The position numbers were made by a program, and so were the translations under genes. Source: a virus. From it: a stretch of DNA of 64,000 nt. This document shows, piece by piece, positions 1 through 64,000 of the stretch. Below the pieces are notes generated by a model that searched no databases, was not told the DNA's origin, and saw only the letters and a program-made list of their open reading frames with translations. Numbering within the stretch: the first letter of the stretch is position 1; every line of letters starts with the position of its first letter. The stretch covers positions 71,337 through 135,336 of the IMG/VR virus record IMGVR_UViG_3300008117_000049. The stretch is one strand, 5' to 3'.

Positions 1-1005
1 CAAGAGTGGGTTGAAAACCAGCGTAGGATTCACGAGAACCTACCAGTCATGCTCAGCGCAGTTGTTGGGCAAGTTCTAAATCCAGTTGTCGCATCTGACC
101 TAAACTTAGGTTATGACGAGACAGCAGGTAAAGCAGTTATTCGCAATCGTGATAACGCCAACACTGAGAAAGCAGGAGTTCAAGTGACGCAAGTCGACGC
201 TCTTGCTGGTGAAAGTTTTTATGTTCGCCCTAATGGACAGAAATACTTCACTCGTAAGTGGGGGCAACACACAGATGTTGAAGTTGCTCGTAGCCAGCGA
301 GCAAGTGCGACTGGAAAGTCAATCTTGCTTTATGGTGCACCGGGCACTGGAAAGACAGCAATGTTTGAAGGTGCTTTTGGTGACGACCTAATCACAGTTC
401 TTGGAACTGGCGACACCGAAGTTGGCGACCTAGTTGGTGGCTATGTTCAAACAATCGCTGGTGGCTTTGAGTGGGTGGATGGGCCGCTAGTGCGAGCAGC
501 AGAAGAGGGCAAAGTCCTACTGATTGACGAGATTGGTTTGATTGACCCCAAAGTTCTTTCAGTCGTCTATGGTCTTATGGATGGTCGTAGAGAACTCAAA
601 GTAACTGCCAACCCTGAACGAGCAATCGTTAAGGCTAAGGATGGTTTCTTCGTGGTGGCTGCTACTAACCCTAACGCTCCCGGAGTAAATCTTTCTGAGG
701 CTCTACTCTCTCGCTTTGGTATTCAAGCAGAAATGACTACTGACTGGACACTTGCTCGTAAGTTAGGAGTTCCAGCACAAGCAGTAACTTGTGCACAGAA
801 CCTAGCCAAAAAGCAACAGTCTGATGAAGTCAACTGGTCACCACAAATGCGTGAGTTGCTAGATTACAGAGACATCTCTGCTGAACTTGGTGCAGACTGG
901 GCAGTCTCTAACTTGATTGCCCAAGCACCAGTTGAAGACAGAGCGATTGTCGCTGATGTATTTACTCGTGTCTATGGCACAGAGTTCAAGCCAGCCAAAA
1001 TCTAG
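1..1005 (+). CDS. MoxR/CbbQ-like AAA+ ATPase, probably 5'-truncated by the window edge
   Basis: Walker A GAPGTGKT, Walker B LLIDE, WVDGPL, ATNP, EALLSRF; frame is open from base 1. Confidence 0.9.
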   Translation, partial: QEWVENQRRIHENLPVMLSAVVGQVLNPVVASDLNLGYDETAGKAVIRNRDNANTEKAGVQVTQVDALAGESFYVRPNGQKYFTRKWGQHTDVEVARSQRASATGKSILLYGAPGTGKTAMFEGAFGDDLITVLGTGDTEVGDLVGGYVQTIAGGFEWVDGPLVRAAEEGKVLLIDEIGLIDPKVLSVVYGLMDGRRELKVTANPERAIVKAKDGFFVVAATNPNAPGVNLSEALLSRFGIQAEMTTDWTLARKLGVPAQAVTCAQNLAKKQQSDEVNWSPQMRELLDYRDISAELGADWAVSNLIAQAPVEDRAIVADVFTRVYGTEFKPAKI

Positions 1006-1144
1006 GTCTCCGATTTTGGCTCGTGTGTGGGGTGGCTTACCCTTAGATTTCCGCCCCACACACACCCTAAAAATCTGGGAATAAATCTTGACATTTTTTA
1101 GTTTTATACAGTAAAGTAGTAGTAACAAGAAAAGGAGTTCAGAA

Positions 1145-3040
1145 ATGAGCCACTACAAAGTAAGCACCAAAACCATTGGTCGCACCCACCCTGACTGGTT
1201 GAAAGTCAATGCCAGCGTTGGCAAGATTGTCAACAAATGGTCGCTACGCCAAGACCTAGTTGTAGGTCTAGTTGAGGACACCACCATTGGTGCACCTGCG
1301 TGTTTCAATCCTGCCACAGCAGAGATTGAAGTTTGTATCAGCAAAGCGTTTGGCAATGTTGAGCCAAAAGAAGTTGGCGAACTTACACACCGAAAAAATC
1401 AACTTAAGCACCCAACTGCTACTGGTGCTATTTTCCACGAGGCACTCCACGCTAGGATTTCTCGCTGGTCATTAGAGCAAGCAGCAAAAGATTTAGATGC
1501 AAGACACTTGCGTTTCTTGCATGCTATGGAAGAGGGTCGCATTGAGTATTGGGGTTGCGTATTTGTTCCAGAGAACAGATTGCTACTTCGTGCTTGTGCA
1601 ATGGAAATCGTTATGGCAGAACTTGACGAGCAAGTTAAAAATGTTTCAAAAGTAGACGCTGCTGCCTTTACTGCTCTGCTCACTCTTGCGAGAGTAGACG
1701 CTGGCGTTTTGGATGCAAATGATGTTCCAGAAGTTGTTATGGAAATCCTGCACGAGGTTCTTGGTAAAGAGACCATTGACCAGTTGCGTGAAATCTGGAA
1801 AGAGTTCCAAGCACACAGCGACCACGAAAACGCATTACCACTTTACGAACTTACAAATCGTTTCATTGAAGTTCTTGATGCACGCAAAGATGAAGTTGGC
1901 GAGAAACCAACTGAAACACCAAAAGGTGGTTGCGAGTATCCGGGTGGAGAGAGTGGCACACCAGAACCGGGCACATCAAAGCCGAGCGAGGATGGCACAC
2001 CTACACCAAGCAACGAACCTACTGACGAGCAAGTCAAGCAGTTCAAGAAGTTCATTGAGCAAGTCAAAGACGCAGTTGAAGAAATGAAAGACATTGTTCA
2101 GATTGCCAACCAAGACGACATCAATGACGAGATTGACATGGATGAACGCAAAGAAGAAGTCGAGCAAAGAGACAAAGCACACGAAGAAAAGAAACATCGT
2201 GACAAGATTGCTGACGAAGTTTTCTCTGCTGGTTCTCACATAACTGGAATTAGAACCAACTCTGTTCTTCAAGACTCTCGCTCACCTAAGCCAGAAGAAC
2301 TGGCAGCAGCCAACAAAGTTGCTAACGCTTTGCGTAAAGCAAAGTATCGTGAGCGTTCACAAGTTCGTGCTGGTAGCGTTGTTCCACCAGGTCGCTTGCG
2401 TTCTCGTGCAGTTGTTCAGCGTGAGGCTCTTAAGGCTAAGGGCGTTGTATCTCCGATTGAAACTTGGAGACGCACACAGCGTAAGCAAACAGAAGACCCA
2501 ACATTAAAGGTTGGCGTTATGGTGGACATTTCTGGTTCTATGAAACCAGCAATGCAACCAATGGGCATTACTGCGTGGATTATGTCAGAGGCAGTTCGTA
2601 GGATTCAGGGCAAGTGTGCAATGGTCTATTACGGTCAGAATGTATTTGCCACTCTTAAGCCGGGACAGAAGTTGGACAAAGTGAAGACTTTCACTGCCAC
2701 CGACTCAACCGAAGAGTTTGCCAAAGCGTTCAAGGCTCTTGACAGTGGCTTGGGTCTAACCAGTGGAGACGGTGCGAGATTGCTCGTAGTTGTTTCTGAC
2801 GGTAGATACCGTAGCGACCAGCAAGCATACGCCAAGCAGTTGCTCAAAGAGGCTGACCGTAAGGGCGTGGCTATCTTGTGGCTGACATTTGACGGTAAGA
2901 CTGGCTACGCTAAGTCATACCTAGACGGAACAAGTGGCGAGATTGTATCGCTCAACAGCACCGAGTCGCCAGTCAAAGCAGCGCAGGTAATCGGACAGAC
3001 CGCGGCCAAAGTGGTCTCGGCAATCGGCTCACGAGTCTAA
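1145..3040 (+). CDS. VWA (CobT-like) partner of the AAA+ ATPase, with an N-terminal HExxH motif
   Basis: HEALH, acidic linker, MIDAS DISGS, VVVSDG; RBS aaggag. Confidence 0.88.
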   Translation: MSHYKVSTKTIGRTHPDWLKVNASVGKIVNKWSLRQDLVVGLVEDTTIGAPACFNPATAEIEVCISKAFGNVEPKEVGELTHRKNQLKHPTATGAIFHEALHARISRWSLEQAAKDLDARHLRFLHAMEEGRIEYWGCVFVPENRLLLRACAMEIVMAELDEQVKNVSKVDAAAFTALLTLARVDAGVLDANDVPEVVMEILHEVLGKETIDQLREIWKEFQAHSDHENALPLYELTNRFIEVLDARKDEVGEKPTETPKGGCEYPGGESGTPEPGTSKPSEDGTPTPSNEPTDEQVKQFKKFIEQVKDAVEEMKDIVQIANQDDINDEIDMDERKEEVEQRDKAHEEKKHRDKIADEVFSAGSHITGIRTNSVLQDSRSPKPEELAAANKVANALRKAKYRERSQVRAGSVVPPGRLRSRAVVQREALKAKGVVSPIETWRRTQRKQTEDPTLKVGVMVDISGSMKPAMQPMGITAWIMSEAVRRIQGKCAMVYYGQNVFATLKPGQKLDKVKTFTATDSTEEFAKAFKALDSGLGLTSGDGARLLVVVSDGRYRSDQQAYAKQLLKEADRKGVAILWLTFDGKTGYAKSYLDGTSGEIVSLNSTESPVKAAQVIGQTAAKVVSAIGSRV

Positions 3041-3072
3041 TCGGCTCGTGTAGAAGTAGGGGCTGGCAAGAG

Positions 3073-3121
3073 AACGGCTAGCCCTTACTTCAAACCTTAA
3101 CGGCAAGCCTAACGGCTTGCC
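3073..3121 (+). repeat. Cluster 1 of RACGGCNNGCC direct repeats (3 copies)
   Basis: aacggctagcc 3073, aacggcaagcc 3099, aacggcttgcc 3111. Confidence 0.8.
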
Positions 3122-3148
3122 TTAGATAGAAAGAATAGGAGACTAACG

Positions 3149-3553
3149 GTGGGACAGTATCACAGATTAGTTAACATAGATAAGCAAGAGTGGGTAGACC
3201 CTCACGGATTAGGTCTAGGGTCAAAGCAGTATGAGCAAACGGGTTGCGATGCATCACTAGCAGACGCAATGTATGTGCTTGTAATGACAAGCCCTGATAG
3301 TGGTGGTGGAGATTTCCCCATGACAGACATTTCTGGTCGCTGGGTAGGCGACAGAGTTTTGATTGTGGGAGATTACACAGACAAAGACGCAGTGCCCGGA
3401 TTTGTTGGGGCTGACGCTATTTATCAGTTGGCAGAGGCTCAATACAAAGACATTACCCCTGATGTTCGCAAAGCGTTGAGCAAAGTGTTCAGGATTGAAT
3501 ACAGCACAACGACTATGGGCAATCATACATTTTGGAACAGAGTTCTGGAATAA
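3149..3553 (+). CDS. Hypothetical phage protein
   Basis: RBS aggag, GTG start, 134 aa, followed by a terminator. Confidence 0.8.
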   Translation: MGQYHRLVNIDKQEWVDPHGLGLGSKQYEQTGCDASLADAMYVLVMTSPDSGGGDFPMTDISGRWVGDRVLIVGDYTDKDAVPGFVGADAIYQLAEAQYKDITPDVRKALSKVFRIEYSTTTMGNHTFWNRVLE

Positions 3554-3566
3554 ACCAAACGCAAAG

Positions 3567-3594
3567 AGTCCCCTGATTTTTCAGGGGATTTTTT
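3567..3594 (+). terminator. Intrinsic terminator
   Basis: agtcccctga-tttt-tcaggggatt followed by a T-tract. Confidence 0.8.
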
Positions 3595-3710
3595 GTTGCA
3601 CCTGGGGTAATACTTTTTCCATGCGAGAGGTTTGTTCCATGCTTCGCATGGAAAAACCAATAACCTGCGTTTCCTTATGTTTTTTCTTCGTTTGAAGGTG
3701 TCGTCTTCTT

Positions 3711-3727
3711 GTTCGCTCAGGGCGAAC
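3711..3727. promoter_or_regulatory. ClgR-type palindromic box GTTCGC-N5-GCGAAC; variants at 6346, 7435, 8052
   Basis: Perfect palindrome starting 36 bp before the GGAAG element; variants start 35 bp before theirs. Confidence 0.65.
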
Positions 3728-3813
3728 AGAAAAATACTTGCCAAAGGGAAGAAAATGTCAGCGTAGTGTGTTATCTTTCTTGTATGGGAAATGACAAAAC
3801 GATTGGAGACCAA

Positions 3814-4098
3814 ATGCAATACTCAACTCTTTTTCCAAAGGTAACCCTAGTAAAGCGTTCACAGGGACAGCGTGGGCAGTATGGGGCTAGAAAAGCCTAC
3901 ATGATTTACATAAGGCAGTTAAACCCCACAGGGCGTTGGTGCGTCTTTATGTCTTGGGGCAGAGAAGAAGCACCTAACTCTTGGATGGGCAGTGAAAAGA
4001 TTTTTGCGACAGAGCAGGAGGCAGTTGCTTTTGCTTGGGATAAGTTCTACGAAAAGATTGACAAAGGCTACACAGAAAAAGTCTTGAAAAATAGTTAA
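3814..4098 (+). CDS. WGR-domain protein
   Basis: WCVFMSWGR...EAVAFAWDKFYEKIDKGY; RBS ggag before ATG 3814. Confidence 0.7.
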   Translation: MQYSTLFPKVTLVKRSQGQRGQYGARKAYMIYIRQLNPTGRWCVFMSWGREEAPNSWMGSEKIFATEQEAVAFAWDKFYEKIDKGYTEKVLKNS

Positions 4099-4179
4099 AA
4101 ATAAACTTGACATTTGGGAATAAATCCTGAATAATCATAGTTATAGTTATTATAGAAGTTCTTTTGAAAGGAGAACAAA

Positions 4180-4509
4180 GTGGAAAGACTAGGAATCCAC
4201 ACTGAGTCAGCAAAGGCTCAGTTGCTAACAACCCCAATCAAGTTTGACTTGGCTGGTAAATCAGGAGTCACCATTGACTCTTTCGCTAACGCTGAGGGCG
4301 AGGCTATTTATCGTCTTCAATGGACTGACTATGTAGTAAATGAGTGGAACGAGTTTTACGCAACTCTTTCTCTTGCTCTTGCTCGCGTAGCAGTTCTATC
4401 TGCCTGTATCGAAGAAGACTTAAAGAACGAAGAAACATTGTTCTTTAAGAGCGACTCCGAGACTTTCGCAAACCACGCATACAACTTCATAAGCAACGAG
4501 GTGAAATAA
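4180..4509 (+). CDS. Hypothetical protein
   Basis: RBS gaaaggag, GTG start. Confidence 0.8.
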   Translation: MERLGIHTESAKAQLLTTPIKFDLAGKSGVTIDSFANAEGEAIYRLQWTDYVVNEWNEFYATLSLALARVAVLSACIEEDLKNEETLFFKSDSETFANHAYNFISNEVK

Positions 4510-4814
4510 TGACTGACAACAGAACCCACCCTTGCCCAACTTGTGATGGGCAGATTCCGAACAACGAAACTCCCGGAGCATACCCCGGTGCTATCTCACG
4601 CAAGGATAACAAAACAGAAATCTGTTCTGCGTGTGGAATGAACGAGGCTTTCGCAGATTACAAAAAGCAACTCAGGGAAGTTTCTGGGATTGTTTGGCAG
4701 TCAACTGTTTTGGCAGAAATGGTTGAGCACCTAAACGACAACGAGATTTCATTACTCGTCAACGCTCTCAATGACGCAGTTGCCGAAATCTGCGAGTCCT
4801 ACGACATAAAGTAG
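4509..4814 (+). CDS. Zn-ribbon hypothetical protein
   Basis: CPTC...ISRKDNKTEICSAC; TAATG coupling. Confidence 0.8.
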   Translation: MTDNRTHPCPTCDGQIPNNETPGAYPGAISRKDNKTEICSACGMNEAFADYKKQLREVSGIVWQSTVLAEMVEHLNDNEISLLVNALNDAVAEICESYDIK

Positions 4815-4899
4815 AAACTCTGGGTGTGGGGTTGCCAAGTGTCAGCCCCACACTCTATAATAAAATACATAACAACTCTCTTGAAAGGAGAACTGCCAA

Positions 4900-5310
4900 A
4901 TGGCAAACTACTACGCAACAGAAAGAACCAACTACTTCTTGGTTAACAACGAAGAGGGGTTCTTAGAAGATGTCCAAACTTTTTTGGGCAACCACGAAAT
5001 CCTTAGAAAAGAAAAGGATGGCAAAACTTATTTTGCGATTCTTGGGGATTATGAAAATGGGCAAGGGCTACCTGCTTATTACGAACACGAAGGCGACACA
5101 TTTGAGTTAGAGTGGGCTGACTTTTTCAAAGCACACTTGGCAGAGGGTTCTGTCGCAATCATCATGCACGCTGGTAACGAGAAAATGCGTTATGTAATGG
5201 GCTATGCTCACGCTTACAACTGGAAAGGCGAAGTTAAGACTATTGACCTGCGTGACATTTACGAACTTGCCAAAGAACTTGGCAACGACATTACAGAAGT
5301 GGAGTTTTAA
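4900..5310 (+). CDS. Hypothetical protein
   Basis: RBS gaaaggag; upstream TTGCCA-N18-TATAAT. Confidence 0.8.
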   Translation: MANYYATERTNYFLVNNEEGFLEDVQTFLGNHEILRKEKDGKTYFAILGDYENGQGLPAYYEHEGDTFELEWADFFKAHLAEGSVAIIMHAGNEKMRYVMGYAHAYNWKGEVKTIDLRDIYELAKELGNDITEVEF

Positions 5311-5505
5311 ATGGGTAAGCAAGTTTATTTCGTAGTCTATGCCGACTTAGATACCAAAGAACTAATCGTTGATGATGGAACTTTGGAGGCTCGTTTCAAC
5401 GAGGGTTCTATTTGGAACACCGAAACTAACGAGTGGGAAGACGAGGCTAAAATCAGCGAACTGGCTGAGGCACAAGAAATCCTTAAAAAAGGTTTAGTGG
5501 ACTAA
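5311..5505 (+). CDS. Hypothetical acidic protein
   Basis: Abuts the previous stop; RBS ggag. Confidence 0.7.
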   Translation: MGKQVYFVVYADLDTKELIVDDGTLEARFNEGSIWNTETNEWEDEAKISELAEAQEILKKGLVD

Positions 5506-5612
5506 CCATTGACAAGCGAAAGCCACTTGCCCTATACTTGTAGGGTGAGTGGTAATCGCCATTCACAACAAAGTGTAAAATGATTTATAGAAAAGATTGA
5601 GGTGAAAAAATC

Positions 5613-5879
5613 ATGAAGAAATACATTGTAGTTGCAGAAGTGAACTTTGAAGTTTATGACACTGACGAGTTCTCCGCTGAAAGACAGGGGCTTATTGCCC
5701 TAGCCAGATTTGTTGGCGACCCAGACGCAAGGGGGTATGACAACGAATACGCAGACTTGCCAACTCCGTCTATCCACCCAGTTACAATCAGGGTTGAAGA
5801 CGAGAATGGAAAGTTCTTGGCTGGCTCTACACCAGCAACCTTAAACAAGGTTGAAGACAAAGAAGAAACAGCAGAGTAA
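5613..5879 (+). CDS. Hypothetical protein
   Basis: RBS gaggtg; upstream TTGACA-N18-TATACT at 5509. Confidence 0.7.
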   Translation: MKKYIVVAEVNFEVYDTDEFSAERQGLIALARFVGDPDARGYDNEYADLPTPSIHPVTIRVEDENGKFLAGSTPATLNKVEDKEETAE

Positions 5880-5909
5880 TCTGCCTCAAACAGAAAGACA
5901 AAGAGACAA

Positions 5910-6188
5910 ATGAACCTAGCAATAGCACTCGGAAATACCATTAGAAAAATGCGAGTCGATAGGGAGATAACCCTAAGACAACTCAGCGCAAGGTCGCATA
6001 CTTCGCTTGGGTATCTGTCTGAGATTGAACGAGGAACGAAAGAAGTTTCTTCAACAGTCTTGCAGAGTATCGCAGATGGTTTAGATGTTCCGCTTTACTT
6101 AATACTTTCAGAATGCTCAGTATCACTAATGTGTGCAGACGAAAGAGAAAAAGAAAACCGGGGCATGGAAAATCTAGTAGCCTTCTAA
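5910..6188 (+). CDS. clgR: ClgR-like XRE helix-turn-helix transcriptional regulator
   Basis: LGNTIRKMR..TLRQLSARSHTSLGYLSEIERGTKEVSS..L.SIADGLDVPL resembles the actinobacterial ClgR signature (SLGYLSEVERGxKExSS). Confidence 0.75.
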   Translation: MNLAIALGNTIRKMRVDREITLRQLSARSHTSLGYLSEIERGTKEVSSTVLQSIADGLDVPLYLILSECSVSLMCADEREKENRGMENLVAF

Positions 6189-6208
6189 AAAACATAAGGA
6201 GAGACGAA

Positions 6209-6346
6209 ATGAACACATTGCTGAGGCTATCTGCCGAATCCACAGTGGACATCTACCTACTTGCTGAAAGTGAGGAGTTGATTGCTCTAATCAAACAGAA
6301 CAAGCCATACACCGAACTTTTGGAGTGGGTTAACGAGAACTTCTAG
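6209..6346 (+). CDS. Small hypothetical protein (45 aa)
   Basis: RBS aaggag before ATG 6209. Confidence 0.65.
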   Translation: MNTLLRLSAESTVDIYLLAESEELIALIKQNKPYTELLEWVNENF

Positions 6347-6463
6347 TTCTCTTAGAGCGAACAAAAAACTTTGGCGTTTTGGAATAAAATGTCAGTGTTG
6401 TAGGTTATAGTAAATGTATCAAGCAGAAATGCTTGGTGGCTAAACGAAGGAGATAGATACCAA

Positions 6464-6787
6464 ATGAAAAAGCCACTAACAAACATAATCAAGGGCAAGA
6501 CCGTAGAAGTTGGTTTTGACCACAATGTCCGAGTTGCATTGGACAAGTTCAGCGAGGCTCTGGAGGCTAAGAAGTTAGCCGACAAAGCCAAAGAAGAGGC
6601 TGAGGAAGTCTTAAGACTTGCTCTCGGTGACGCAGAGTTCGCTACCATTAGCGGACAAAAGGCGTTCAAAATGATGCAGGTAATTATGGACAGACCAGAC
6701 CTTAAGAAACTTCAAGCGGAGTTTCCAGAGGTCTACACCGCAGTCGCAGTTGACGGCTCTTACGAGTTCATCAGAGCGATAAACTAA
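6464..6787 (+). CDS. Hypothetical protein
   Basis: RBS aaggag; own promoter at 6381; hairpin downstream. Confidence 0.75.
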   Translation: MKKPLTNIIKGKTVEVGFDHNVRVALDKFSEALEAKKLADKAKEEAEEVLRLALGDAEFATISGQKAFKMMQVIMDRPDLKKLQAEFPEVYTAVAVDGSYEFIRAIN

Positions 6788-6952
6788 AAACTTGGTGGGC
6801 AGTGTTTCACTTCCTTTCAAATCACTGGCACTGCCCACCAAACAAACTCCGTTAGGTTTCACTTCCATTTTCCTAACGGCACGGCAAGCAAGAACCTGCC
6901 CTTTCTGTTTGCCAGCCCCTAACCGTATGACGCGGTTAGGGGTTTTACTTTT

Positions 6953-7088
6953 AACGGCTTGCCTAGAACGGCTAGCCCCTAACGGCTTGCCCTTTGTAGA
7001 AATGACGGCAAGCCTTTTACGCAAGCGTAGAACGCTTGACGGGAGACTTGACGGGTGCTTATAGCACAAGCGTAGAACGCTTGACGGG
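6953..7088 (+). repeat. Cluster 2 of RACGGCNNGCC repeats plus two 22-bp direct repeats
   Basis: Copies at 6953, 6967, 6981, 7004; caagcgtagaacgcttgacggg at 7022 and 7067. Confidence 0.8.
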
Positions 7089-7197
7089 TCGCTTTTATGT
7101 AATAGACGCACACAAACCCTAACGGGTCGTGTTTTTGCACCTGCAGAAGCAGAGTGGCTGAGGGAGAAGAAATAACATAAGCAACGCACAAGAGGAA

Positions 7198-7230
7198 GAA
7201 GCAGAAGCAGAAGCAGAAGCAGAAGCAGAA
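7198..7230 (+). repeat. (GAAGCA)5 microsatellite
   Basis: Five tandem hexamers, intergenic. Confidence 0.9.
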
Positions 7231-7518
7231 GAAACAATGCACATTGCGAAATAAAGCATAAGAAAGCATGAGGCAAAAATCTGGGATACCAGATTTTCCA
7301 TGCAACCCAGAAGTCCATGCTTCGCATGGAAAAATAAGGGACCCGGATTTTTACCTTTGAGATTTGGATGCAGAGGCGAAGATGAGATTTTTTTGTTCTT
7401 ATGTTTTTAATTTGAGTTTGGAGAAGATTTTTTTGTTCGCTCTGGGCAAACAAAAAGTTTTCCTGTTTGGGAAGATTTTGTCTGGGGTTGGAGTTATTGT
7501 ATGTATAGGAGGTGGAAC

Positions 7519-7671
7519 ATGAACCATAAAGTAGAGATACACATTGGCAATGTCAATGTGGGTAATCACTTCTTCGCTACGCTAGATGAGGCTAACGCCT
7601 TTGTTGAACTATTCAACTCATCTAAGCACAGCCTAGATAACTCGCTGGCTATGTATGTGAACGCTTACTAA
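7519..7671 (+). CDS. Small hypothetical protein (50 aa)
   Basis: RBS aggagg, promoter at 7470; below the ORF-track cutoff. Confidence 0.7.
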   Translation: MNHKVEIHIGNVNVGNHFFATLDEANAFVELFNSSKHSLDNSLAMYVNAY

Positions 7672-7683
7672 ATAGCCACCTGC

Positions 7684-7710
7684 GACCTGAGCAAGTCCTA
7701 AAACTGCTCT
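7684..7710 (+). ncRNA. Putative H-type pseudoknot element, copy 1
   Basis: gac-ctgagcaa-gtc-ctaaaac-tgctc; covarying copies at 8519 and 16528. Confidence 0.6.
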
Positions 7711-7738
7711 AAACCTATTCTTTGTAAGGAGGCGCTCA

Positions 7739-7870
7739 ATGGTAAAGTTTTACTTTATTTTTGATGGCTATGGTTATCCACTCTGCGATACTCACTCTGG
7801 GGGATTGCAACTTGGGGTGGAAACTGACCTAAGTTGTCATGCTTGCGACAAACTCGCTCAGGCTGAGTAG
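7739..7870 (+). CDS. Small Cys/His protein (43 aa)
   Basis: RBS aaggagg; CDTH...CHAC; terminator 7882-7915. Confidence 0.65.
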   Translation: MVKFYFIFDGYGYPLCDTHSGGLQLGVETDLSCHACDKLAQAE

Positions 7871-8137
7871 TCGCCACTAAAAGTCGCTCACTAGAAATAG
7901 TGGGCGATTTTTTTTGCATCCGAACTTGGCTGGGCCGGGGATTCCATAGTGCATGGAAAAACAGGGGACCGGGAAACTTGATGCGTCTTGCCTCAACTTC
8001 TATTTATTTGTTGTCTTATGTTTTTTCTCCAGGGCCTGGAGGCTTCTTAGCGTTCACTGAGGGAGAACAAAAAAAGTTGGCACATGGGAATAAAAAAGTA
8101 ATGTATTGGGTTATTATTTGTATGGAGGTGAAAAACT

Positions 8138-8512
8138 ATGGATAACTTAGAGACAAAAGTCACGCTTAACAGCGACTGCACTTGCGTTGATGAAGATGAC
8201 AACTTCATTGAAGAGTGTTTTGGTTGTTGGGATGATTCCAAGTATGACTTGGACTTACTTGTTAAAGAGGTTCAGGCTGATAAAGGCTGGACAGATGAGA
8301 CAGAGGTTCAGGTTGAATACAGGGGAGTATCTTGGCGTAGAGTATCTGGCGATTTTGTTATGGCGTTCAACGCTGATGACTTAATCAAGAGGTTCTCGCT
8401 CAATGGCGACTTCAAGTTGGTATTTACTTATGCCAATGGCGAGTTGGTATTGGTTCGCTATTCTCATGATGAGCCTGTTGGGACAGGCAACATCACTTTC
8501 AAGGCTATCTAG
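8138..8512 (+). CDS. Hypothetical protein
   Basis: RBS ggaggtg; promoter at 8087. Confidence 0.8.
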   Translation: MDNLETKVTLNSDCTCVDEDDNFIEECFGCWDDSKYDLDLLVKEVQADKGWTDETEVQVEYRGVSWRRVSGDFVMAFNADDLIKRFSLNGDFKLVFTYANGELVLVRYSHDEPVGTGNITFKAI

Positions 8513-8518
8513 TCTTGG

Positions 8519-8546
8519 CAACCTGAGCAAGTTGTAAAAAGGCTCA
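8519..8546 (+). ncRNA. Putative H-type pseudoknot element, copy 2
   Basis: caac-ctgagcaa-gttg-taaaaag-gctca. Confidence 0.6.
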
Positions 8547-8575
8547 ACACTACAAAAGTCTTAAGGAGGCTGATT

Positions 8576-8830
8576 ATGGAGAACTCAAAAAGAACTCTGG
8601 AACTAGAAACTAAAACTGTCTACACAATGTTAGATACAATGGGGGACATTATCATTACTTCTGTCGAACTTCAAAAACAAATGGAGTTGGCTGGTAAAAA
8701 GATACCAAAAAAGTTATCTAAACAAACTCGCAAGATTATTCTGGCTCACGCTGATTTACAGATTGCAAATAAGCGTGTTGAAACTGCCGAGTTGGAGTCA
8801 ATCTTCTCTATGGATTCATTCCAAAAGTAA
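8576..8830 (+). CDS. Hypothetical protein
   Basis: RBS aaggagg; terminator 8841-8872. Confidence 0.75.
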   Translation: MENSKRTLELETKTVYTMLDTMGDIIITSVELQKQMELAGKKIPKKLSKQTRKIILAHADLQIANKRVETAELESIFSMDSFQK

Positions 8831-9123
8831 TCTCAAAACAAAAGTCCCGCGTTGGAAGACGCGGGATTTTTTGTGCCGTTTTTTGTGGGGTAGGGATTTT
8901 TCCATGCCATCCATGAGCATGGAAAAACACGCCACCCGGCTCCGACCTGAGATGGAGAAGAGTTCTTGTCAGTGTGCTGGTGTATCTCGGAAAAAACATA
9001 AGAACACCGAAAACCTGTGCGATAGGCAAAGATAACGATTTGGTAACGAAAGAAAAAAGTTTGCTGTTCGGGAATAAAAAGTCAGTGCGACCTGTTATAG
9101 TTAGTATGAAAGGAGGTAGTCAA

Positions 9124-9582
9124 ATGACTATCACATCACCCACCCCGGCTCGCCCGGCCTCTGAAAAGCAGGTTGCTTTTCTCAAAACCCTTATTAGCGA
9201 AAGGGCAAACGACCTTGTTGTTGATTTTGCCACTCTCACTTCTAAGCAAGCCAGCGACCTTATTGGTTCGCTAATCTCCGCCCCACGCAACAACGCCCCT
9301 GTTGCTGAAGGTATGTATCGCAACGCCAATGGCGTTATCTACAAGGTTCAAGCAAGTCGAGAGACAGGCAACCTTTACGCAAAAGTCCTTGATGTTGCTG
9401 AACGCAAGTTCATCTACGAGCAGGGCGCTATGCGTGGTCTAACTGCCGAAATGCGTATGACTATTGAAGAGGCGAAAGCCTTTGGCGTTGAATACGGTTT
9501 CTGCGTATGGTGCGGTAAGTTCCTTACCGACCCTGTATCAGTTGCTCAGGGTATCGGCCCGGTTTGTGCGGGTAGGGTCTAA
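9124..9582 (+). CDS. DUF6011-like Zn-finger protein
   Basis: C-terminal CVWCGKFLTDPVSVAQGIGPVC; RBS aaggagg. Confidence 0.75.
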   Translation: MTITSPTPARPASEKQVAFLKTLISERANDLVVDFATLTSKQASDLIGSLISAPRNNAPVAEGMYRNANGVIYKVQASRETGNLYAKVLDVAERKFIYEQGAMRGLTAEMRMTIEEAKAFGVEYGFCVWCGKFLTDPVSVAQGIGPVCAGRV

Positions 9583-9728
9583 TGGCTACCAACACCGAAC
9601 CTAAGTCGGCTTGCTGTAACGCCGACTACCTGTGGCTACATTGTGACGAGTGCGAACTTGCGCTCAATGACGGTGAGGGTCACGACTTCGCTACTTGTTC
9701 AAACTGCGGTGCGGACATAGACGACTAA
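9582..9728 (+). CDS. Small Cys-rich protein (48 aa)
   Basis: TAATG coupling; SACC..CDEC..CSNC. Confidence 0.65.
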   Translation: MATNTEPKSACCNADYLWLHCDECELALNDGEGHDFATCSNCGADIDD

Positions 9729-9786
9729 ACACGGCTCGCCCCTAGAAAGCCCTTGCTGGAAACGGCAAGGGTTTTTCTTTATCTGG

Positions 9787-10058
9787 AACGGCTGGCTTGC
9801 TGAACACCGTTAGCAGTTCTAACGGCTCGCCTTTGACGGCAAGCCTGTATAAAAGCCAACGGCTAGCCTTTGACGGCTCGCCCTATAAGCCAACGGCTAG
9901 CAACTAACGGCTAGCCTTTAAAACACTAACGGCAAGCCTTTTTGACGGCTTGCCTTTTACAAACTAACGGCAAGCCTTATAAGAGATAAAAAGCCAACGG
10001 TGAGCCTTTTTACGAGTGGTATGTAGGTAGGCGTGAAAAAAGCCAACGGTAAGCCTTT
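9787..10058 (+). repeat. Cluster 3: about 12 iteron-like RACGG(C/T)NNGCC repeats
   Basis: 9787, 9821, 9835, 9858, 9872, 9892, 9906, 9928, 9944, 9966, 9996, 10045. Confidence 0.9.
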
Positions 10059-10242
10059 TTAATGATTAATTACAAATAAAAATACAGAGGCATTGCGTCT
10101 GGAAAAGTGGAGAAGAAAAACGCAAGAGGGAGAAAAAACATAAAAATACGAAGACATGGGAGAAAAAATGCGAAAAGAGGCGAAAGGAAAAAAAGGCAAC
10201 CCAGGCTGGCCTGGGGGACTTTATTACATAAGCATCTGGTTT

Positions 10243-10410
10243 GGAAGACTTGCATTTCTGGAAGATTTATGTAGTTCTGGAAGATTTGTAAAGATTTGTA
10301 AAGATTTGGAAGATTTGGAAGATTTGGATTTGGTGGGAAGTGGGCTGGAAGTGGCTTTGGGTCGCCTGTTTGGGCTGGAAGTTCGCTTCTGGTGGGCTGG
10401 ACTTGGGTTC
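10243..10410 (+). repeat. Degenerate tandem repeats ((G/A)AAGATTTG and TGGGCTGGA)
   Basis: ggaagattt/aaagatttg repeated about 7 times, followed by tgggctgga repeats. Confidence 0.75.
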
Positions 10411-11030
10411 ATGGGAGAAAGTTGGTTGGAAGGTCGCTTTCCGGGGGGGCCTGGGTAGGTGGTATTTCCATGCAGAATGTTATTAAAACCTCGCTCCTCT
10501 GGCTGAAATGAAGCCTCATCAACAATGGAAGTTCTGTTTGGGAGAAGTTTATTCGCTCAGTGGGAGAAAGTTTGTAAGTATAAGAAGATGATTTACACAT
10601 GTCAAGCGATTTGCAAAATTAATTTCGCATGTCTGCATGGAAAAACTGCCTGGGCGAACAAATAAAAACATAAGATTCATCAGTGTAAAGGTCGGATGGA
10701 GAAAAAAATGAAGAGAAGATTTCTTGTCAGCAAAAAATAACATAAAAATAAAACATGTATAAAACATGTTTGAGAAAAAGTCCAGAAGATTTCTTGTCAG
10801 TAAAAAAAATACGAGTGCGTGCAGTTCCAGGTTCCTGGAATTTCCATGCTTCTTATGTTTTAAATTTCTGCCTCTCGTCTGCTTCCTCTCATCAAATAGA
10901 TTTGATTTCTCATTTGGATTTGGGCTGGGCTGTGCGTGCAGACATTTATAACAGGTTGGTAACAAACATAACACTTGGGAAGTTATTGGCAAGTTATCTG
11001 GTTTTAATTAAGTAGAAAGGTGGTGAAAAT

Positions 11031-11144
11031 ATGGACACTAATGTTTGCGAAACCCCTTGGTGTGACCACGAATTAAGTGGCGATAACATCAAAAGTTGGG
11101 CTGGCAAGAATGGTTATTGTGATTCTTGCTGGTTGCTGGGCTAA
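11031..11144 (+). CDS. Small Cys-rich protein (37 aa)
   Basis: Promoter 10978, RBS aaggtggtg, CETPWC...CDSC, terminator 11161-11190. Confidence 0.65.
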   Translation: MDTNVCETPWCDHELSGDNIKSWAGKNGYCDSCWLLG

Positions 11145-11415
11145 ATAGTTCAGTTTAGATTTCCCCGAATCAGTTGGTTCGGGGATTTCTATTTAATCTG
11201 CTTCTGCAACTCGGATGCAACTCGGATGGAGGGTGCGAAAGTTTCCTGCCGTGTGCATGGAAACCCAGGGGACCTGGAATTTCTTCTGCATCACGGGAAT
11301 CTTTGCGTCAAGAAGTTTGTTGCGTTTGGAGATTATTATAATGATTTGATAACGACAGGAATAAATACGGGGGATTATCCGTTTATGTTAGTGAGATAGA
11401 AAGGAAGTGATTACT

Positions 11416-11589
11416 ATGCCGATACTAAACAGCAAGGGCGAAGCCTTTATTGAGTGCGGGGGTTGCGGAAACCTATTTGACCCAAGCACCGAAGTAAAGA
11501 TTTACGAAACCCACGACTGCGAAACCTACAATGTTTGTAGTGATGAATGCGGTTGTGGCGACCCCGGGTGCGACACAATAGCAAAGTAA
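11416..11589 (+). CDS. Small Cys-rich protein
   Basis: Promoter 11358; CGGC..HDC..CSDECGC; terminator 11606-11636. Confidence 0.7.
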   Translation: MPILNSKGEAFIECGGCGNLFDPSTEVKIYETHDCETYNVCSDECGCGDPGCDTIAK

Positions 11590-11891
11590 TAACTGAATAC
11601 CGCAAGTGCCAACTCCATTCGGGGTTGGCATTTGTGTTTAACGCCGAAACCCAGAGAACGCAGGTGGATGCTGAATTATTTTGAGCCGGGGTTCCTAGAA
11701 TTTCCATGCCCGGTTTTTCGTTTGGATACGCCGTCATTCGCTGTGATGAGTGGTGGGGCTTCCTCATCTATAACATAAGAGAACGCCGACTTGTGTGATA
11801 ACGATTTATAACGATTTGATAACAACGCCGATGCTTGGGAAGTTTTTGTCGGGGGCGGGGGTTATTATAACTATGAAAGGTGGTGATTACT

Positions 11892-12161
11892 ATGGAACTA
11901 AATGACGCGGGGCAACAAGTTGTTGGTGGTATTCCACAAACTAAACTTACGCCGAGTGACCTTGTTAAGTATTGGGGTGCGATTATTGGTGCGAACACCG
12001 ATGGCGACCTAGCAACTTGGCAACACGACACAACTATCGTCAACATCTTTACCTCAAACCAAGATGGAACTTACGACTTCTCAACTTACATAGAAGAAGA
12101 CTTAGAGGGCCGGGATTTGGATTTTGTGATGGAGATGGTCGACCAGCAGTTGTTTATCTAA
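11892..12161 (+). CDS. Hypothetical protein
   Basis: Promoter 11838; RBS aaggtggtg. Confidence 0.75.
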   Translation: MELNDAGQQVVGGIPQTKLTPSDLVKYWGAIIGANTDGDLATWQHDTTIVNIFTSNQDGTYDFSTYIEEDLEGRDLDFVMEMVDQQLFI

Positions 12162-12238
12162 ACCAATGCCGAACCCTCTGGGAATAATTTGTCAGGGGGT
12201 TCGGTTATTATTCTTTTACACCGAGAGGAGGTGGGACT

Positions 12239-12472
12239 ATGGAACTAACAGCAGTAGAAGAGCAAGCAGTAAAGGCTATCTACACCGATTATCACAATGG
12301 GACAACTAACGCCGATGAAGCGTTGCACGCTTTGGAGCAACTAATCAATGGTGGACTATTGCCTTGCGATAAGTGCGGGGAGAAGATAGAAGCAGATACA
12401 CACGCCGAAGAACTTGGTATGTGCGTTGAATGCTCAAACGCTTTCTTTACTCACAAAGACGAGGCAAACTAA
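12239..12472 (+). CDS. Small Zn-finger protein
   Basis: Promoter 12181; RBS gaggagg; CDKC...CVEC. Confidence 0.75.
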   Translation: MELTAVEEQAVKAIYTDYHNGTTNADEALHALEQLINGGLLPCDKCGEKIEADTHAEELGMCVECSNAFFTHKDEAN

Positions 12473-12596
12473 CACCGAATCTTCCAAACACGACCCTCAA
12501 CTCAGGTTGGGGGTTTTGTTTTGCTGGGCTCGGCTGGGTGGGCTGCCGAATTTTCCATTCCCTAAACGCCGTGTTATTTTATTTTTAGAAAAAGTA

Positions 12597-12625
12597 TTGA
12601 CATCCGCTGGGGCAATGTTTATAAT
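12597..12625 (+). promoter_or_regulatory. Consensus housekeeping-sigma promoter TTGACA-N17-TATAAT
   Basis: Exact consensus; similar promoters at 4832, 5509, 15057, 15637, 19705. Confidence 0.8.
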
Positions 12626-12649
12626 AAAGTTATGCGAAAGGAGGAACTC

Positions 12650-12862
12650 ATGCATGAATACGAAAAAACTTTACAAAAGTTATGTGCCGAACTTGTTGTT
12701 GAGCAAGGAAAGAACGCGGTTTTTGACTTCGTGAAGCAAAATCATAGAGAACTGAGTTGGTATTTCTGTCTGGAATGCAAAAGTGAGTGTCCTGCGACAT
12801 CAAATCAAGTTTGTTTGGTGTGCGGTGCAAACATTTTTGATGAAGACGACCCAACCATCTAA
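12650..12862 (+). CDS. Small Zn-finger protein
   Basis: RBS aaggagg; CLEC...CLVC. Confidence 0.75.
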   Translation: MHEYEKTLQKLCAELVVEQGKNAVFDFVKQNHRELSWYFCLECKSECPATSNQVCLVCGANIFDEDDPTI

Positions 12863-13006
12863 AAAGTATCCCGTATTGGAGAAAAAAGCCGATGCGGGAT
12901 AGTTTTTTGTTCGCCATGGGCATGGAAAATGCGGCGACCCTGACTTGACTTTTGTTTTATTATCTGGGACAATGTAATCAACAACCAATACCGAAAGGAG
13001 ATGAAA

Positions 13007-13138
13007 ATGGAATACGAGTTTCTATTTACGATGTGGGAGTGCACCGCTTGTGCTCACCTTTACAATAACGAGCAAGAAAAATGCACGAACTGCCACAACG
13101 AGTGCAAACCTATAAAAATTAAAGGCGTAAGAGCCTAA
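13007..13138 (+). CDS. Small rubredoxin-like Zn-ribbon protein (43 aa)
   Basis: RBS gaaaggag; WECTAC...CTNC. Confidence 0.65.
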   Translation: MEYEFLFTMWECTACAHLYNNEQEKCTNCHNECKPIKIKGVRA

Positions 13139-13248
13139 ACCCCCGTTATCAAATTGTTATGAACTGCCGATAGAAATACTTGACTAATTTGTGCCGTAGG
13201 GTATAGATTTGCTGTATGGCAACAAAATCTCTCGGAAAGGAGAACGCA

Positions 13249-13428
13249 ATGAAAATTGTTATTGCTTTGCTAGGTATGTGGTGTTTTTGGAATTGTCTTC
13301 GCATCACCGACCAACTCGGACACGCCTTTATCTTTGGTGGAAACTTACCTGCTCTATGGGCTGGGCTTTTGCTTTTCTTCTCTGGGTTTGTGGGCTGTGT
13401 AGTGTATCTGTTTGGAAACAGGGAATAA
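13249..13428 (+). CDS. Small membrane protein
   Basis: RBS gaaaggag; two hydrophobic segments. Confidence 0.65.
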   Translation: MKIVIALLGMWCFWNCLRITDQLGHAFIFGGNLPALWAGLLLFFSGFVGCVVYLFGNRE

Positions 13429-13479
13429 AATGTCTGCCGTTTTAGTTATAGTAATTATCAAGAAAGGAATTGATAACTA

Positions 13480-13695
13480 ATGGAAAAAACAAAAATAAGA
13501 GTAGAACTGATTTCTACTTCCGACCCTTATACAAATCTAACTAAGGGTGCATTAGGAACTAAGGTGATGGAATACATTGACCCTTGGGGATACCGAACAA
13601 TTGTAGTGCAATGGGACAATGGCTCTAACCTAAGTCTTATCGAAGGTTCGGGAGATAGTTGGAGAGAGATTACGGAAGTGGTGGATAATGTATAA
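13480..13695 (+). CDS. DUF4314-like protein
   Basis: RVELISTSDPY..L..G..GT...D..G...VQWDNGSNLSLI. Confidence 0.75.
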   Translation: MEKTKIRVELISTSDPYTNLTKGALGTKVMEYIDPWGYRTIVVQWDNGSNLSLIEGSGDSWREITEVVDNV

Positions 13696-13891
13696 CTATT
13701 CATCAGCAACTTATACAGTCACTCTGACCACAAACTCTACGAGTTACATTACGAGTGTTACAACACCGACAACTGACCAAGAAGAAATTATTGACTTGGC
13801 GATAGAACGCATAAAAGAAGAAGATGGTTTTGACTTATCTAATCACAAGTTAGTTGATACCGATGTAGAAGTATTGGAAGTGTGGGACTAA
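13688..13891 (+). CDS. Hypothetical protein
   Basis: Overlapping start/stop coupling. Confidence 0.65.
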   Translation: MYNYSSATYTVTLTTNSTSYITSVTTPTTDQEEIIDLAIERIKEEDGFDLSNHKLVDTDVEVLEVWD

Positions 13892-14169
13892 TGAGTGCTA
13901 CCGATTACAACGACCTAAGCCGACACATAGGACACGATGTAGTAGTTGTGACCTATGCCGATACTAATGTCGCCATTGAGTGCGAAGAGTGTAGTGAAGT
14001 GCTACTGGACTTTGACAAAGAAGTTGAGTGCGAGAACCACACTTGGACTTTACAAATGAACATAGCCAACACCCCGACACAGAACTGGTGCGAAGAGTGT
14101 GGAGCAACTGAACCTGCCGACCCTGAAGATGTGGCAGAACAAATCCGACTATTAGGAGAGAACGACTAA
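13891..14169 (+). CDS. Zn-binding hypothetical protein
   Basis: HIGHDVVVVTY...AIECEEC; TAATG coupling. Confidence 0.7.
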   Translation: MSATDYNDLSRHIGHDVVVVTYADTNVAIECEECSEVLLDFDKEVECENHTWTLQMNIANTPTQNWCEECGATEPADPEDVAEQIRLLGEND

Positions 14170-14292
14170 TGAACGATAAAGAAAAAGAACTAATCAACAA
14201 TAAAGAAAAAGCGTTGATAAATGTTAGAACCATTCAGATTTGTTTGCGTATGGGTTTGACTATGGAACAAATTAAGAAAGTGCTGGATAAAA

Positions 14293-14685
14293 ATGAATCA
14301 GGAAACTAAAATCAACACCGAAAGATTATCCCCTGAGTTTTATGTCTGGGAAACTGGATACGAAGAAGTCTGGGCTGATAAAGATAATCCATTTTTCGTA
14401 GTGCGAAATGGCGAAATGCGTATCCACAAAACCGAAAAAGATGGAAGTGTAAAGATAATCAGATACACCGATGCTTTGCTAAAAGAAATCAGCAACGATG
14501 GGGAACTTAGCAAATTGTATGAACAAGATGAAGAACTGCTAACAATAGTTATGAACCCTTGGTTTGAGATTTACTCTATCCATCACACCGACTACTACTC
14601 TGAGCCGTTTTCTGAACTGGACAAGGCGATAGATTACGCAAGAGAAATGCTGGTGAAGTATCCCGATGGGATAGTTACCGACTAA
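14293..14685 (+). CDS. Hypothetical protein
   Basis: 130-aa ORF in the operon. Confidence 0.75.
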   Translation: MNQETKINTERLSPEFYVWETGYEEVWADKDNPFFVVRNGEMRIHKTEKDGSVKIIRYTDALLKEISNDGELSKLYEQDEELLTIVMNPWFEIYSIHHTDYYSEPFSELDKAIDYAREMLVKYPDGIVTD

Positions 14686-14786
14686 AAGAGAGAAAGAGAA
14701 ACTGGCTTGGGAAACCGAGCCTTTTTCTTTATGCCGAAGATGGCGTGGGCAGCCTGTTTTTCCGTTCACAATGCTACCTTTGTAGC

Positions 14787-15059
14787 ATGTCCTTTCACTC
14801 TGCTACACCGATAAAACTGCTTGACGCGTTTGATGAACGCATCTCTTTTCTTTACTTCCTTTCAGGTGGGGTGCATGATGGGAGAATAGTTCTGATTTCC
14901 TCGTTGGCGAGGCAGGATTATGAAGAAACAAGTGTCTTTCTCTGTAATGATTTGGAGGGAGATGATGTGGACTGGGGTAATTCGTTATCAACTATCCCGT
15001 ATGTGGATACCGAAGATGCACTCAACAGGATAGGATACACAACGAAGATTTCCTCTTGA
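14787..15059 (+). CDS. Hypothetical protein, possibly leaderless
   Basis: TACCTT-N6-ATG; no RBS. Confidence 0.55.
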   Translation: MSFHSATPIKLLDAFDERISFLYFLSGGVHDGRIVLISSLARQDYEETSVFLCNDLEGDDVDWGNSLSTIPYVDTEDALNRIGYTTKISS

Positions 15060-15119
15060 CATGGAAAAACCTGCCGCCTACAATAAAACACAAGACGATA
15101 ATGACAAAAGGAGATGCCG

Positions 15120-15617
15120 ATGGGCACGACTGTTGATGGATTGAAGCCGACTCACGCCGTAGGAGAGTCGTTCAGTAGAAATGTGTGGGGCTGGACTCCA
15201 CTGAAGAACTATGTTCTTGAAAATCACAACAAATACGAGAAAGCCTTTCTTGATGGCAAACTCACTAAACTCCAAGCAAGCAGACTGGCCGATGCTCTGT
15301 TTGAAGACATCGCAAGTGGCAAGGCCGAGAAATATGCCGATAACTTTATGCTCACTGTAAAAGCAGAGCCAACTGTCGTATGTGAAATCTGTGCTGGCAC
15401 TGGTATTCGTGCCGATGAACTTGGAAAAGAAAAGGGTATGGACAAGATGGAGTTAGTGGCTCTGCTTGCCGAACAAGTTGGTAGGACACACGGATATTGC
15501 AATGGCTGTGGTGGGTTTGGCTCAAGGAAGACCAACAACAGTAGTTATTACTTAGAAGTAGAAGATATCCAAGAGTTCGCCGAGTTTCTCAAAAACTCAG
15601 GTGGAGCAAACTGGTAA
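15120..15617 (+). CDS. Protein with DnaJ-type CxxCxGxG Zn motifs, paralog A
   Basis: RNVWGW.PL, CEICAGTG, CNGCGGFG. Confidence 0.75.
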   Translation: MGTTVDGLKPTHAVGESFSRNVWGWTPLKNYVLENHNKYEKAFLDGKLTKLQASRLADALFEDIASGKAEKYADNFMLTVKAEPTVVCEICAGTGIRADELGKEKGMDKMELVALLAEQVGRTHGYCNGCGGFGSRKTNNSSYYLEVEDIQEFAEFLKNSGGANW

Positions 15618-15710
15618 AAAATCTTTTGCGACACGCTTGACAAATGTCAGTGCCGTTGTGTAGATTTCATATATACCAAATGGTAACAACAAACGATTGG
15701 AGAAAATACT

Positions 15711-16226
15711 ATGGGTATGGATGTATATGGCAAGAGCCCTAAGAACGAAACTGGCGAGTACTTCCGCCGTAATGTTTGGGGCTGGCGACCACTCTGGGAC
15801 TACTGCGTTGATAACTTCAACGACCTAGTTGGCGAAGTATCTGGACATTACAACGATGGCGATGGATTGAACAACGCTGGCAGTTTGGAACTAGCACGCC
15901 GAATTAGAGAACAACTAAAAACTGGTGAGGCTAAGGATTACATTGAAAAGCGTAATTCTCGTTTAGCATCACTTGAACGACCTAACTGCGAACTCTGCCA
16001 AGGAACTGGTATTCGTACCGATGCACTTGGCGTAGAGCACAAGATGCCGATTAGAGAACTTTCACCTGAGATGGCATCACTAACTAATCGCACACATGGT
16101 TGGTGTAATGGTTGCGATGGCGAAGGTAAGAAAGATGCGTGGGAAACTTCCTACTCACTTGACCTTGATGATTTAGAAGAGTTTGCCGAGTTCCTAGAGA
16201 ACTCTGGTGGATTTGAGATTTGCTAA
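15711..16226 (+). CDS. Protein with DnaJ-type CxxCxGxG Zn motifs, paralog B
   Basis: RNVWGWRPL, CELCQGTG, CNGCDGEG, EFAEFL.NSGG. Confidence 0.8.
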   Translation: MGMDVYGKSPKNETGEYFRRNVWGWRPLWDYCVDNFNDLVGEVSGHYNDGDGLNNAGSLELARRIREQLKTGEAKDYIEKRNSRLASLERPNCELCQGTGIRTDALGVEHKMPIRELSPEMASLTNRTHGWCNGCDGEGKKDAWETSYSLDLDDLEEFAEFLENSGGFEIC

Positions 16227-16264
16227 TGAAAGAGCAAACACAACTCACGAAAGGAGGGGTAAAA

Positions 16265-16507
16265 GTGAGAGCAAATATGACAAAAAAGAACGCCGATGCT
16301 AGTTGGGATTGGTTTGTTGCTATGTACACAAAGCGTGGCTACAAATCTCTAAACCAATTTGCGATGGCTACTGGAATGCAGAAAAGCAGTCTAAGTAGAT
16401 ACTTCCATCAGCAACGACAGTTGCCGTCAGGTATGATGGCAAAACTCTGCCAAGAACTCAAAGTCACGCCAAACGAGATGATGAAAGCACTTGGTATGTG
16501 GCAGTAA
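16265..16507 (+). CDS. XRE-type helix-turn-helix protein
   Basis: SLNQFAMATGMQKSSLSRY...KLCQELKV; RBS aaggagg; start uncertain. Confidence 0.7.
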   Translation: MRANMTKKNADASWDWFVAMYTKRGYKSLNQFAMATGMQKSSLSRYFHQQRQLPSGMMAKLCQELKVTPNEMMKALGMWQ

Positions 16508-16527
16508 ACCCCGCTATTTAGTAGCAA

Positions 16528-16556
16528 ACACCTGAGCCAAGTGTCTAAACTGGCTC
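16528..16556 (+). ncRNA. Putative H-type pseudoknot element, copy 3
   Basis: acac-ctgagccaa-gtgt-ctaaac-tggctc. Confidence 0.6.
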
Positions 16557-16675
16557 TTTTTACACATAAACACCGATTTATGTGGGTAAAATATTACCTA
16601 TAACTGAATATGTATTGGGAGAACCAAAACAAACAACGACCAAGTACTAACTAACAAGGAAAGGTAGGTCGCCTA

Positions 16676-17257
16676 ATGAAATGGTTGCTGACAATAACAA
16701 TGGCTTTGTTGCTCAATGGGTGTGTATCATCTTCGGCAATAGCAAGTCAGTTAGCAAAAGATGAAGTGACAAGGAGTGTGGAAACTCAACAAATTGTCGC
16801 ATCAAAGAACATTTTCAATAACCCCGTAATATCTAAATCCACTTCGTTTGCGAAGTATGCGGAAAGTATTGAAAATAGAAAAAAACTGAATAAAGTCGTA
16901 ATCCGATTAATACACCGAGTAGGTAAAACCCCCTATGTTCCGACTGGTTCATCTATTTATGGGTGGGACTGCTCTGGGATGGTCAGATGGGCTTACGAGC
17001 AACTGGGTGTAGAAGTACCACACTCAGCAACAGCACAAGCGTATGTTGGTGAAAGAGTATCTAAGAAAGAACGAAAAGTTGGAGATATAGTAATCTTTGG
17101 CTATCGTGGCTCTAAGAGTTTCTACCACTCCGCTATTTACATTGGTAAGGACAAGGTAGTAAATGCCAATCGTGGATTTGGTGGAACTCACATACAGCCA
17201 CTCTCCGATTACGAAAACAACAGAATAATCTATGTTCGGGTAATACCGACTGCGTAA
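16676..17257 (+). CDS. Secreted NlpC/P60 cell-wall endopeptidase
   Basis: N-terminal signal/lipobox-like segment; GKTPY..GWDCSG; HSAIYIG. Confidence 0.9.
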   Translation: MKWLLTITMALLLNGCVSSSAIASQLAKDEVTRSVETQQIVASKNIFNNPVISKSTSFAKYAESIENRKKLNKVVIRLIHRVGKTPYVPTGSSIYGWDCSGMVRWAYEQLGVEVPHSATAQAYVGERVSKKERKVGDIVIFGYRGSKSFYHSAIYIGKDKVVNANRGFGGTHIQPLSDYENNRIIYVRVIPTA

Positions 17258-17398
17258 AGATAAACTTCAGGAACTCCCCGTCAGAAATGGCGGGGATTTC
17301 TCCTTCCTGGGCCGCCATTTTTTCTGTGCGTTTCCACTTGACAATGGGAATAAATTCCTATAAGTTTTAGTTATTGAATACATACCGAAAGGATTCAA

Positions 17399-17608
17399 AT
17401 GAAAACAATGATTGTTTCAATACCACTGGGACTGGGGCTACTTGCTTTGGGGCTCAGTATCAAGGCTGGCACACTGTCAATCAGTGCCGATAAGTTAGCC
17501 ATACTCCTATCATCAATCACTCTTGTAGTTGGGGGTTTTGCTGGGCTCATCTTTGCTTGGCAGAACAGACCACTGGCTCTTCGTAGAAATGTCAGGAGCA
17601 GAAGATAA
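17399..17608 (+). CDS. Small membrane protein
   Basis: Two hydrophobic helices; promoter 17347. Confidence 0.7.
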   Translation: MKTMIVSIPLGLGLLALGLSIKAGTLSISADKLAILLSSITLVVGGFAGLIFAWQNRPLALRRNVRSRR

Positions 17609-18432
17609 TGACTACACCGATTATTATTGACACACAAATCGCAGAACTACTTGCGTCTATTGAGTCAAAGAACATAAGCATCCACTCACTGAATCAGTCA
17701 ATCGAGTACAACAAGAAGCACTCTTGGATGGGCAAAGAAGTGGAGCAAAAAGAAATCAAACGAGATGCTCTCGAAAAAGAACTTGCCGTCGACAAGGAAA
17801 AACTGGCAGCCCTCAAGGCACTCTACACAGGATGGTCCCGTGCCTACCTTGTGCGGAATAGCAATGGGCACATTCACAAGAGTCGTAATTGCGGAACCTG
17901 CTTTCCTACTACTCAGTATGTTTGGCTTACCGAGATGTCAGGTCGAGATGAACTTGAGATTGCGTTTCTTGCTGGCGAGAAAGCCTGTACTGTTTGCTAT
18001 GCTCACGCCCCATCTGCTTACTTCCTCAGACAATGCGAGTTGGAAGACCCAGAGGTAGTAGAGGCACGCCGTCTTCGTCAGGTTCGTAAGGCTGAGATTG
18101 AGGCTAAGCGTTTGAAGACTGGTATCTGGAATCCAGATGGCACACCGCTAGTAGTGCTTGAATACGCATTTAGCAGATACAAGACTGAGGTCAAGGCAGA
18201 GCGTACTGCTCAGTCAATTGCCGTCAATATGCTAGTTGGTATTCAAAGCATGGGTCGCACACCTGAAGAGATTGAGCGTAGCCAAGAGTCACTTGACACC
18301 ATCTTGGTTGCTTTGGCACACAAGCGAGGAACTTCGGTTGAGGAGCAGAGAATTCTAATCCAAGCCAAAGCCGATGCTCAAATCAAAAAGAACAAGCGTA
18401 ATTATCCAGATGTAAATTGGACTACAAGATAA
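17608..18432 (+). CDS. Hypothetical protein with coiled coil and His/Cys cluster
   Basis: WSRAYLV..GHIH...CGTC...CTVC. Confidence 0.8.
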   Translation: MTTPIIIDTQIAELLASIESKNISIHSLNQSIEYNKKHSWMGKEVEQKEIKRDALEKELAVDKEKLAALKALYTGWSRAYLVRNSNGHIHKSRNCGTCFPTTQYVWLTEMSGRDELEIAFLAGEKACTVCYAHAPSAYFLRQCELEDPEVVEARRLRQVRKAEIEAKRLKTGIWNPDGTPLVVLEYAFSRYKTEVKAERTAQSIAVNMLVGIQSMGRTPEEIERSQESLDTILVALAHKRGTSVEEQRILIQAKADAQIKKNKRNYPDVNWTTR

Positions 18433-18476
18433 GAGTTTTGGCTTAGGTTATAATTGGAATACTTACAGTAAGGATT

Positions 18477-18809
18477 ATGATGGCTGAAGACAAAGCACAA
18501 CCAGTGCCGACAGACATTTCTCAAATGTCCCCTAACGATTTACACGCTCTTATTGAAAAAGAGGGTAAGAACTTCGTTCAACAGACTGAAGAGGGTGACA
18601 TTGACATCAATGAGTACCTAGCATCAGAGCAGTTCGACTTGCCTAGACTTCTAAATCTATTCTTCGCTTTTGAGTATTTTCATCGTGCAGGGTCAAAGCA
18701 AGCAAACTTTGATTCTAGATACGGATTGCTATACGAACTTGTATATGCTGAACTAGGAAAACTTCTCGGTACGCAACTATACGGACCAGAATATGTGATT
18801 GGTTTATAG
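18477..18809 (+). CDS. Hypothetical protein
   Basis: RBS aagga; 110 aa. Confidence 0.7.
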   Translation: MMAEDKAQPVPTDISQMSPNDLHALIEKEGKNFVQQTEEGDIDINEYLASEQFDLPRLLNLFFAFEYFHRAGSKQANFDSRYGLLYELVYAELGKLLGTQLYGPEYVIGL

Positions 18810-18844
18810 CCAACCGCCAATAAAAAAGAAAGACAGAAAGACAA

Positions 18845-19327
18845 ATGAATTTACAAACAATTCTATTACTACCGATTGCTTACTTACTTGTTGTAAGCAT
18901 CCCGTTGCTAATCACCGATATTCGCGAGAGCAGACTAAAGAACTCTATTGTTTTTCCAGGCTACCTAGTGTGGTTAGTGTCTGCCATTGCTTATACCGCT
19001 CTATCTGGAGATTGGCTAAATGCTTTAGTGCTACCACTTGCTATTGGACTACCGCTATTAGTTGGGCTAACTATATTTAATATCAGGACCGATGCTATTG
19101 GTATGGGCGATGTCAAACTTATTGTTTTGATGGGTCTGACTTTATCTTGGAAGAGCCTATGGGTTTGGCTTACTATTCTAGTAATTGCACTATTCATTGG
19201 TCTAGTAGTTACTGCGGTGCTTGCTTTTAGAAAGAGATACCCAGACACTATCAGTTACACTATCCGTTTAGGAGTTATTACTTATCTTGTTTACATTACT
19301 CATTTGCTGGTGCTATTCACAAAGTAG
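18845..19327 (+). CDS. Prepilin peptidase, family A24 (GxGD aspartic protease)
   Basis: ITDIRESRL and IGMGDVKL catalytic Asp motifs; multiple TM helices. Confidence 0.8.
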   Translation: MNLQTILLLPIAYLLVVSIPLLITDIRESRLKNSIVFPGYLVWLVSAIAYTALSGDWLNALVLPLAIGLPLLVGLTIFNIRTDAIGMGDVKLIVLMGLTLSWKSLWVWLTILVIALFIGLVVTAVLAFRKRYPDTISYTIRLGVITYLVYITHLLVLFTK

Positions 19328-19375
19328 TAGTCTGTAAGAGAGTGTCAAGAGAAAAAGAAAAGCGAGTGAATTTAA

Positions 19376-19624
19376 ATGAGCATAGATGCTTATGATTACG
19401 GAAAGCAAGATGGCAAAGCAGAAGAAAGACAAAGATTAGTTGATGTAATCAAGTCTTACCGATGCGAGTGTGTTGACATGACATACGAGCAAATGGAAGT
19501 TGCTTACCCAGACCCTAAGAAAAGATTTTTTGAACACGGGAACTGTGGCTTCATTGACATTGATTGGCTTATTGAACAACTTGAAAAGGGAGAAGAAGAT
19601 GTACCGCCTACTACACTGGATTAG
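19376..19624 (+). CDS. Hypothetical protein
   Basis: 82-aa ORF. Confidence 0.65.
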   Translation: MSIDAYDYGKQDGKAEERQRLVDVIKSYRCECVDMTYEQMEVAYPDPKKRFFEHGNCGFIDIDWLIEQLEKGEEDVPPTTLD

Positions 19625-19780
19625 TGGAATAGCATTTAAAGTTGCTCACTGGGCTCAGTGGCAATCAACTAAGTTTCCACGCAAGAAACACCGAAAAAGG
19701 TATTTGACAAATGTCATAGGATATGCCTATGATTATCTTGTTGTAAAGATACAACACCTAAAGACGAAAGGACACTAGAA

Positions 19781-20017
19781 ATGTCAAAGAAACTAATTTC
19801 AATTAGCGAAGAGCAGTTACAGTTTGCCGTAGGGCTTACCGAGTTTGCTTTGAGGCAACTAAATCTGAAACACGATGAATCATACTCAGGCGTAGATAAA
19901 TTGCTATACACGACTTGGATTGTGTCAGCAGAGGAATTGCTTGAAACGCTCAAAGCCGAAAACGCACAAAATGAGCCAGAAACGCTTGTAGAGGACATTG
20001 AACGCCCAGAGGCGTAA
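19781..20017 (+). CDS. Hypothetical protein
   Basis: RBS aagga; promoter at 19705; terminator about 20038-20072. Confidence 0.7.
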   Translation: MSKKLISISEEQLQFAVGLTEFALRQLNLKHDESYSGVDKLLYTTWIVSAEELLETLKAENAQNEPETLVEDIERPEA

Positions 20018-20144
20018 AAAACTCTATAAAAGACCCTAAAAGCCCTGTTTGCCCCTCGCAAGCAGGGTTTTTAGCATACGGCTTATGCTTGACAGGATTA
20101 TAACAAATTGGTAACATTATCTAGTTAGCGACAAAGGAGAAGAA

Positions 20145-21113
20145 ATGACAAAGAAACTAACTATCGCATATAGCGACGACTACCTGAACTGGAATTTAGG
20201 TTCGGGAGATGGCTCACATCCAACCAAGCCTATCCGTGCCAAGATTGCTACCGATTACTTGGTAGATGAAGTGGGTGCGGACAATGTTGAAATCATTGAA
20301 CCTGAATTCAAAGATGAGGACAGAGAGAAGATTGAATCTATCCACGACCCTAACTATGTTTCAGAGGTTATTGATGAGGGTAGGTCTTATGACTGGCTTG
20401 GCTTCAAGCCTGAGATGGGGCATACCGCTGGTCAGATGTTTTCTGGAACAGTAAGACTGGTTGAGAAGATACTCGCTGGTGAAACTCAAGTTGGCTTCAA
20501 TCCACAGGGAGCAAAGCACCACGCTCAATACGGATGGAGCGAGGGCTTCTGCGTGTTCAACGATTTTGCCTGGGCTGCCAAAAATTTCGTGCAGAATGGG
20601 CTCAAAGTTGTTTACATCGACTGGGATGTGAATGCTGGTGATGGAGTGCAGAACCTACTTGCGGATACCGATATTCCAACTTTCAGTATCCACGGACACG
20701 GAATCTACCCAACTCACTCAGACACATGGCTTCGTGAGGCTGGAGTAGATGGCAATTACATCTATCAAAATGACGAGCAACACTGGTATAACTACTGCTT
20801 ACAGCAAGGCGAGGGCGACCAAGCGTTCAAATGGGCAATTGATGAGATTGCTAAGAAAGTTGCCGAGTATAAGCCAGATGTAATCTTGCTTGCTACTGGT
20901 GCTGATGGACATGAGGAAGAGCATTGGGGGTTGAAATATACCTACGATGGCTACGCTTATGCTTCAAAAGTAATTGCTGAACTAGCAAACAAGTTTGCCG
21001 ATGGGCGTGTATTGATTGGTGGTGCTGGTGGGTATCAACCACTCACACATACACCGAGAATATGGGCTAATGTCGTCAAAGACATCTACGAAGGAACTCA
21101 AAAATCAGAGTAG
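20145..21113 (+). CDS. Histone-deacetylase-family (AcuC-like) Zn-dependent deacylase
   Basis: HPTKP.R, GAKHHA, GFCVFND, YIDWDVNAGDG, SIH, GADGH, GAGGY. Confidence 0.9.
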   Translation: MTKKLTIAYSDDYLNWNLGSGDGSHPTKPIRAKIATDYLVDEVGADNVEIIEPEFKDEDREKIESIHDPNYVSEVIDEGRSYDWLGFKPEMGHTAGQMFSGTVRLVEKILAGETQVGFNPQGAKHHAQYGWSEGFCVFNDFAWAAKNFVQNGLKVVYIDWDVNAGDGVQNLLADTDIPTFSIHGHGIYPTHSDTWLREAGVDGNYIYQNDEQHWYNYCLQQGEGDQAFKWAIDEIAKKVAEYKPDVILLATGADGHEEEHWGLKYTYDGYAYASKVIAELANKFADGRVLIGGAGGYQPLTHTPRIWANVVKDIYEGTQKSE

Positions 21114-21207
21114 ATGGTAGGATTGCGTTGTGTGGGAGCACTAATCGCTCTCATGCAAAGCATCTTACACAGAAAAACTGGCCACCCAGGGTAAAACAGG
21201 AGTTGAA

Positions 21208-21375
21208 ATGGACATCTTCGTCGTTATTTTAGCAATTTTAGGTTTTCTTGTCATCGTTTGGCTAGCAATAGCAGTCGATAAGAGGACAGAACCGATTGAA
21301 TACACGGATGAAGAGGAAATTTCAGCACTTTTAGGTGTTGTAATGCCTAAAAACGAACAGAAAGAAGAAAAATAG
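21208..21375 (+). CDS. Small membrane-anchored protein (55 aa)
   Basis: RBS aggag; N-terminal TM helix. Confidence 0.6.
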   Translation: MDIFVVILAILGFLVIVWLAIAVDKRTEPIEYTDEEEISALLGVVMPKNEQKEEK

Positions 21376-21546
21376 ATGCCAAGTTGGTTGATTTTACTCA
21401 GAGATTTGGTTTGGACATCAATTTTTGCGATTATAGCCGTCATTGCGACTATTTTCATCGCTATTTTTGCTCCAAGCAACATTGGATTGATACTTGGGAC
21501 AGGATTGTCAGCAATTTCGCTCTCAATTCTCTCGCTCCGAGGCTAG
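21376..21546 (+). CDS. Small two-TM membrane protein (56 aa)
   Basis: Abuts the previous stop; hydrophobic. Confidence 0.55.
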   Translation: MPSWLILLRDLVWTSIFAIIAVIATIFIAIFAPSNIGLILGTGLSAISLSILSLRG

Positions 21547-21651
21547 TTATTCCAATAGCAAACACAATTGAATAACATTTGTATTACAGATACAATTTCA
21601 ATAGAAACCACAGACCCATACGGGTCATTACATAGAAAGATAAAAGAAGAA

Positions 21652-22200
21652 ATGACAAAGATAAAGAAAGCAAATCAAAAGTTGCCGTTTTACATCACTT
21701 CATTGCTCAATTCCGCTAAGCCAGCAGATAGAGATAACATAATTCGTTCATTGAGTAACAATGGATGGACACTAAGTGCTATCTCTCGCTCAGTTGAACT
21801 CAGTAGAGAGCGTGTTCGTCAGATTTGTGAAACACCAATTGATGGACCAATGCCACCTGACTTCACTAACCCAACTCCACCGATGTATCCAGCAAAAGTG
21901 GAAAGAGAGTTTGTTGAGCCATCGCCTGAAATCCTAGCAAGATTGTTGGAACTAAAGCCGATGGCAATGCAGGTTCGCTCACACGCCACTCGCTTCAGAG
22001 CAGAGGCTGAAGAGTACACTCAACTAATTGCTAAGGCTCACTTGGAAGATGGCGTTACGCTATATCGATTGGCTAAGCGTATGGGAGTTACTCACTCAGC
22101 ACTTCGTTTCAGACTTGCTCGCTATGGATACAAGACAAGCGAAAAGGGTCAGAGCAGAGTATATACACCAATCAATCCTAAGAACAGACACTCAAGGTAG
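21652..22200 (+). CDS. Tandem-HTH DNA-binding protein, paralog of 25953-26477
   Basis: GWTLSAISRSVELSRERVRQI and GVTLYRLAKRMGVTHSALRFRL. Confidence 0.75.
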   Translation: MTKIKKANQKLPFYITSLLNSAKPADRDNIIRSLSNNGWTLSAISRSVELSRERVRQICETPIDGPMPPDFTNPTPPMYPAKVEREFVEPSPEILARLLELKPMAMQVRSHATRFRAEAEEYTQLIAKAHLEDGVTLYRLAKRMGVTHSALRFRLARYGYKTSEKGQSRVYTPINPKNRHSR

Positions 22201-22655
22201 TGAGCACATCCAATCGTGTGCTTCTGGTAATCAACTTACTTGTAGGTGCGTTCTTATTAGGTTCTGCTTCATCGCAATCAGTTTCAGCAGTTGAATCAAA
22301 CTCTGTAATCTCTGCTTGTGTGAATAAGTCAAGTGGTGCTTTACGGATAAGTAGCAAATGTACTAAGACCGAAAGACCACTGACTTGGAACCAAACTGGA
22401 ATTCAAGGACCAACTGGACCTCAAGGACCCGCTGGACCTAAAGGCACAGATGCTTCTATCAAAACTAAACTAATCACAATCAAATACATAGGAAATGGTA
22501 CAAGTCTTCTTGGCTGTGGAGATGGTTCTGTTGGATTAGCCACTGGAACAGCAACTACTTATACTAACTGGCAATACGGGTCAGTTTTTCTAACTAATAG
22601 ATACAACTGGCAGAGTAATCCATATTGCTCGCTCACGATTAGGGTAATTGAGTAA
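22200..22655 (+). CDS. Secreted protein with a short collagen-like repeat
   Basis: Signal peptide, ACVNKSSGALR, (GxY)6. Confidence 0.75.
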   Translation: MSTSNRVLLVINLLVGAFLLGSASSQSVSAVESNSVISACVNKSSGALRISSKCTKTERPLTWNQTGIQGPTGPQGPAGPKGTDASIKTKLITIKYIGNGTSLLGCGDGSVGLATGTATTYTNWQYGSVFLTNRYNWQSNPYCSLTIRVIE

Positions 22656-22732
22656 TACCGAAACTTGTTCGCCAATAGTGAAACCCTTGACAAATGTCAG
22701 GGGTTTTCACTTTACTGCGATACAATACTTGT

Positions 22733-23002
22733 ATGAACAACATAGAAAAACTCTCAGATAAGTTATACACCAAGTACTACCAAGGCGTGCCTTGGGACAG
22801 GCTCACCGATGAAGAAGCCTGTATGTCTATTGGAAAAGCAATTACTAAAGTGCTGAACCAGATAGTCGCTACCGAGAAAGAAAACCTGATTGCCCCTGTT
22901 CGTGGTATGAATACCGCTAAGAAAGAAGCATTGATTAGGCTCTCAGTAGATATCGCAAATCGTGGCATCGAGTTGATGCTGAAGAAAGAACGAAGCAACT
23001 AA
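22733..23002 (+). CDS. Hypothetical protein, possibly leaderless
   Basis: TACAAT-N6-ATG. Confidence 0.6.
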   Translation: MNNIEKLSDKLYTKYYQGVPWDRLTDEEACMSIGKAITKVLNQIVATEKENLIAPVRGMNTAKKEALIRLSVDIANRGIELMLKKERSN

Positions 23003-23065
23003 CATCTCCATCCACTGGGCAAGTTTGCCTGGGTTGCCATTTTTTCTGTGCATTACAATAGATTC

Positions 23066-24457
23066 ATGGCCAAATCTATAATGGAACAAATCGCTCTTCT
23101 GCCTGATGCAGAGAGAGCACTCGTCTTATCTGGCATGGATGCCGATACTCTTATGTGGGATTGGTCAGTCTGGGGCAGACCTGAACAGCACGCTCCCGTA
23201 GGTGATTGGGCAGTCTGGATGTATCTTGGTGGTCGTGGTGCTGGTAAGACCCGTGCCGCAGCCGAGTGGGTGAGAGAGCAAGCCAAATACACTAACACGG
23301 GTCAAAGGCGTTTTGCTTTGGTTGCGAGAACAGCAGCAGATGTGCGAGATGTAATCGTTGAGGGTGAGAGTGGAATTATGAATGTATCTCCACCTAGCGA
23401 AAGACCATTGTATGAACCATCAAAGCGAAGACTAACTTGGCCTAATGGAAATACTGCTACTTGCTTTACTGCCGATGAGCCTGACTCTTTGCGTGGTCCA
23501 CAATTTACTCACGCTTGGGGAGATGAGATTGCTGCTTGGCGACAGACACCTGACGCAGCAGGTATGACTGCTTTTGATAACTTGCGTGTAGGAACTCGTC
23601 TTGGTCGTAATCCACAGATTATGGTTACTACTACACCTAAGCGTGTTCCATTGCTCTACAAGTTGATAGAAGAAAGTAAGAACACTGGTCGTGTAGTTAT
23701 CACTCGTGGTTCTACTCTTGATAACTCTGGAAACCTAAGCGTTGCTTATCTTGATGCTATTACGGGTGTCTATGCTGGAACTCGTCTTGCTCAACAGGAA
23801 CTTTATGGTGAGATGTTGGATAGCGTTGAGGGTGCTTTGTGGAATGATGATTTGATTGAGGTACATAGACAGAACGCTCTACCACTGAACACACCACTGC
23901 GTTGTATTGGTGTTGACCCTAGCGTTGCTGAGAACCCTAGAGATGAATGCGGAATAGTTGTAGTCGCATCAACTGGTGAGAGAGATTTGTATAAGCGTCA
24001 GGCTTGGGTATTAGAAGATGCTAGCGTGTTAGGTTCGCCTGAAGTGTGGGCTAACCGAGTAGTTGCTATGGCTCGCAAGTGGGGCTGTCCAGTTATTGCT
24101 GAAGTCAATCAAGGTGGAGCATTAGTTCGTAATGCTATCAACGCCATTGACCCTAGTATCAAAGTATTAGAAGTCCATAGCAAATACGGAAAGCAACTTC
24201 GTGCTGAACCAGTCGTGCTTGGCTATGAGCAAGGGCGTGTCCATCACATTGGATACTTACCTGACTTAGAGAGTCAGATGCTAAGTTGGGTTCCGGGTGA
24301 GGGTAGGTCGCCAGACAGAGTAGATGCTTTAGTTCACGCTCTTACCGCTCTTATGATAAAGCCACCAGCAGGGTTTGTAGGTGGCAAACTAACTGCTAAG
24401 TCTATGGCTGGTCGTAAAATACCAGATGCTAGAAGTAGTTTCTTTAGAGTTAGATAA
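23066..24457 (+). CDS. terL: Terminase large subunit
   Basis: GGRGAGKT, LRGPQ, WGDE, TTTP, nuclease GVDP and SPDRVDA. Confidence 0.95.
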   Translation: MAKSIMEQIALLPDAERALVLSGMDADTLMWDWSVWGRPEQHAPVGDWAVWMYLGGRGAGKTRAAAEWVREQAKYTNTGQRRFALVARTAADVRDVIVEGESGIMNVSPPSERPLYEPSKRRLTWPNGNTATCFTADEPDSLRGPQFTHAWGDEIAAWRQTPDAAGMTAFDNLRVGTRLGRNPQIMVTTTPKRVPLLYKLIEESKNTGRVVITRGSTLDNSGNLSVAYLDAITGVYAGTRLAQQELYGEMLDSVEGALWNDDLIEVHRQNALPLNTPLRCIGVDPSVAENPRDECGIVVVASTGERDLYKRQAWVLEDASVLGSPEVWANRVVAMARKWGCPVIAEVNQGGALVRNAINAIDPSIKVLEVHSKYGKQLRAEPVVLGYEQGRVHHIGYLPDLESQMLSWVPGEGRSPDRVDALVHALTALMIKPPAGFVGGKLTAKSMAGRKIPDARSSFFRVR

Positions 24458-24490
24458 GAAAAATCCCCTGCCACATTGACAGGGGATAAA
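24458..24490 (-). terminator. Terminator between convergent terL and phosphatase
   Basis: atcccctg...caggggat hairpin with an A-tract on the left. Confidence 0.65.
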
Positions 24491-24492
24491 TC

Positions 24493-25038
24493 TTAGTTTC
24501 TCCAGATTGCTAACTGCTTTTCATCTAAGCCGAGTAAGTATCTCTCAAAGTTCTTATTACATAGAACCCAAGATGAACGCTTCTCTCTCATCAGTTTGAT
24601 AGCATCTGCTGGCTCATAGCCGTCACGAATTAGAACCAAAGCCATAACTAAACCGCTACGATTTAGTCCAGCCTGACATCTAATAAGAACTCTCTTACCA
24701 GACTTCCAATCTTTATGAGCCATCTTAACTATGTCCAATAGATTTTCTACTGGGTCAAAGTCAGTTAGCGAACTATCATAGAAGCCGAACCTAAGTTCCT
24801 TGACGAACCAATCAACTGGGTCAGCACTTGCGTAAAGTGTATAGACGCAATCAAAGTGTTTCTTGCTAATCTCTTTGCCGATAACATCTACTTGCTCAAA
24901 CCAGTCTTCATTGCCATAAGCATCAAGTGTTCCACCTTGCCATAGGTCAGGCAAAGTTTCAGTCCATAGAGATTTAGGCAAATCATTGTGCCGTGGTCGC
25001 TCAAAGTCAGACAGATTATTTCTTGTTGGTAGTGTCAT
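24493..25038 (-). CDS. Dual-specificity/tyrosine protein phosphatase
   Basis: VLIRCQAGLNRS (CX5R), LWQGG, FYD; RBS on the minus strand. Confidence 0.9.
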   Translation of the reverse strand: MTLPTRNNLSDFERPRHNDLPKSLWTETLPDLWQGGTLDAYGNEDWFEQVDVIGKEISKKHFDCVYTLYASADPVDWFVKELRFGFYDSSLTDFDPVENLLDIVKMAHKDWKSGKRVLIRCQAGLNRSGLVMALVLIRDGYEPADAIKLMREKRSSWVLCNKNFERYLLGLDEKQLAIWRN

Positions 25039-25524
25039 TTGTAATCACTCCTTTCGTTTGTTTATAAGTGATACCACTATTATTACAAACAGATAACTAT
25101 TTGTCAAGTGGTTTAGATAGATTACTTTCTATCACTACTCTATCTATAACCATACGGATAGGCTATTTATTCCCAGATTTCCTTGCCGTTCCCAGTTATT
25201 TACTTAGTCGCATATACACGGGTGTCGCCCAGTCCGCCCCAGATACACGGCTGCTCACACACCGACACACACACAAACAACATAGGGTTTCTCCCCTGGG
25301 TTACCAGATTTTCCTTTTCTTTTTGCCCCATCTGAGCCCGTGTGTCCTTAGAAACATAGCATCTTATGTAATAACTGGTATAGCAAGCCCGCTTTTCTCC
25401 GTACTTGCTCCCGAATGATAATGCGGTCAGCCAGTTCTTATGAATTGTATTTGTACTGCTCGTCTGGGCTTGTCGGCAGGTCGGTATGCCAACTCCCACC
25501 ATCTAAGCCCTGTTTTGAGGCATT

Positions 25525-25775
25525 TAGTTAGGTCAGGCTAACCTAAGTGCCTAAGATAGCCTACTCATAGGCTTTTCTTAGCCTACTAATAAGTCTTAGA
25601 TAGGCTATGTAGAGCCTAGATAAGTCCTAGATAAGTCTTACATTGCTTCTTCTAAGAACAAATAAGTCATCACAAGTGCTCACATATGTCAAATAAGTCA
25701 TAAATAAGTCATAAATAGGCTGTTTGGTCGCTAAAATCGGCATAAAAACGGCATTTTTTTCGGCATTTTTGGCCG
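25525..25775. repeat. Intergenic cluster of short repeats (TAAGTC, AGCCTA/TAGGCT, CGGCA)
   Basis: aataagtca repeated, tagccta/taggct inverted pairs, three cggcat. Confidence 0.7.
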
Positions 25776-25952
25776 CTTCTCGAAACAAATTTCGATGTGC
25801 TCGCCAGTAACCGTAGCCGTCTCACCCACCAAAGGCAAAAAACACTAATGTATCTTTTTTCTCCGTCAGTAATAAGTTTTTATCGCATAAGGGCCGCTCC
25901 CGGATTTTCCAAAAAAATCGCTTCCAATACACAGTGCTAAACTCAATACATT

Positions 25953-26477
25953 ATGAGTAAAGATAGAGAATACGCTAGAAACTATCAACTCGGCCAAGAC
26001 GAAGTTGATTTCATCAACGCCCTTACGAAAAAAGCAAAGTACTACCGAGCCAAGCAACTTTTTGATGCGGGTTGGTCGCTACAAGCAATAGGAAATGCGT
26101 TTACGCCAACGCAACAACGCTCCACTGTTCAGTATTGGACAACACAGGCTAACCCAGCCTTTGCCACAAACAAACCAGTTCCATCTCCTTGGGGCGGGTT
26201 CGCCGACGCTCCTATGCCAAAACCCGTAAAAGGCTATCAACTCAAACGCCCTAAGTCCCCCGGTATTACACAAGAAACACAGAAGCGTTTGCGAGAACTA
26301 GCCCCCCTTGCTCGTTATTATAGAAGTGGTATGAATTCATCAACGCCCTTTGCAATAGCAAACGAAGAGATGACGGCAATAGTTCGGGAGTTATACAATA
26401 ACAATGTCAAGATTGCCGAGATTGCGAGAGCAGCGGGAATTACAAACCGAGCCATTGCTCGTAGATTGGGTAAGTAA
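25953..26477 (+). CDS. Tandem-HTH DNA-binding protein
   Basis: GWSLQAIG; VKIAEIARAAGITNRAIARRL. Confidence 0.75.
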   Translation: MSKDREYARNYQLGQDEVDFINALTKKAKYYRAKQLFDAGWSLQAIGNAFTPTQQRSTVQYWTTQANPAFATNKPVPSPWGGFADAPMPKPVKGYQLKRPKSPGITQETQKRLRELAPLARYYRSGMNSSTPFAIANEEMTAIVRELYNNNVKIAEIARAAGITNRAIARRLGK

Positions 26478-26854
26478 TGAAAATAATTCACGACATCTTT
26501 CCGTCTCACCTAAGCGTTGCTCCAACCGATTATTCAGACGATGTGTTTTCAATTGAGGCTCAGGGAAATCCAAAGGGCGTTTTTTACCGAGACATTACTC
26601 GTATAGTAATTATTGAAGATGAAAAAGGTCTAACGATTTGGGTCGCTCAAGATTCACCAACAGGTGCTCAAATTATTTTCCAAGAGCGTTTATCAGAATT
26701 TTACAAAGCGGACAAACAAGAGCAGGTGTCCAGAGCAAAAACCATAAGCGGAAAACTCATAGCGTTTCAAAAAGACAGCAACTGTGGATGCGGGTCTAGG
26801 CTCAAGAGTTGGAATCCGTATCGCACACTTCACTCCGTAAAGGACCAGTTCTAA
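26477..26854 (+). CDS. Hypothetical protein
   Basis: TAATG coupling; CGCGSRLKSWNP. Confidence 0.75.
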   Translation: MKIIHDIFPSHLSVAPTDYSDDVFSIEAQGNPKGVFYRDITRIVIIEDEKGLTIWVAQDSPTGAQIIFQERLSEFYKADKQEQVSRAKTISGKLIAFQKDSNCGCGSRLKSWNPYRTLHSVKDQF

Positions 26855-27144
26855 TGTTTATTGACCCATTTACTTTTATTCTTATTGCCCTTGCCGTTTT
26901 CAGAATTAGCAGACTAATTATTGAAGACCAAATCTTTGAGCGTTTGCGAGAAGCGATTTGGAAAAAGTTTCCACCACATACTTGGCTAGGTTATTTGATT
27001 ACTTGTTATTGGTGTTTGAGCATTTGGATTTCATCGGCTTTCGCAATTTGCTATACAATAGTTCCTGTGGCAACTGCTATCGTTGCTCTACCTTTTGCAT
27101 TATCAGCAGTTGCCGCACTCATTTCCAAGCGTCTAGACGACTAA
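26854..27144 (+). CDS. DUF1360-like membrane protein
   Basis: LAVFRISRLIIED.IF..LR...LITCYWCLSIW. Confidence 0.75.
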   Translation: MFIDPFTFILIALAVFRISRLIIEDQIFERLREAIWKKFPPHTWLGYLITCYWCLSIWISSAFAICYTIVPVATAIVALPFALSAVAALISKRLDD

Positions 27145-27157
27145 AGGAGAACACAAC

Positions 27158-28984
27158 TTGGGCGTTTTCAGGCGTGATAAATCACCCGCAACAAATACTC
27201 CACAGCGTGGTATTCGTGCTTCTAATCCAGTAGCGAATACTCTCCCTGCTAACTCTGTTTTTCTAAAACCAGTTCCTAACGCTGCCCCGTCTGCCCCTTA
27301 CAACGCACCTAGAGCATTGACCGCTGCGGCTGCTCAACTAAAAATTGGCGACAAGTCCGAAGCCGAGCAATTCAAAAATCGTAGGGCAGCAGCGTCGTCT
27401 GCTTGGCAATCAGAAGCGTGGGAATACTACGACGCAATTGGTGAAATCAAATACGCTTTCAATCTTGTTGCTAGCGTTGTTTCTCGTATTCGTCTTTATC
27501 CAGCAGTAGTTTCTAATCCCGCTGAAAGCCCAAGTCCAATTAGAAATGTTGAAGCCTTTGACCAGCGTATTGTCGCTGCCGCTGAGCGTGCTCTAGCAAG
27601 ACTTGATTCAGCGTATGGCGGTCAGGCTGGTCTGCTAAAAGACGCAGCACTAAATCTCCAAGTAACTGGTGAGTGCTACCTAAGTCAAATTCCTCAACGC
27701 CCTTCAGATGGAACTCCAGAGTCTTGGGATATTCGTTCCGTTGATGAAATCACAGTTGATAGCAGAGCAAATGTTGTTATCAGTCCTAGACGAGAACTAA
27801 AGACCGCTGGTGGTGGAACTCAAAAGGGCGTTTATGTTTTGCCGAAAGGTGCGTTCATTGGTCGTATTTGGAAAGCACACCCACGCTTTTCCGAAGAAGC
27901 CGATTCATCAATGCGTGGAATTTTAGACTTGTGTGCTGAACTTCTACTTTTGAACCGCACATTCCGTGCAACGGCGCGTTCCCGTCTGAACGCTGGTGCG
28001 CTCTATCTGCCTGACGGTCTTTCGGTTGCTGCTAACCCAGACCCAGATTTCCCATACACAGATGCCGATGGTATCTACGACGGCCCTACTCCAGAGGAGT
28101 TGGAAGACGAATTTGAAGACCAACTTATGGATGCTATGACAACTCCTATCAAGGATGAAGATTCAGCGTCTGCCGTTGTTCCGTTGATTATTCGTGGACC
28201 TGCTGAACTTGGAGATAAAATCAAGCAGTTCAAGTTTGAGCGTTCATTTGACCCTGCTCTTGCTCAGCGTGCTGACCGTGTTCTTGAAAGAATTCTTCAG
28301 GGTCTAGATGTTCCAAAAGACATCGTTACTGGTCTAGCAAATGTGAAGTATTCAAACGCACTTCAAATTGACGAGGCTTTGTACAAGGCTCACATTGAGC
28401 CACTGATGTTGCTTATCGCCGACGCTCTTACAGTTGTCTATCTACGCCCATACCTACTTGCTAACGGATTTACCGAGCCAGAAGTAGAACGCATTGTTGT
28501 TTGGTATGACCCATCACAGGTTGCTACTCGCAATGACCGTGCCGCAGATGCGGACAGCGGTTTTGAGAAGATGGCAGTTTCGTTTGAGACTTGGCGTAGA
28601 GCGCACGGTTTCTCCGAAGCAGAGGCACCAAGCCCAACTGAAGTTGCGTTGCGTTTGCTTGTTGAAAAGGGAATGATTACTCCAGAACTTACTGAAGCAA
28701 TGCTTGGTGTTGTTGCTCCAGATGTTATGGAGAAAATCCGTGCTTCAGCACAGGCAGCACAGCCAACTCCAGCAGTTCCGGGTCTAGACCAAATGCTTCA
28801 GGGCGGTCCGCCACCTGAAGGTGGAGAAGCACCACCCGCTCCAGAAGAAGCACCACCTGGATTAGCAGAGCCAGGAGTAACCGAAGAAAGTGCTCCAGTT
28901 CCACCGACAGAAGAAGTCGCACCGCCACAGCCTATCGCTCCGTCAGACGCTACTCCGCCAGGCCTAGCCGAACCTACTCAGTAA
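27158..28984 (+). CDS. Portal protein
   Basis: Position after TerL, 608 aa, WQSEAWEYYDAIGEIKY as in actinophage portals; TTG start with RBS aaggag. Confidence 0.85.
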   Translation: MGVFRRDKSPATNTPQRGIRASNPVANTLPANSVFLKPVPNAAPSAPYNAPRALTAAAAQLKIGDKSEAEQFKNRRAAASSAWQSEAWEYYDAIGEIKYAFNLVASVVSRIRLYPAVVSNPAESPSPIRNVEAFDQRIVAAAERALARLDSAYGGQAGLLKDAALNLQVTGECYLSQIPQRPSDGTPESWDIRSVDEITVDSRANVVISPRRELKTAGGGTQKGVYVLPKGAFIGRIWKAHPRFSEEADSSMRGILDLCAELLLLNRTFRATARSRLNAGALYLPDGLSVAANPDPDFPYTDADGIYDGPTPEELEDEFEDQLMDAMTTPIKDEDSASAVVPLIIRGPAELGDKIKQFKFERSFDPALAQRADRVLERILQGLDVPKDIVTGLANVKYSNALQIDEALYKAHIEPLMLLIADALTVVYLRPYLLANGFTEPEVERIVVWYDPSQVATRNDRAADADSGFEKMAVSFETWRRAHGFSEAEAPSPTEVALRLLVEKGMITPELTEAMLGVVAPDVMEKIRASAQAAQPTPAVPGLDQMLQGGPPPEGGEAPPAPEEAPPGLAEPGVTEESAPVPPTEEVAPPQPIAPSDATPPGLAEPTQ

Positions 28985-28993
28985 GAAAGAAAA

Positions 28994-29467
28994 ATGCATC
29001 AGAAATTAGCAGAACATCTAGCAGTATGTTTAGCCGATACGGTTACATACAAGTTCATTGCTCACGGCTATCACTGGAATGTGAAAGGTCCTGAGTTCAC
29101 TCAGTTTCACGACTTCTTCGCAACACTTTATGAAGACGCTGATTCAGCAATTGACCCGTTAGCCGAGAATATTCGCAAACTTGGGTTTGACGCTCCATTT
29201 ACTTTAGAAGACTTTGCTTCTCTAACTTGCGTTAGCGTAAATCCAGTTTCAGGCGACCCGATTGAAATGAGTAGCAATCTATACGAAATAAATTGCCACC
29301 TTAAAGAGTGTTTAACAAAAGCGTTTGATATTGCCAACGCTTGTAATGAACAAGGAATTGCCAACTTCCTAGCAGAGCGTATTGACCAACACGCTAAGTG
29401 GGTTTGGCAAATAGGCACCACTATTGGTGCTGACTCAACCGTCATAACCAGAATCGAGTTCAAGTAA
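28994..29467 (+). CDS. dps: Dps/ferritin-like protein
   Basis: HWNVKGPEFTQFHDFF..LYE...DPLAENIRKLG. Confidence 0.92.
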   Translation: MHQKLAEHLAVCLADTVTYKFIAHGYHWNVKGPEFTQFHDFFATLYEDADSAIDPLAENIRKLGFDAPFTLEDFASLTCVSVNPVSGDPIEMSSNLYEINCHLKECLTKAFDIANACNEQGIANFLAERIDQHAKWVWQIGTTIGADSTVITRIEFK

Positions 29468-32400
29468 TGAGTGAATACGAAAACTTTGACCCTGTTGATG
29501 AAATAAATAAAATCATTGAAGGTGCCGACAGACCTGCTCTTCCATCTGTTTATGTGAAGAAAGATAAAACAAATGTTGTCATCGAAGGTACTGCTTTAGT
29601 AGCGTCAGCAAACAGCAAAACTCTTCCTAGCCGTAGAGTTGGAAGATTTGAAATGCTTGAAGTTCTAGAGCGAAGTCTCAACAGAACAGTCACCAATTTC
29701 AACAACCCCTCTCAAAGAGCGTTTACCGCAATGAGAGAATTATCAGACTTTGTGAATATGGCAACTACTGGCGCACAGCCAAAGATTGCTGGAGAACACA
29801 GAGACCTACTTCCAGTAGGACACCCCCTATCAACCAGACCAAACGACTTTTCTGAGGAAGAGTTGGCTCAAGCCCGTGCTGAGTGGATGTCGGCAGACCC
29901 TAGAATTGCCGAAGAGTTCCGCCCATTAGTCGCTACTGCTTTTGTTACACCAGAAGAGAGCGTAGAGCGTGAGTATCTAATAGCAAAGTTGGAAGCAACT
30001 AACGCTACCCAAGTACCAAGGGATATCATCCTCGGCTTGACCGCCGCTGGAAACCCTTACGCTGGGGGGAACTCTTTTTTAGCACGAAGCGCCAGGGCTA
30101 GGGCTCAGCGCCGCGACAGAAGAGGTCGCTTTGCTTGGATGGGCGGTGGAGCCAGAGTATGGCTCGGAAAATTATTTGACGCAGTATCTTCTTTGTTCAG
30201 ATTTGCTGGATACGACGCAAAAACAGATTCGTTTGACCTAGAGGGCGTTCCAGGTAGCCCTTACTTTGGAAAAGTTATTAGCGTTCCCGCTTCACAAGTA
30301 GAAGCGATAAAAGCAATTCTTCCAGACAGTTTAGGGTTGCCAGAGCCACGCTCAAAGAGCGTTGCTAAAAATTTAATTGTGGACCCAAGCACTTTACAAC
30401 TAAAAGATGCTCCAACTGGTTGGGAAAAAGTTTCTAGCGAAAACGGCGTTGATGTTTTCCGTTCCGCTGATGGTTGGATAGCAACTCGCTATCCTAACCT
30501 TGCCTCAGCACCAAAAGAGAGTAGCATCACTCGTACTCGTGGTGCTAATTCTGATAAAAGCATAAATCCAGACCTACCCGTTTATCACATTGCCCAAGGT
30601 TCCGCTGACGGAACGGTAGTTGATAAGCCATTTGCCGTGGCTCAGGGGTGGGGTGACGCTCAGGCGTTGATTGCTCGCTATGATAAGAAACTTTCTCCTA
30701 GCAAAAAGAAAGCCGAATTAGATGAACCACAAGAGCAAGGATTTATAAAAGGCTGGAAAAAGCAAGAAAGAGGCTACATACCAGCGGATTATAATCCTTA
30801 CGGATACTACGCTGGGGGCAGAGATGTCGCTATGGGAAACGATTCTTATACAGACCCTAGTGGCCGATTTATTGCTGTATCTATGGCTCCTAAAAAGCAA
30901 GAGCAAGCCAAAAATGTTAGAAAGCAAGTTCTTGAAAGTGGGAAGCCAATTGAAACTTTTGACGGTGCTAAAGACTGGGATGGCGATGTAAGCAATTTAT
31001 GGAGACTTGAAAGAGTAAGAAGCGACGGTAAAAGAGAGATACTTGGCTACTACCAAGATACCGAAGACATTGAGCGTGATACTGAAATTCCAAAAGACCT
31101 AGAACAAGGACAAGATTTCTACGAAGAAATAATTGCCAACACATTGCAGTGGGGCGGAAACTCGGTTGATTTTGTTGATGGAAGTAATCCAGACCAAGGA
31201 TATTTAGTTGCTCACGAGGCTGATGTTGTGCAACCAGATGGAAGCGTAAAAAAGCGTGAGCAGTTAGTTACTCCAGAAGACTTTATGGACCCAATCGAGG
31301 GGCCAAAAATTCTTCGTGCTTATGCTTTAAAAAACCAAGAAAAACTTATGGAAAAAGGTTTTTATCTTGGAACTTGGACAGACATGGTTGAGGTGAAAGA
31401 CGAAAATGGAAATGTAATTGACAAGAAAGAAATGGTCTTTCTAGATGTCAGTGAGTGGATAAAAGATTTTGATGATGCATTTGACGCTGGAGAAAAACGA
31501 GGCGAAATTGCTATTTTTGGTGCCTCAGAGGGCAAGAGTTATTACATTGAAGTTGAAAAGCGTAGAAGAGAAACAATACGAAATACTCCAGTTCTAGATA
31601 AAGAAGAAGATAAAAGAGTTAGGGAAGAATCCGACAGGATTACAGATGAAGAAAATAAGTGGTTTAGAGATAATTATGCAGTTTGGCAAAACTTTGAGCG
31701 TGATACTGGAATAGGATTTTTTAAAGACGACGGTTCTCCAAATCCAGAAGTAGCAAAAGTAAGTCCAGAAATTTATGAACACCTAAAACGCAGAGACGAC
31801 GCTGAAAAAAATAGAAATTCTGTATTCCAAAATTACATTCGTTCAGTTTTTGAAATGGCTGACGGTATGGACCCGGGCGGGAAAAACAACGGACTTGCTG
31901 TTAATCAAGGTTTATTAGACATTAGAGATAGGTATGTCGGCGACGATGAAGCAACTCTAAAGATGAACGCTGGTCTCCGAGAAGGTCAGGTTGCTAGTTC
32001 TAAAGTAAAAAGCGTGGATAGGCTTGTAAATAAATCTAAATTAAAACAAAACACCGTGCTGTATAGGGGGGCTTGGCTAGACCCTGAGTTGGTAAGTCAA
32101 ATAGAAATTCAGGACTCTTACTTTGACAGAGGTTTCCAGTCTTCTGGACTAGATGTAGACACCGCAACAAGTTATTTAGATTTTAGAGCCGAAAAAAGTC
32201 AAGGCAAAGAAAGAGTTGTTTTTAGAATTCTTGCTCCGCAGGGTATGAATGCTATACATGTTGGCGACGATGAAGTAATTATGCGTCGCAATACAAAAAT
32301 GACTATAATTAGAAAAACTAAGTTAGATGACACAACATACATTGATGTGGATATCGAACCTCAAACAAAGGAGCAAATAGATGTCAGACTCCAAGGACTC

Positions 32401-35400
32401 GTCAAAGGGCCACGACCTGAATCTAGTGAAAGTCCCGGAGAACTTCTCCCAGATGACGGAGGAGGAGCAGATGGCTTGGGCGAAGGAGGCCCATTCGAAG
32501 TTAATTACGCGCCTCTCCCCACCACAAGACCAGACTCAGAAAGAGTAACTGACCCACAACTAGCAATTTGGCTAAGACTTTCTAAAGATGTACTGGGAGT
32601 AAGTCTAAACGGCATAATTGACGAGGCTATTGCTATAAATCAAAACAATGACCCAGAAAAACACTTGGCTAAAAGGCTAAAAGCAAATGTTGCTAAATCT
32701 CTAGCAGAAAAACTCAAGGATGTTGACGACAAAGAGTTTGTAAGAGTATTAGATGATTTGGGGGTGTTCTCTGGACTATCTAAACACATGGACTGGTCTG
32801 AGCCTAAAAAACTTCAAGAAGTAATTTTTTATAGTCTAGATGCAAGAAAAGAAGTTGGTGTAAACCTTAGAGCAGAATTTGCTAATGTCTTGAGATGGGC
32901 TACGACAAATAATGATTTTTATAGAGAACAGAAGGAACTCGTTGACAAAATTAATTCTACTAAAGAGGTAACTCTTGAAGAAGCACGACTAATTCTTGAT
33001 GCCTATAATGAAAATGGTCGATTAGGCGGATTTACTCTTTTCAAAAATCTTATTCTTCCAGACAGTGATAATAGAGAATTTTTAGATGCTGTTAGGTATA
33101 CCGCCGTTTCAAGCCTAGTTAGTCGATGGGCATCCACATCCAACGGTTCGCATGTTTCGTCTCTTGCTATTCAAGAAGTGGCTAGAAGACAGTTTGGCAT
33201 TAGAGGTTCAGCCGAATGGAATAACGGAATCGGTATGGAGATACAGGTTAAAGATGTTGCTGACAAAAACAGAAACTTGATTGGAAGATTTTTACAAGCC
33301 CAGTATGACCTCACTCAAGAATATTTCAAGAAAAAGGGTATATCTAAAATAACTCTCTATCGTGGAGTCAAAAACTTCAAGGCTCACGATATGCCAAAGA
33401 CCACTTCCTCAACAGAAAATGGCATTTCAGGAGCAGTAAGACTAAGACCTTTATCATCTTGGTCGACTTCAGAGGGGGTAGCAATTGGGTTTGCTAGGGG
33501 AGAAGACGGAAGAGTATTCCGTAAAGAATTTGATGTAAAAAACATATTTTCTATGCCAGGCTTTGGTAATGGTTGTTATGAAGAAAAAGAAATGGTAGTT
33601 CTAGGTGGAGTTGTAGATAGCGTTGATATAGGAACCTACAGTGTTCTAAACACTCGTGGAGAAGGTAGTCCAGTCAAATACCCATCTCCAGAGCCACAAG
33701 CCATTACTTACGAATCTCTTCCAAACTTACTTCCAGACTTGGGATTAGAAGTAAATTACGCTCCTTCGCGCCGTGACTCTAGACTACTAAACGACGCAGA
33801 AAGAAATGAAATTGCGCGACACCACCCAACAGAAGCAATTTGGGTATCAATTGCCGAAGACTCCACTTTCCACAAAAGGGAGATGCCACTTACTCTAAAA
33901 AATTCATTGGAATTCCACGACAGAGAGGCAATTCGCACTGGTCAAATAGGAACTGGTCCTATGGGCGAGGGGACCGTAGAACTAGCAAGGGCTTTGAAAA
34001 AGGGTGTGGCACAAAACCTTGAAAATAAAATGTCTTCTGTTGAAGCATCGGAGTGGGCAGAAACAGCAAATCTTTTCAAAGACTTGGGCATAGTCGTCAA
34101 CTTTCCTAATGATGAAGAGAGCAGTCAATATGGAGTTGTAAGAGCACTTATTAGTTCTTGGGCTTTTACTTCAAACGGCGACGAGCCTTTATCTTTAGCA
34201 ATTCAAGAATTAGCCAAAAAAGAATTTGGAATTGAAAAGGCGGCTGATTGGGAAATTAGCCCAGAGAAACAAGTAAAAGTAGATAAAATTTTAGAAACTA
34301 GCGAAAACTTAATTAGAAAGTTTCTAAGGGCTCAATACGACCTTACTCAAGAATATTTCAAGCGTAAGGGAATAAAAAAACTTACTTTGTTCCGTGGAGT
34401 AAAGAAATTTAGTAACCACGAAATTGTAGAGTCTACTTTTCCTAACGGTGGAAAATTTACCGCAACTTTGGGCCTTAGACCGTTATCGGCTTGGACTACA
34501 AGCAGAAGAATTGGAACAATTTTTGCCAACCGCTACGAACAAAGTAGGTTGTTCCGCAAAGAGTTTGATGTAAAAGATATATTCTGTTTCCCTGGCACTG
34601 GTTTTGGTTGCTTAGATGAAAGAGAATTTGTTGTTCTTGGTGGAAACACTAAAGGCATAGATGTCTCTAGTCAAAGAGATATGAGCCCATTAGGAGGAAT
34701 GAGTGATGCTTTTAACTTTGAAAACAGGGCAGCCAATTATCAAGTTGTATTTGATAGCGATGTTGAAAGTCCGCTAGACCAAATTGCTGAAAGTGGATTT
34801 AGACTTGGCGAATGGGTTAACTATGCTCCTGAAAGACTTATTCGGCCAGAAAGAGACGCAGTTGCTGACATAACCTCGTTTGACCCCACAGACGAGATAC
34901 CTAATTCTCCAAAAAATGCTGGCGGAATGACACGAAACACTTGGTGGGCGTGGGAGAGAGGTCCTGACGGAAATCAATTCATTGACTACATGCGTCAACA
35001 GGCTTGTCGTTTAATTGGACTACCAGTTCCAGAAACTGAGTTTGATAAGGGCAAGGGAAGCCACTTTATGCTCCAAAGAGGCTGGGGTGCTCCGGGCGAA
35101 AAAGCCATAAAGGGAATGGTAAATGCTATTGCAAATGGTCGCCCTCAACCGCCACTATATCGTGGGTTGGCAAACGGATATGGCGAAAACGCTTCTACTC
35201 CAGAATTAGAAAGACTAAGAAGCGTTAGAGAGGGCGATACGGTTGATATGCCACTTGCTTCTGCCACGCGCTCACCCGGAGTTGCCACTTGGTACGCAAC
35301 TAATAGGGGCACAGATAGGGGTCCTATAATTCTAAAAATTAGAGAAGGTGCTAATGGAGTGTCTCTCTCTAAAACTAACTCATTCTACCCGCACGATTAC

Positions 35401-38400
35401 GAAACTGTAGTAAACGGAAAGTTTAGAGTAGTCGGCAACCAAACCGTTCTTACTCCAGTTTGGTCAAGAGATTATGTAAATATTTTTGACACTGAAGACC
35501 GCCCAGCAGAGGGTATACCAATTCTTCGTGGGCAAGTACCAGAAGATTTGCTAAATGAAATACGAGAAGCATTGATAAAAAATCCAAAAGACGATTTATC
35601 ACGCTTCAACACCGATACGTTGAAATTTACTAACGACAGAAATAGAAGCAAATACTCCATTCCAATTTCAGTTTGGATGTTGAGCGAACCAAAAGAAATT
35701 CAAGTAATTGAGTTGGAACAAGAAAAAGTTTATAGCATTGACGAAAACAAGCCTGAATCTAAAAATGACCAGCCAGAAACATACGAAAATGTGGAACCAT
35801 TTTTTGCCGAAAAATTAGAGGCTAATGCTGAAAAAGCGCCACTTGACTCTCCAGCAGAAGGTTTTATAGTAAGTTATGCCCCACTAAATCTAACTGGTCC
35901 TCAAAAATTAGTAAGTTCAGATGTCCCAGAACCTAAAATAACTGGTCCTCAAAAATTAGTAAGTTCAGATGTCCCAGAACCTAAAAAATACGGAAAAGAT
36001 TTAAAAAAGCGCGAACAATTATTTAAAAAATATGAAGAAGCAGAAAATAAGTTAGACAGAGCCAGAAAAGAGATTTTAGACAAAGAGCGCGCGGCGAGGA
36101 GGGCTAACGGAGGTGCCTACCGACCACTACCGTATAAGTACGATATGGATGAAAATGGCAGATTAGTGCCTAATCCTCGTCTTATAGACGAACTAGGAAG
36201 AAAGTATTTTAATTTAGTTCAAGACTTGGCTGATTCCATAAACGCTCTGAGAGATTTTGATAAGAAATTTATTGAAAGCAAGTTTGAATTATCTGTTGGC
36301 GGAGTTATACCAAATCCGCCGTCAAGGACAGAAATTACAAGTCCGGGAGATATTTGGCAAGGACTAAAAAATGTCAGAAAAGAATCGTTATATGCCATAG
36401 GCGACTGGGGCGCAAGTGAGACATCAAGACAGGTACTAGCCAGCACAAGAGGTAGTTATGTCTATAACAAGAGTATGAAACCTGAATTTGTTTCTAGAAT
36501 TTCTCCACTAATATCTCAATCAACTTTAAAAGAAAATACTCAACTTCACAGAGGCGAGTGGCTACCAGAAAATATAGTTGACGCTGCCGAAGTGGGAGAC
36601 TCAATTTATTTTGACAATATACAGGAACTGAGTTTGTTATCTGATGTGCCTAACAAACAATTGCTTCGCAGGAACGGCGACCAATTAGATAAAACCTATT
36701 ATTTCAACAAAGGCAAAAAACCAGTGGTTCTTAGATTGAACTGCCCTAAAGGTATGAATGCTTTATATACAAAAAATCAAGCAGACGAAAGTGAAAACTT
36801 TAGCGATATTGATGCTGGAAGAGATAGAGAAGACGCTATGGTGCAAGCAGTTCTTTTGCGCCCAGATGTAAAAATGAAATTAGTAAGTAAAACCGAAAAA
36901 GACGGAGTTACTTACCTTGAGTTTGATGTAGAGCCAAAAACAAAAGAAGAAATTGAATCAAATAAAAGTGGCTTAATCAAAAAAGACGGTCAAGTAGTAG
37001 AACAAATAATGCCACAACCAGAGGACCTTGGCGCATTAGAAACTCCTGAAGGATTTATATTAGGCAACGACGCTCCGATAGAACCAGATAATAGATTAGT
37101 AGTAAATTACGCCCCTAAAAACAAAAATAAAGGCGCTGGTCTTGCTAAAGAAGTTGAAAGAAGACAAAAATTAGCGGAAGCACAAAAAAAGATACAAGGA
37201 GAACTTAAAGAAAAGCAAGAAAAAGAAAAAGAAATTCTTAAAGAAAGGATGGAGGAGCAAAAAGAAGAGTTAGCACAAAAAATTCCAGAAATTGCTCAAA
37301 TGCTACCGTCGTCTCCACAAGATTTACTTGACCCTAATCAGCCGTTAAATATTTTGGGCTCTACAGACATTACTCAAGAAATTTTTAATGTGCCTGGCGG
37401 TGACGACCCAGAAAAACCAAACTCAATTCAAATTTTAGAGCCTAATCAAGTTTGGAAAGATTTAGTTTCAACAATGGAAGCATTGGGTTCTGCTGCTTCT
37501 GATGATATTGAAAATCAAGTAAATGAAAAATTTGCTGAAACAATTAAAGATTTAAATGCTCAAAAGAAGCAAGTAAAAGCGTCTAGAGATGAAGCAGAAT
37601 TAGGATTAAGAACACTAGAAAGAGCAGCCCAGCAGTTAGAAAACTCAGCAATTCTAAATAATTTTGGGGCTAATAACAGTCCTGTGCGACAAAGTATTAT
37701 AGATACGGCTTTAAGTTATATCAATGACAAATATTTTTTAAAAGACCCTAACGCCCCAGATTTGGTTTGGAATAGTGATTTTGGTGCTTTTGCTCAGTGG
37801 GCTGTAAAAAAGAGATATCCAAATATATCGAAAGACGAAGCCCTCACAAAAACATTGGCATTATTAACAGCCGCCAACTCTCACTTAATTGAAATTGCAA
37901 AAATGCCAGACTCTGCTCAAAGAGACGCAGAAGTAAAAAAAGTTATTGCAAAAATGATGTTAGGAACTTACTTTACTCAAACATGGGAATCATTTTTTGA
38001 TGCCGCGCATAATTTAAATGTTACTAATAACCCGAACTCTGCGGCTTGGGAAGCGGAATTGTCCGAAATTATTGGCAATAATCCAATACCTGATTATAAC
38101 CAACTTGCTAGGAATTTGTTTAATAAATTAGAAATTTATGAAGATAATAAAAAGAATTACAAAAAAGCAATAACAGATTTTTCTAAAAAGGTGCATGATG
38201 AAATAATTAAACCAAAATTAGAAGAGTTAGGAATTGTTTTTGGCCATAGTGTCACTATAGAACCAAGAGAAATAAACTATGTTGGAAAAGGTTCCCTTGG
38301 TCATGATGCGAATCGTAACCCCGTTTTTGTTCCTAATCCTTCAATTCGGGCTACTGGTGATTTAACAGATGCTAGAGGGTATGCTTCTATTTTGACTGAA

Positions 38401-39204
38401 GCAATACAAACCTTACCTTACCCGATTGCTTTGCTAGTAAAAAACTTTATAGCAAGTAATGATGTTATATTTTTTGCCACAGATAGAGGAAATTTTAGTT
38501 ACCTGCCTAAAGATAGGAGTACCTATAGTTTATCGGGCAATCTTTCGCCGCAAGATGCGTTTATGTCACTTGGTCTAGATGGGCCAGATGAAGATGATTC
38601 AAGTGGCAGACCGATACCGGGTAGTGGTAGGAAAAGGGCAGTGAGCGTTGCGGCACATGAACTGACTCATATGATGATACAAGCATTATTTCCAGAACTT
38701 AAGCCAGCGGAGTGGGCTGTTTTGGCTCGTTTTATAACCCAAAGGGATGCTAACGGAAATCTAATTCAAAATCTTGTAAACGGAAATCTTGGAGACACGG
38801 TTTTGAGCAGTGAAATAACTAATCTTACACCAGCAAGTTTGCTTGCATTATTAAGCAACGAAGAAGTGTCGGTTTTTGCTCCTGAAATTTCCACTCCTTA
38901 CTCTACGCAACATCAAAAAGGTTCTAAAAAAGTTGGTGGAGTTCGCGGGCTAAATCCGTTTCTTCATGGAGAGTTTTTCTCAACTCTAACTCAAGCCATG
39001 TTTTCGGGGGACCCGACCATTATGTATCCAGGAAATCTTGTTAGTCCTGGAGATAAACTTAGAGTAGGTTTTAACGCAGACGGAACACCTAAATACTTTA
39101 CTATACCAGATGGTCCGATTTTTAATGCTGGTGCCTTGCCAGTGGGTATAGTATTATCTTTATTAATGAATGAATTAGCAAAACAAAAGCAAGGAATACC
39201 ATAA
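29467..39204 (+). CDS. 3245-aa polyvalent head-module protein: five ADP-ribosyltransferase-like domains and a C-terminal HExxH zincin
   Basis: L(Y/F/H)RG motifs with S-x-S/T and E motifs at about 32.0, 33.3, 34.4, 35.2 and 36.5 kb; HELTH at 38656; V(N/S)YAP separators. Confidence 0.8.
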   Translation: MSEYENFDPVDEINKIIEGADRPALPSVYVKKDKTNVVIEGTALVASANSKTLPSRRVGRFEMLEVLERSLNRTVTNFNNPSQRAFTAMRELSDFVNMATTGAQPKIAGEHRDLLPVGHPLSTRPNDFSEEELAQARAEWMSADPRIAEEFRPLVATAFVTPEESVEREYLIAKLEATNATQVPRDIILGLTAAGNPYAGGNSFLARSARARAQRRDRRGRFAWMGGGARVWLGKLFDAVSSLFRFAGYDAKTDSFDLEGVPGSPYFGKVISVPASQVEAIKAILPDSLGLPEPRSKSVAKNLIVDPSTLQLKDAPTGWEKVSSENGVDVFRSADGWIATRYPNLASAPKESSITRTRGANSDKSINPDLPVYHIAQGSADGTVVDKPFAVAQGWGDAQALIARYDKKLSPSKKKAELDEPQEQGFIKGWKKQERGYIPADYNPYGYYAGGRDVAMGNDSYTDPSGRFIAVSMAPKKQEQAKNVRKQVLESGKPIETFDGAKDWDGDVSNLWRLERVRSDGKREILGYYQDTEDIERDTEIPKDLEQGQDFYEEIIANTLQWGGNSVDFVDGSNPDQGYLVAHEADVVQPDGSVKKREQLVTPEDFMDPIEGPKILRAYALKNQEKLMEKGFYLGTWTDMVEVKDENGNVIDKKEMVFLDVSEWIKDFDDAFDAGEKRGEIAIFGASEGKSYYIEVEKRRRETIRNTPVLDKEEDKRVREESDRITDEENKWFRDNYAVWQNFERDTGIGFFKDDGSPNPEVAKVSPEIYEHLKRRDDAEKNRNSVFQNYIRSVFEMADGMDPGGKNNGLAVNQGLLDIRDRYVGDDEATLKMNAGLREGQVASSKVKSVDRLVNKSKLKQNTVLYRGAWLDPELVSQIEIQDSYFDRGFQSSGLDVDTATSYLDFRAEKSQGKERVVFRILAPQGMNAIHVGDDEVIMRRNTKMTIIRKTKLDDTTYIDVDIEPQTKEQIDVRLQGLVKGPRPESSESPGELLPDDGGGADGLGEGGPFEVNYAPLPTTRPDSERVTDPQLAIWLRLSKDVLGVSLNGIIDEAIAINQNNDPEKHLAKRLKANVAKSLAEKLKDVDDKEFVRVLDDLGVFSGLSKHMDWSEPKKLQEVIFYSLDARKEVGVNLRAEFANVLRWATTNNDFYREQKELVDKINSTKEVTLEEARLILDAYNENGRLGGFTLFKNLILPDSDNREFLDAVRYTAVSSLVSRWASTSNGSHVSSLAIQEVARRQFGIRGSAEWNNGIGMEIQVKDVADKNRNLIGRFLQAQYDLTQEYFKKKGISKITLYRGVKNFKAHDMPKTTSSTENGISGAVRLRPLSSWSTSEGVAIGFARGEDGRVFRKEFDVKNIFSMPGFGNGCYEEKEMVVLGGVVDSVDIGTYSVLNTRGEGSPVKYPSPEPQAITYESLPNLLPDLGLEVNYAPSRRDSRLLNDAERNEIARHHPTEAIWVSIAEDSTFHKREMPLTLKNSLEFHDREAIRTGQIGTGPMGEGTVELARALKKGVAQNLENKMSSVEASEWAETANLFKDLGIVVNFPNDEESSQYGVVRALISSWAFTSNGDEPLSLAIQELAKKEFGIEKAADWEISPEKQVKVDKILETSENLIRKFLRAQYDLTQEYFKRKGIKKLTLFRGVKKFSNHEIVESTFPNGGKFTATLGLRPLSAWTTSRRIGTIFANRYEQSRLFRKEFDVKDIFCFPGTGFGCLDEREFVVLGGNTKGIDVSSQRDMSPLGGMSDAFNFENRAANYQVVFDSDVESPLDQIAESGFRLGEWVNYAPERLIRPERDAVADITSFDPTDEIPNSPKNAGGMTRNTWWAWERGPDGNQFIDYMRQQACRLIGLPVPETEFDKGKGSHFMLQRGWGAPGEKAIKGMVNAIANGRPQPPLYRGLANGYGENASTPELERLRSVREGDTVDMPLASATRSPGVATWYATNRGTDRGPIILKIREGANGVSLSKTNSFYPHDYETVVNGKFRVVGNQTVLTPVWSRDYVNIFDTEDRPAEGIPILRGQVPEDLLNEIREALIKNPKDDLSRFNTDTLKFTNDRNRSKYSIPISVWMLSEPKEIQVIELEQEKVYSIDENKPESKNDQPETYENVEPFFAEKLEANAEKAPLDSPAEGFIVSYAPLNLTGPQKLVSSDVPEPKITGPQKLVSSDVPEPKKYGKDLKKREQLFKKYEEAENKLDRARKEILDKERAARRANGGAYRPLPYKYDMDENGRLVPNPRLIDELGRKYFNLVQDLADSINALRDFDKKFIESKFELSVGGVIPNPPSRTEITSPGDIWQGLKNVRKESLYAIGDWGASETSRQVLASTRGSYVYNKSMKPEFVSRISPLISQSTLKENTQLHRGEWLPENIVDAAEVGDSIYFDNIQELSLLSDVPNKQLLRRNGDQLDKTYYFNKGKKPVVLRLNCPKGMNALYTKNQADESENFSDIDAGRDREDAMVQAVLLRPDVKMKLVSKTEKDGVTYLEFDVEPKTKEEIESNKSGLIKKDGQVVEQIMPQPEDLGALETPEGFILGNDAPIEPDNRLVVNYAPKNKNKGAGLAKEVERRQKLAEAQKKIQGELKEKQEKEKEILKERMEEQKEELAQKIPEIAQMLPSSPQDLLDPNQPLNILGSTDITQEIFNVPGGDDPEKPNSIQILEPNQVWKDLVSTMEALGSAASDDIENQVNEKFAETIKDLNAQKKQVKASRDEAELGLRTLERAAQQLENSAILNNFGANNSPVRQSIIDTALSYINDKYFLKDPNAPDLVWNSDFGAFAQWAVKKRYPNISKDEALTKTLALLTAANSHLIEIAKMPDSAQRDAEVKKVIAKMMLGTYFTQTWESFFDAAHNLNVTNNPNSAAWEAELSEIIGNNPIPDYNQLARNLFNKLEIYEDNKKNYKKAITDFSKKVHDEIIKPKLEELGIVFGHSVTIEPREINYVGKGSLGHDANRNPVFVPNPSIRATGDLTDARGYASILTEAIQTLPYPIALLVKNFIASNDVIFFATDRGNFSYLPKDRSTYSLSGNLSPQDAFMSLGLDGPDEDDSSGRPIPGSGRKRAVSVAAHELTHMMIQALFPELKPAEWAVLARFITQRDANGNLIQNLVNGNLGDTVLSSEITNLTPASLLALLSNEEVSVFAPEISTPYSTQHQKGSKKVGGVRGLNPFLHGEFFSTLTQAMFSGDPTIMYPGNLVSPGDKLRVGFNADGTPKYFTIPDGPIFNAGALPVGIVLSLLMNELAKQKQGIP
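32381..32548 (+). CDS. Putative overprinted 55-aa protein in the +1 frame of the giant ORF
   Basis: AAGGAG 7 nt before ATG; MSDSKDSSKGHDLNLVKVPENFSQMTEEEQMAWAKEAHSKLITRLSPPQDQTQKE. Confidence 0.5.
   Translation: MSDSKDSSKGHDLNLVKVPENFSQMTEEEQMAWAKEAHSKLITRLSPPQDQTQKE
35891..35985 (+). repeat. 48-bp-period in-frame tandem duplication
   Basis: TGPQKLVSSDVPEPK twice, identical at the DNA level. Confidence 0.95.
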
Positions 39205-39434
39205 TGGCAGAAAACGAAAATGAAGAAGTAATCTGGTCTGAAACCGACAACGAAAACGCCGACTGGATAAAGTCGCTTTCTTGGGATTTACCGACTGAGC
39301 CAGAAGAGTTTCTAAGGTCTCTAGGTGGAACCAGCATTGAAGACTTTTTGAAATTGCCAGCAGCCAAGGCTATGCCAGCCGAACTGCTAAACGAACTAAT
39401 CAAGTCTGGGCACATAAAGCCAAAAGGTGTCTAA
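39204..39434 (+). CDS. Small acidic protein, candidate immunity factor
   Basis: Translationally coupled to the ART polyprotein; NADWIKSLSWDLP. Confidence 0.7.
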   Translation: MAENENEEVIWSETDNENADWIKSLSWDLPTEPEEFLRSLGGTSIEDFLKLPAAKAMPAELLNELIKSGHIKPKGV

Positions 39435-39728
39435 ATGAAAGTCACTTTTCCAGATGGAAGTTATCTAAATTATTATTTTTATTTAGACATAAAGCCAGAG
39501 TTTCTAGATAACGACAAGTGTTTGGCTCTCCGCGCTTGGCTTGATTGGCGTATGTTGCTACTAGATAAAGGCACAAAAACTTACAGATTTGATAAATTTC
39601 TGGCAGACATGGAAGTGAAAAGCGACGACCCGCTATTCTTCAGAATGTTTATAGAAGAGAATTTTGTAATGGTCAAATTTGAGGGTGATTTAGTTCCAGA
39701 AATCCCTGAAAAATATAAGACTTTTTAA
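39435..39728 (+). CDS. Small hypothetical protein, candidate immunity factor
   Basis: Abuts the previous gene; 97 aa. Confidence 0.65.
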   Translation: MKVTFPDGSYLNYYFYLDIKPEFLDNDKCLALRAWLDWRMLLLDKGTKTYRFDKFLADMEVKSDDPLFFRMFIEENFVMVKFEGDLVPEIPEKYKTF

Positions 39729-39831
39729 TTTATTGTAGAATAGAACAAACCTAATAAATAGGTTATCAGACGCGCTGCTATACTTTTTATAGAATATCCG
39801 CTCCTCTATAACCAATCAGGAGAAGTTTTTA

Positions 39832-42800
39832 ATGACCTACTATAACTCTTTCGGTATAGAGTTTGAATGTGACGAAACCCAAGAAGGTTTAGTAGCGGCA
39901 GGTAATCGCTGGACATCTGGCGGAAACTCCACCCTTGCTCGTCGTGCTCGTGTAGCACTTCAAAGGCGTGACCGTTATGGTCGTTGGGCCGAAATGGGTG
40001 GCGGTATTTCGTTCCCTGGCCGTTTAGGAAACGGAACTATTGAAAAATTTGTTGGTCGTTATGTCGGTCCCGCTGAACGCCCAGACTATATGCGGGTCTA
40101 TGTCACAGAGGCCAGAAGACCGGGTATCTACGAAGTCCCTTCCCGAGTTGCTACGGTTGCTAAGGCACTTCTAAGCAAAGAAGCACTTAAAGATGTTGGC
40201 GTAAATCTAGATGTTAACGGAAACCGCGTTGGCGAAATTCTTGACAGAGACATTGAGTTTATTGACCAAATGTGGAAAGGCAACAAGCCTACCGATTTTG
40301 AACTTAGTATGGCTCGTGGCGAAGTATCAAAGCCAGAAAAAAGAGTTATTGAAAAGGCTCGTCTAAGAGCACCTAAGCACAAGTCCTACAACATTGTTGA
40401 TGAAAAAGGCAACAGGATTGATAAAGACGAAGAGCCAGCAAAACCAGATGTAAAAAAGCCTAGCAAAAAGGCTAAGCCAGCCGAAAAGTTCCCAGTTCCA
40501 GACACAAGCCAGTGGGATGAAAAACGCCAAAGCAATGATGTTTGGTATGAAAAAGACGGTAAGCGTATTCCAGATGAAAGACTAACTGAAGCCGATAAAA
40601 CTCCAGAAAATAAAAGAATTTATATTCGCGAAGGGGAAAAAGGCGAAAACGACAAAATTATTGATGGAAATGGAAACTTAATTGAGTTTAAGCCTAGTCT
40701 TAAACCAGAATCTAGTCCAATTCCAGAAAAACTTCCAGAGCATGACCCAGAAGAGGGTTTTTGGAACAAAGCCAGAGTAAGACGAGAAGAAGTCCGTAAA
40801 AATTTAAAGACTCCTCAAGAAATTTACGAAGAATTATATAACGGTGGTTTTGCTGAAGCAGATTTAGACAAAGCAATAGCAGCCTGTGATTATGCGCTTA
40901 GTCAGCAGAAGTACTTAGGTAGAGACGAAAACCCACTATATGCGTCAAATCCAGATGACCCAAGACTTAGACACATAGCAAACTTACTTGAGTCCCTACC
41001 AGAGTGGCAAGAATACAGAATTAAGCGTGCCATAAATCTTAGATTTATGAACGAGGAAAATATTGATGAACTAAAGGCTTGGGTAGATGGGAAAATAGAG
41101 CCCGGCTCTCCGTTATCACCAGAAGATATGGTTGAACTTCACCGTAAGTTTAGGAATCTTGCGGTTGACATAACCAACCTAAGAATTTCTGGAGAAGATG
41201 CTTTTAGCAACGACAACCTCGGTGCTGAGCGTATCAATATGCCACAACTTGATGAAAAAAACCTGCCTCTATTTTTACGAGACATGGCAAGAATTGGTGT
41301 TGGTCACCGATACACAAGAATGATGCCAGACCAATTACACCCTGTTCAAATGGAAATGGACATGGGCGATATTGCCAAGATTGCTGAGTCTTGGAAAGAC
41401 ATTGAGTTATTCAATAAATTTAACCCACACGAAAACCCAATTGTTATATCAAGAGATGGTTATGTTCTTGACGGACATCACCGCTGGGCTGCTGCTTGGC
41501 TAGCCCAAAAAAGAGGCGACAAACTTGCCCTTAAGGGTCTAAAAGTAGTTCAACTTGACATAGACCACGAACAAGCATTAACGATTGCTAACGAGTGGAA
41601 CGACTACGCTGGAATTCGCAGGATAACCGTTGGTGGTAAGGATGTTAGAGAGCCTAGACCACAAGCCCCAGCAGTTCCGCAAGCCACTTCTAAAATTACA
41701 TCACCGTCTGCTACTCCAGATTTGCCGCGTGTTAGCCCTCAGCCAGATTTAGTAGTAAATTATGCTCCTTCCGACGACAATTTGTCCACCCCAAGCGGAG
41801 AAAACTTTAAGAGTTTTCTTGACAGGGAACTGGCAAATGTCGGCGACAAAATTATTCCAGACTTTGGTGACCGACTCACAGAAGATACTCCCAACCCAGA
41901 GGATAGGAATAGCCCGTTCCCTGGCTCTCGCACAGTTGTAAATAATCTTTTGAAGTATAGAGACTCAATGATAAAAGCAATGAAAGAGAGTGCTTTAGAC
42001 CAAGACCAAGAAAAATTTAGATATCAATTTGAAATTGCTAAAAGAGTCACAAAACTTTTAAATCAAATACACGAGAATTTTTCTAACAATAAGAATTATG
42101 CTGCCGATACTGAATTATCAATTAGTACTAGCAACCCAGAAGAAAAACTAAAAACAGTTAGAGTTCTTCCAAACACTGTTAGATATGGTACCGACAACAA
42201 TGGTATTAGAAAAGTTCAGTACTTTGAAGCAATAATTATTGCTAAAAATGGAAAACCTTACATGGTTAAGTGGACACCAGACCACTCTCACGCCCACAGC
42301 ATCGACAAAAACGGAATTGTAAACGACAGTAACGATGGTGGAGGTATTTCATTTAACGGTGGACAAATGTATGACGAAATTGTTGATGGAAAACCAGTAC
42401 CTAGAATTGCCAGTGTTGGTGGGGCATTTACTAACGACGGACACCACGCTTTAGGTTTAGCAAGTGCTCACATAAACCTAATTAGGTGGGTACAAAGCAT
42501 GTTTGGCGGAAGGCTCAAGCATAGTTCAAACTTAAGTGCTAGAGGAAACCCATACTCAAAGATGGTTTCTAGAGACATGCGTTGGCACGACAGAAGTCAA
42601 GCAGACAAGGCAGTTCATATGAGTTGCCCAAACGCTACTATTTTTAAAGTCCTCAAAGATATGGGATTAATTAGCGGTGAGTATATTCCAGCAACCCCTG
42701 GAGCAAAACAAGATGATGACACTCCGGGCGGTTACGGGGCTCACAGCGGTGGGCGCGGTTGGCTAAGAAGGCTCACATTTACCAACAACTCTGGTTACTC

Positions 42801-45800
42801 AAGTAATGTATCTGTCTTAACAAGTTATAGCATTAACGATGAGGTCAGGGCTTATGACGGAGAGTTCTTAAGAAAAACTCCAGAAGAACAACAAGCGATA
42901 CTTGACGCTATGCCTCCAATTTTTAGAGATTTCTTTGCTGGAGATAGGTCTAGAGATAGCATAGGCCGAACCGCTGATTTTGATGTTCAATATAAAATAT
43001 TGGAAACTGCTTATGCTGACGGAATGAAGCAACAGGAAGCAGTAGATTTCCTAGACAGTTTAATTACTGGGCTACCAGAATTAGATAGAGCATTTGGCAG
43101 AAATGCTGACCACAGAGAGTTGCTTAGACGCTTAAAGCAACTAAGAGATGGAATTAGTATTGGATTTTGGAACCAAAGCGACAACAATTACAATAGGCCA
43201 AAATCTTTTGACCCAAACAGTATTAGAGCAATTGAATCTCCATTTGCTGGCTACTTTAAATTTAATGATTGGGTTTTGCCAAGAGATGTAAATAGAGTTC
43301 TAAACGATTTACCATTTAGTGCTAGACCACACAGAGGAGGCTGGTCAAAACCAGATGGTTGGACAGAAGAGCCACAAGCACTAAAAGACCTTTACGGTCC
43401 AGAAATTTTGCTTGCTTCCTTGCGCGACGCTCTTTTGAACAAAAAAGGTAAATCTGCCAAACTTCCAGACATTAATGGGGAAGAAAATACCGTTGACCCA
43501 ACAGCAGTCTATAAAGCACTAGAGAATAACGGATATGACACAGAACTAATTCTTGCTGGCATTTACGATGAACTAAACGGCAATTCGGTAAATACTGAAA
43601 AGTTGTTAGCAAAAAGACAAGAACTTGGAAATCTGCAAGGCATCATAGAAGAAATAACTAATGAAATAGCAGATGTAAAGGCTCCAATAGAATTTTCTAG
43701 AATTGGCGGAGAGTATGACTCAGAAAGTAAAGTTCTTCAGTCTGACCTAGTTAGGCGTGGAGAAACTGGAGAAATTCCTACAGCACTCCAATTAAGACCA
43801 CTTTCTTTGGATAACGAAGCATATGATTATCTAGGTCCAACTGGTGCAAGAACTCAAGTAATTCTTTCTCAACATCACACTCCAGAAATATCAATGTCTC
43901 GTTATTACATTGATGGAGTATCAGACAACCCAAAGGTTATTGCTAGAAACTTTAACCCAACTGGCCTAAGAAATGCTCTTATTGACTCAGTTACAAAGAA
44001 TAATTACGCTGTAAAACTTAGGTACCCTAACGGACAGACCATAGATGTTCCAAACAATGCTATTCGAGATGCTTTACAGTACCAAGGGTATGACATAAAT
44101 ACCGTTTTAAGAGAAGAACCTAGTCTAAAACCTAAATTAAAAAGAATTAGTAGCGTTTCTGACAGGGAGAACGCAGACGGTAATGGCACCAGAATTAGCG
44201 AGTGGGCCATCTATAATTCAAGTGGCGAAGAAATTAGACTAAACGGTCCTGGCATTAGACAAAAGAGGAACGACACCACAGGGGAACACGAGTGGGATGT
44301 AGTTGATTTATCTAGTCCGCAAGATAACAGAACAATAGTTGCCAAATTAGCAAAAGTCAAGAAAAATGACGAAGGCAACTACGAAGTTTGGGTGGCAAAT
44401 AGAGCCGACAACAAAACAGATGAATTTTCTGGAGAACCTAGCGGTGTTTATGAAACCTTACAAGAGGCTTTGTATGATGTTAAGAACCACATCTCAGACG
44501 ATGCAAATATAGATGCATCTACCAACCTGCTAGGCCAAGGAAGAGCGCCTACAGTTAGTAACGGTTTTGCTATTGTTGGTGGAGCAAATGATGAGGCAGA
44601 AGTTACCGTTGGTGATTTAACATTACAAAGACCAGACGGTGCTGAAAGTTTTGTTGTTTTCTCTAACGGTGCTGGAACTGGCAGATTTAGAAGAATTTCT
44701 ACTGCTCGTATTGAAAACAACACAATTGGCACGGTTTATACCGCAGAAACTTATTCCGTAGGAGAAGATGGCGGGAAAATTGAAGCCTTTGATTTGGTCA
44801 GAAAATCTTTCATAGGCTCTGACCCAGTTAGAAAACAAAGAATTTATGAGATTGCAAAAACTAATCGTGGATTTGAACTTACAACTCACAAATATCATCC
44901 AGATGAGGGTGGCGTAACTAGGACCGAAACACTTGTATTTGATAATTACGAAGATGCTAAAGACTATGCCAATAAAAAATTATTGGCTGGTCATATAGGA
45001 TTACCTGGAGAGAAAGTATTTCCTAATCTTTCTGTCAGACAAGAAAGAGTTCCTGCTAGTGCGGATTTGTCAAATCAAAACATATTCCAAGACAACTCTT
45101 CTATTCAAATAAATACTCCAGTAAAAATGACTGACGGAGTTAAAGGTCTTTTAAAAATCAATGTTAAGAAAGGTGCTCACCCTACTTGGAGAAACGGCGA
45201 GGACAATCAACAGTATGTGTTTGCTGAATTTAGTTTTGGCAATGAGCCAGACGAACCTCTTATCACTGGTAAAATTACTAGAACTGGAGTAAGACAGTGG
45301 GTAACTGTTTCCTCAACAAATTCACCAAGTTTTAAAGAACACGCAATAAGTTCAATATTAAGAAATGGTACTTTCTTTGCTAACAGTAAAGAAGAGGCTT
45401 TTGAAAGCCTAAAATACAGACTTGAAGAATCATTTGGCATAACTAATCAGCAAAGAGCCGACGGTCAGTCTGTACTACCTAGAATCAGACTTGTAAATAG
45501 GGCTGTTAAACTTGAGCCACCACCGCCACCGCCAGCCCCAGAAGATAAAAGCCTTTTTGCAGATGGCGTTTTTGACGACTTCCTAAGAGTTAGAAATACC
45601 CCGCTTGATATTACTGGTGCAGAAGATAAAGGCGGTATGGGTCTAGGACAATCTGGTTCTAGAAAATATGAATTACCAGATGGTAGAAAGTTTAAAGTAA
45701 AAGATGAGGGCGCTAGAAAAGCAGCGTCTGAATCACTGAACCATGCTCTACATTTAGCACTTGGAATTCCAGCAACTGAAGCAAGAACTGGAAAAGCACC

Positions 45801-48800
45801 TGGCACCACACATGCAGTAAATGTTATTGACCCGTTTGAGCCAGATATAGTTTCTGGTCGCAGAAATGGGCACATGCCTGGTCAAGACTTGTTTAAGGAT
45901 AGCGAATTTGATAAGCCAGAAAATCAGCAAGCAATTGCAGATATACAAGAAGGTTTAATTATTGACTACTGGCTTGGCAATCAAGATTTTGTGCTAAACA
46001 CTGGAAACTCTTTTGTTGCGGTTAGAGATGGAGTTAGAAGAGGTGTTCGTTGTGATGTTGGTGGCGGAATGTTCACCGCTATTCGTCAACAATTAATAAA
46101 TAATTTTGCAGACGGAAATGATGCCGTAGAGGAATTTATTCACTACTGCGGCGATTTTATGAACTCTGGAAGAGTAAACAAATCTTCTGAAAGTGGCCAC
46201 ATGAGGCGCGGTCTTACTAAAGAAAAAATGCTTGACATTGCTAGAAGAACCTTGCTTCGTTACACTGACGACAAGATAGACAGAATTGTTGATGCCCACA
46301 TAACTGACCCAAACGATAATGCTTTGGCAAAACAAGGTTTAAAGGCAAGGCGTTTAGCAATGCTAAATTACTTGGGAATAGACCATAACGAAACACCGCC
46401 TACTAGACAAGCACCAGCGGTTCAGGCTCCAAGAGTCCAACCCCCTACTGCAAATGTTCCTGGTGGGACACCAAATGAATTGCCAAATGGGGCAAATGGA
46501 GCAGTTCCTGTTGTCGGCATAAATCCTGCTGGAAAACCAATTGTCGGCCTACCGGGTGAACTACAATCAAATGGTCTTTGGGTTATGCCACTTGAAGCAA
46601 TTACACCTGATATTGCAAATGCAATCGCAAGGGGAGAGGTAGTTCCAGAAAACTTACCACTTCACGCAGTAGATTCAACCAATCCAGAAAATTCAATAGT
46701 TATTGACGGCTCTGGCGTGCTTAGACCAGCATCTGCTCTAAACCACGGATACACAACAGTAATTGCTAGAAGAAAAGATGCTAACGGAAACTATCAATAT
46801 CTACTTGTAAAGCCAGATGGCGACAACACTCCTTTTGGTCGTGCAAATCGAGACAGGTTTGGCGGAGCATATAAAGAACATGAAAGGTTTGATGTACGCC
46901 CATCCGCTCAAGAAATACTTAATGAGCGTTTTGGTGTAGAAGCGGAAAATAAAGTTGTTGCTACACAAGAAATTCTTAGGTCTGTTCCTGGACTTGATGG
47001 AGTACACAGAGTAATAATTGCTGATATTGCTGATTTTGATATGTCAATATCACAACCTCACCCTACTCAGGGATACGCTTTATCTAGAAGATGGGCAATT
47101 TGGAGCCAAAATCCTTACGGTGACCAAGGAGATGACAACTTTATTCCACTTGACGCTACAGAAAGAGAGCGTCTTGTTTCAAAGGCTCGCCGTTGGGAAA
47201 ACACCAATCCAGCACCTGCTGGAAACCAACCACCTTCAGGCGGGGACTCAAACGGTGGAGACGATGGAAGCGGTCCATCTAACCCAAGTAACGGTGGCGG
47301 CGGAACAACTCCACCTATGTCTGGCTCAGACGATGACTGGCAACCATTCTCCAGATTCACTGCTATTTCCGCTCTTCCTGGAATGCCAGAAATGGAATTC
47401 GAATTTAATATTTATCGTCGCAGAGATGGAGCAGTTAAGGTAGTCAGCGAATTTGACAACCTACTAGGACATGTAAAACCGTTGGAGCACGGCTATTGGG
47501 TAGCAACATTGATGCCAGACAAAATTGGCACCAACAACAATGTTGGTGCTGAAAAAGCATTCTTTAGAAATAAATCTGATGCTGAAAACTGGCTAAGTCG
47601 AAGAATTTATAACCAAGTTGGCGTTAGAGAAGACGCTAGAAGACGCTTCACCGACCACCCAACAGATACTACATTCTTCCCAGATGTTCAACCTCCATTT
47701 GTTGTTGAAAGAGGATATCTAAATCCAACTACAGATGCTCAATCTCGTTTGGCTAAGAGACTGGTCAAAAACAAGCAAGCAACTGCTGAAGAAAGAGCAA
47801 TGTACAAGGCTATTCTTTCTCAGAGAAACCCTACTGTCGGTGATGTTGGTTGGATAATTGGTCAACTTAAAGATAGAGAAGATAGAGATATTGCAGAAAT
47901 ACAAGCATCTGACCAAGCAGAATTAGATGCTTTCAATGCTGGCAACCCTATCCAAGAATCTTCACTTGAGAACGCTGGAGACGGTGCTAACAGAAGACAC
48001 GCGGTTCGTGCTGGAGACCTTGAAGTTGGACATAGAATTCTTGGAAACATCAATGCCGATGTTGTCTTTACAGTTCCTGGCGAAAACGATACCGTAAATA
48101 TTGGTGTGGTTGGAGACGATGGTCAACTTAAGATTTACAAAGTTGGCAGAAACAGAGTGTTGGACTGCATTTATGGAAGACAGGCTCAACAAGCACCTGC
48201 TCAGCAACCAGCAGCACAAGGTCTTGCTGTAAGGCGGAGAAGAAACGAACTTATTCAAGACGAAATAAGGCGCGCTTACCCCAACGCTTATACTTTGCCT
48301 AACGGCGATATAATTATCGGTAAAAGAGACCACCGTATGGCAGATGGAAGAGTATTCCGCTATGAAGCAGTGGTCCATAAACTAAAGTCTGACGAATTTG
48401 TTGGCTATGTAAGAAGACAAGAATTAGGTGCAGACAGAGCGCCAACTGGACCAAGTGAGGCTGCCTACTTAACCACCCCAGCACACTCAGCAACAGCACT
48501 TAAGAACAGGCTTAGAAAACGAGTTGTACCTGCTCTAACAGCAGCAAATCCAGCAAACGGATTCAATCAAGTTGGAGATGTTCAACCAGAAGTAACTGAC
48601 CCATCAACTGGTCTATTGCTACCAGAAACTCTTGTAAATCTACAAAAGAGATTTATTGGTACTACTGGAATTGAAAAAACTGGACACCCAGCAAAAGACG
48701 CTCTTATCGAGTATGTTCAAACCCTTGTTGCTAGAGGAATTTCTGCTCCAGAAATTATCAACCAAGTAACTGGACCAAACCAGCGTCTATTCAGTAGAGC

Positions 48801-51800
48801 GCAAATGGATGACATTATTGACCGTCTTGAGGCTAACCGTCTATATCCAGGCGTGAATGTTATTCCTTATGTTTCTAAAGACAACAAAACTATTGTTCGT
48901 GTTGGCGACAGGGTTGTTCATTACAATGCCGATGGAACTCCAAAACTTATGGCTAACGGTCAACCAAGAACTGGTACCGTAGTTAGGCGTGTTCCATACA
49001 CTCTAAATGTTAAACCAAGTGGGCAGTATGAGTACACTGACCAAACATTTGTTCAATGGGATGATACCAGCAGACCACATCAGGCTGCCCCACGCCGTCT
49101 AGAAGTTACTAGAAGAGCCGACGGAACTGACCCAATTCCAGCGGTTCAAGACAGCGGTTCTACTCCACCGTCTCCGTCAATTGACGCTCTTCCAGTGCAA
49201 CCTAAGAGAGTTGTTCCTAGGCCAGTTGCCCCAAGCCGCCGTATTCCTCCAATTCGTGAACCAGAACAAATCACCGAAAGCCTTATCGTTCAAAAAATGG
49301 GGCAGTTCACTGGCCAACTGCCTGATAACTACACTCTAGACCGCAGTGATGCAATTGATAGTGCAAATCTTGGTGGTCGTTCACCTATAGTTCTTACTGA
49401 ATTAACTAGTGACGGAGAATTTATAGTAGGTCGCGTATATCAAGACGGTTCTTCAATCGTACAAGAAATACGAGAAAACGGTCAAGCAGTGTCTAGAAGA
49501 GTTGCTAGAGACCTAGACGATGCTTTAGAAGGACTTGTACTTCACGCTATAACCCAGCCATTTAGAAGAGATGACAACGAATCTTCAGATTCTAGTGGTG
49601 GCTCTTCACCCGACGATGCTGGCGGCGGTGTCCCAACTCCACCTAACAATCCACCTGCTGGTGACGGTGAAGAAGCAGAGTCTTCTGCCCCTGGGCTAGA
49701 CCTATCTCGTGGTAGAAACGGTCAATCACCGCAAGGAGTTCTTCGTTTTATCAACGGAACTATTCCTAAAGTCAACACATTTTGGGATGACGATTATCCA
49801 CCTACTCGGTATCAAGTTGTTAGGGATGAAAACCGCACTAGATTCCTTGGAATTGGTGGCGACAACCCCGGTGCTGAAGCGTTTATAAAAGTTGAAAGAA
49901 CTCCAGAAGGAAACTGGAAAGTAGTTGACCCTAGAAGGCGTAGGGATAACAACGGAAACTATATAGACCCAGACCCATACCCTGCTCAGTATGGTGACCG
50001 TAATCTAGCCGAAGCAATTGCTATCAACGACATGACTGGCAACAATGAAAATAACAGAGAACTTCTTGAAGCACCAGAAACTCCTGCTCAAAATGCTCCT
50101 GCGGTTCCGTCTAACCAAGTTCCGTCTGACCAAGAACTTATGGATACTGACCCCGCTATAAGAAACTTTGTAAATAGAGGTAGAGTCAATAACTCTAGAA
50201 GACTGCTCACCAATGGTACAGAAGTTACAGCCTATGATGCTGATAATGAGATAGCCTCTATTCAAGCACCTGGGCCAGACGGACAATATATAGTCACCGA
50301 CTTTAGAAACGGCAATGTATCTGGTTTCTCTAATAGGTTTGAGGCAATAGTTCAGTTTGGAAACATACTGCAAAGTTATGATGACCAGCAAGGGTTTAAC
50401 CAAGTAAATCTTGATTCTACGCCACAACGAGTCCCTGAAATAGACTTACCTTGGAATGACAAGAGAAACGAAGTTCAGCCTCTAGAAATTAGTGCAATTC
50501 GTAGTTTTGAAGTTATTATGGACCCTAACGGTGATGGCAACCTCGCCCCAGTAAAAGTACAAATAAATAGAAATCCTGATAGTACTACATTCTTTGTTGG
50601 AGACCCAATCTCACAAGACTCAGATTTGAATGTTATAAAATACACTGCTGGCTGGGGAGTAGACGGAATAACATCAAATTCTGGTGAAGTAAAAATCTTT
50701 GCTAGCAGAGACGAAGCCGAAGCAGCAGCATTAAATGCATTCCGTGACTTCTATAGTGATATTAGGGAACGATATGTGGCACAGGGAGGTAATAGAAATA
50801 ACGCTCCAGCAGTTCCAGCAGTTCCAGCAACTCCTACTGGACCATCAAACGGTGGAAACGGTGACACCCCACCTACCAACAACCCACCAGTTCCACCTGC
50901 TCAGACACCAGTTCCACCTGCTCAGGAGCCAGCAGACGCAGTGGAGCCAGAAATTCCGCAAGGTAGACCTAGAGTAAATACAGTAAAACCTGGCGATAGG
51001 TATATCAAAACTCGTTCAAGAAGAGACCCTAATGGCGGTCCTCAAACTTTGTTTGATATTTATGACAGAAAAACTAGAAAAATTATTGCTAATGCCAGAA
51101 CTTGGCAAGAAGCAAATGACATTGTAAATGGTATTCGTGACCTAAAAGGAAAGTTGATAGATTACCAAACCCCTATTCAACCTAGAGACAGACTTGCGCC
51201 AAGCGCTACTAAACCTCAAGGCTATAAGAGAGTTGCTAACGGCAATGGTTATTATCTAGAAAATCCTAATGACCCAGATGGACCAGTTGTAAGAGTTGAT
51301 TGGAATGAAGATTCAGAAGACTGGGTTGGCGCACTTTATGCAAATAAAGCAGATGCTACTGCTACAATAAATCCAATGGAAGAGTTCTTTGACTCATCTC
51401 AAGACAGTATTTACAACAAGGCAAATCTATCTATTCAAAAAGAACTAGATAGAAGAAACCCCCCAGCACCGCAACCGCAAGCACAAACGCAACCGCAAGC
51501 AAATACTGGAACTAAAACAAACCTTGGAAATGACATATTCTCAGTTCATAATGAAAACGAAGAATATGGAATTGCTATCAAGGGTGCTGATGGCAAGTGG
51601 GCTGTTAGAGTTCACGAAAACGGTATAGATGCTATGAATAACACTAACCCAATTTCCACTGGCTCTTATGACACTCCAGAAGAAGCGGAAGCCGCTATTC
51701 GCCAAGCAATCGCTGAGCGTAAAGCACAGAGAAACGCCTCCAACATTCTTCAGTGGCAGTCCGCTTCAGACGGAAAGGCTTACTTAGGTCTTGAAGGAGT

Positions 51801-52158
51801 TCCAGGTAGAGACGCTGACAATTCTCCAATTATTGGTATTAGCCCATCACCTTTTGGAAATAGTTGGATTAGTGCTGGTTGGAATAGAAAAGCAGATAGA
51901 GATGCTGGGCTACCGCCAGCCGTAGTTAATCAACACGAAAACGAAGAAGCCGCAAAAGATTACGGACAAGAAATGATGCGGAGACTTGGTGAATTATTAG
52001 GTGTAAGACAAGTTGACCCAACAATTCAAGAAAATCCAAGTGCTGGTGGAGAGCAACTGCCGCCTGGAGTAACTTTACAGGACCAAGTTGATGCTGGATT
52101 AACTACCCCGTTAAATCCAGACGCTCCGCTACCCGGAACAAACACGCCTAACCAATAA
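39832..52158 (+). CDS. 4108-aa polyvalent head-module protein with ParB-like, GNAT-like, PI3/4-kinase/HipA-like and Nudix-like domains
   Basis: PIVISRDGYVLDGHHRW; HALGLASA..HSSNLSARG; FKVK..ESL..DYWLGNQD..RCDVGG; degenerate Nudix box GGAYKEHE..AQEILNERFGV. Confidence 0.75.
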   Translation: MTYYNSFGIEFECDETQEGLVAAGNRWTSGGNSTLARRARVALQRRDRYGRWAEMGGGISFPGRLGNGTIEKFVGRYVGPAERPDYMRVYVTEARRPGIYEVPSRVATVAKALLSKEALKDVGVNLDVNGNRVGEILDRDIEFIDQMWKGNKPTDFELSMARGEVSKPEKRVIEKARLRAPKHKSYNIVDEKGNRIDKDEEPAKPDVKKPSKKAKPAEKFPVPDTSQWDEKRQSNDVWYEKDGKRIPDERLTEADKTPENKRIYIREGEKGENDKIIDGNGNLIEFKPSLKPESSPIPEKLPEHDPEEGFWNKARVRREEVRKNLKTPQEIYEELYNGGFAEADLDKAIAACDYALSQQKYLGRDENPLYASNPDDPRLRHIANLLESLPEWQEYRIKRAINLRFMNEENIDELKAWVDGKIEPGSPLSPEDMVELHRKFRNLAVDITNLRISGEDAFSNDNLGAERINMPQLDEKNLPLFLRDMARIGVGHRYTRMMPDQLHPVQMEMDMGDIAKIAESWKDIELFNKFNPHENPIVISRDGYVLDGHHRWAAAWLAQKRGDKLALKGLKVVQLDIDHEQALTIANEWNDYAGIRRITVGGKDVREPRPQAPAVPQATSKITSPSATPDLPRVSPQPDLVVNYAPSDDNLSTPSGENFKSFLDRELANVGDKIIPDFGDRLTEDTPNPEDRNSPFPGSRTVVNNLLKYRDSMIKAMKESALDQDQEKFRYQFEIAKRVTKLLNQIHENFSNNKNYAADTELSISTSNPEEKLKTVRVLPNTVRYGTDNNGIRKVQYFEAIIIAKNGKPYMVKWTPDHSHAHSIDKNGIVNDSNDGGGISFNGGQMYDEIVDGKPVPRIASVGGAFTNDGHHALGLASAHINLIRWVQSMFGGRLKHSSNLSARGNPYSKMVSRDMRWHDRSQADKAVHMSCPNATIFKVLKDMGLISGEYIPATPGAKQDDDTPGGYGAHSGGRGWLRRLTFTNNSGYSSNVSVLTSYSINDEVRAYDGEFLRKTPEEQQAILDAMPPIFRDFFAGDRSRDSIGRTADFDVQYKILETAYADGMKQQEAVDFLDSLITGLPELDRAFGRNADHRELLRRLKQLRDGISIGFWNQSDNNYNRPKSFDPNSIRAIESPFAGYFKFNDWVLPRDVNRVLNDLPFSARPHRGGWSKPDGWTEEPQALKDLYGPEILLASLRDALLNKKGKSAKLPDINGEENTVDPTAVYKALENNGYDTELILAGIYDELNGNSVNTEKLLAKRQELGNLQGIIEEITNEIADVKAPIEFSRIGGEYDSESKVLQSDLVRRGETGEIPTALQLRPLSLDNEAYDYLGPTGARTQVILSQHHTPEISMSRYYIDGVSDNPKVIARNFNPTGLRNALIDSVTKNNYAVKLRYPNGQTIDVPNNAIRDALQYQGYDINTVLREEPSLKPKLKRISSVSDRENADGNGTRISEWAIYNSSGEEIRLNGPGIRQKRNDTTGEHEWDVVDLSSPQDNRTIVAKLAKVKKNDEGNYEVWVANRADNKTDEFSGEPSGVYETLQEALYDVKNHISDDANIDASTNLLGQGRAPTVSNGFAIVGGANDEAEVTVGDLTLQRPDGAESFVVFSNGAGTGRFRRISTARIENNTIGTVYTAETYSVGEDGGKIEAFDLVRKSFIGSDPVRKQRIYEIAKTNRGFELTTHKYHPDEGGVTRTETLVFDNYEDAKDYANKKLLAGHIGLPGEKVFPNLSVRQERVPASADLSNQNIFQDNSSIQINTPVKMTDGVKGLLKINVKKGAHPTWRNGEDNQQYVFAEFSFGNEPDEPLITGKITRTGVRQWVTVSSTNSPSFKEHAISSILRNGTFFANSKEEAFESLKYRLEESFGITNQQRADGQSVLPRIRLVNRAVKLEPPPPPPAPEDKSLFADGVFDDFLRVRNTPLDITGAEDKGGMGLGQSGSRKYELPDGRKFKVKDEGARKAASESLNHALHLALGIPATEARTGKAPGTTHAVNVIDPFEPDIVSGRRNGHMPGQDLFKDSEFDKPENQQAIADIQEGLIIDYWLGNQDFVLNTGNSFVAVRDGVRRGVRCDVGGGMFTAIRQQLINNFADGNDAVEEFIHYCGDFMNSGRVNKSSESGHMRRGLTKEKMLDIARRTLLRYTDDKIDRIVDAHITDPNDNALAKQGLKARRLAMLNYLGIDHNETPPTRQAPAVQAPRVQPPTANVPGGTPNELPNGANGAVPVVGINPAGKPIVGLPGELQSNGLWVMPLEAITPDIANAIARGEVVPENLPLHAVDSTNPENSIVIDGSGVLRPASALNHGYTTVIARRKDANGNYQYLLVKPDGDNTPFGRANRDRFGGAYKEHERFDVRPSAQEILNERFGVEAENKVVATQEILRSVPGLDGVHRVIIADIADFDMSISQPHPTQGYALSRRWAIWSQNPYGDQGDDNFIPLDATERERLVSKARRWENTNPAPAGNQPPSGGDSNGGDDGSGPSNPSNGGGGTTPPMSGSDDDWQPFSRFTAISALPGMPEMEFEFNIYRRRDGAVKVVSEFDNLLGHVKPLEHGYWVATLMPDKIGTNNNVGAEKAFFRNKSDAENWLSRRIYNQVGVREDARRRFTDHPTDTTFFPDVQPPFVVERGYLNPTTDAQSRLAKRLVKNKQATAEERAMYKAILSQRNPTVGDVGWIIGQLKDREDRDIAEIQASDQAELDAFNAGNPIQESSLENAGDGANRRHAVRAGDLEVGHRILGNINADVVFTVPGENDTVNIGVVGDDGQLKIYKVGRNRVLDCIYGRQAQQAPAQQPAAQGLAVRRRRNELIQDEIRRAYPNAYTLPNGDIIIGKRDHRMADGRVFRYEAVVHKLKSDEFVGYVRRQELGADRAPTGPSEAAYLTTPAHSATALKNRLRKRVVPALTAANPANGFNQVGDVQPEVTDPSTGLLLPETLVNLQKRFIGTTGIEKTGHPAKDALIEYVQTLVARGISAPEIINQVTGPNQRLFSRAQMDDIIDRLEANRLYPGVNVIPYVSKDNKTIVRVGDRVVHYNADGTPKLMANGQPRTGTVVRRVPYTLNVKPSGQYEYTDQTFVQWDDTSRPHQAAPRRLEVTRRADGTDPIPAVQDSGSTPPSPSIDALPVQPKRVVPRPVAPSRRIPPIREPEQITESLIVQKMGQFTGQLPDNYTLDRSDAIDSANLGGRSPIVLTELTSDGEFIVGRVYQDGSSIVQEIRENGQAVSRRVARDLDDALEGLVLHAITQPFRRDDNESSDSSGGSSPDDAGGGVPTPPNNPPAGDGEEAESSAPGLDLSRGRNGQSPQGVLRFINGTIPKVNTFWDDDYPPTRYQVVRDENRTRFLGIGGDNPGAEAFIKVERTPEGNWKVVDPRRRRDNNGNYIDPDPYPAQYGDRNLAEAIAINDMTGNNENNRELLEAPETPAQNAPAVPSNQVPSDQELMDTDPAIRNFVNRGRVNNSRRLLTNGTEVTAYDADNEIASIQAPGPDGQYIVTDFRNGNVSGFSNRFEAIVQFGNILQSYDDQQGFNQVNLDSTPQRVPEIDLPWNDKRNEVQPLEISAIRSFEVIMDPNGDGNLAPVKVQINRNPDSTTFFVGDPISQDSDLNVIKYTAGWGVDGITSNSGEVKIFASRDEAEAAALNAFRDFYSDIRERYVAQGGNRNNAPAVPAVPATPTGPSNGGNGDTPPTNNPPVPPAQTPVPPAQEPADAVEPEIPQGRPRVNTVKPGDRYIKTRSRRDPNGGPQTLFDIYDRKTRKIIANARTWQEANDIVNGIRDLKGKLIDYQTPIQPRDRLAPSATKPQGYKRVANGNGYYLENPNDPDGPVVRVDWNEDSEDWVGALYANKADATATINPMEEFFDSSQDSIYNKANLSIQKELDRRNPPAPQPQAQTQPQANTGTKTNLGNDIFSVHNENEEYGIAIKGADGKWAVRVHENGIDAMNNTNPISTGSYDTPEEAEAAIRQAIAERKAQRNASNILQWQSASDGKAYLGLEGVPGRDADNSPIIGISPSPFGNSWISAGWNRKADRDAGLPPAVVNQHENEEAAKDYGQEMMRRLGELLGVRQVDPTIQENPSAGGEQLPPGVTLQDQVDAGLTTPLNPDAPLPGTNTPNQ

Positions 52159-52200
52159 TGAGATAAACTTTATTGTAGAAGTATCTTTGGAGATATAAAT

Positions 52201-52887
52201 ATGCCACAAAACCCTGAGTTCACTCTCAACTCAGACACACTTGGAGTTGTCTATAAAGACACTGGTGTGCTTGAGGCGTATGACTCTGTTGAAGCCGAAA
52301 CCCCTAGCGAAACTCACGCTATTATTGGGGCTTATTATGAGCCATCTGGTCAATACAAAGGTTTGTATTTTGTTCTACCAGAGGGCGAAATAAAGTATTT
52401 TGACATAGATGTAGTAAAACTAGGCAGTCAAAACGACGGTGCTTACATAACTTTTGAGGGTGATGGAAAGTTTTGGCTAATTAGAGGTTTAGAGCAAGAA
52501 GACGGTCTCTGGCTTTCTAAATACAAGATGGAACTTCCTACCGAAGTTTTACAGCAACTTATAGTTGGTAGGTCAAAGCCAGCACTTACCAAATATCTTG
52601 GCGTAAATATTCCAGACACTTTACCTGAATTTGAAACTTTGCTTGTTTATTTTTCTGAGGCATCTAAAAACATTTTTGCTTTGAACTATATGTCTTCTAT
52701 AGGTAATTACACTCGCCTTGACTACGATTGGGAGAGTAGTGAAGTATCTTATGACTACTATGAAGACCTAGCAGTTGCTGAAATAGACCCAGAAAAAGCC
52801 AATGAATTGTTGAAAAAATTTGACGATGCAGATGGTCTATTTCCAGTTCGAGAAATTCTAAAAACTTATGAAGTTGGTGGTAAGTAA
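52201..52887 (+). CDS. Hypothetical acidic protein
   Basis: RBS ggag; 228 aa; coupled to the next gene. Confidence 0.8.
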   Translation: MPQNPEFTLNSDTLGVVYKDTGVLEAYDSVEAETPSETHAIIGAYYEPSGQYKGLYFVLPEGEIKYFDIDVVKLGSQNDGAYITFEGDGKFWLIRGLEQEDGLWLSKYKMELPTEVLQQLIVGRSKPALTKYLGVNIPDTLPEFETLLVYFSEASKNIFALNYMSSIGNYTRLDYDWESSEVSYDYYEDLAVAEIDPEKANELLKKFDDADGLFPVREILKTYEVGGK

Positions 52888-55800
52888 TGTTATCTAAATG
52901 TTTAGGTATAGATAAAAACAGTATTGCCTACTATGGAAACTCTGAAAGATATGTTGCTATCAACACCGTTTTTAATGCCGTAGTTGAGCACGGAACTGTT
53001 ACAAAAGAAGTTCAGCAAAAAATAGACTCTCTAAACCCGCCAGTTGCTTTGCCAATTGAAACGATAGAACTTGCTATATCTGCCTTATCCGCTACAAAAG
53101 AAGATACCGAAACTTTGTTAGCGTCTGCTCGTTTATACACCATACCAGCAGGTGTAAAAGCAGAGGCTAAAAAAGCACTTGAGTGGCGTAAAGAAGAAAA
53201 GCGTGGCGGAACTCCTGTAGGTCTAAACACTGCTCGCACTCTTGCCCGTGGTGGACAGATTGGCATTGAAAAAGTTCGTCATATCGCCAAGTATTTCCCT
53301 CGCCACGAAGTAGATAAAAAAGGTAAAGGCTGGGAGCCCGGAGAAGATAACTTTCCTAGCAACGGAAGAATAGCCTGGGCGCTTTGGGGCGGAGACGCTG
53401 CTTGGCGTTGGGCCCGTGCAATTGTTGAGCGTGAAAACAAAAAGGCTCTAAAAGCAGACGCTGGTTATTCAGAAATTATTTCGGCTGATTTATCTCCAAT
53501 TGAAGACGCTTTTAGGATGGATGACAGTATTGCTCCAGACTTTTTGGCTCGTGTTCGTCTTGACGGCTCTGGCATTGACCGCATTTACAAAATTGATTTA
53601 GACGGAAAAGTTTATGCGTGGGATGACGGAACTTGGGATGATTTAGGCCACGCAGAAAATGGCGACATTTGGACTTATGACAAGGCTTTAGATGACCCCT
53701 ACGACACCGTGGAAAAAACACATGTTCAGATTGACCCTGAGTCAGCAATTATTATTTGTGCTCGTTTAAATACTGACCCGTTCAGAAATATTTCTATTGA
53801 TGAAATAGATGAAGAAGAGGCTAGCCTAGCGGCGGAGGCTGCTTCCGAAGAGGACTGGGACTTTATTGACAAAGTTATTACCGCTGCTGGAGAGGGAGGT
53901 GGTGTCGTTGATAAAGACGGAAACTACACTCCACAAGAGCGTTCTCAAAATGCTTCTAAGCAACTAAGAGACGGTGGCGGAAGATTTGCTACTCAAGGTA
54001 AAAATGTTTCAGTAAAAGGTCAGGGTAATGGAATTATTACCAATGTTGACCAAGGTTCTGGAAATGTTACCGTAAAGATGGAAAACGGTCAGTCCGTAGT
54101 AGTCCCAGCAAAAGACACTAAGCAGGTAGAAGAAGAAGACATTGCTTCTCCAGTCGGTCCTTATAGTGGCTCAGAAATACAAAAACCGCTAGATGTTTCT
54201 GGAATTTTAGGCGAGCCTAGAACTCCACAAAATATGCCAAAAGCAAGACTAAAAGACACTTATCCACCTTTAGGTAGAGATGACCTACACAAACTTCTTG
54301 GTGATTTCCCTGCTTGGGTTAGAGAGCAAAGAGCACAGTTCAAAGGAACTCCTCAACACCCAGATTCAAATTTTGCTTTAGATGATGAATTTGACAATGC
54401 TTCAGAAGATTTAGAATCTGAAGAAAAATCAGAAACAAAAATGGGTAGGCCAAGAAAGCCAAAAGTAAACCCAAAGGTACATCACCCGCTTCTTCGTCAG
54501 TGGGAAAAAAGCATAAGCCCAGAGACTCCAAATCCGTCTGATAGCAACCCAGAGGATGCTTGGGCAAAGCCAGTAACGGCTGCTGGAAAAGCAAAAGGCT
54601 CTGATGTCCAGCCAGTTTATTTGGCTATTGTTTCTCCAGACGACCCTCGTGCTGTTATGGATTGCGTTGCTGTAGTTCCAGCAAGTGAAACTTCTAATCA
54701 ACCTATGACTTATGTTCGTAGAAACAAAAAATGGGAGAGAGACCCTAAGTTTTTAGAAGACTTAAAATCGGCAACTCCACCACCAGTTGTTCCGCTAAAG
54801 CCAGAAGTTTTGAACGATGTCCTAATTCAAATTGATGGGCTAACCGCTAGCATTGCTTATAGTAGAGACCTTGAACTAATGGTTCTTTTTGGTCCTAGAG
54901 TTGAAATTATTGAAGAGTTTAGCGAACTAGAAAGTTTGTTTGCTGCTGGCGGTTTGGATAGAAACCGAGGCAACGCTGAAAAACTCCGTCATTATTGGAC
55001 CCGTGGCAAGGGTGCTGCGAAAATTCGTTGGGGTCAGCCTGGCGACTGGACTCGTTGTGTTCGCCACTTATCTAAGTATCTTGGAGTTCGTGCTAAGGGC
55101 TATTGCCAACTTAGACACAAAGAAGCAACTGGTATGTACACTGCTACTCACGCTAAGCGTGATAGAGAAAATAGCGTTCAAGAATTTTTACTTGAAGAAG
55201 TAATTACTAAAAATTATGGTGAGCCAACCCATGTAACTGACAGGGATATGCTTACTCCAATTGGTGAAATTGTTAGGGACACAAAAGATAATCTTTATGA
55301 TTCTGAGTGGAACCCGCCACTAGAAATAGTTGAAGCACTTAGCGAACTGTCTAGATGTAGCGACCAAGAGTATGATGCTTTAGTTGCCGCTGGTGGTTTA
55401 GATAGAAACAGGCGTAAAGCAGAAAAATTGCGTCGTTATTGGACTATTGGTCGTGGTGGCCGTCGCAAGATTAAATGGAACACTGGTGGAGACTGGACCC
55501 GTTGTGTCAAGCACCTTGCTAAATATTTAGGTCCTCGTGCTAAGGGATATTGCGCTCTACGCCACAAGGAAATGACTGGTATGTGGACTGGAGATAAAGA
55601 ACATATCCAGCGTTACGGCGGAAAACGAAGTAGAGGTAGAAATTTCTTTAGCAACGATGTAATCAATTCTTCTGAAGAAATACTAAAAATTACTTATTTG
55701 ACAGCAGAAAAAAATGATTTGTCAAACAAAATGGCTTTGGTTGCTTCTTCTATTCCTGGATTAGTAAAATCAATGCCACTTAGGGAAAATAGCGATGGTG

Positions 55801-58160
55801 CTAACTTCTCTATACCTTTAGTAATTCCAGAGCAAACCGAATCTGGTGATGGTAGAAAGTTCAAAGAAAACGCTATAACTTGGCGTGAACTTCCACTTCC
55901 ATTGTTATGGCAACCACAAACTGGAGACGGACATTCTGGCTCAGTTGTAGTTGGGCGTATTGACCACATTGAAAGAATAGATGGCGGAATTGGTCGTTGC
56001 TATGGAGTATTTGACAATGGGCCACACGCTACTGAAGTAGTAAGACTTATAAAGAACGGTTTTATTCGCGGAATTTCTGCGGATATGGACCAATTTGAAG
56101 CCACCGAAGAGAAGCCTGAAGAAAAGGCTGGCTTGACGGAAGAAAAACCTAGCCTAGATAAAAAAGAAGTAGGCAAGGACAAACTCACAATTAGTAAAGC
56201 CAGAATTATGGCAATTACCATTGTGCCAAAACCAGCATTCCAAGAATGCAAAATCTTCTTGACCGAAGAAGATAATCAAAATATAAATCCACAGGAGGAA
56301 ACCGTGATTAACGACGGAATCTATGTGGATGACGCGGATGAATTCGACGCTACTAGCCTTATCGCTTGCGGTATGGTAGCGGGAGCAATTCCCGTCAATC
56401 CACCTAGCGATTGGTTTAAAAAGCCAACTCTAAATGGTCCTACCCCCCTTACCGTAACTGATGAGGGTCAGGTGTATGGACACATTGCTTCTTGGGAAAC
56501 TGACCACATTGGTCTTTCCAGAGGCACAAAACCACCACGCAGTAGAAGCAACTACGCATATTTCCACACTGGAGTATGTAAAACTGCTGAGGGTAGCGAT
56601 ATTCCAGTCGGTCAACTGACATTGGCTGGCGGACACGCTTCTCTAGAAGCAAGTGCTGCTGACGCTGTAAAGCACTACGACGACACCGCATCAGCAGTAG
56701 CAGATGTCCACGCAGGTGAAGACCAGTATGGAATTTTTGTCGCAGGTGCTTTGAGACCGGGAACTACACCAGAGCAAATTAGAGCACTTCGTGCATCGGC
56801 TCCATCAGGTGACTGGCGACCAATCCGCGGGTCGCTTGAACTTGTAGCCGTCTGTCAGGTAAATGTTCCAGGCTTCCCAGTTGCTCGTGCTCGTGTTGCT
56901 TCAGGTGCTGTTATGGCTCTGGTTGCTGCTGGTGCCGCTACTCTTGCCAAGATGAAAGCAGACCCGCTAACCGAACTTACAGAGCGTCTAAAGAAACTAG
57001 AAGCATACTCTGTTTCGGACAAACTTGAGCAAGTTGATGCTATCAAGGCTAAGTTTGCTCAGTATAAAAACATTGAGCAGGTTGCCCCGTCAGCAGAAGA
57101 ACTTGCTTCGAGGGCTAGAGAGTTGTCAGCAAAGTTCCAATCTCTAACCGCTAGTGCTGAAGAAGAAGATGTATTTGCTTACATTCCTATGATTGAGCGT
57201 CAAAAACTTGCTAAGGCTGGAAAGGCTATGCCAAGTGGCTCTTTCCCTATTCGCAATGCCGAAGACTTACAAAATGCTATAAAGGCTTTTGGCCGTGCTA
57301 AGGAATCAGAGCGAGCAGATGTAAAGCGTCACATTATCAAGCGTGCTCGTGCCTTGGGCAAATATGACCTTGTTCCAGACGATTGGAAAAAGTTTTCTAC
57401 TCGCTCAATCACAGCAAGTGCTGAAGAACTAAAAGCAAGGCTAGCCAGTGCGGAGGAACGCCTGGGAAAAGCATTAGCGACTGAGTTTGCTGAAGTACCT
57501 GTAGCACCTGAAATTCCATCTGGAATTTCAGAGGCCCCACAGCAGGTTGCTTACGACCCAGCAAGCCCAGTCGCACCTACCCAGCCAGAGGCTCCAGCCC
57601 CAGCCCCAGCCCCTACTAGCGTAGAAAGCGGACTAAAAAATCCAGAAACTGGAAGATATACTCCGCAAACTCAGCCTAGAGACCAGAACGGAAAGTTTAG
57701 AAAAGTATTGGCTCGTCTGAGCCAAGACCTTGGAACTTCTGGTCTTCAGGCTGCGCTAGATGAGGCAAAGAGAGTAGAAAAATTACACTCTTTAGGTAGT
57801 TATGTAGAAGCAGCAAACGCTAGCGTCAATCTTCAAGACATCATTGGAAGACTAGATTCTGGTGCTTTGAACAACAGGGCACTAGAAAATGTGCGTGCTT
57901 CTGCTAAAGAACTCGGCACGGTTATCGCAAACCTACCATTAGGTTTCAATAACCAAGCCGAAAAAGTCAGATATTCTGACTTGCCACCAGCCTTGCGTGA
58001 CCTTATGGACAATATGGTTGCCAAAGTTGAGGCAAAAATTGGTAAGGAAGATGCCGATATCGCAACTGAAAAACTTAGACAATTCAAGAGCGGTTCCGAT
58101 GTTTTCAATCAAAGCAACATTTCTTCTGAAATGTCCAAATTGCTTAGGTTGCTTACCTAA
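52887..58160 (+). CDS. Multidomain capsid maturation protease / scaffold polyprotein
   Basis: ESGDGRKF..LPLPLLWQ..GHSGSVVVGRID..GISADMD..ITIVPKPAF protease region; two GGLDRNR..YW..C repeats; lies before the major capsid gene. Confidence 0.8.
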   Translation: MLSKCLGIDKNSIAYYGNSERYVAINTVFNAVVEHGTVTKEVQQKIDSLNPPVALPIETIELAISALSATKEDTETLLASARLYTIPAGVKAEAKKALEWRKEEKRGGTPVGLNTARTLARGGQIGIEKVRHIAKYFPRHEVDKKGKGWEPGEDNFPSNGRIAWALWGGDAAWRWARAIVERENKKALKADAGYSEIISADLSPIEDAFRMDDSIAPDFLARVRLDGSGIDRIYKIDLDGKVYAWDDGTWDDLGHAENGDIWTYDKALDDPYDTVEKTHVQIDPESAIIICARLNTDPFRNISIDEIDEEEASLAAEAASEEDWDFIDKVITAAGEGGGVVDKDGNYTPQERSQNASKQLRDGGGRFATQGKNVSVKGQGNGIITNVDQGSGNVTVKMENGQSVVVPAKDTKQVEEEDIASPVGPYSGSEIQKPLDVSGILGEPRTPQNMPKARLKDTYPPLGRDDLHKLLGDFPAWVREQRAQFKGTPQHPDSNFALDDEFDNASEDLESEEKSETKMGRPRKPKVNPKVHHPLLRQWEKSISPETPNPSDSNPEDAWAKPVTAAGKAKGSDVQPVYLAIVSPDDPRAVMDCVAVVPASETSNQPMTYVRRNKKWERDPKFLEDLKSATPPPVVPLKPEVLNDVLIQIDGLTASIAYSRDLELMVLFGPRVEIIEEFSELESLFAAGGLDRNRGNAEKLRHYWTRGKGAAKIRWGQPGDWTRCVRHLSKYLGVRAKGYCQLRHKEATGMYTATHAKRDRENSVQEFLLEEVITKNYGEPTHVTDRDMLTPIGEIVRDTKDNLYDSEWNPPLEIVEALSELSRCSDQEYDALVAAGGLDRNRRKAEKLRRYWTIGRGGRRKIKWNTGGDWTRCVKHLAKYLGPRAKGYCALRHKEMTGMWTGDKEHIQRYGGKRSRGRNFFSNDVINSSEEILKITYLTAEKNDLSNKMALVASSIPGLVKSMPLRENSDGANFSIPLVIPEQTESGDGRKFKENAITWRELPLPLLWQPQTGDGHSGSVVVGRIDHIERIDGGIGRCYGVFDNGPHATEVVRLIKNGFIRGISADMDQFEATEEKPEEKAGLTEEKPSLDKKEVGKDKLTISKARIMAITIVPKPAFQECKIFLTEEDNQNINPQEETVINDGIYVDDADEFDATSLIACGMVAGAIPVNPPSDWFKKPTLNGPTPLTVTDEGQVYGHIASWETDHIGLSRGTKPPRSRSNYAYFHTGVCKTAEGSDIPVGQLTLAGGHASLEASAADAVKHYDDTASAVADVHAGEDQYGIFVAGALRPGTTPEQIRALRASAPSGDWRPIRGSLELVAVCQVNVPGFPVARARVASGAVMALVAAGAATLAKMKADPLTELTERLKKLEAYSVSDKLEQVDAIKAKFAQYKNIEQVAPSAEELASRARELSAKFQSLTASAEEEDVFAYIPMIERQKLAKAGKAMPSGSFPIRNAEDLQNAIKAFGRAKESERADVKRHIIKRARALGKYDLVPDDWKKFSTRSITASAEELKARLASAEERLGKALATEFAEVPVAPEIPSGISEAPQQVAYDPASPVAPTQPEAPAPAPAPTSVESGLKNPETGRYTPQTQPRDQNGKFRKVLARLSQDLGTSGLQAALDEAKRVEKLHSLGSYVEAANASVNLQDIIGRLDSGALNNRALENVRASAKELGTVIANLPLGFNNQAEKVRYSDLPPALRDLMDNMVAKVEAKIGKEDADIATEKLRQFKSGSDVFNQSNISSEMSKLLRLLT

Positions 58161-58304
58161 AACTAAATAATAGACACAAAAAATCTATTGTAAAATAAAA
58201 CTTAGGTGGAGTGCCTTCACGCCATATCTGTGTGTGTAGTCCCTTTGCTTATACCAAGCAAGTGAGTGAAATACGCTCACTACAACTGTCCTTAAGGAGG
58301 AACA

Positions 58305-60317
58305 GTGGACCAAATTAAGTCGCAGGTAGATAACCTGTCTGAACTTAGTGACGAACAAGTCACCGAGTTGCAACAGGCAATCGTAAGCGAATTTGAGAAG
58401 GTCGAGTCTCAGGACATTTCTCCAGAAACAGTTGACGCTATGTCATCCCTCGCCGATATGTTGGACACTGTACGCGGTGATATCCAGCGTCGGGAATTGC
58501 AAGCAGAAGAACTCGCCTCACGAGCATCTGAAGCAGCAATGCGCGTAAAGGGTGAGGGTGAAGGCGATGTGGCTCCAGGTGAAGGTACCGATGTTGTTCC
58601 TATGGAAGAAGTAGTTCCAACCGACGAGCCAGTTGCCCCTGTCGACGAAGAGCAGCCAGATGCTATGGGTGATATGCCTGTAACTGACGAGGCTCCAGTC
58701 GAAGAGGTCCCAGTTGATGATGAAGAGGAAAAGAAAAAAGTTTCTCCTGAATACTCAACCGAAGACGCAGCGTCTACTACTACTGAAGAGACCCTAGAGT
58801 TCTCTACCGAGGCTACACCAGATGTAGTCGAACCATCAACTGAGGGTGGCGAAGAAGTTGCCCCCGAAGAAACCCCAACAATCGAAACTCCAACAGTGGA
58901 AGAAGTTCCACAGGAAGAACAGGTTCCCGTGACCGCAGCAGCAGAAGAGGGCTTCCAGGCTCCCGCTGACCGTCAGCCAGTAATTCAGGTTAAGGAGCCA
59001 GCACAGGTGGCAATCACCGCAGGTGCTGACATCCCTGGTTACACTGCAGGTAGCGCAATTGCAGACATGACCGAAGTTGCTCAGGCAATGGAGAAGCGTC
59101 TACACGCGCTTCGTCGTGTCAATGGTGGAGATGGAGAGCAGCACATCGTTGCATCTTTCTCTACTTCATACCCAGAGGACAGAGTCCTCACCACCGACCC
59201 AGAGTCAAACCGTTCCAAGATTGACGCAGTTGTAGGCCAGCAAGCACTTACCGCTTCTGGTGGACACGCTGCTCCATTCGAGGTCAAGTATGACATCTTT
59301 GGTCTCGGCTCGACCACTGACCGCCCAGTCCGTGACCTTCTACCGAAGTTCCAGGCTGACCGTGGTGGTGTTCGTTTCGTAACTCCTCCAACCCTAATCA
59401 GCCTAACCAACGCTAACGCTAACGCTGCTTCGGTCTATGACTACGCTAACGCTGTAGGTCTATGGAACGAAACCACTGCTAGCCCAAGCGTTGCTTCTTG
59501 GACTAACAACATTGGTGACAACACCACTACAGTTAAGGGAACCCTTACTGTATCGGCTGCGGCAGAAAACACTGCTTACACCGACGCTGTTACTCTACAG
59601 TTGCAGTTCGGTAACCTGATGACCCGTGCTTACCCAGAGTTGATTTCTCGTCACAACGAGTTGGCTCTTGTTCAGCATGCTCGTGAAGCAGAACTTGTTC
59701 TACTTGACAAGATTAGTAGCGCATCTAAGGCAGTTAACGCTCACGCCGCAACTACCGAAGCAGCAAACCTAATTGGTGTTGCTCGTGACTTCTTGATTCA
59801 GGTTCGTAAGGCTGCTGTTGCTTACCGCTCACGCCACCGTCTAAACCCAGAGACTCGTCTAAAGGCGATTATCCCTGCTTGGATTTACGACGCTATGGCT
59901 GCTGACTTGGCTCTTTCGATGCCAGGCGACGGCACTCTAGGCGTAGGTGCAAACGAAATCAAGGGCTACCTAGCAGGAAGCAATGTCGACCTAGTCGCAT
60001 CGCTAGACCTGAACTCATTTGGTGCTCAGCCAGGCGCTTCTGCCAAGTTGCTTGAGTTCCCAGACCAGTTCGTATGGTACCTATTCGCTGAGGGAACATT
60101 CTTGTTCCTAGACGGTGGAACTCTTGACCTTGGTATTATCCGTGACTCTTCACTGGTAAACACCAACGACTACAAGATGTTCATTGAAACCTTCGAGGGC
60201 GTTGCCTTTGTTGGTGTGGAGTCTTTGAAGATTACCACAAGCATCAGCGTCAATGGTGTGGCTGCCGCTCTACGCGACACCACTGGTGGTGCTACCGCCG
60301 CTGCTATCGAAGAGTAA
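58305..60317 (+). CDS. Major capsid protein with acidic scaffold-like N-terminus
   Basis: GTG start, RBS aaggagg; ALTASGGHAAP..YD..RGGVRF; FLFLDGGTLDLGIIRDS; strongly biased codons. Confidence 0.9.
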   Translation: MDQIKSQVDNLSELSDEQVTELQQAIVSEFEKVESQDISPETVDAMSSLADMLDTVRGDIQRRELQAEELASRASEAAMRVKGEGEGDVAPGEGTDVVPMEEVVPTDEPVAPVDEEQPDAMGDMPVTDEAPVEEVPVDDEEEKKKVSPEYSTEDAASTTTEETLEFSTEATPDVVEPSTEGGEEVAPEETPTIETPTVEEVPQEEQVPVTAAAEEGFQAPADRQPVIQVKEPAQVAITAGADIPGYTAGSAIADMTEVAQAMEKRLHALRRVNGGDGEQHIVASFSTSYPEDRVLTTDPESNRSKIDAVVGQQALTASGGHAAPFEVKYDIFGLGSTTDRPVRDLLPKFQADRGGVRFVTPPTLISLTNANANAASVYDYANAVGLWNETTASPSVASWTNNIGDNTTTVKGTLTVSAAAENTAYTDAVTLQLQFGNLMTRAYPELISRHNELALVQHAREAELVLLDKISSASKAVNAHAATTEAANLIGVARDFLIQVRKAAVAYRSRHRLNPETRLKAIIPAWIYDAMAADLALSMPGDGTLGVGANEIKGYLAGSNVDLVASLDLNSFGAQPGASAKLLEFPDQFVWYLFAEGTFLFLDGGTLDLGIIRDSSLVNTNDYKMFIETFEGVAFVGVESLKITTSISVNGVAAALRDTTGGATAAAIEE

Positions 60318-60351
60318 AAACTTCTTTAGTAAAAGCAAAACCGTTGTGTGC

Positions 60352-60377
60352 GGAGTGGCTCTTTCGGGAGCCACTCC
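60352..60377 (+). terminator. Strong hairpin after the major capsid gene, no U-tract (attenuator or stabiliser)
   Basis: ggagtggctc-tttcgg-gagccactcc. Confidence 0.6.
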
Positions 60378-60419
60378 AAACACCACAAAACATAAACTTT
60401 ATAAAGTTAAGGATTCAAA

Positions 60420-61508
60420 GTGGCTTTTCCAAAGAATGGCGTTGTAGAGGCAGGAAAAATTGTGCCCTCCGCTTTTGGCCTACTTGCTGTAGTCAAGCCA
60501 GAAAACTCGGCAGACGAAGACCGTTGGATTCGGGGATTTTCTCAAGAATATGAGACTACCGTAAACAACTTAAAAAACTTTGACGACACTGACACGAGCA
60601 GTTACGCACTTGTAAGCAACGCAACCGTAAATTATTACGACGAAATAAAACCTTTCTTTATAGAAATTGATGAAGTCCGTTCAACTCTAGGATTTCTAGG
60701 AATTGACAGAATTGAAAGACTAAAGCGCCAATTAGATGGTGTAAGCCAAAAGGCTTTAGAGCGTGAATTGTGGGATGGCGATATTCGCATTGCTAGAAGC
60801 CACGACAACAGGGCGTTAGTAAGCAATGCTACCGTTATAAATTCTGGAGTTGCACTTTCACCAAAGCGTGCCTTGGCTTTTCTAGAACACTCAATTGCCA
60901 CTGTCTCTCACGGCGGTGAGCAGGGAGTTATCCACGCTACTCGTGATGTTGTTGCCTTACTGTCTAGCAACTCAAATATGCTTTTCCACGAAACTGGTAA
61001 AGACCACCTACAAACTATGGGCGGAACTCCAGTTGTTGTTGGTAGTGGTTATAGCGGAAATGGGCCCAGAATTGCTTTAGCAACTGCCGCAATTTCTACT
61101 AACACAACTCTTACTCTTAACACTGCTTCTCCGCACTATCTAGTGACTGGAGATACTGTGGCATTTTCCGCAGTTGGAGCAAACATTGACCAAAGTTCTA
61201 CATCTGCTACTGTAACTAAAGTAGACGCTGACACAGTTACTATCACTATTGCTAGTGCAACTAACGCTACTTCAGAAGCAGTTACTGGATATATTCAACA
61301 GTTGGGAACGGCTTCTGAAAAGTGGATTTACGCAACTGGCAATGTCAGGGTCTACCTTGGCGATGTAGATGTAGTAAATGACAACCTAGGTCAAGGTTAT
61401 GACATTGCAGGAAATAAAAATGACATCAGACTAAAGGCAATTCGCCCCGCTGCGGTTTACTTTGGTACATCCATCCACCTCGCTGTCAGGGTTGACCTGA
61501 CAGTCTAA
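60420..61508 (+). CDS. Second capsid protein (pentamer-type by analogy to cluster-B actinophages) with a Thr/Val-rich insert
   Basis: Position; FGLL..RW..G, T.GGTPVVVGSGY, WIYATG.V. Confidence 0.6.
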   Translation: MAFPKNGVVEAGKIVPSAFGLLAVVKPENSADEDRWIRGFSQEYETTVNNLKNFDDTDTSSYALVSNATVNYYDEIKPFFIEIDEVRSTLGFLGIDRIERLKRQLDGVSQKALERELWDGDIRIARSHDNRALVSNATVINSGVALSPKRALAFLEHSIATVSHGGEQGVIHATRDVVALLSSNSNMLFHETGKDHLQTMGGTPVVVGSGYSGNGPRIALATAAISTNTTLTLNTASPHYLVTGDTVAFSAVGANIDQSSTSATVTKVDADTVTITIASATNATSEAVTGYIQQLGTASEKWIYATGNVRVYLGDVDVVNDNLGQGYDIAGNKNDIRLKAIRPAAVYFGTSIHLAVRVDLTV

Positions 61509-61525
61509 AAAAAGGAGAAAGCCAA

Positions 61526-62637
61526 ATGGCTACTCAAGAATATGCTGCTAGCATTCAAGGTGTCTCTATCCGTGTCACGCGCCTTGACGCTGCTGGCAAC
61601 TTGCTAAATGGCGCAGGTGATTCATACACCACTTCTGCTTTTATGCGAGTCTCATTTACCCCTGAATATGAAGAGGGAGATGAAATAACTGAAAAGTCAG
61701 CAAACGGCACGGTTTGTGTAACTTACAAAGCACCTGACACCCTAAAGCGTATCACTATGGAACTTGCAATCTGTGAGCCTGACGCTGAACTTTCGCAACT
61801 TCTTTCAGGCGGTCTACTTCTTCGTAAGAATGTAGATGGCGTTGTAAAGAGCGTTGGTTGGGCAGCCCCTGGCGTTGGTGACGACCCAGCGGGTAACGGT
61901 GTTGCAATTGAGGCTTGGTCTCACGCAGTAAAGGATGGAAAGCGTGCTTCGGTACTTCCTTACTTCCACTGGGTGTTCCCTTACGCCAAGTTGCGTCAGT
62001 CAGGTGACCGTGTAATTGAAAACGGTATGCTTGCTTCAACTTTTGAAGGTTATGGTTTGGGAAACAGAAACTTTGGTGCTGGAGCAGACGGCCGCTGGGA
62101 GTTCCCAGTAGCGGCAGAACGCCCTTATTCATATGCTCGTGCTTCATGGGCACCAGTCGGACTACAAGGCTTCTATACTTGGACCGACAAGGCTAGCGAA
62201 GCAGTCTTCTTTACTGCTGGTGGAAACATTCAAGGTCAGACTATACTCAAATTAACGCCACTTCAACTACAGCAACAGTTATCTTTAGCGCGGCACACAA
62301 CATTGCCACTAACGACAAGATTTATGTATCTGGTGCTGGCGAGCCGTTCAACACCATTACTTCTGGTGTGGCTGCTACAAATGTTAACAGCACTGCTATT
62401 ACATACACAATTCCTAGTGCTTACACTGGAACTGCAACTCTTGACAAGTTCACTAGAGTTCAACTTGTTGATTCTGCTGACGAGCCGGGTGCCAACAACT
62501 ACACTGCTGTTACCACAACTCAGATTGACACTAAGTATGCTAATGGCGCAGGTGAAGACACCTACAATGTTCCGGGTAACCTCAACTATGTTGCTGATAG
62601 CAATGTTGACTTCATCATTAAATCTAACGAAGACTAA
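61526..62637 (+). pseudogene. Tail tube (major tail) protein copy 1, frameshifted at about 62243
   Basis: Near-identical to copy 2 up to IQGQT; homology resumes in the -1 frame and ends NVDFIIKSNED-stop at 62637. Confidence 0.7.
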
Positions 62638-62652
62638 GGAGAACAGGTCTAA

Positions 62653-63990
62653 ATGGCAACTCAGGAATACGCAGCCAGCATTCAAGGTGTGTCTATTCGC
62701 GTAACGCGTCTAGACGCTGCTGGCAACCTACTAAATGGTCCTGGCGACTCTTACACCACTTCAGCATTTATGCGTGTGTCTTTCACGCCAGAATATGAAG
62801 AGGGCGACGAGATTACTGAGAAAAGTGCCAATGGAACTGTTTGTGTAACATTTAAATCACCAGACACCCTAAAGAGAATTACTATGGAGTTGGCTATTTG
62901 TGAACCAGATGCTGAACTTTCACAGTTGCTTTCTGGCGGTCTGTTGCTTCGTAAGACCGTTGATGGTGTAGTCAAATCTGTTGGTTGGGCTGCCCCAGGT
63001 GTAGGTGATGACCCTGCTGGAAACGGTGTGGCAATTGAAGCGTGGTCACACGCCGTCAAAGACGGAAAGCGTGCTAGCGTTTTGCCATACTTCCACTGGG
63101 TCTTTCCTTACGCAAAACTTCGTCAAAGTGGTGACAGAGTTATTGAAAACGGTATGTTGGCTACCACATTTGAGGGATACGGTCTAGGAAATAAGAACTT
63201 TGGTTCTGGTTCTGATGGCCGTTGGGAGTTCCCTGTTGCTTCTGAAAGGCCGTATTCTTACTCAAGAAGTTCTTGGGCTCCAATTGGTCTTGCTGGGTTC
63301 TACACTTGGACTGACGAGGCTTCTTACCAGAAGTTCTTTACCAAGTCTGGAATTCAGGGAGCAACCGATATTGCTGTTGACAGTATTTATGGAAATGGAA
63401 ATGTTGCTACTGTAACTTTGAGCGACACAACCGCAAACGCTTCCATTGTCACTGGTGACAAAATTTATGTAAATAACTGTGGTGAGCCTTTCAACACTAC
63501 AACTGTTGGCACTGCTATCACTGTTCTTGGAAATCAAACGGCTGCTGCGAATGTAACTGCCTCAAACACTACAATTACCGTGGCTGACACTACTGGATAT
63601 GTGGTTGGTCAGGCTATTGCCAAGGTTTCTGGTGGAGCAACGCTAGCAAACACAACAATTGCCACAATTGTAAATAGCACCGCATTTACCGTGACTACTG
63701 CTCCAACTGGAAATGGAAACTTAGTGTTTAGTATTGCTGGTGGGACTGCGTTCTACTACACCACTAACGCCAACTTGTCATCAAACTTGACCGCAACCTT
63801 GGACAAGTACAGCCGTATCAATCTAGTAGATAGCGTAACTGAGGCTGGTTCTTACACCGCTGTTACTACTACCGCAATTGACACCAAGTACGCTAATGGT
63901 TCTGGAGAAGATACATACAATGTTCCTGGAAACTTGAACTATGTGTCCGACAACAATGTTGACTTTATTATCAAGTCAAACGAGGATTAA
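62653..63990 (+). CDS. Tail tube (major tail) protein copy 2
   Basis: IRVTRLDAAG..EEGDEITEKSANGTVCV as in actinophage major tail proteins; RBS aaggag. Confidence 0.85.
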   Translation: MATQEYAASIQGVSIRVTRLDAAGNLLNGPGDSYTTSAFMRVSFTPEYEEGDEITEKSANGTVCVTFKSPDTLKRITMELAICEPDAELSQLLSGGLLLRKTVDGVVKSVGWAAPGVGDDPAGNGVAIEAWSHAVKDGKRASVLPYFHWVFPYAKLRQSGDRVIENGMLATTFEGYGLGNKNFGSGSDGRWEFPVASERPYSYSRSSWAPIGLAGFYTWTDEASYQKFFTKSGIQGATDIAVDSIYGNGNVATVTLSDTTANASIVTGDKIYVNNCGEPFNTTTVGTAITVLGNQTAAANVTASNTTITVADTTGYVVGQAIAKVSGGATLANTTIATIVNSTAFTVTTAPTGNGNLVFSIAGGTAFYYTTNANLSSNLTATLDKYSRINLVDSVTEAGSYTAVTTTAIDTKYANGSGEDTYNVPGNLNYVSDNNVDFIIKSNED

Positions 63991-64000
63991 TAGTTAGATA

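Follow-up and report, generated by a model that had tools for sequence, protein, structure and literature searches.

Which sigma factor reads a promoter-like element that recurs ahead of one small gene after another in an uncultured phage is the question raised by this locus. The window analysed here is the terminal 64 kb of a complete 135-kb phage genome (135,336-bp record). Two kinds of element lie side by side in it: the GGAAT-N18-GTT element, termed class 2, and the canonical TTGACA-N17/18-TAnnnT promoter, termed class 1. The sequence-only reading took thirteen class-2 elements, with T or G after GGAA, to be exact promoters of the actinobacterial stress sigma SigR/SigH, working in parallel with housekeeping promoters. 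Judged from the sequence, there is about an even chance that the 15 elements now listed are real second-class promoters, read through GGAAT as -35 and GTT as -10 at a fixed 18 nt, most likely by the SigH of the host.

Two whiB genes, together with capsid relatives that are actinobacteriophages without exception, support the placement of the virus among the actinophages, and among named phages Actinomycetia phage DSL-LC01 (OQ999401) stands nearest to it. Its hosts are likely low-GC lake actinobacteria of the small-genome kind; in the host search the best MetK matches were only ~63% identical, and a tmRNA search gave no match. The genes of the class-2 block are small accessory genes, including a MoxR-like ATPase with a vWA/CobT-like protein, WGR and DUF6011 proteins, a phosphatase and many of no assigned function.

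The motif GGAAK-N18-GTT was found at all thirteen positions first claimed for it, every one on the plus strand. The comparison with shuffled sequence proposed along with that claim bore it out: the whole window holds 23 matches versus 4.57 +/- 2.22 in 100 dinucleotide shuffles (largest 10; none reached 23), and the plus strand of the 18-kb block at genome positions 70501-88800 holds 15 versus 0.92 +/- 0.99 (largest 5; 1000 shuffles). Besides the thirteen, there is a site at genome position 70589, 747 bases ahead of the window start, a minus-strand site at window positions 25148-25173 with the same extended look, and a core match at 11296. Scattered matches without this look occur in the remaining ~117 kb of the genome, of which the first 70.5 kb have a single one, located on the minus strand. 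Furthermore, 9/10 of the GGAATAAA octamers inside the block are followed by GTT at exactly N18, versus 0/7 elsewhere in the genome. The described gene context held as well, since 23-57 nt separate the end of each of the thirteen sites from a downstream ATG or GTG with a Shine-Dalgarno-like run, and an in-register TAnnnT directly after GT is present at 9/13 (10/15 in the longer list).

Along the plus strand, the first site (1078..1103) precedes the CobT/vWA-like gene 1145-3040 and is interleaved with TTGACA-N18-TAAAGT at 1088-1117; orthologous dual sites occur in the related phages L002 (9932) and G001 (8355). A GGAAG variant at 3747..3772 lies 41 nt from ATG 3814 of the WGR-domain protein. The site at 4117..4142, before GTG 4180, overlaps a canonical TTGACA-N17-AATAAT (4107-4135) and has orthologs at L002:13026 (N18) and G001:11390 (N17). 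These are followed by a consensus-like site (GGAATAAAATGTCAG...GGTTATAGT) at 6381..6406 before ATG 6464, a GGAAG site at 7470..7495 before ATG 7519, and sites at 8087..8112 and 9071..9096 before ATG 8138 and ATG 9124, the latter opening the DUF6011 gene. Another GGAAG site (10978..11003, GTTTTAAT, before ATG 11031) has no in-register TAnnnT, and at 11358..11383, before ATG 11416, this hexamer is displaced by one base. Further sites are found at 11838..11863 (GGAAG, before ATG 11892), at 12181..12206 (before ATG 12239), where the identical 26-mer is present in G001, and at 13422..13447, before ATG 13480, which opens a small-gene run to about 14685. The site at 17347..17372 (GTTATTGA, without T at -7) is interleaved with TTGACA-N15-TATAAG, precedes ATG 17399 and has an ortholog at G001:24884. 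On the minus strand, the site at 25148..25173 lies ahead of the gene for a dual-specificity phosphatase, 24493-25038 (-), and a canonical TTGACA promoter comes after it. The core match at 11296..11321 (+; GGAATCTTT...GTTGCG), missing from the earlier list, has no AAA, TAnnnT, A/T-rich -10 or adjoining start codon and is probably a chance occurrence.

Base statistics were taken from 34 sites pooled from three phages, and the full element reads tG-GGAATAAA-a-TGTCAG-N8-GTTATAGT. GGAA is invariant, with T next in 28/34 and G in 6/34; in the flanks outside the search pattern, G precedes GGAA in 27/34 and A follows GGAAK in 32/34. Past GTT, A26 is present in 26/34, T27 in 31/34 and T30 in 26/34, and, in the numbering of PMC10012870, a T at -1 and a purine at +1 (each 32/34) are conserved, the place where a SigH-dependent start would be expected, about 9-10 nt past GTT. 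The phage sequence was found in no RNA run. The word exact, first applied to these promoters, holds for the core and fails for the spacer, which is variable save for the TGTCAG-like box. Across the three phages, the spacing is N18 at 34 sites and N17 at one ortholog.

Canonical SigA promoters adjoin class-2 sites and are interleaved with them at four, and true TTGACA promoters also occur separately in the region. One at 12597..12625 (+), TTGACA-N17-TATAAT, agrees with the canonical sequence at 12/12 positions, and further ones lie at 4832-4861, 5509-5538, 15056-15084, 15637-15666 and 19704-19733. At class-2 sites, the place of a SigA-like TTGACA, 16-18 nt ahead of the hexamer, is held by (G)AATAA(A). 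G-14 T-13 is found in none of 12 canonical TTGACA promoters from G000 and G001. Such sequence differences support the view that the elements form a promoter class of their own, apart from the SigA type.

In PMC10012870, the SigH promoters of Corynebacterium glutamicum have a gGGAAta -35 and a GTT -10 at N18-19, with G tolerated at -31 (rshA, GGAAGA-N17-GTT) and t/c ahead of GTT, plain GTT being given for exclusively SigH-dependent promoters. Promoters of ECF12 sigma factors (SigH/SigR) are expected to have GGAA(T/N), extended to gGGAAta, as -35 and GTT at 18 (17-19) nt from GGAAT, and the phage sites agree with both. Their upstream box equals the C. glutamicum -35 at 7/7 consensus positions. 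The likeness to the SigR/SigH consensus was thereby extended to flanking bases that no search pattern had specified. The pyrimidine ahead of GTT, a weak position of the consensus, is not kept: at position 22 the 34 sites have A 13 times, G 11 times, T 9 times and C once (purine 24/34). Since GGAAT and GTT at a fixed 18 nt are the ECF12 SigH/SigR specificity, the host's own SigH would be the most likely reader.

A survey of the bacterial class supports the presence of SigH genes and SigH-type promoters in actinobacteria that resemble the likely host in their small, low-GC genomes. SigH_actino was found in 381/401 sampled genomes, 373 above the cut-off, and its carriers include genomes of 1.2-1.5 Mb. 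Five genomes of 1.2-1.4 Mb have only 3-5 sigma70_r2 genes each, and in two single-contig genomes (1.3-1.4 Mb) SigH is apparently the sole small ECF-type sigma. The sequence gGGGAATAAAGG-N-GTT lies ahead of sigH in three small genomes. In one genome, G274 (1.33 Mb, 45-49% GC), GGAAG-N18-GTT is found at the rshA position and GGGAAT-N18-GTT occurs 12 times versus 3 for the control, with sites before Cpn10 (groES), HSP70 (dnaK), a TrxB-like reductase, DUF4193, DUF7455 and Zincin_2; 9/12 of these have a pyrimidine ahead of GTT, whereas the phage sites favour a purine.

Class 2 is abundant in one phage clade only (G000/G001/L002). With a CobT-like protein only 63-65% identical, G001 still has 13+1 sites and L002/L003 have 7, the spacers having diverged. 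G002 has two architecture-matched sites, and G005, a relative from IMG/VR, has one, GGAATAAA-N15-GTTATA, on the orthologous phosphatase gene (46% identity, E 7e-51), its other promoters being canonical. Class 2 does not rise above control in G003 and G004, nor above chance in G005 and DSL-LC01. The conservation of class 2 across diverged phages favours a reader that is present in all infections.

In the favoured reading by host SigH, class-2 promoters would drive the block of small accessory genes in this phage clade. Many copies are probably dual, because the A/T-rich ATAGT past GTT also creates a TAnnnT of the SigA type in them; the overlapping hexamer (20/34) allows SigA use, so that basal SigA transcription could be boosted once SigH is free. 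The anti-sigma RshA ordinarily sequesters SigH, so SigH dependence would need a release step. Release might come from thiol or heat stress or from infection itself. A point against SigH is that the bases past GTT are conserved beyond what published SigH promoters need and match a SigA -10 carrying G at -14, so the -10 half may derive from SigA promoters. A bolder proposal, which the sequence makes possible and which we hold tentatively, is that the phage turned its accessory-promoter bank from SigA to SigH by insertion of GGAATAAA into an ancestral TTGACA-TGTCAG promoter, and that host stress state or phage-freed SigH gates about 15 takeover operons. In this conversion, a lytic-type freshwater phage would exploit a streamlined host in which SigH may be the sole small sigma of the ECF type, the gating signal being thiol, heat or light stress of the host or the freeing of SigH from RshA by the phage, for which a clade-specific early protein, such as the Cys4 zinc-ribbon protein 4509-4814, would be a candidate agent.

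The alternative that survives best, rather unlikely in our judgement, is that the sites are SigA extended -10 promoters (G-14, TAnnnT) without -35 contact, and that GGAATAAA binds a phage or host factor replacing or blocking sigma region 4, in the manner of T4 MotA/AsiA sigma appropriation or a repressor operator. TAnnnT in register at 20/34 sites and T27 at 31/34 speak for it, as do the same -10 under other upstream boxes in relatives (DSL-LC01, ATTCTAAAGaTGTTATAAT; G005, TTGCTT-t-TGTCGG-N-TGgTAnnAT) and the TGTCAG box standing at equal distance from the hexamer in classes 1 and 2, as though the -35 box alone had been swapped. Members of the WhiB family bind region 4 of sigma A, and the phage has two WhiB proteins and a Cro-like HTH. 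This Cro/C1-type HTH protein (5910..6188, +; HTH_3, E 2e-10) lies under the class-1 promoter at 5509 and might bind the TGACA-aa-TGTCA palindrome and the TGTCAG box. A D29 protein displacing SigA in mycobacteria offers a precedent, as described in bioRxiv 10.64898/2026.10.05.756390. Against it, GTT holds N18 to GGAAT in the 14/34 sites where the hexamer is displaced by 1-3 nt (4/34) or absent, without A-11 or T-7 (10/34). The same distance holds where the element lies within the spacer of another, complete SigA promoter, as in three groups of orthologous sites (1078/L002:9932/G001:8355; 4117/L002:13026/G001:11390; 17347/G001:24884), whereas an extended -10 G would be expected to track the hexamer and not the upstream box. 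Moreover, every class-2 site has T at -13 whereas 12/12 class-1 promoters lack it, the upstream box agrees with the SigH -35 at every consensus position, and a scan of about 40 small phage proteins gave no GGAATAAA-binding candidate.

Reading by a sigma-like phage protein too diverged for Pfam/NCBIfam models, its likeness to SigH incidental, is improbable. The restriction of abundant class 2 to the G000/G001/L002 clade would fit it, as would small acidic or zinc-ribbon proteins (3149-3553, 4509-4814, 4900-5310) that are clade-restricted within the regions compared, and phage sigma-like proteins such as T4 gp55 can evade profile searches. In six frames of the complete 135,336-bp record, Sigma70_r2 (PF04542), r4_2 (PF08281) and the ECF model TIGR02937 had no match at E<=10, and PF04545 had one r4-like match only, a 210-aa protein (21568-22200, 24.6 bits). 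This protein was rejected as a sigma: it joins an N-terminal sigma-4-like HTH to a ParB/KorB-like C-terminal HTH (Z 5.8-6.3) without sigma-2, and it is kept in relatives that have no class-2 motif. The suggestion that the phage encodes its own ECF sigma outside the window found no support, as none was detected in the complete genome by sequence and fold searches, which highly diverged factors could escape. Class-2 sites also persist singly in G002 and G005, and an unrelated protein would leave the exact identity with a host-type consensus unexplained.

A reading of the repeats not as promoters but as cassettes for recombination or shuffling, or as iterons bound by a protein, that lie between genes by chance is very improbable: the element does sit in longer repeated intergenic cassettes (hairpin GTTCGC...GCGAAC, CTTATGTTTTTT, TTTTCCATGC...GCATGGAAAA) that recall the promoter-stem-loop cassettes of T4-type phages, but its orientation strictly follows the genes, a Shine-Dalgarno run and start codon lie close by at 13/13 sites, conservation is bipartite around a variable spacer, the sequence is that of a known promoter consensus, and promoter function is compatible with a cassette role.

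Host SigH thus stays the preferred reader. Of the claim that accessory genes are wired to the host stress sigma, the match to the published consensus, the class separation and the failure to detect a phage sigma stand; the reading of the sites by SigH, its activity in infected cells and the timing of expression, at first called early, we infer.

Known phage strategies are to rely on the housekeeping sigma of the host, to supply a phage sigma or RNA polymerase, or to remodel sigma70; in the literature searched, no lytic-cycle promoter bank copying a host stress ECF sigma consensus was found. If true, the proposal would describe the first phage regulon run by a host ECF stress sigma, couple phage expression to redox and heat conditions in some highly abundant freshwater bacteria, let an accessory-gene block be switched on via host stress machinery, and show promoter-class conversion by a short insertion. 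Conserved SigH specificity would also make it a ready test system, with reporters usable in laboratory Corynebacterium or M. smegmatis. If false, with SigA and a further factor as reader, the sites would still be a new -35-replacing box in actinophage transcription.

Compared with known systems, the phage sites share with C. glutamicum SigH promoters the gGGAAta -35, the GTT -10, the 18-nt spacing and the tolerance of G at -31; they differ in being phage-borne, in about 15 copies and before accessory genes, in the extra AAA past GGAAT, the TGTCAG spacer box and an ATAGT tail making a SigA-type TAnnnT, and in the purine ahead of GTT. DSL-LC01 and G005 have a syntenic small-gene block between the ATPase/CobT-like pair and terminase, with their own repeated promoter per gene. 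The TGTC spacer box is common to G005 and the phage, and GTTATAAT to DSL-LC01 and the phage, whereas G005 has canonical TTGCTT/TTGACT -35 boxes and the repeated promoter of DSL-LC01, TGTTATAAT, contains no GGAAT anywhere, about 35 copies of gATTCTAAAGaTGTTATAATaGAATC being present there. PeSL (promoter-early stem-loop) cassettes of T4-type phages are likewise repeated promoter and stem-loop units between small accessory genes of a plastic region, in another host phylum and with another promoter type. T4 middle promoters combine a MotA box at -30 with a sigma70 -10, work with AsiA, and often adjoin or overlap early promoters. As in class 2, a housekeeping-type -10 is kept and another box replaces the -35 hexamer; unlike T4, the phage has no MotA/AsiA homologue or other box-binding protein that was found, its box equals a host ECF sigma -35 in sequence, and GTT covaries with it. 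Thermus phage P23-45 uses an extended -10 and no -35, its gp39 blocking sigma region 4. Its middle and late promoters are -35-independent and read by the housekeeping sigma, according to PMC5758890; the sites described here, in contrast, do carry a conserved and specifically spaced upstream box.

All 13 promoter sites claimed by the sequence-only reading (GGAAT/GGAAG-N18-GTT, referred to here as class 2) were found present, and each is followed, 23-57 nt after its end, by a start codon that has a Shine-Dalgarno run. The motif occurs 23 times in the window versus 4.57 +/- 2.22 times in shuffled sequence, and 15 times on the + strand of the block at genome positions 70501-88800, where 1000 shuffles gave 0.92 +/- 0.99 matches and at most 5. 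Two further true-looking copies were found, one 747 bases before the window start and the other at 25148-25173, where it lies on the minus strand and precedes a phosphatase gene; a core match at window 11296 looks like chance. A scan of IMG/VR for GGGAATAAA-N15-GTTATNNT returned at least 107 stretches, and nearly all of the matches listed were single and at chance level; among those listed, only the related phage G001 carried three.

The full class-2 element reads tG-GGAATAAA-a-TGTCAG-N8-GTTATAGT, followed by T-R-T-R. Canonical SigA promoters (class 1, taken as the best-scoring intergenic matches only) include TTGACA-N17-TATAAT at window 12597, in the same region as class 2, and others at 4107, 4832, 5509, 15056, 15637 and 19704; overall, sigma70-like matches in window 1-20000 show no enrichment (33 versus 27.1 +/- 6.4). 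Several canonical promoters have the layout TTGACA-aa-TGTCAG-N10-TAnnnT, therefore both classes have the spacer box equally far from the hexamer, and the -35 box differs. In many class-2 copies a remnant TTGnCA precedes GGAAT by 3-4 nt, and class 2 gives the appearance of an 11-12-bp insertion, with GGAATAAA in it, between TTGACA and TGTCAG. In canonical promoters the palindrome TGACA-aa-TGTCA overlaps the -35 hexamer (window 15637-15666, 19704-19733, 4832-4861 and the G001 counterparts), and its TGTCAG half is retained by the class-2 promoters and by the relative G005. The palindrome is probably an operator, of which the Cro-like HTH protein (5910-6188) is perhaps a binder.

Upstream of promoters there are recurrent inverted repeats TTTTCCATGC...GCATGGAAAAA (window 3616-3656, 7295-7334, 8899-8927, 10636 and 12921; genome 70418-70456), accompanied by the word CTTATGTTTTTT and a conserved hairpin GTTCGCtcagGGCGAAC with runs of T and A at its sides; intergenic regions here form composite cassettes of ~200 nt. 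Clusters of AACGGCAAGCC-like words, and also AACGGCTAGCC and GACGGCTTGCC, occur at window 9836-9990, 3100 and 6881-7005 and at genome 68794-69846, with up to six per 160 nt in a gene-free stretch at ~9.7-10.1 kb; they are putative iteron-like binding sites, possibly of an origin or a partition site.

Class 2 appears to be more than a variant of the SigA promoter. The block has 10 GGAATAAA octamers, and in 9 of them GTT stands at exactly N18; the rest of the genome has 7, none of them with GTT at that distance. G-14 T-13 is missing from all 12 canonical promoters of this phage and G001, therefore GT covaries with the GGAAT box. In a pooled set of 34 class-2 sites (this phage 14, G001 13, the relative L002 7), only 20 have the TAnnnT hexamer in register, 4 have it shifted and 10 lack it, while GGAAT-N18-GTT stays fixed despite the shifted or missing hexamer. 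Furthermore, three orthologous groups each have a complete SigA promoter interleaved ~10 nt away from the class-2 site, with GTT kept inside the otherwise variable spacer of that promoter. The unselected flanks match the SigH consensus of C. glutamicum, given as gGGAAta / GTT in PMC10012870, with G before the box in 27/34 and A after it in 32/34; by the numbering of that paper, T at -1 and a purine at +1 occur in 32/34 each, and G at -31 is a tolerated variant there.

The 135,336-bp virus record is complete, with terminal repeats and 42% G+C, and the window covers bases 71337-135336. It encodes terminase, portal and capsid proteins, two WhiB proteins, a PrimPol-D5 helicase, a class II ribonucleotide reductase and MetK. 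The assumption of an actinobacterial host was right despite the low G+C, because the capsid protein matches actinobacteriophages only, with Actinomycetia phage DSL-LC01, an assembly from a lake metagenome, as best match (63% identity); the runs listed for the phage sequence are labeled lake water. Searched as nucleotides against named phages, the window gave no match; phage MetK matched species genomes at only ~63% at best (Actinomyces, Corynebacterium), and the phage tmRNA DNA had no match among 401 genomes. This tmRNA (Rfam 133 bits; aragorn tag AESRSAFALVA; G000, the full record, 48972-49313, or L008 8972-9313) adjoins a manA RNA motif (RF01745, 64.9 bits; 49492-49669, or L008 9492-9669).

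That class-2 genes are early is plausible from gene content, which comprises small, mostly acidic proteins without annotated function, a Cro-like HTH protein, a phosphatase and an HDAC-like deacetylase (20145-21113, E 2e-46). The window also holds genes for an NlpC/P60 hydrolase (16676-17257), a prepilin-peptidase-like A24 protein (18845-19327) and, adjoining the portal gene, a ferritin/Dps-like protein (28994-29467). Three giant ORFs of 3245, 4108 and 1757 aa (29467-39204, 39832-52158 and 52887-58160) lie between the portal and capsid genes and could be polyvalent proteins delivered with the virion. The first contains a DRAT-like ADP-ribosyltransferase domain (residues 1278-1382, E 6e-12), and the second a weak ParB-like nuclease match; that such a transferase, if injected, could act on host transcription is speculation. 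Two minus-strand proteins with an Mtd_N (major tropism determinant N-terminal) domain (G000 38387-39811 and 40068-42002) are possibly diversity-generating receptor-binding proteins. At several structural-region genes (upstream regions G000 19049, 64301 and 9456), TAtAAT stands 5-7 nt before ATG without a Shine-Dalgarno run, which suggests leaderless mRNAs, a common form in Actinobacteria.

On the host side, of 401 genomes sampled from the class, 381 matched the SigH_actino model (373 of them above the cut-off), in a tally that takes in seven genomes flagged unpublished. In five genomes of 1.2-1.4 Mb the sigma70-family genes number only 3-5 each, and in three of 1.2-1.5 Mb gGGGAATAAAGG-N-GTT lies directly upstream of sigH. 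In the small actinobacterial genome G274 (1.33 Mb, 45-49% G+C), GGAAG-N18-GTT occupies the position of rshA, the gene of the SigH anti-sigma, as in C. glutamicum, and GGGAAT-N18-GTT occurs 12 times versus 3 for the control. Eight of the 12 precede an ORF of >=50 aa with a Shine-Dalgarno run; a doubtful 55-aa ORF was dropped, and the seven scanned encode Cpn10, HSP70, a TrxB-like reductase, DUF4193, DUF7455, Zincin_2 and DAP epimerase, the last of which may be there by chance. Such sites occur before Cpn10, HSP70 and TrxB-like genes, so a SigH specificity serving heat and thiol genes exists in bacteria of the probable host type.

The CobT-like protein of L002/L003 and G001 is only 63-65% identical to that of this phage, and the class-2 sites are kept with diverged spacers, 7 in L002/L003 and 13 (plus one at N17) in G001. 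More distant relatives are different: G003 and G004 show no excess of the motif. Promoters of G005 are canonical (TTGCTT/TTGACT-t-TGTCGG-N-TGgTAnnAT). Isolated class-2 sites persist in G002 (two) and G005 (one), the latter ahead of a gene orthologous (46% identity, E 7e-51) to the phosphatase gene of this phage, which also has one. G005 (L174 + L161) also carries, 30 kb upstream of TerL, 32 copies of TGTATTCGTTTTTTCC; a terminator-like hairpin stands on one side of each copy and a canonical promoter on the other. In DSL-LC01 a palindromic promoter, gATTCTAAAGaTGTTATAATaGAATC, stands ahead of small genes in ~35 copies (L001 22.6-44 kb); the word promoter has 0 occurrences in its published description (PMC10611076).

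The reading by host SigH would preferably take the form of a dual design, in which basal use by SigA is combined with SigH-boosted use. It is given an even chance, because the tail ATAGT is conserved beyond the needs of a SigH promoter and is identical to a SigA -10 that has G at -14, relatives without GGAAT have the -10 half too, a purine instead of a pyrimidine precedes GTT, RshA normally sequesters SigH, and no RNA run is listed for the phage sequence. Recognition by SigA together with a box-binding factor, with which the SigA-like tail agrees, is a less likely second explanation; Pfam and PHROG scans of ~40 small phage proteins gave no GGAATAAA-binder candidate. A cryptic sigma-like protein of the phage is unlikely, since the isolated sites in G002 and G005 fit a host factor, available in all these infections, better than a clade-specific one.

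The phage's own ECF sigma, offered as an alternative by the sequence-only reading, was not borne out: Sigma70_r2 (PF04542), Sigma70_r4_2 (PF08281) and the ECF model TIGR02937 gave nothing at E<=10 in the complete genome, nor did the ZAS anti-sigma zinc finger (zf-HC2) match there. The only borderline Sigma70_r4 match is the protein at 21568-22200, a core protein of the family with 1063 homologues. Its AlphaFold model (pLDDT 87.6) has a sigma-4-like and a ParB/KorB-like HTH without a sigma-2 domain; Foldseek gave no match at E<=0.001 (weak top rows were sigma chains, TM ~0.15), VIA-align ranked ParB/Spo0J/KorB HTHs best (Z 5.8-6.3), and a PDB profile search returned sigma region 4 only (E 1.6e-4). 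It was rejected as a sigma factor because of its two-HTH architecture, the missing sigma-2 domain and its conservation in relatives without the class-2 motif. It probably belongs to the packaging region as a DNA-binding protein, and may be the small terminase or a late regulator; it lies just upstream of terminase and is annotated as a transcriptional regulator in some sources.

For the SigH reading, a full-text literature search turned up no account of a host sigma of the SigH/SigR type reading phage promoters. Among known systems, the box-binding factor acting alongside SigA is likened to MotA of T4, and the repeated intergenic cassettes are compared with the promoter-early stem-loop (PeSL) units of T4-type phages.

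Follow-up and report, generated by a model that had tools for sequence, protein, structure and literature searches.

Lineage-specific junction tag at the cassette joints of a giant multi-ADP-ribosyltransferase protein from an uncultured freshwater phage

Results

Overall organization of giant 1 and positions of the tag

The effector cassettes of a giant protein (giant 1; P0001, 3245 aa) of an uncultured freshwater phage are joined by a five-residue word, V(N/S)YAP, hereafter called the tag, which is real, lineage-specific, and under protein-level selection, lies in linkers, and coincides exactly with the points where cassettes are gained and lost. Giant 1 is best explained as a polyvalent cargo protein encoded in the head module of an actinophage-like virus of 135 kb, and it is a real, lineage-specific variant of the processed polyvalent proteins. 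The tag is probably a cutting signal, and we consider it an even call whether giant 1 is, more fully, a cassette magazine in which the tag serves as the protease site separating the cassettes, under a code apart from that of the head proteins. The features of giants 1–3 and of the major capsid protein described below are on the + strand of the window, a 64-kb stretch of the phage genome (135,336 bp).

The gene of giant 1 (29467–39204), delimited from the ORF and its translation, BLAST against relatives, and alignment, is located between the portal gene (27158–28984) and the protease–scaffold and capsid genes, that is, among virion and packaging genes, as is characteristic of polyvalent proteins. 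The sequence-only reading had given 29467–41769 for the polyprotein; its ORF stops at 39204, and the part from 39832 to 41769 belongs to the next gene. As judged from BLAST against relatives, a conserved head (leader, N2, and ART1) is followed by variable cassettes of ADP-ribosyltransferases (ARTs) and by a conserved tail with a helical part and an HExxH domain. The five ART-type modules (ART4 as a candidate), the helical module, and the HExxH domain constitute multiple repeated or unrelated effector domains, another character of polyvalent proteins. For giant 1, PHROGs gave no family, a Pfam scan with E up to 0.1 gave DRAT only, and an ESM Atlas search with the 600-aa N2 region gave no usable match. 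The leader region (29593–30054; motif scan and alignment) contains two sites of the head code described below, ALVASAN at aa 43, invariant in the nine aligned sequences (9/9), and LTAAGN at aa 191, after which comes a shared motif, GGNSFLARS..RDRRGRF..MGGG. The N-terminal leader motif is common to giants 1 and 2 and is separate from the tag. The distant relative P0031 begins at the position equivalent to ~aa 194 of giant 1.

A six-frame search located VNYAP in giant 1 at aa 1012 (tag 1, 32500–32514), aa 1429 (tag 2, 33751–33765), aa 1784 (tag 3, 34816–34830), and aa 2546 (tag 5, 37102–37116), VSYAP at aa 2135 (tag 4, 35869–35883), and VNYAP at aa 642 of giant 2 (tag 6, 41755–41769). V[NS]YAP or NYAP had only these six matches when the 64-kb window was read in six frames, all in giants 1 and 2; the five positions in giant 1 and the one in the next giant that had been pointed out before were thus re-found, with no others in the window, and each boundary between cassettes of giant 1 indeed bears a tag. 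The DNA pattern encoding VNYAP, GTNAAYTAYGCNCCN, was matched five times in the forward and never in the reverse direction over the complete genome (135,336 bp), with no match for the reversed-pattern control. The claimed synonymous variation is borne out by the six 15-mers, in which the codons alternate between GTT and GTA, AAT and AAC, TAC and TAT, GCG, GCT, and GCC, and CCT and CCA; because the third codon positions differ, conservation is at the level of protein. A relaxed regular expression matches P0001 six times, against 0.18 times expected from 300 shuffles. The sixth of these relaxed matches (ANNSP, aa 2735) falls in a region predicted to be helical and was taken as chance. A possible seventh, relaxed site, R-NNAP (aa 3655–3659 of giant 2, P0002; 50794–50808), is situated in a Pro/Ala-rich linker; the corresponding site of the relative G001 reads ANNAP.

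ADP-ribosyltransferase cassettes

ART1 (31867–32499), of the C3/Vis-like type, has the motifs LYRG (aa 865), FQSSG (aa 890), and GDDEV (aa 933), and thereby the Arg, Ser, and catalytic Glu of R-S-E ADP-ribosyltransferases. Its profile detected Vis (PDB entry 4xzj_A; E, 1.2e-6) and C3larvin (E, 0.0024) in the PDB; against Pfam ADPrib_exo_Tox the E-value was 0.02, below the cut-off. Cassette M2 (32515–33750) consists of a helical N-terminal part and the DRAT-like ART2, with LYRG (aa 1297), LSSWSTS (aa 1329), and EEKEMVV (aa 1372), and cassette M3 (33766–34815), holding ART3, is its paralog (47% identity; E, 3e-54). DRAT (PF07357) scores 45.7 bits over the whole of giant 1 against the Pfam cut-off of 25, 25.4 bits (E, 9.9e-6) for ART2 alone, and 18.8 bits, below the cut-off, for ART3 alone. 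The R, S, and ExE residues expected of DRAT (R288, S319, E362, and E364) are found in ART2 and ART3 and are invariant in the eight DRAT-like cassettes aligned (8/8); the M2 profile had no match in the PDB.

Cassette M4 (34831–35868) holds a candidate ART4 with LYRG (aa 1897), LASATRS (aa 1930), and HDYETVV (aa 1976), whose R, S-x-T, and D-x-E motifs are invariant in 3/3 sequences, a set of only three. The nearest clusters in the ESM Atlas are phage ADPrib_exo_Tox proteins (score, 0.95), the recognition being low and below the mark of the tool. M4 had no support from Pfam, PDB profiles, or hhalign (probability of ~1% or less against the ART1 and M2 families), and its region of the model was unmatched in the fold search. 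Cassette M5 (35884–37101) comprises a helical part and ART5, a paralog of ART1 in which the catalytic Glu is missing, as had been noticed from the sequence and as BLAST (29% identity; E, 2e-20) and the alignment agree. Model residues 613–751 of ART5 matched Tre1 (6drh_B; Z-score, 7.3; root-mean-squared deviation, 3.2 Å; 95 aligned residues, in VIA). Because the Glu position is not conserved, ART5 is probably inactive. Among the five ART-like domains first proposed, ART1, ART2, and ART3 thus stand on profiles and ART5 on a model that matches ART folds, while ART4 is a weak candidate suggested by its motifs and a language-model lead. Foldseek, which had been proposed as a check, gave no PDB match at E ≤ 0.001 with either AF2 model.

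Helical module and zincin-like tail

The last tag of giant 1 is followed by a long-helix or helical-bundle module (37117–38247; predicted model m295159a9d2b4) and by a zincin-like C-terminal HExxH domain (38248–39195) with HELTH at aa 3064 (nt 38656–38670). The H, E, and H of the HExxH motif are invariant among the aligned relatives, as are the downstream E3133 and E3169 in the alignment. In model m295159a9d2b4, the HExxH lies in a helix following three strands. The compact domain matched zincin folds only, the anthrax lethal factor ranking first: its catalytic domain gave a Z-score of 6.0, a middling value in the range that the tool calls common (root-mean-squared deviation, 4.5–4.7 Å over 166–167 aligned residues), and the BoNT/E light chain one of 4.1 (both in VIA). 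At the sequence level, Pfam assigned no family to the HExxH tail in the copy of the window, and Peptidase_MA_2 appeared at E of 0.052 in 1/5 members; the tail profile retrieved only flagellin from the PDB sequences (E, 0.78). The C-terminal zincin suggested earlier accordingly keeps its invariant HExxH, with a fold match that is only middling and no match to Pfam or PDB sequences.

Conservation of the tag and exchange of cassettes

Outside the window, the tag is kept in relatives, in agreement with the conservation that had been postulated. Leaving out the near-identical cluster of P0001 as independent evidence, it generalises in ten relatives to (V/I/L)-N-(Y/N)-(A/G/S)-P; P0003–P0012 (10/14 other proteins) carry 2–6 copies each, against 0.06–0.16 expected. 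In total, 45 non-redundant sites were gathered, one of them probably a chance match. The fuller joint word is (L/I/F)-(P/Q)-(V/I/L)-N-(Y/N)-(A/G/S)-P-(K/I), the columns flanking the tag holding ~1 bit of information each over the 45 sites, and tandem copies occur in this set before the tail module. At the position of tag 6, the giant-2 orthologs have PNYGP (L010), LNRAP (L011), or no equivalent (L012); both giants bear the tag in the window, L010, and L011, and neither does in L012. The HExxH tail is retained without any junction tag in P0013, P0014, P0027, P0031, and L012, the equivalent linker positions being degenerate. Since these five zincin-bearing relatives have none, the zincin does not depend on the tag, which speaks against it as the enzyme that reads the tag. 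An IMG/VR search for close relatives with cassette M2 had no match, and a metagenome scan returned nothing beyond the three contigs that IMG/VR had already yielded.

The tags that were modelled (aa 1784, 2135, and 2546, the last in both models) are in coil with pLDDT of 23–29 (~24 at tags 3 and 4 and 23–27 at tag 5), within low-confidence segments of 49–94 residues, and not inside folded domains, insofar as the two AF2 models are themselves of low confidence (mean pLDDT, 44.7 and 59.5; alignments of 4–5 rows) and the apparent disorder partly reflects the shallow alignments. The linker location is further indicated by a tolerated perfect twofold tandem duplication of 48 nt just past tag 4 (35891–35986; repeat search); P0003, 99% identical to giant 1, is 16 aa shorter and has a single copy of the unit.

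The variable magazine of the relatives contains 1–4 cassettes, mostly of the ADP-ribosyltransferase type. The search for module swaps at the tag, called for by the sequence-only reading, revealed three pairs of relatives with clean tag-to-tag cassette indels. P0005 and P0009 are 90–98% identical except for one 337-aa indel spanning from 3–4 aa past INYGP to 3–4 aa past LNNSP; between P0008 and P0012, the indel is of 392 aa, with QPQIQVNNAP on both flanks; and P0004 and P0009 differ by one of ~440 aa, from LNNAP to VNNAP. In G001, an extra cassette (P0035), which matched nothing in Pfam or the PDB and lacks a counterpart in the genome of the window, is attached to the end of giant 2 via the same word. 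P0017 has the same DRAT-like cassette but 11 [LF]SSG sites, against 0.16 expected.

A different code in the head proteins

Giant 2 (P0002, 4108 aa; ORF at 39832–52158) is the second cargo protein, with a ParB-like domain just ahead of tag 6 (41329–41625; Pfam ParBc_2 E, 0.0038, below the cut-off; PHROG ParB-like E, 0.001). Giant 3 (P0018; 52887–58160) combines portal/MuF-like, prohead-protease-like, and scaffold-like parts (PHROG head maturation protease E, 6e-56; Pfam Peptidase_S78 at E of 0.061 only), and the major capsid protein is encoded at 58305–60317. P0018, the capsid protein, and the leaders share a head code, φ-(T/V)-A-(A/S)-(G/A/S), with 12 sites, seven of which are in giant 3 and two in the capsid protein (aa 209 and 315), neither protein having a tag; none of P0018, P0019, and P0020 contains the N[YN][AGS]P core. 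DSL-LC01 and Big4 keep the head code, both without the tag. A prohead-protease code would be expected to show one motif in cargo, capsid, and scaffold/protease alike, to which the tag does not conform. The tag is therefore distinct from the LxAAG-type motif, as had been supposed, the head proteins carrying φ[TV]A[AS][GAS] instead. As the head proteins, the protease–scaffold, and the leaders are marked by a different, older motif, the tag would represent a second code beside the older head code, and the latter may be assigned to the prohead protease.

Discussion

Possible role of the tag

Conserved N- and C-terminal blocks flank a variable effector magazine, with the tag in a flexible linker at every joint and, in giant 2, after the ParB-like domain; in the cutting model, a site-specific protease would recognise the tag and free the cassettes, and the prohead protease would read φ-(T/V)-A-(A/S)-(G/A/S). 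From gene position alone, we infer that giant 1 is packaged in the capsid and ejected into the host. The zincin-like domain of giant 1 itself is the leading candidate for the tag protease, though a doubtful one, and the alternatives are the prohead protease or a host enzyme. Self-cleavage driven by Asn was considered and rejected: several of the sites have Ser or Ala in place of the first Asn (VSYAP, VSNAP, and VANAP), which leaves no single conserved nucleophile. Cutting would not be needed to handle a giant protein as such, because giant 2, with 4108 aa and many domains, has only one clear tag. A more specific and speculative version is a two-key system, in which capsid maturation and removal of the leaders, through φ-(T/V)-A-(A/S)-(G/A/S), would fall to the prohead protease, and a lethal-factor/PPEP-like zincin of the polyprotein itself would read (V/I/L)-N-x-x-P and split the magazine into single ADP-ribosyltransferases. 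The magazine would then possibly be dismantled only after ejection into the host, and the same word could act as a plug-in joint at which cassettes are swapped without disturbing the processing.

A short linear motif that is never cut, serving as a docking peptide for a common partner (the capsid interior, the portal, a chaperone, or a host protein) or as a hinge by which the modules are kept from mutual interference, would look alike, being short, in a flexible linker, conserved at the protein level, and lineage-specific; the tandem copies ahead of the tail module and the ~3400 aa of giant 2 without a clear tag agree with it as well. For targeting, however, one copy per protein would suffice, and a separate N-terminal leader motif is already present in both giants. 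Moreover, where other phages have a homologous cassette in their polyproteins, the joint word is quite another, which fits enzyme specificity better than a hinge, and we consider this reading unlikely.

The three tag-to-tag indels, one with a flanking 10-aa direct repeat, and the extra cassette that the same word links to the end of giant 2 in G001 could also mean that the tag is a mere scar of cassette shuffling by recombination at a short repeat, persisting by descent with no biochemical role. We find this quite improbable: both within one genome and among relatives, the five residues are encoded by differing synonymous codons, leaving little DNA homology for recombination, the five residues persist across proteins 36–55% identical while their flanks have diverged to ~1 bit per column, and the tag is carried by unrelated modules (ParB-like, M4, M5, and helical tail). 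A scar would be compatible with a role in cleavage. An action on the ribosome, with the (A/G/S)-Pro end pausing translation between modules and aiding co-translational folding or, in the extreme, separating chains as 2A "StopGo" peptides do, appears far-fetched. 2A peptides end in N-P-G|P and SecM-type arrest peptides in a small residue and Pro, so that the resemblance is formal only, and conservation at the peptide rather than the DNA level is in line with it; the nascent-chain context upstream of the tag is not conserved, and we know of no 2A-like mechanism of chain separation in bacteria.

Comparison with known systems

MARTX toxins are single giant polypeptides with several effector domains, the linkers of which are cut after delivery by an in-built cysteine protease. 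Giant 1 likewise has several effector domains separated by linkers in one polypeptide, but Pfam found no C80-type protease domain in it, and its delivery would be by a phage capsid, with bacteria as hosts. In T4, phiKZ, and SPN3US, a short motif directs the cutting of many head-packaged proteins, including the injected Alt of T4. Processing by the prohead protease extends there to head, internal, and ejection proteins (PMC10052503, PMC5694885). Those phages use one motif for capsid, scaffold, and cargo, whereas the cargo joints here use a word absent from the head proteins.

The anthrax lethal factor belongs to M34, whose peptidases have a downstream Glu ligand besides the HExxH; in the tail, the HExxH and the invariant downstream E3133 and E3169 are present. 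The Pro-Pro endopeptidase PPEP-1, of the M34 clan, is a zincin whose substrates carry several copies in a row of the linker word that it cuts, (I/L/V)-N-P|P-(A/I/V)-P (PMC8610288). The first two positions match the (V/I/L)-N of the tag, with a Pro close behind. On the other hand, the Pfam and PDB searches detected no sequence similarity of the tail to PPEP-1, the presumed scissile positions of the tag are Y/N-A/G/S and not P-P, and PPEPs are secreted Firmicute enzymes; the likeness of tail and tag to the PPEP system is a lead and not a family assignment.

The closest framework is that of the polyvalent proteins of phages and conjugative elements, giant multidomain effectors encoded beside virion genes, which include ARTs and a C-terminal zincin-like metallopeptidase, the latter being predicted to process them before packaging, in the head, or after injection, a precedent for the cutting model; the packaged ART Alt of T4 is cited in the same work (Iyer, Burroughs, Anand, de Souza, and Aravind 2017, PMC5512222). 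Giant 1 resembles them in being multidomain, located beside virion genes, and rich in ARTs, and perhaps also in its putative zincin tail. It differs in that no Pfam peptidase model matched the sequence of its HExxH tail and in having, at its joints, a five-residue word at which cassettes are exchanged, whereas the available part of PMC5512222 names no junction sequence; neither there nor among the matches listed in a full-text search for the tag strings was a published cutting signal for polyvalent proteins found. The word of this lineage is new; it coexists with a separate code of the head proteins, and near-identical relatives differ by clean cassette indels from tag to tag. The prediction of 2017 was that polyvalent proteins are cut into separate effectors, and the tag, being short and statistically unambiguous, offers a direct handle on it. 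If the tag is cut, this would explain how several independent ADP-ribosyltransferases are delivered from one gene and how closely related phages of abundant freshwater actinobacteria come to have reshuffled sets of effectors, and the word could help to delimit effector domains in metagenomic giants.

A pentapeptide tag recurs in two giant proteins

The pentapeptide V(N/S)YAP, hereafter the tag, occurs at aa 1012, 1429, 1784, 2135, and 2546 of giant 1 (tags 1–5; 29467–39204, + strand, 3245 aa), and at aa 642 of giant 2 (tag 6; 39832–52158, + strand, 4108 aa). A six-frame search of the window returned these six sites as the sole matches, exactly where the sequence-only reading had placed them, and the third codon positions vary among the copies, bearing out the synonymous variation reported there. 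VNYAP is the commonest 5-mer of giant 1, and the back-translated pattern gave five forward and no reverse matches in the whole genome, with none for a reversed-pattern control. Its occurrence is confirmed to be far beyond chance.

When aa 800–2600 of giant 1 were used as the query, 15 proteins were obtained at E ≤ 0.001 among 6097 candidates. P0003 is a cluster 99% identical to giant 1; P0004–P0012 show 36–55% identity over the best local alignment, each with 2–5 copies of [VILMA][NS][YNF][AGS]P (0.06–0.15 expected from shuffling), and a regex scan found zero copies in P0013–P0017. An IMG/VR search yielded seven loci; the giant-1 orthologs contain five (L008), one (L009), four (L010), three (L011), and no (L012) copies, and the tag-region DNA of L008 and L010 is likewise synonymously variable. 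The logo of 45 non-redundant sites anchored on the tag is (L/I/F)-(P/Q)-(V/I/L)-N-(N/Y)-(A/G/S)-P-(K/I), in which the information of the five core columns is inflated by the regex selection; the flanks, rich in P, G, D, E, and Q, hold ~1 bit per column. IANGP in giant 2 of L010, counted among the 45, is probably due to chance. The tag often stands twice in a row ahead of the tail module (VNNAP–ISNAP). The linkers contain another recurring element, PDDGG(G/D), which is located ahead of tag 1 (LPDDGGGADGLG; window ~32440–32500), and follows later tags in the relatives (IPPDDGGDEPELDIF).

Cassettes are exchanged at the tag

The tag is specific to this lineage, lies in the flexible linkers that join the modules, and marks exactly where cassettes are exchanged. 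BLAST of window segments showed that every full-length relative keeps the head of giant 1 (aa 1–1011, comprising the leader, the ~600-aa region N2, and ART1) and its tail (a helical module and the HExxH domain). The interval between them, as delineated by BLAST against all relatives, holds one to four cassettes from a small set, in the order M2–M3–M4–M5 (containing ART2–ART5) in the window, M4–M2–M2-like in P0005 and L010, M2–M5–M2-like in P0011 and L008, M2 in P0012 and L011, M4 in P0013 and L012, and an ART1-like cassette in P0014. P0005 and P0009 are 90–98% identical throughout except for one 337-aa block, the M4 cassette, which extends from 3–4 residues past INYGP to 3–4 residues past LNNSP; a 392-aa cassette of P0008, missing from P0012, has QPQIQVNNAP on either flank; and P0004 is longer than P0009 by ~440 aa, spanning LNNAP to VNNAP. 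Because the cassette indels in these three pairs are clean at the tag, the check for module swaps suggested earlier is positive.

The location of the tag was also seen in two AlphaFold2 models built from shallow alignments (4 and 5 rows). The first covers aa 1740–2600 (mean pLDDT, 44.7; folded parts, up to 60–87); in it, tags 3, 4, and 5 (model residues 45–49, 396–400, and 807–811) have no secondary structure and are located inside the low-confidence segments 1–94, 350–436, and 773–821, with a pLDDT of 23–24 in the 10-residue blocks starting at the tags. In the model of aa 2530–3245 (mean pLDDT, 59.5), tag 5 is again coil (pLDDT ~27), followed by a 55-residue helix. Since the low pLDDT is partly due to the thin alignments, these linker models are supportive rather than decisive. 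Independent support for the linker location is provided by a perfect tandem duplication of 48 nt (two copies, 35891–35986), 8 nt downstream of tag 4, with a 16-aa unit of the TGPQKLVSSDVPEPK type; P0003 has a single copy and is 16 aa shorter than giant 1. The homologous domain cores begin 8–17 residues past the tag, for example with SFDP in M4.

A further cassette was found in G001, a complete relative genome of 135,069 bp. Its giant 2 (4227 aa from ATG) stops two codons past a slippery-type C-CCA-AAA heptamer (L020:13206–13212), and its end is overlapped by a −1 open frame of 388 codons (L020:13188–14354 = G001:C1:125187–126353), which has no start codon in its first 186 codons and opens with GGGLG-INYSP-I. 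This frame may extend giant 2 by a programmed −1 frameshift, or may stem from a misassembled C6A4 run; in both cases the extra cassette is again joined via the tag. Neither Pfam nor the PDB gave a match for this cassette, and it has no counterpart in the window's genome.

ART modules and the HExxH tail

Among the five ART-like domains proposed from the sequence, ART1, ART2, ART3, and ART5 were corroborated by profile, Pfam, or fold matches, and ART4 stands as a candidate ART based on its motifs. In the PDB, an eight-sequence profile of ART1 matched Vis toxin (E 1.2e-6), C3larvin (E 0.0024), and effectors of the Tre1 type; Pfam ADPrib_exo_Tox was below the cut-off. For ART2/ART3, Pfam DRAT scored 45.7 bits with the whole giant 1, and the Arg, Ser, and ExE residues are invariant in 8/8 cassettes of this type. 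ART5 is indeed a paralog of ART1 (29% identity; BLAST E 2e-20) without the catalytic Glu, the alignment column of which shows no conservation; its model region resembled Tre1 (Z 7.3; rmsd 3.2; 95 aligned), with further matches to VsdC, SpvB, and Vis. In ART4, LYRG, LASATRS, and DYE are kept in 3/3 sequences; Pfam, PDB, and hhalign gave no support, the fold-search matches for the model of aa 1740–2600 did not reach its region, and in the ESM Atlas it is placed beside phage ADPrib_exo_Tox clusters (0.95), with a recognition value under the tool's mark.

In the tail, H3064, E3065, and H3068 are invariant in 9/9 aligned proteins and 5/5 tails, and HExxH lies within a helix after three strands in the model of aa 2530–3245. 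No peptidase was detected there by sequence methods (profile against PDB sequences; Pfam). Of the 48,161 representative chains compared by fold, one alone matched the HExxH domain as a unit, the anthrax lethal factor catalytic domain (Z 6.0; rmsd 4.7; 167 aligned; rank 7; model 399–714 versus chain 573–778), and a second fold comparison added more lethal-factor entries and botulinum E light chain (Z 4.1), matches with Z < 8 being common according to the search tool's warning. The family is rare: out of 1.84 billion, 16 representatives reached E ≤ 0.001. P0031, a distant giant of 2258 aa, has the giant-1 leader motif at its extreme N-terminus and the same HExxH tail without the tag; by eye only, the modules in its middle part look unlike those of giant 1.

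Head-gene setting and a second code

The source record (135,336 bp), of which the window spans bases 71337–135336, has direct terminal repeats. On the + strand, the window encodes, in this order, terminase (23048–24457), portal (27158–28984), giant 1, two small ORFs, giant 2, a 228-aa ORF, giant 3 (52887–58160; 1757 aa; PHROG matches, portal/MuF-like and head-maturation-protease), the major capsid protein (58305–60317), and a major tail protein. No relatives at the DNA level were found in the phage collection searched; the capsid protein is nearest to that of Actinomycetia phage DSL-LC01 (63%), and is also near those of large Microbacterium, Arthrobacter, Gordonia, and Mycobacterium phages. 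By gene order, giants 1 and 2 occupy the place typical of head-internal or ejection proteins and of "polyvalent proteins", a position suggesting that they may be packaged and injected. A ferritin/Dps-like gene (28994–29467, + strand; Pfam Ferritin, E 1.6e-15; PHROG "DNA binding protein") lies between portal and giant 1, and the gap between these two is similar in size in L010–L012.

A second word, phi-(T/V)-A-(A/S)-(G/A/S), has 12 sites (expected, 0.18–0.23 per protein): seven in giant 3, two in the capsid protein (aa 209 and 315), two in the giant 1 leader, and one in giant 2, in the regions 29593–30054, 39889–39903 (giant 2 aa 20), and 52887–60317. The Arthrobacter and Gordonia capsid matches start at aa 214–218 of the window protein, and the first residue of P0031 corresponds to approximately aa 194 of giant 1, directly past LTAAG. 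Phages DSL-LC01 and Big4 have the word at equivalent places (ALVASGG in both capsid proteins; 11 sites in Big4 gp76) and no N[YN][AGS]P. Judging from these sequences, the prohead proteases of the whole phage group probably cleave at this word, a code older than the tag. In a motif scan, the tag was not found in giant 3, the capsid protein, or the 228-aa ORF; VNYAP is therefore distinct from the LxAAG sites, as had been proposed, being missing from the head proteins that carry the second word.

Possible reader of the tag

Tag presence matches between both giants in four genomes: in the window, L010 (PNYGP), and L011 (LNRAP), giant 2 has the tag past its ParB-like domain and giant 1 has it too, and in L012 it is found in neither giant. 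P0017 has a DRAT-like cassette in common with giant 1, yet carries 11 [LF]SSG words. This co-occurrence and the different word of P0017 would fit a trans-acting, lineage-specific reader. The only protease-like domains are the zincin-like HExxH domain and the prohead protease. Both subtypes of the zincin-like domain co-occur with the tag, and five proteins possess this domain without the tag; that giant 1's own zincin-like domain cuts the tag is a minority possibility, and a rather unlikely one.

By analogy, the best-supported mechanism would be that the tag serves as a cleavage site, which we regard as roughly an even chance. Lethal factor, matched by the HExxH domain, is an M34 enzyme. One lead to a reader is PPEP-1, likewise an M34 zincin, which cuts (I/L/V)-N-P↓P-(A/I/V)-P in substrates with several consecutive sites (PMC8610288); the first two positions of this word are those of the tag. 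In kind, giant 1 would be a processed polyvalent protein, of a form with its own junction word.

Follow-up and report, generated by a model that had tools for sequence, protein, structure and literature searches.

Overlapping genes read in different frames are well established in small phages such as phiX174, where gene A encloses B and gene D encloses E. Synonymous change is suppressed in the enclosing frame, and overlaps of this type are attributed to the compression of 5-kb genomes. In MuF systems, immunity genes are separate downstream ORFs. The polymorphic toxins of phage head proteins, of which the MuF toxins are an example, are accompanied by protective immunity proteins (PMC5576092). 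In the lambda Rz/Rz1 pair, as presented in PMC5295617, a whole small gene lies within a larger one in the +1 frame, both are expressed from the same late mRNA, and the constrained segments of one reading coincide with tolerant, linker-like segments of its partner. As described by Iyer et al. (2017, PMC5512222), polyvalent proteins join many effector-type domains, ADP-ribosyltransferases (ARTs) among them, and a zincin-type HExxH motif within a single virion-associated polypeptide, presumably processed into separate units; second-frame genes fall outside that description, and the words "overlapping," "frameshift," and "linker" are absent from its main text.

The locus analyzed here resembles each of these systems in part. 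It lies in a window of 64,000 nucleotides, the whole stretch analyzed, from a complete 135-kb freshwater phage, and its arrangement recalls Rz/Rz1 in frame, in placement over a tolerant linker, and in the use of one mRNA, although translation is here a proposal from sequence. Unlike Rz1, the candidate is no lysis gene but would encode a soluble acidic helix with no lipoprotein signal recognizable by eye; it is hosted by a spacer within an effector polyprotein of 3245 aa, and it has stand-alone relatives. As in MuF systems, an enzyme domain resembling a toxin, within a multidomain protein associated with the phage head, is followed immediately by a small gene; in contrast to them, the small gene lies out of frame within the continuing toxin gene and does not co-diversify with the preceding ART domain, termed ART1. 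Whereas phiX174 is a tiny phage, this one shows no evident shortage of space. What would be new relative to the tiny phages and to Rz/Rz1 is a nested gene in the spacer of a giant multi-effector virion protein of a 135-kb phage, kept across relatives that are otherwise saturated at synonymous sites and accompanied by free-standing relatives.

Host gene and architecture of the nested ORF

The host gene (29467..39204, + strand, as are all features below) encodes a multi-module virion polyprotein in which ART-like modules are separated by V(N/S)YAP linkers, and it is located between the genes for the portal (27158-28984) and the major head protein (58305-60317). Ten clusters of homologous proteins were found. 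The product is a candidate polyvalent protein, with a DRAT-like module (Pfam DRAT, residues 1278-1382, E 6.2e-12) and ART1 as effector-type domains and a C-terminal HExxH (HELTHM) that was read from the translation as a putative zincin-type motif. ART1 (31759..32379), ending in DIEPQTKEQI, was tentatively assigned to the C3/Vis-like ADP-ribosyltransferase fold by profile and Foldseek searches. Its profile (A1) matched the Vis toxin 4xzj among PDB sequences (E 0.0018), and the AF2 model (pLDDT 61) matched C3bot and Vis with E 2e-7 and a probability of 1.00 at a TM score of only about 0.4; the Pfam ADPrib_exo_Tox match scored 19.1 bits, under the 23.4 cut-off. Residues R103, S128, and E172 (numbering of A4), in the contexts YRG, F(Q/S)S, and (D/N/G)EV, are invariant in all six loci compared (the window plus L016, L021, L012, L005, and L015), and we take them, by eye and from the known motif rather than by structural superposition, to be the putative R-S-E catalytic triad.

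Behind ART1, the first-pass annotation had reported an AAGGAG-N7-ATG opening a 55-codon +1-frame ORF with an amphipathic core, set in a Gly/Pro-rich, GC-richer main-frame linker that runs into VNYAP; coordinates, translations, and G+C content agree with this description. The Shine-Dalgarno (SD)-like AAGGAG (32368..32373) is followed by a 7-nt spacer, caaatag, and by the ATG (32381-32383) of an ORF at 32381..32548 consisting of 55 codons and a TAA (32546-32548). This ORF is in the +1 frame relative to the host gene because (32381-29467) mod 3 = 1, and its ATG is the first possible start in that frame, since a +1-frame TAG (32378..32380) directly precedes it; such a stop is present in 6/6 loci. 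The predicted product has 55 aa (6.3 kDa) and is acidic (pI 5.2), with a short extended stretch, VKVPENF, followed by a single predicted helix, MTEEEQMAWAKEAHSKLITRL (residues 27-45); the core quoted at first pass, VPENFSQMTEEEQMAWAKEAHSKL, was found in this translation. Over the same region the main frame reads GPRPESSESPGELLPDDGGGADGLGEGGPFEVNYAP, in which the module-boundary motif VNYAP (32500..32514), recurring at five linkers of the host protein, overlaps the end of the nested helix (KLITRL). G+C content is 0.48-0.57 over 32350-32549 versus 0.33-0.39 in the flanks.

The earlier caveat that AAGGAG might arise from mere Lys-Glu codons was well placed: it is the main-frame AAG GAG, and it is not conserved, with AAGGAG in 1/6 loci, AAGGAA in 2/6, and AAGAAG in 3/6. 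Other genes of this phage carry AAGGAG or GGAG 5-9 nt upstream of their starts, and a search of the + strand for an internal promoter-like site serving the nested ORF found none. The start was correctly said to be missing after the paralogue ART5, where the +1 frame is full of stops; this frame is likewise stop-riddled past each of the three remaining V(N/S)YAP linkers, and a nested-type ORF occurs in only one of the five.

It is very probable that 32381-32548 constitutes a real, separately translated protein-coding gene. The main frame would supply a flexible Gly/Pro/Asp-rich spacer and the VNYAP boundary after ART1, while ribosomes on the long late mRNA would initiate at ATG 32381, in the window phage via the AAGGAG 7 nt upstream, and terminate at TAA 32546-32548, giving the 55-residue acidic protein. 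From the conserved ATG, and from a length matching that of the stand-alone relatives, we infer that initiation is independent.

Chance expectation and constraint in the two frames

In one genome alone, the nested ORF could be due to chance, its length included. The giant ORF contains six same-strand alternative-frame ORFs of at least 40 aa, among them a second one of 55 aa and a longer one of 60 aa, and when the main frame was subjected to synonymous-codon shuffling, the ATG and open frame survived in 2.7% of 20,000 trials. The case for a gene is comparative. Stops in the +1 frame of homologues had been named as the finding that would speak against it; in 5/5 related loci the frame is open for 55-57 codons inside the host ORF, beginning with an ATG directly 3' of a +1-frame stop. 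Given the main-frame protein, the chances of an ATG and open frame in the individual loci were 0.027, 0.074, 0.026, 0.091, 0.155, and 0.039. Their product, approximately 3e-8, assumes independent loci, an assumption that holds only roughly; because the six are related by descent, this product overstates the case.

Synonymous sites in the flanks are near saturation (pS 0.47-0.78). Over the ORF, the pooled main-frame pS was 0.21, compared to a mean of 0.648 and a minimum of 0.505 in 652 upstream 61-codon windows (z = -8.4), and in 30-codon windows pS dipped to 0.10-0.23 at alignment columns 710-750 and nowhere else. Where a degenerate amino acid was common to the six loci, the codon was identical in 11/13 columns of the ORF versus 33/175 upstream (Fisher p = 2e-6; p-values here and below treat columns as independent, and the loci share descent). 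The frame-specific substitution check suggested at first pass gave pN/pS values over the ORF of 1.33 (main frame), 0.43 (+1), and 0.83 (+2), compared to 0.42, 1.09, and 1.23 in the upstream control.

Constraint is strongest in a core, ATGACGGAGGAGGAGCAGATGGCTTGGGCGA (32453..32483), that is translated as MTEEEQMAWA in +1, the main-frame translation being DDGGGADGLG. Five of the six loci show a single G/A difference here, synonymous in +1, and the core has a main-frame pS of 0.11, a +1 pS of 0.55, and a +1 pN of 0.13 (+1 pN/pS 0.24). Conservation of a linker, here DGGGADGLG, can be the shadow of the other frame and not a linker feature, and the "disordered linkers" of polyvalent proteins can conceal real genes that every gene caller discards. 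In 14/15 pairs, conservation over the same bases is higher for the +1 product than for that of the main frame. Main-frame VNYAP appears as VNY or INY in 4/6 loci and as INNSP in L021; in L015 it is lost, with the +1 protein retained.

The main frame remained open in 0.0-0.2% of synonymous recodings of the nested protein under phage codon usage and in 1-2% under uniform usage. It, too, has been kept open against odds of 0.02 or less, and the dual coding is therefore true: both frames are kept by selection. The GC3 of the nested ORF (0.62-0.74 versus 0.29-0.43 for the phage) fits this constraint. The small second-frame gene proposed for the linker after ART1 is upheld by the kept ATG and frame and the loss of synonymous change, as well as by the stand-alone homologues and +1 periodicity described below.

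Stand-alone relatives and the relation to ART1

A profile built from the six nested peptides was searched against 1.84 billion representatives and retrieved stand-alone proteins of 54, 52, and 50 aa with E values of 1.7e-4 to 2.9e-4, each singly modest (E ~2e-4) and scored partly on the Glu-rich helix; repeat and UIM-like proteins (P0013, P0015) were matched through that helix as well. Alignment of the nested and stand-alone families by hhalign gave a probability of 98.7% over 39 columns at 38% identity, and the homology includes the segment LVKVPENF, which precedes the internal purine run. Nine further clusters comprise proteins of 50-66 aa. The nested protein thus appears, on the evidence of these profiles, to belong to a new family of small proteins, characterized by the motif VP-x-N-F/Y-x-x-M/L-T/S-E-E-E-x-x-x-W-A, which also occurs stand-alone at 50-54 codons. 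Since such relatives exist, de novo birth in the linker, as implied by the term "overprinted," is uncertain, and the small gene may be the older reading.

These relatives bear on what the product does. About evenly balanced, in our estimate, is the reading that the nested gene is real and that its product, unrelated to ART1, may copy or mimic a small host protein for host take-over or may be a head-assembly factor, within a linker that simply tolerates a second reading. The stand-alone relatives are well conserved among themselves (P0019, P0024-P0032), and searches of IMG/VR and of phage and plasmid collections found none; a reciprocal IMG/VR search with the stand-alone profile returned only nested ORFs (3/3 confirmed matches). 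Because of this absence from viral, phage, and plasmid collections, the relatives may be cellular genes unlinked to ARTs. The motif was also detected at the N terminus of a 205-aa protein of an unrelated phage, L028 (hhalign 94.5%), which occupies the scaffold position between a protease and the major head protein, and a 140-aa protein (P0014) holds two copies of the unit, as would be expected of a generic binding module. The nested protein, moreover, does not co-diversify with ART1. On the other side, a role apart from ART1 fits poorly with a start no more than two codons beyond the ART1 fold, a usual site for an immunity gene, with the lack of such a gene after the ART5 paralogue, and with its pattern of inheritance. 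ART1 lies upstream of the nested ORF in 6/6 loci, and the modules after the nested stop are of three kinds, namely, RVTDP..AIW (window, L016, L005), RVGSPRKDIF (L021), and RELESFDP (L012, L015). The small gene and ART1 are inherited as one unit while the downstream module is exchanged, which fits a cassette.

The single likeliest specific role, proposed tentatively, is that of a trans-acting partner of the ART1 module, acting in the producing cell as an antidote, in line with the immunity gene proposed at first pass, or as a chaperone; partnership with a C3-like ADP-ribosyltransferase is a clear first hypothesis for the new family. Co-diversification with ART1 was sought across the loci and not observed: L012 and L005 are 52% identical in ART1 and 91% in the nested protein, and L016 and L005 are 48% and 77% identical, respectively. 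Toxin-immunity pairs usually co-diversify; the L012/L005 pattern runs the opposite way and counts against a partner or antidote, as do the DRAT-like ART modules of the same protein, which are not followed by a nested ORF. A doubtful extension is that ART1 and the small gene are an absorbed toxin-antidote cassette, in which an older free-standing small gene behind an ART gene became enclosed once the polyprotein extended across it in a different frame. If so, the small protein would have come first and the "linker" would be derived, with the small protein keeping ART1 silent or folded in the producer and staying behind at packing and injection, and this would point to a general, unannotated rule of effector domains with nested partners in phage virion polyproteins.

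Readings without a free 55-residue protein

Against a separately translated gene stands, first, the idea that no second protein is made and that the segment is young and recently exchanged at a recombination hot spot, the open +1 frame being a by-product of a hydrophilic linker without T at codon position 2. Modules do get shuffled at linkers, an open +1 frame given the main-frame protein has a 5-30% chance per locus, and main-frame pN is close to pS in the region, as for a neutral young stretch. Neutrality, however, predicts equal change at the three codon positions. Variable columns at main-frame positions 1, 2, and 3 numbered 36, 24, and 22 of 54 within the ORF versus 337, 264, and 495 of 569 upstream (position 1 versus position 3 inside the ORF, p = 0.012; inside versus upstream pattern, p = 0.004). 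Main-frame position 1, which is the wobble position of +1, is the fastest-changing position within the ORF. The low +1 pN/pS, in the core above all, also argues against a young neutral segment, which leaves unexplained the ATG directly after a stop in 6/6 loci, the stand-alone homologues, and the +1 protein retained by L015 despite main-frame divergence. We consider this reading highly unlikely.

An RNA-level signal is harder still to credit. It would be a structure, or an internal SD-like run, GGAGGAGGAG, that pauses ribosomes or lets translation of the downstream modules start internally; the run is invariant in 5/6 loci, a main-frame TTG lies 8 nt 3' of it, and a small hairpin, CTTCC/GGAGG, is present in 6/6 loci (alignment columns 96-100 paired to 111-115). 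The 222-column consensus nevertheless folds weakly (-11.7 kcal/mol, covariation term -1.1, compensatory change in 2/24 pairs), and an RNA element predicts neither constraint over approximately 150 nt from the ATG onward with +1-phase triplet periodicity nor homologues at the protein level.

Programmed frameshifting from the main frame into +1, which would yield a shorter product with the N-terminal part and ART1 joined to an alternative helical C terminus and no free 55-aa protein, is very improbable: the SD-like GGAGG run does resemble the stimulators at frameshift sites such as those of dnaX and prfB, and the start-proximal SD is weak in 3/6 loci, but a conserved X_XXY_YYZ heptamer or a homopolymer run of at least 5 occurs in 0/6 loci (a single CCCAAAA is confined to L005), neither a stop nor a rare-codon pause exists in the main frame at the site, constraint begins at the ATG, 5' of the purine run, and the ORF matches the stand-alone proteins in length, with homology covering LVKVPENF before that run.

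Identical contigs were obtained from sequencing runs of two studies, of 2019 and 2024, and assembly error is therefore excluded for the nested ORF. None of the listed holders of this stretch is recorded as RNA. The phage occurs in lake metagenomes from 12 studies, which offer material for confirmation by metaproteomics, and the nested protein would release the tryptic peptide VPENFSQMTEEEQMAWAK.

Setting of the nested reading frame

The source record is a complete virus of 135,336 bp with direct terminal repeats, and a late structural block surrounds the nested ORF. Along the window, this region holds the terminase (23048-24457) and portal (27158-28984) genes, an ORF for a small DNA-binding-like protein between the portal and giant ORFs, a giant ORF (3245 aa; 29467-39204, + strand) that carries the nested ORF, a second giant ORF of 4108 aa (39832-52158), and then a 1757-aa ORF ahead of the genes for the major head and tail proteins. 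The first giant ORF encodes a protein with a match to DRAT-like ADP-ribosyltransferases; V(N/S)YAP linkers recur five times along it, and its C-terminal part carries the motif HELTHM. As the first-pass annotation had it, AAGGAG (32368-32373), a 7-nt spacer and an ATG at 32381 open a 55-codon ORF, in the +1 frame relative to the giant ORF and closed by TAA at 32546-32548; all of these coordinates proved exact. Also borne out were its description of the linker as locally GC-richer (G+C of 0.48-0.57 compared to 0.33-0.39 around it), its caution that the AAGGAG motif is made of main-frame Lys-Glu codons, and its observation that the start is missing after the paralogue ART5, whose linker, like the other linkers, has no such +1 ORF. 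In ART5 (36900-37110), by-eye reading rather than alignment places QAVLL opposite DEVIM of ART1, so that the invariant Glu of ART1 is apparently replaced.

The stretch from 31500 to 33500 was present whole in 20 sequencing runs from 12 studies (lake or freshwater, 2019-2024), with six of these runs labelled "fungus metagenome". Contigs in runs of two studies were letter-identical to the window, ruling out an assembly artefact; the phage is widespread and stable. Two raw-read runs placed 0 reads on the stretch, so that neither they nor the two runs with identical contigs yielded population variants for a test of phase. Among the sequencing runs listed, none of those containing the stretch is recorded as RNA, and GenBank phages had no match to the window stretch by blastn or tblastn.

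Viewed in a single genome, the nested ORF is not beyond chance. The giant ORF contains six same-strand alternative-frame ORFs of at least 40 aa, one of them 60 aa long, and when the main frame was redrawn with synonymous codons, the ATG and the open +1 frame survived in 2.7% of 20,000 trials. A +1 stop requires T at main-frame codon position 2, which is uncommon in a hydrophilic linker.

Conservation and dual coding across six loci

The region of ART1, the apparently C3/Vis-like ADP-ribosyltransferase module at 31759-32379, and its linker had 10 homologous protein clusters: its own 90%-identity cluster, of 25 member sequences, and nine others. Scanning IMG/VR by alignment identified four loci, two of which were found again by a metagenome scan. 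A degenerate pattern for the main-frame motif immediately before the ORF matched 15 stretches; ten were unrelated, and the five family members included a new, more divergent locus, L015. A single-sequence IMG/VR search with the ART1 region had none of its five stretches confirmed. The comparison set was made up of six loci, i.e., the window, L016, L021, L012, L005, and L015, with ART1 identities of 45-86% and upstream synonymous sites near saturation (pS of 0.47-0.78).

In all five relatives, the ATG occupies the identical position directly after a +1 stop. The homologues were examined for internal +1 stops, which the first-pass annotation expected of a spurious ORF, and the frame was found open for 55-57 codons in each of the five (57 in L012), terminating at the same module boundary. 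The six nested peptides share 20 invariant alignment columns, including VP.NF..MTEEEQM.WA. Over the same bases, 14 of 15 pairs showed higher conservation of the +1 product than of the main-frame product; the sole exception was the window versus L005 (0.52 versus 0.56). In L015, main-frame VNYAP and most of the main-frame similarity in the 3' half are gone, and the +1 protein is retained. Modules of the giant proteins, which range from 1991 to 3245 aa, are swapped among relatives exactly at V(N/S)YAP or VNNAP linkers; the module after ART1 in L012 and L015 (RELESFDP...NAGGMT) occupies fourth place in the window's protein.

Selection was analyzed in both frames. Main-frame pS over the ORF, pooled from the 15 pairs, was 0.21, compared to a minimum of 0.505 and a mean of 0.648 (sd 0.051) in 652 equally sized windows upstream, placing the ORF at z = -8.4. 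In 30-codon steps, the dip (pS of 0.10-0.23) starts at the ATG and finishes before the stop; windows partially overlapping the ORF gave 0.41-0.45, and none clear of it fell below 0.47. At degenerate amino acids shared by the six loci, the codon was identical in 11 of 13 cases inside the ORF but in only 33 of 175 upstream (p = 2e-6). Of 569 codon columns upstream, 337, 264, and 495 varied at main-frame positions 1, 2, and 3, respectively; inside the ORF the corresponding counts were 36, 24, and 22 of 54 (p = 0.012 for position 1 versus 3; p = 0.004 for the pattern inside versus upstream), and the position varying most there is the wobble position of the +1 frame. Frame-specific pN/pS, the counterpart of the dN/dS called for by the first-pass annotation, agreed with its claim of a coding +1 frame: values for the main, +1, and +2 frames were 1.33, 0.43, and 0.83 over the ORF and 0.42, 1.09, and 1.23 in the upstream control. 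Constraint on the +1 frame is strong in the core (pS/pN of 0.55/0.13), moderate in the start-proximal part (0.31/0.21 in the N-terminal third), and weak in the C-terminal tail (0.70/0.40).

These data demonstrate genuine dual coding over approximately 165 nt, so the conserved linker DGGGADGLG is at least partly a shadow of MTEEEQMAW. With the nested protein fixed and its codons redrawn, the main frame stayed open in 0.0-0.2% of draws under phage codon usage and 1-2% under uniform usage; it is actually open across the nested gene in all six loci. The high GC3 of the nested gene (0.62-0.74 versus 0.29-0.43 for the phage) is required for an open main frame and accounts for the local rise in G+C. 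As a test of which frame is older, codon usage gave no information, since the third position of each frame is fixed by the other's amino acids. Embedded out-of-frame phage genes are already known; at the level of titles and abstracts, a literature search on genes nested within virion or polyvalent proteins produced nothing matching, and a linker inside a protein of this type was not found there as a described setting. The words "overlapping," "frameshift," and "linker" are absent from the main text of Iyer et al. 2017 (PMC5512222).

Relatives and possible role of the nested protein

The nested proteins are acidic (pI 4.7-5.3) and small (about 6.3-6.5 kDa); VPENFSQMTEEEQMAWAK would be one of the tryptic peptides of the nested protein. 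AlphaFold2 with the six-row alignment predicted one helix at residues 27-45 (pLDDT of about 90 there, mean 72), and Foldseek with this one-helix model gave no structural neighbour at E ≤0.001. In Pfam, PHROGs, and NCBIfam, nothing exceeded the cut-offs for the nested peptides or their stand-alone relatives, and sub-threshold matches to Gcn1_N, DUF6570, and RAP80_UIM were taken as helix noise. A word-index protein search with a single nested peptide had no match, and the best ESM Atlas score, 0.77, is a lead only.

Searching 1.84 billion representatives with a profile returned 8 matches at E ≤0.001. Three are free-standing proteins (54, 52, and 50 aa) in which the motif has the corresponding position, and another is P0014, described below; P0013 and P0015, repeat or Glu-rich helical proteins, were set aside as motif-level noise, as was the repeat protein P0020. 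Nested and free-standing sequences aligned by hhalign with 98.7% probability over 39 columns, and a second search added nine more clusters of 50-66 aa and one weak match. P0014, a free-standing 140-aa protein from an ENA metagenome, carries two tandem VP..(M/L)T(D/E)EE...WA units behind a Lys/Pro/Ala-rich N terminus, which suggests that the unit is reusable as a binding module. In L028, an unrelated phage contig of 61 kb, a 205-aa protein (4920-5537) in scaffold position, between the head maturation protease and the major head protein, has the motif of the nested protein at its N terminus, YPDNWDEMSEEEQMAWKEKH.

We consider there to be about an even chance that the nested gene serves a role unrelated to ART1. 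Against a partnership with ART1, the two have not co-diversified (L012 and L005 share 52% identity in ART1 but 91% in the nested protein), DRAT-like modules occur without a nested ORF, and the viral collections lack free-standing relatives. A tblastn search of phages with the nested peptide, the first-pass annotation's proposed check for stand-alone homologues next to ART genes, had no match. The free-standing profile against IMG/VR gave 201 stretches, and all three confirmed hits were nested ORFs; stand-alone P0017, from a 23-kb contig, had 0 of 13 IMG/VR stretches confirmed, and P0027, from a 20-kb contig, had no match in phages or plasmids. Scans of prokaryote genome contigs confirmed 0 of 48 and 0 of 37 stretches, the second pattern being blind to the LSEEERKQW subfamily. 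The nested gene is single-copy in the phage.

A partnership with ART1, as its antidote, proposed in the first-pass annotation, or as its chaperone, is a possibility to which we give distinctly less weight. It would fit the position of the nested gene, which begins two codons past the ART1 fold, and the constancy of ART1 upstream while the downstream module is one of three; the lack of such an ORF in the linkers of ART5 and other modules and the apparent C3/Vis-like character of ART1 itself point the same way. Complex modelling of ART1 with the nested protein scored 0.00 in both runs, speaking neither for nor against binding.

Translation start and nucleotide-level alternatives

The nested gene is, in our assessment, very probably real and separately translated. 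Its ORF would be initiated independently on the late mRNA of the polyprotein: an invariant ATG directly follows a stop, constraint begins at this ATG, and the length equals that of free-standing relatives, whose homology spans the region before the internal Met codons. M25 and M31 were rejected as true starts, as stand-alone homology reaches upstream of them and relatives have Leu or Lys at these sites. The start looks normal in this genome, because other genes of the phage have AAGGAG or GGAG 5-9 nt upstream; at the AAGGAG position, two relatives have AAGGAA and three have AAGAAG. Translational coupling via short +1 mini-ORFs was likewise discarded: the main-frame DVDV motif yields mini-ORFs ending at the pre-ATG stop, and in L015 no mini-ORF ends there, as the ORF opened by its sole upstream +1 ATG is two codons long and terminates eight codons before that stop.

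The readings in which the ORF is not a gene, or is not separately translated, are together improbable. If the segment were young, neutral, and recently recombined, the three codon positions should change equally and protein homologues should be lacking, neither of which is true. The six loci have no slippery heptamer or homopolymer run in common, and RNAalifold gave a weak consensus (-11.7 kcal/mol across 222 columns; 2 of 24 pairs compensatory).

A search for an internal promoter at the nested gene was negative: the only two sigma-70-like sites there are on the minus strand, and the closest GGAAK-N18-GTT lies 1.1 kb upstream. This motif occurs 23 times in the window compared to 4.6 expected, a count reached by none of 100 shuffles, and 14 of the 23 matches are on the + strand between 1078 and 17372. 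A small hairpin at 32445-32466 (columns 96-115 of the six-locus nucleotide alignment), in which CTTCY pairs with GGAGG or GGAAG, is preserved across the six loci; it might mask part of an internal SD-like purine run, GGAGGAGGAG, which both reading frames contain.
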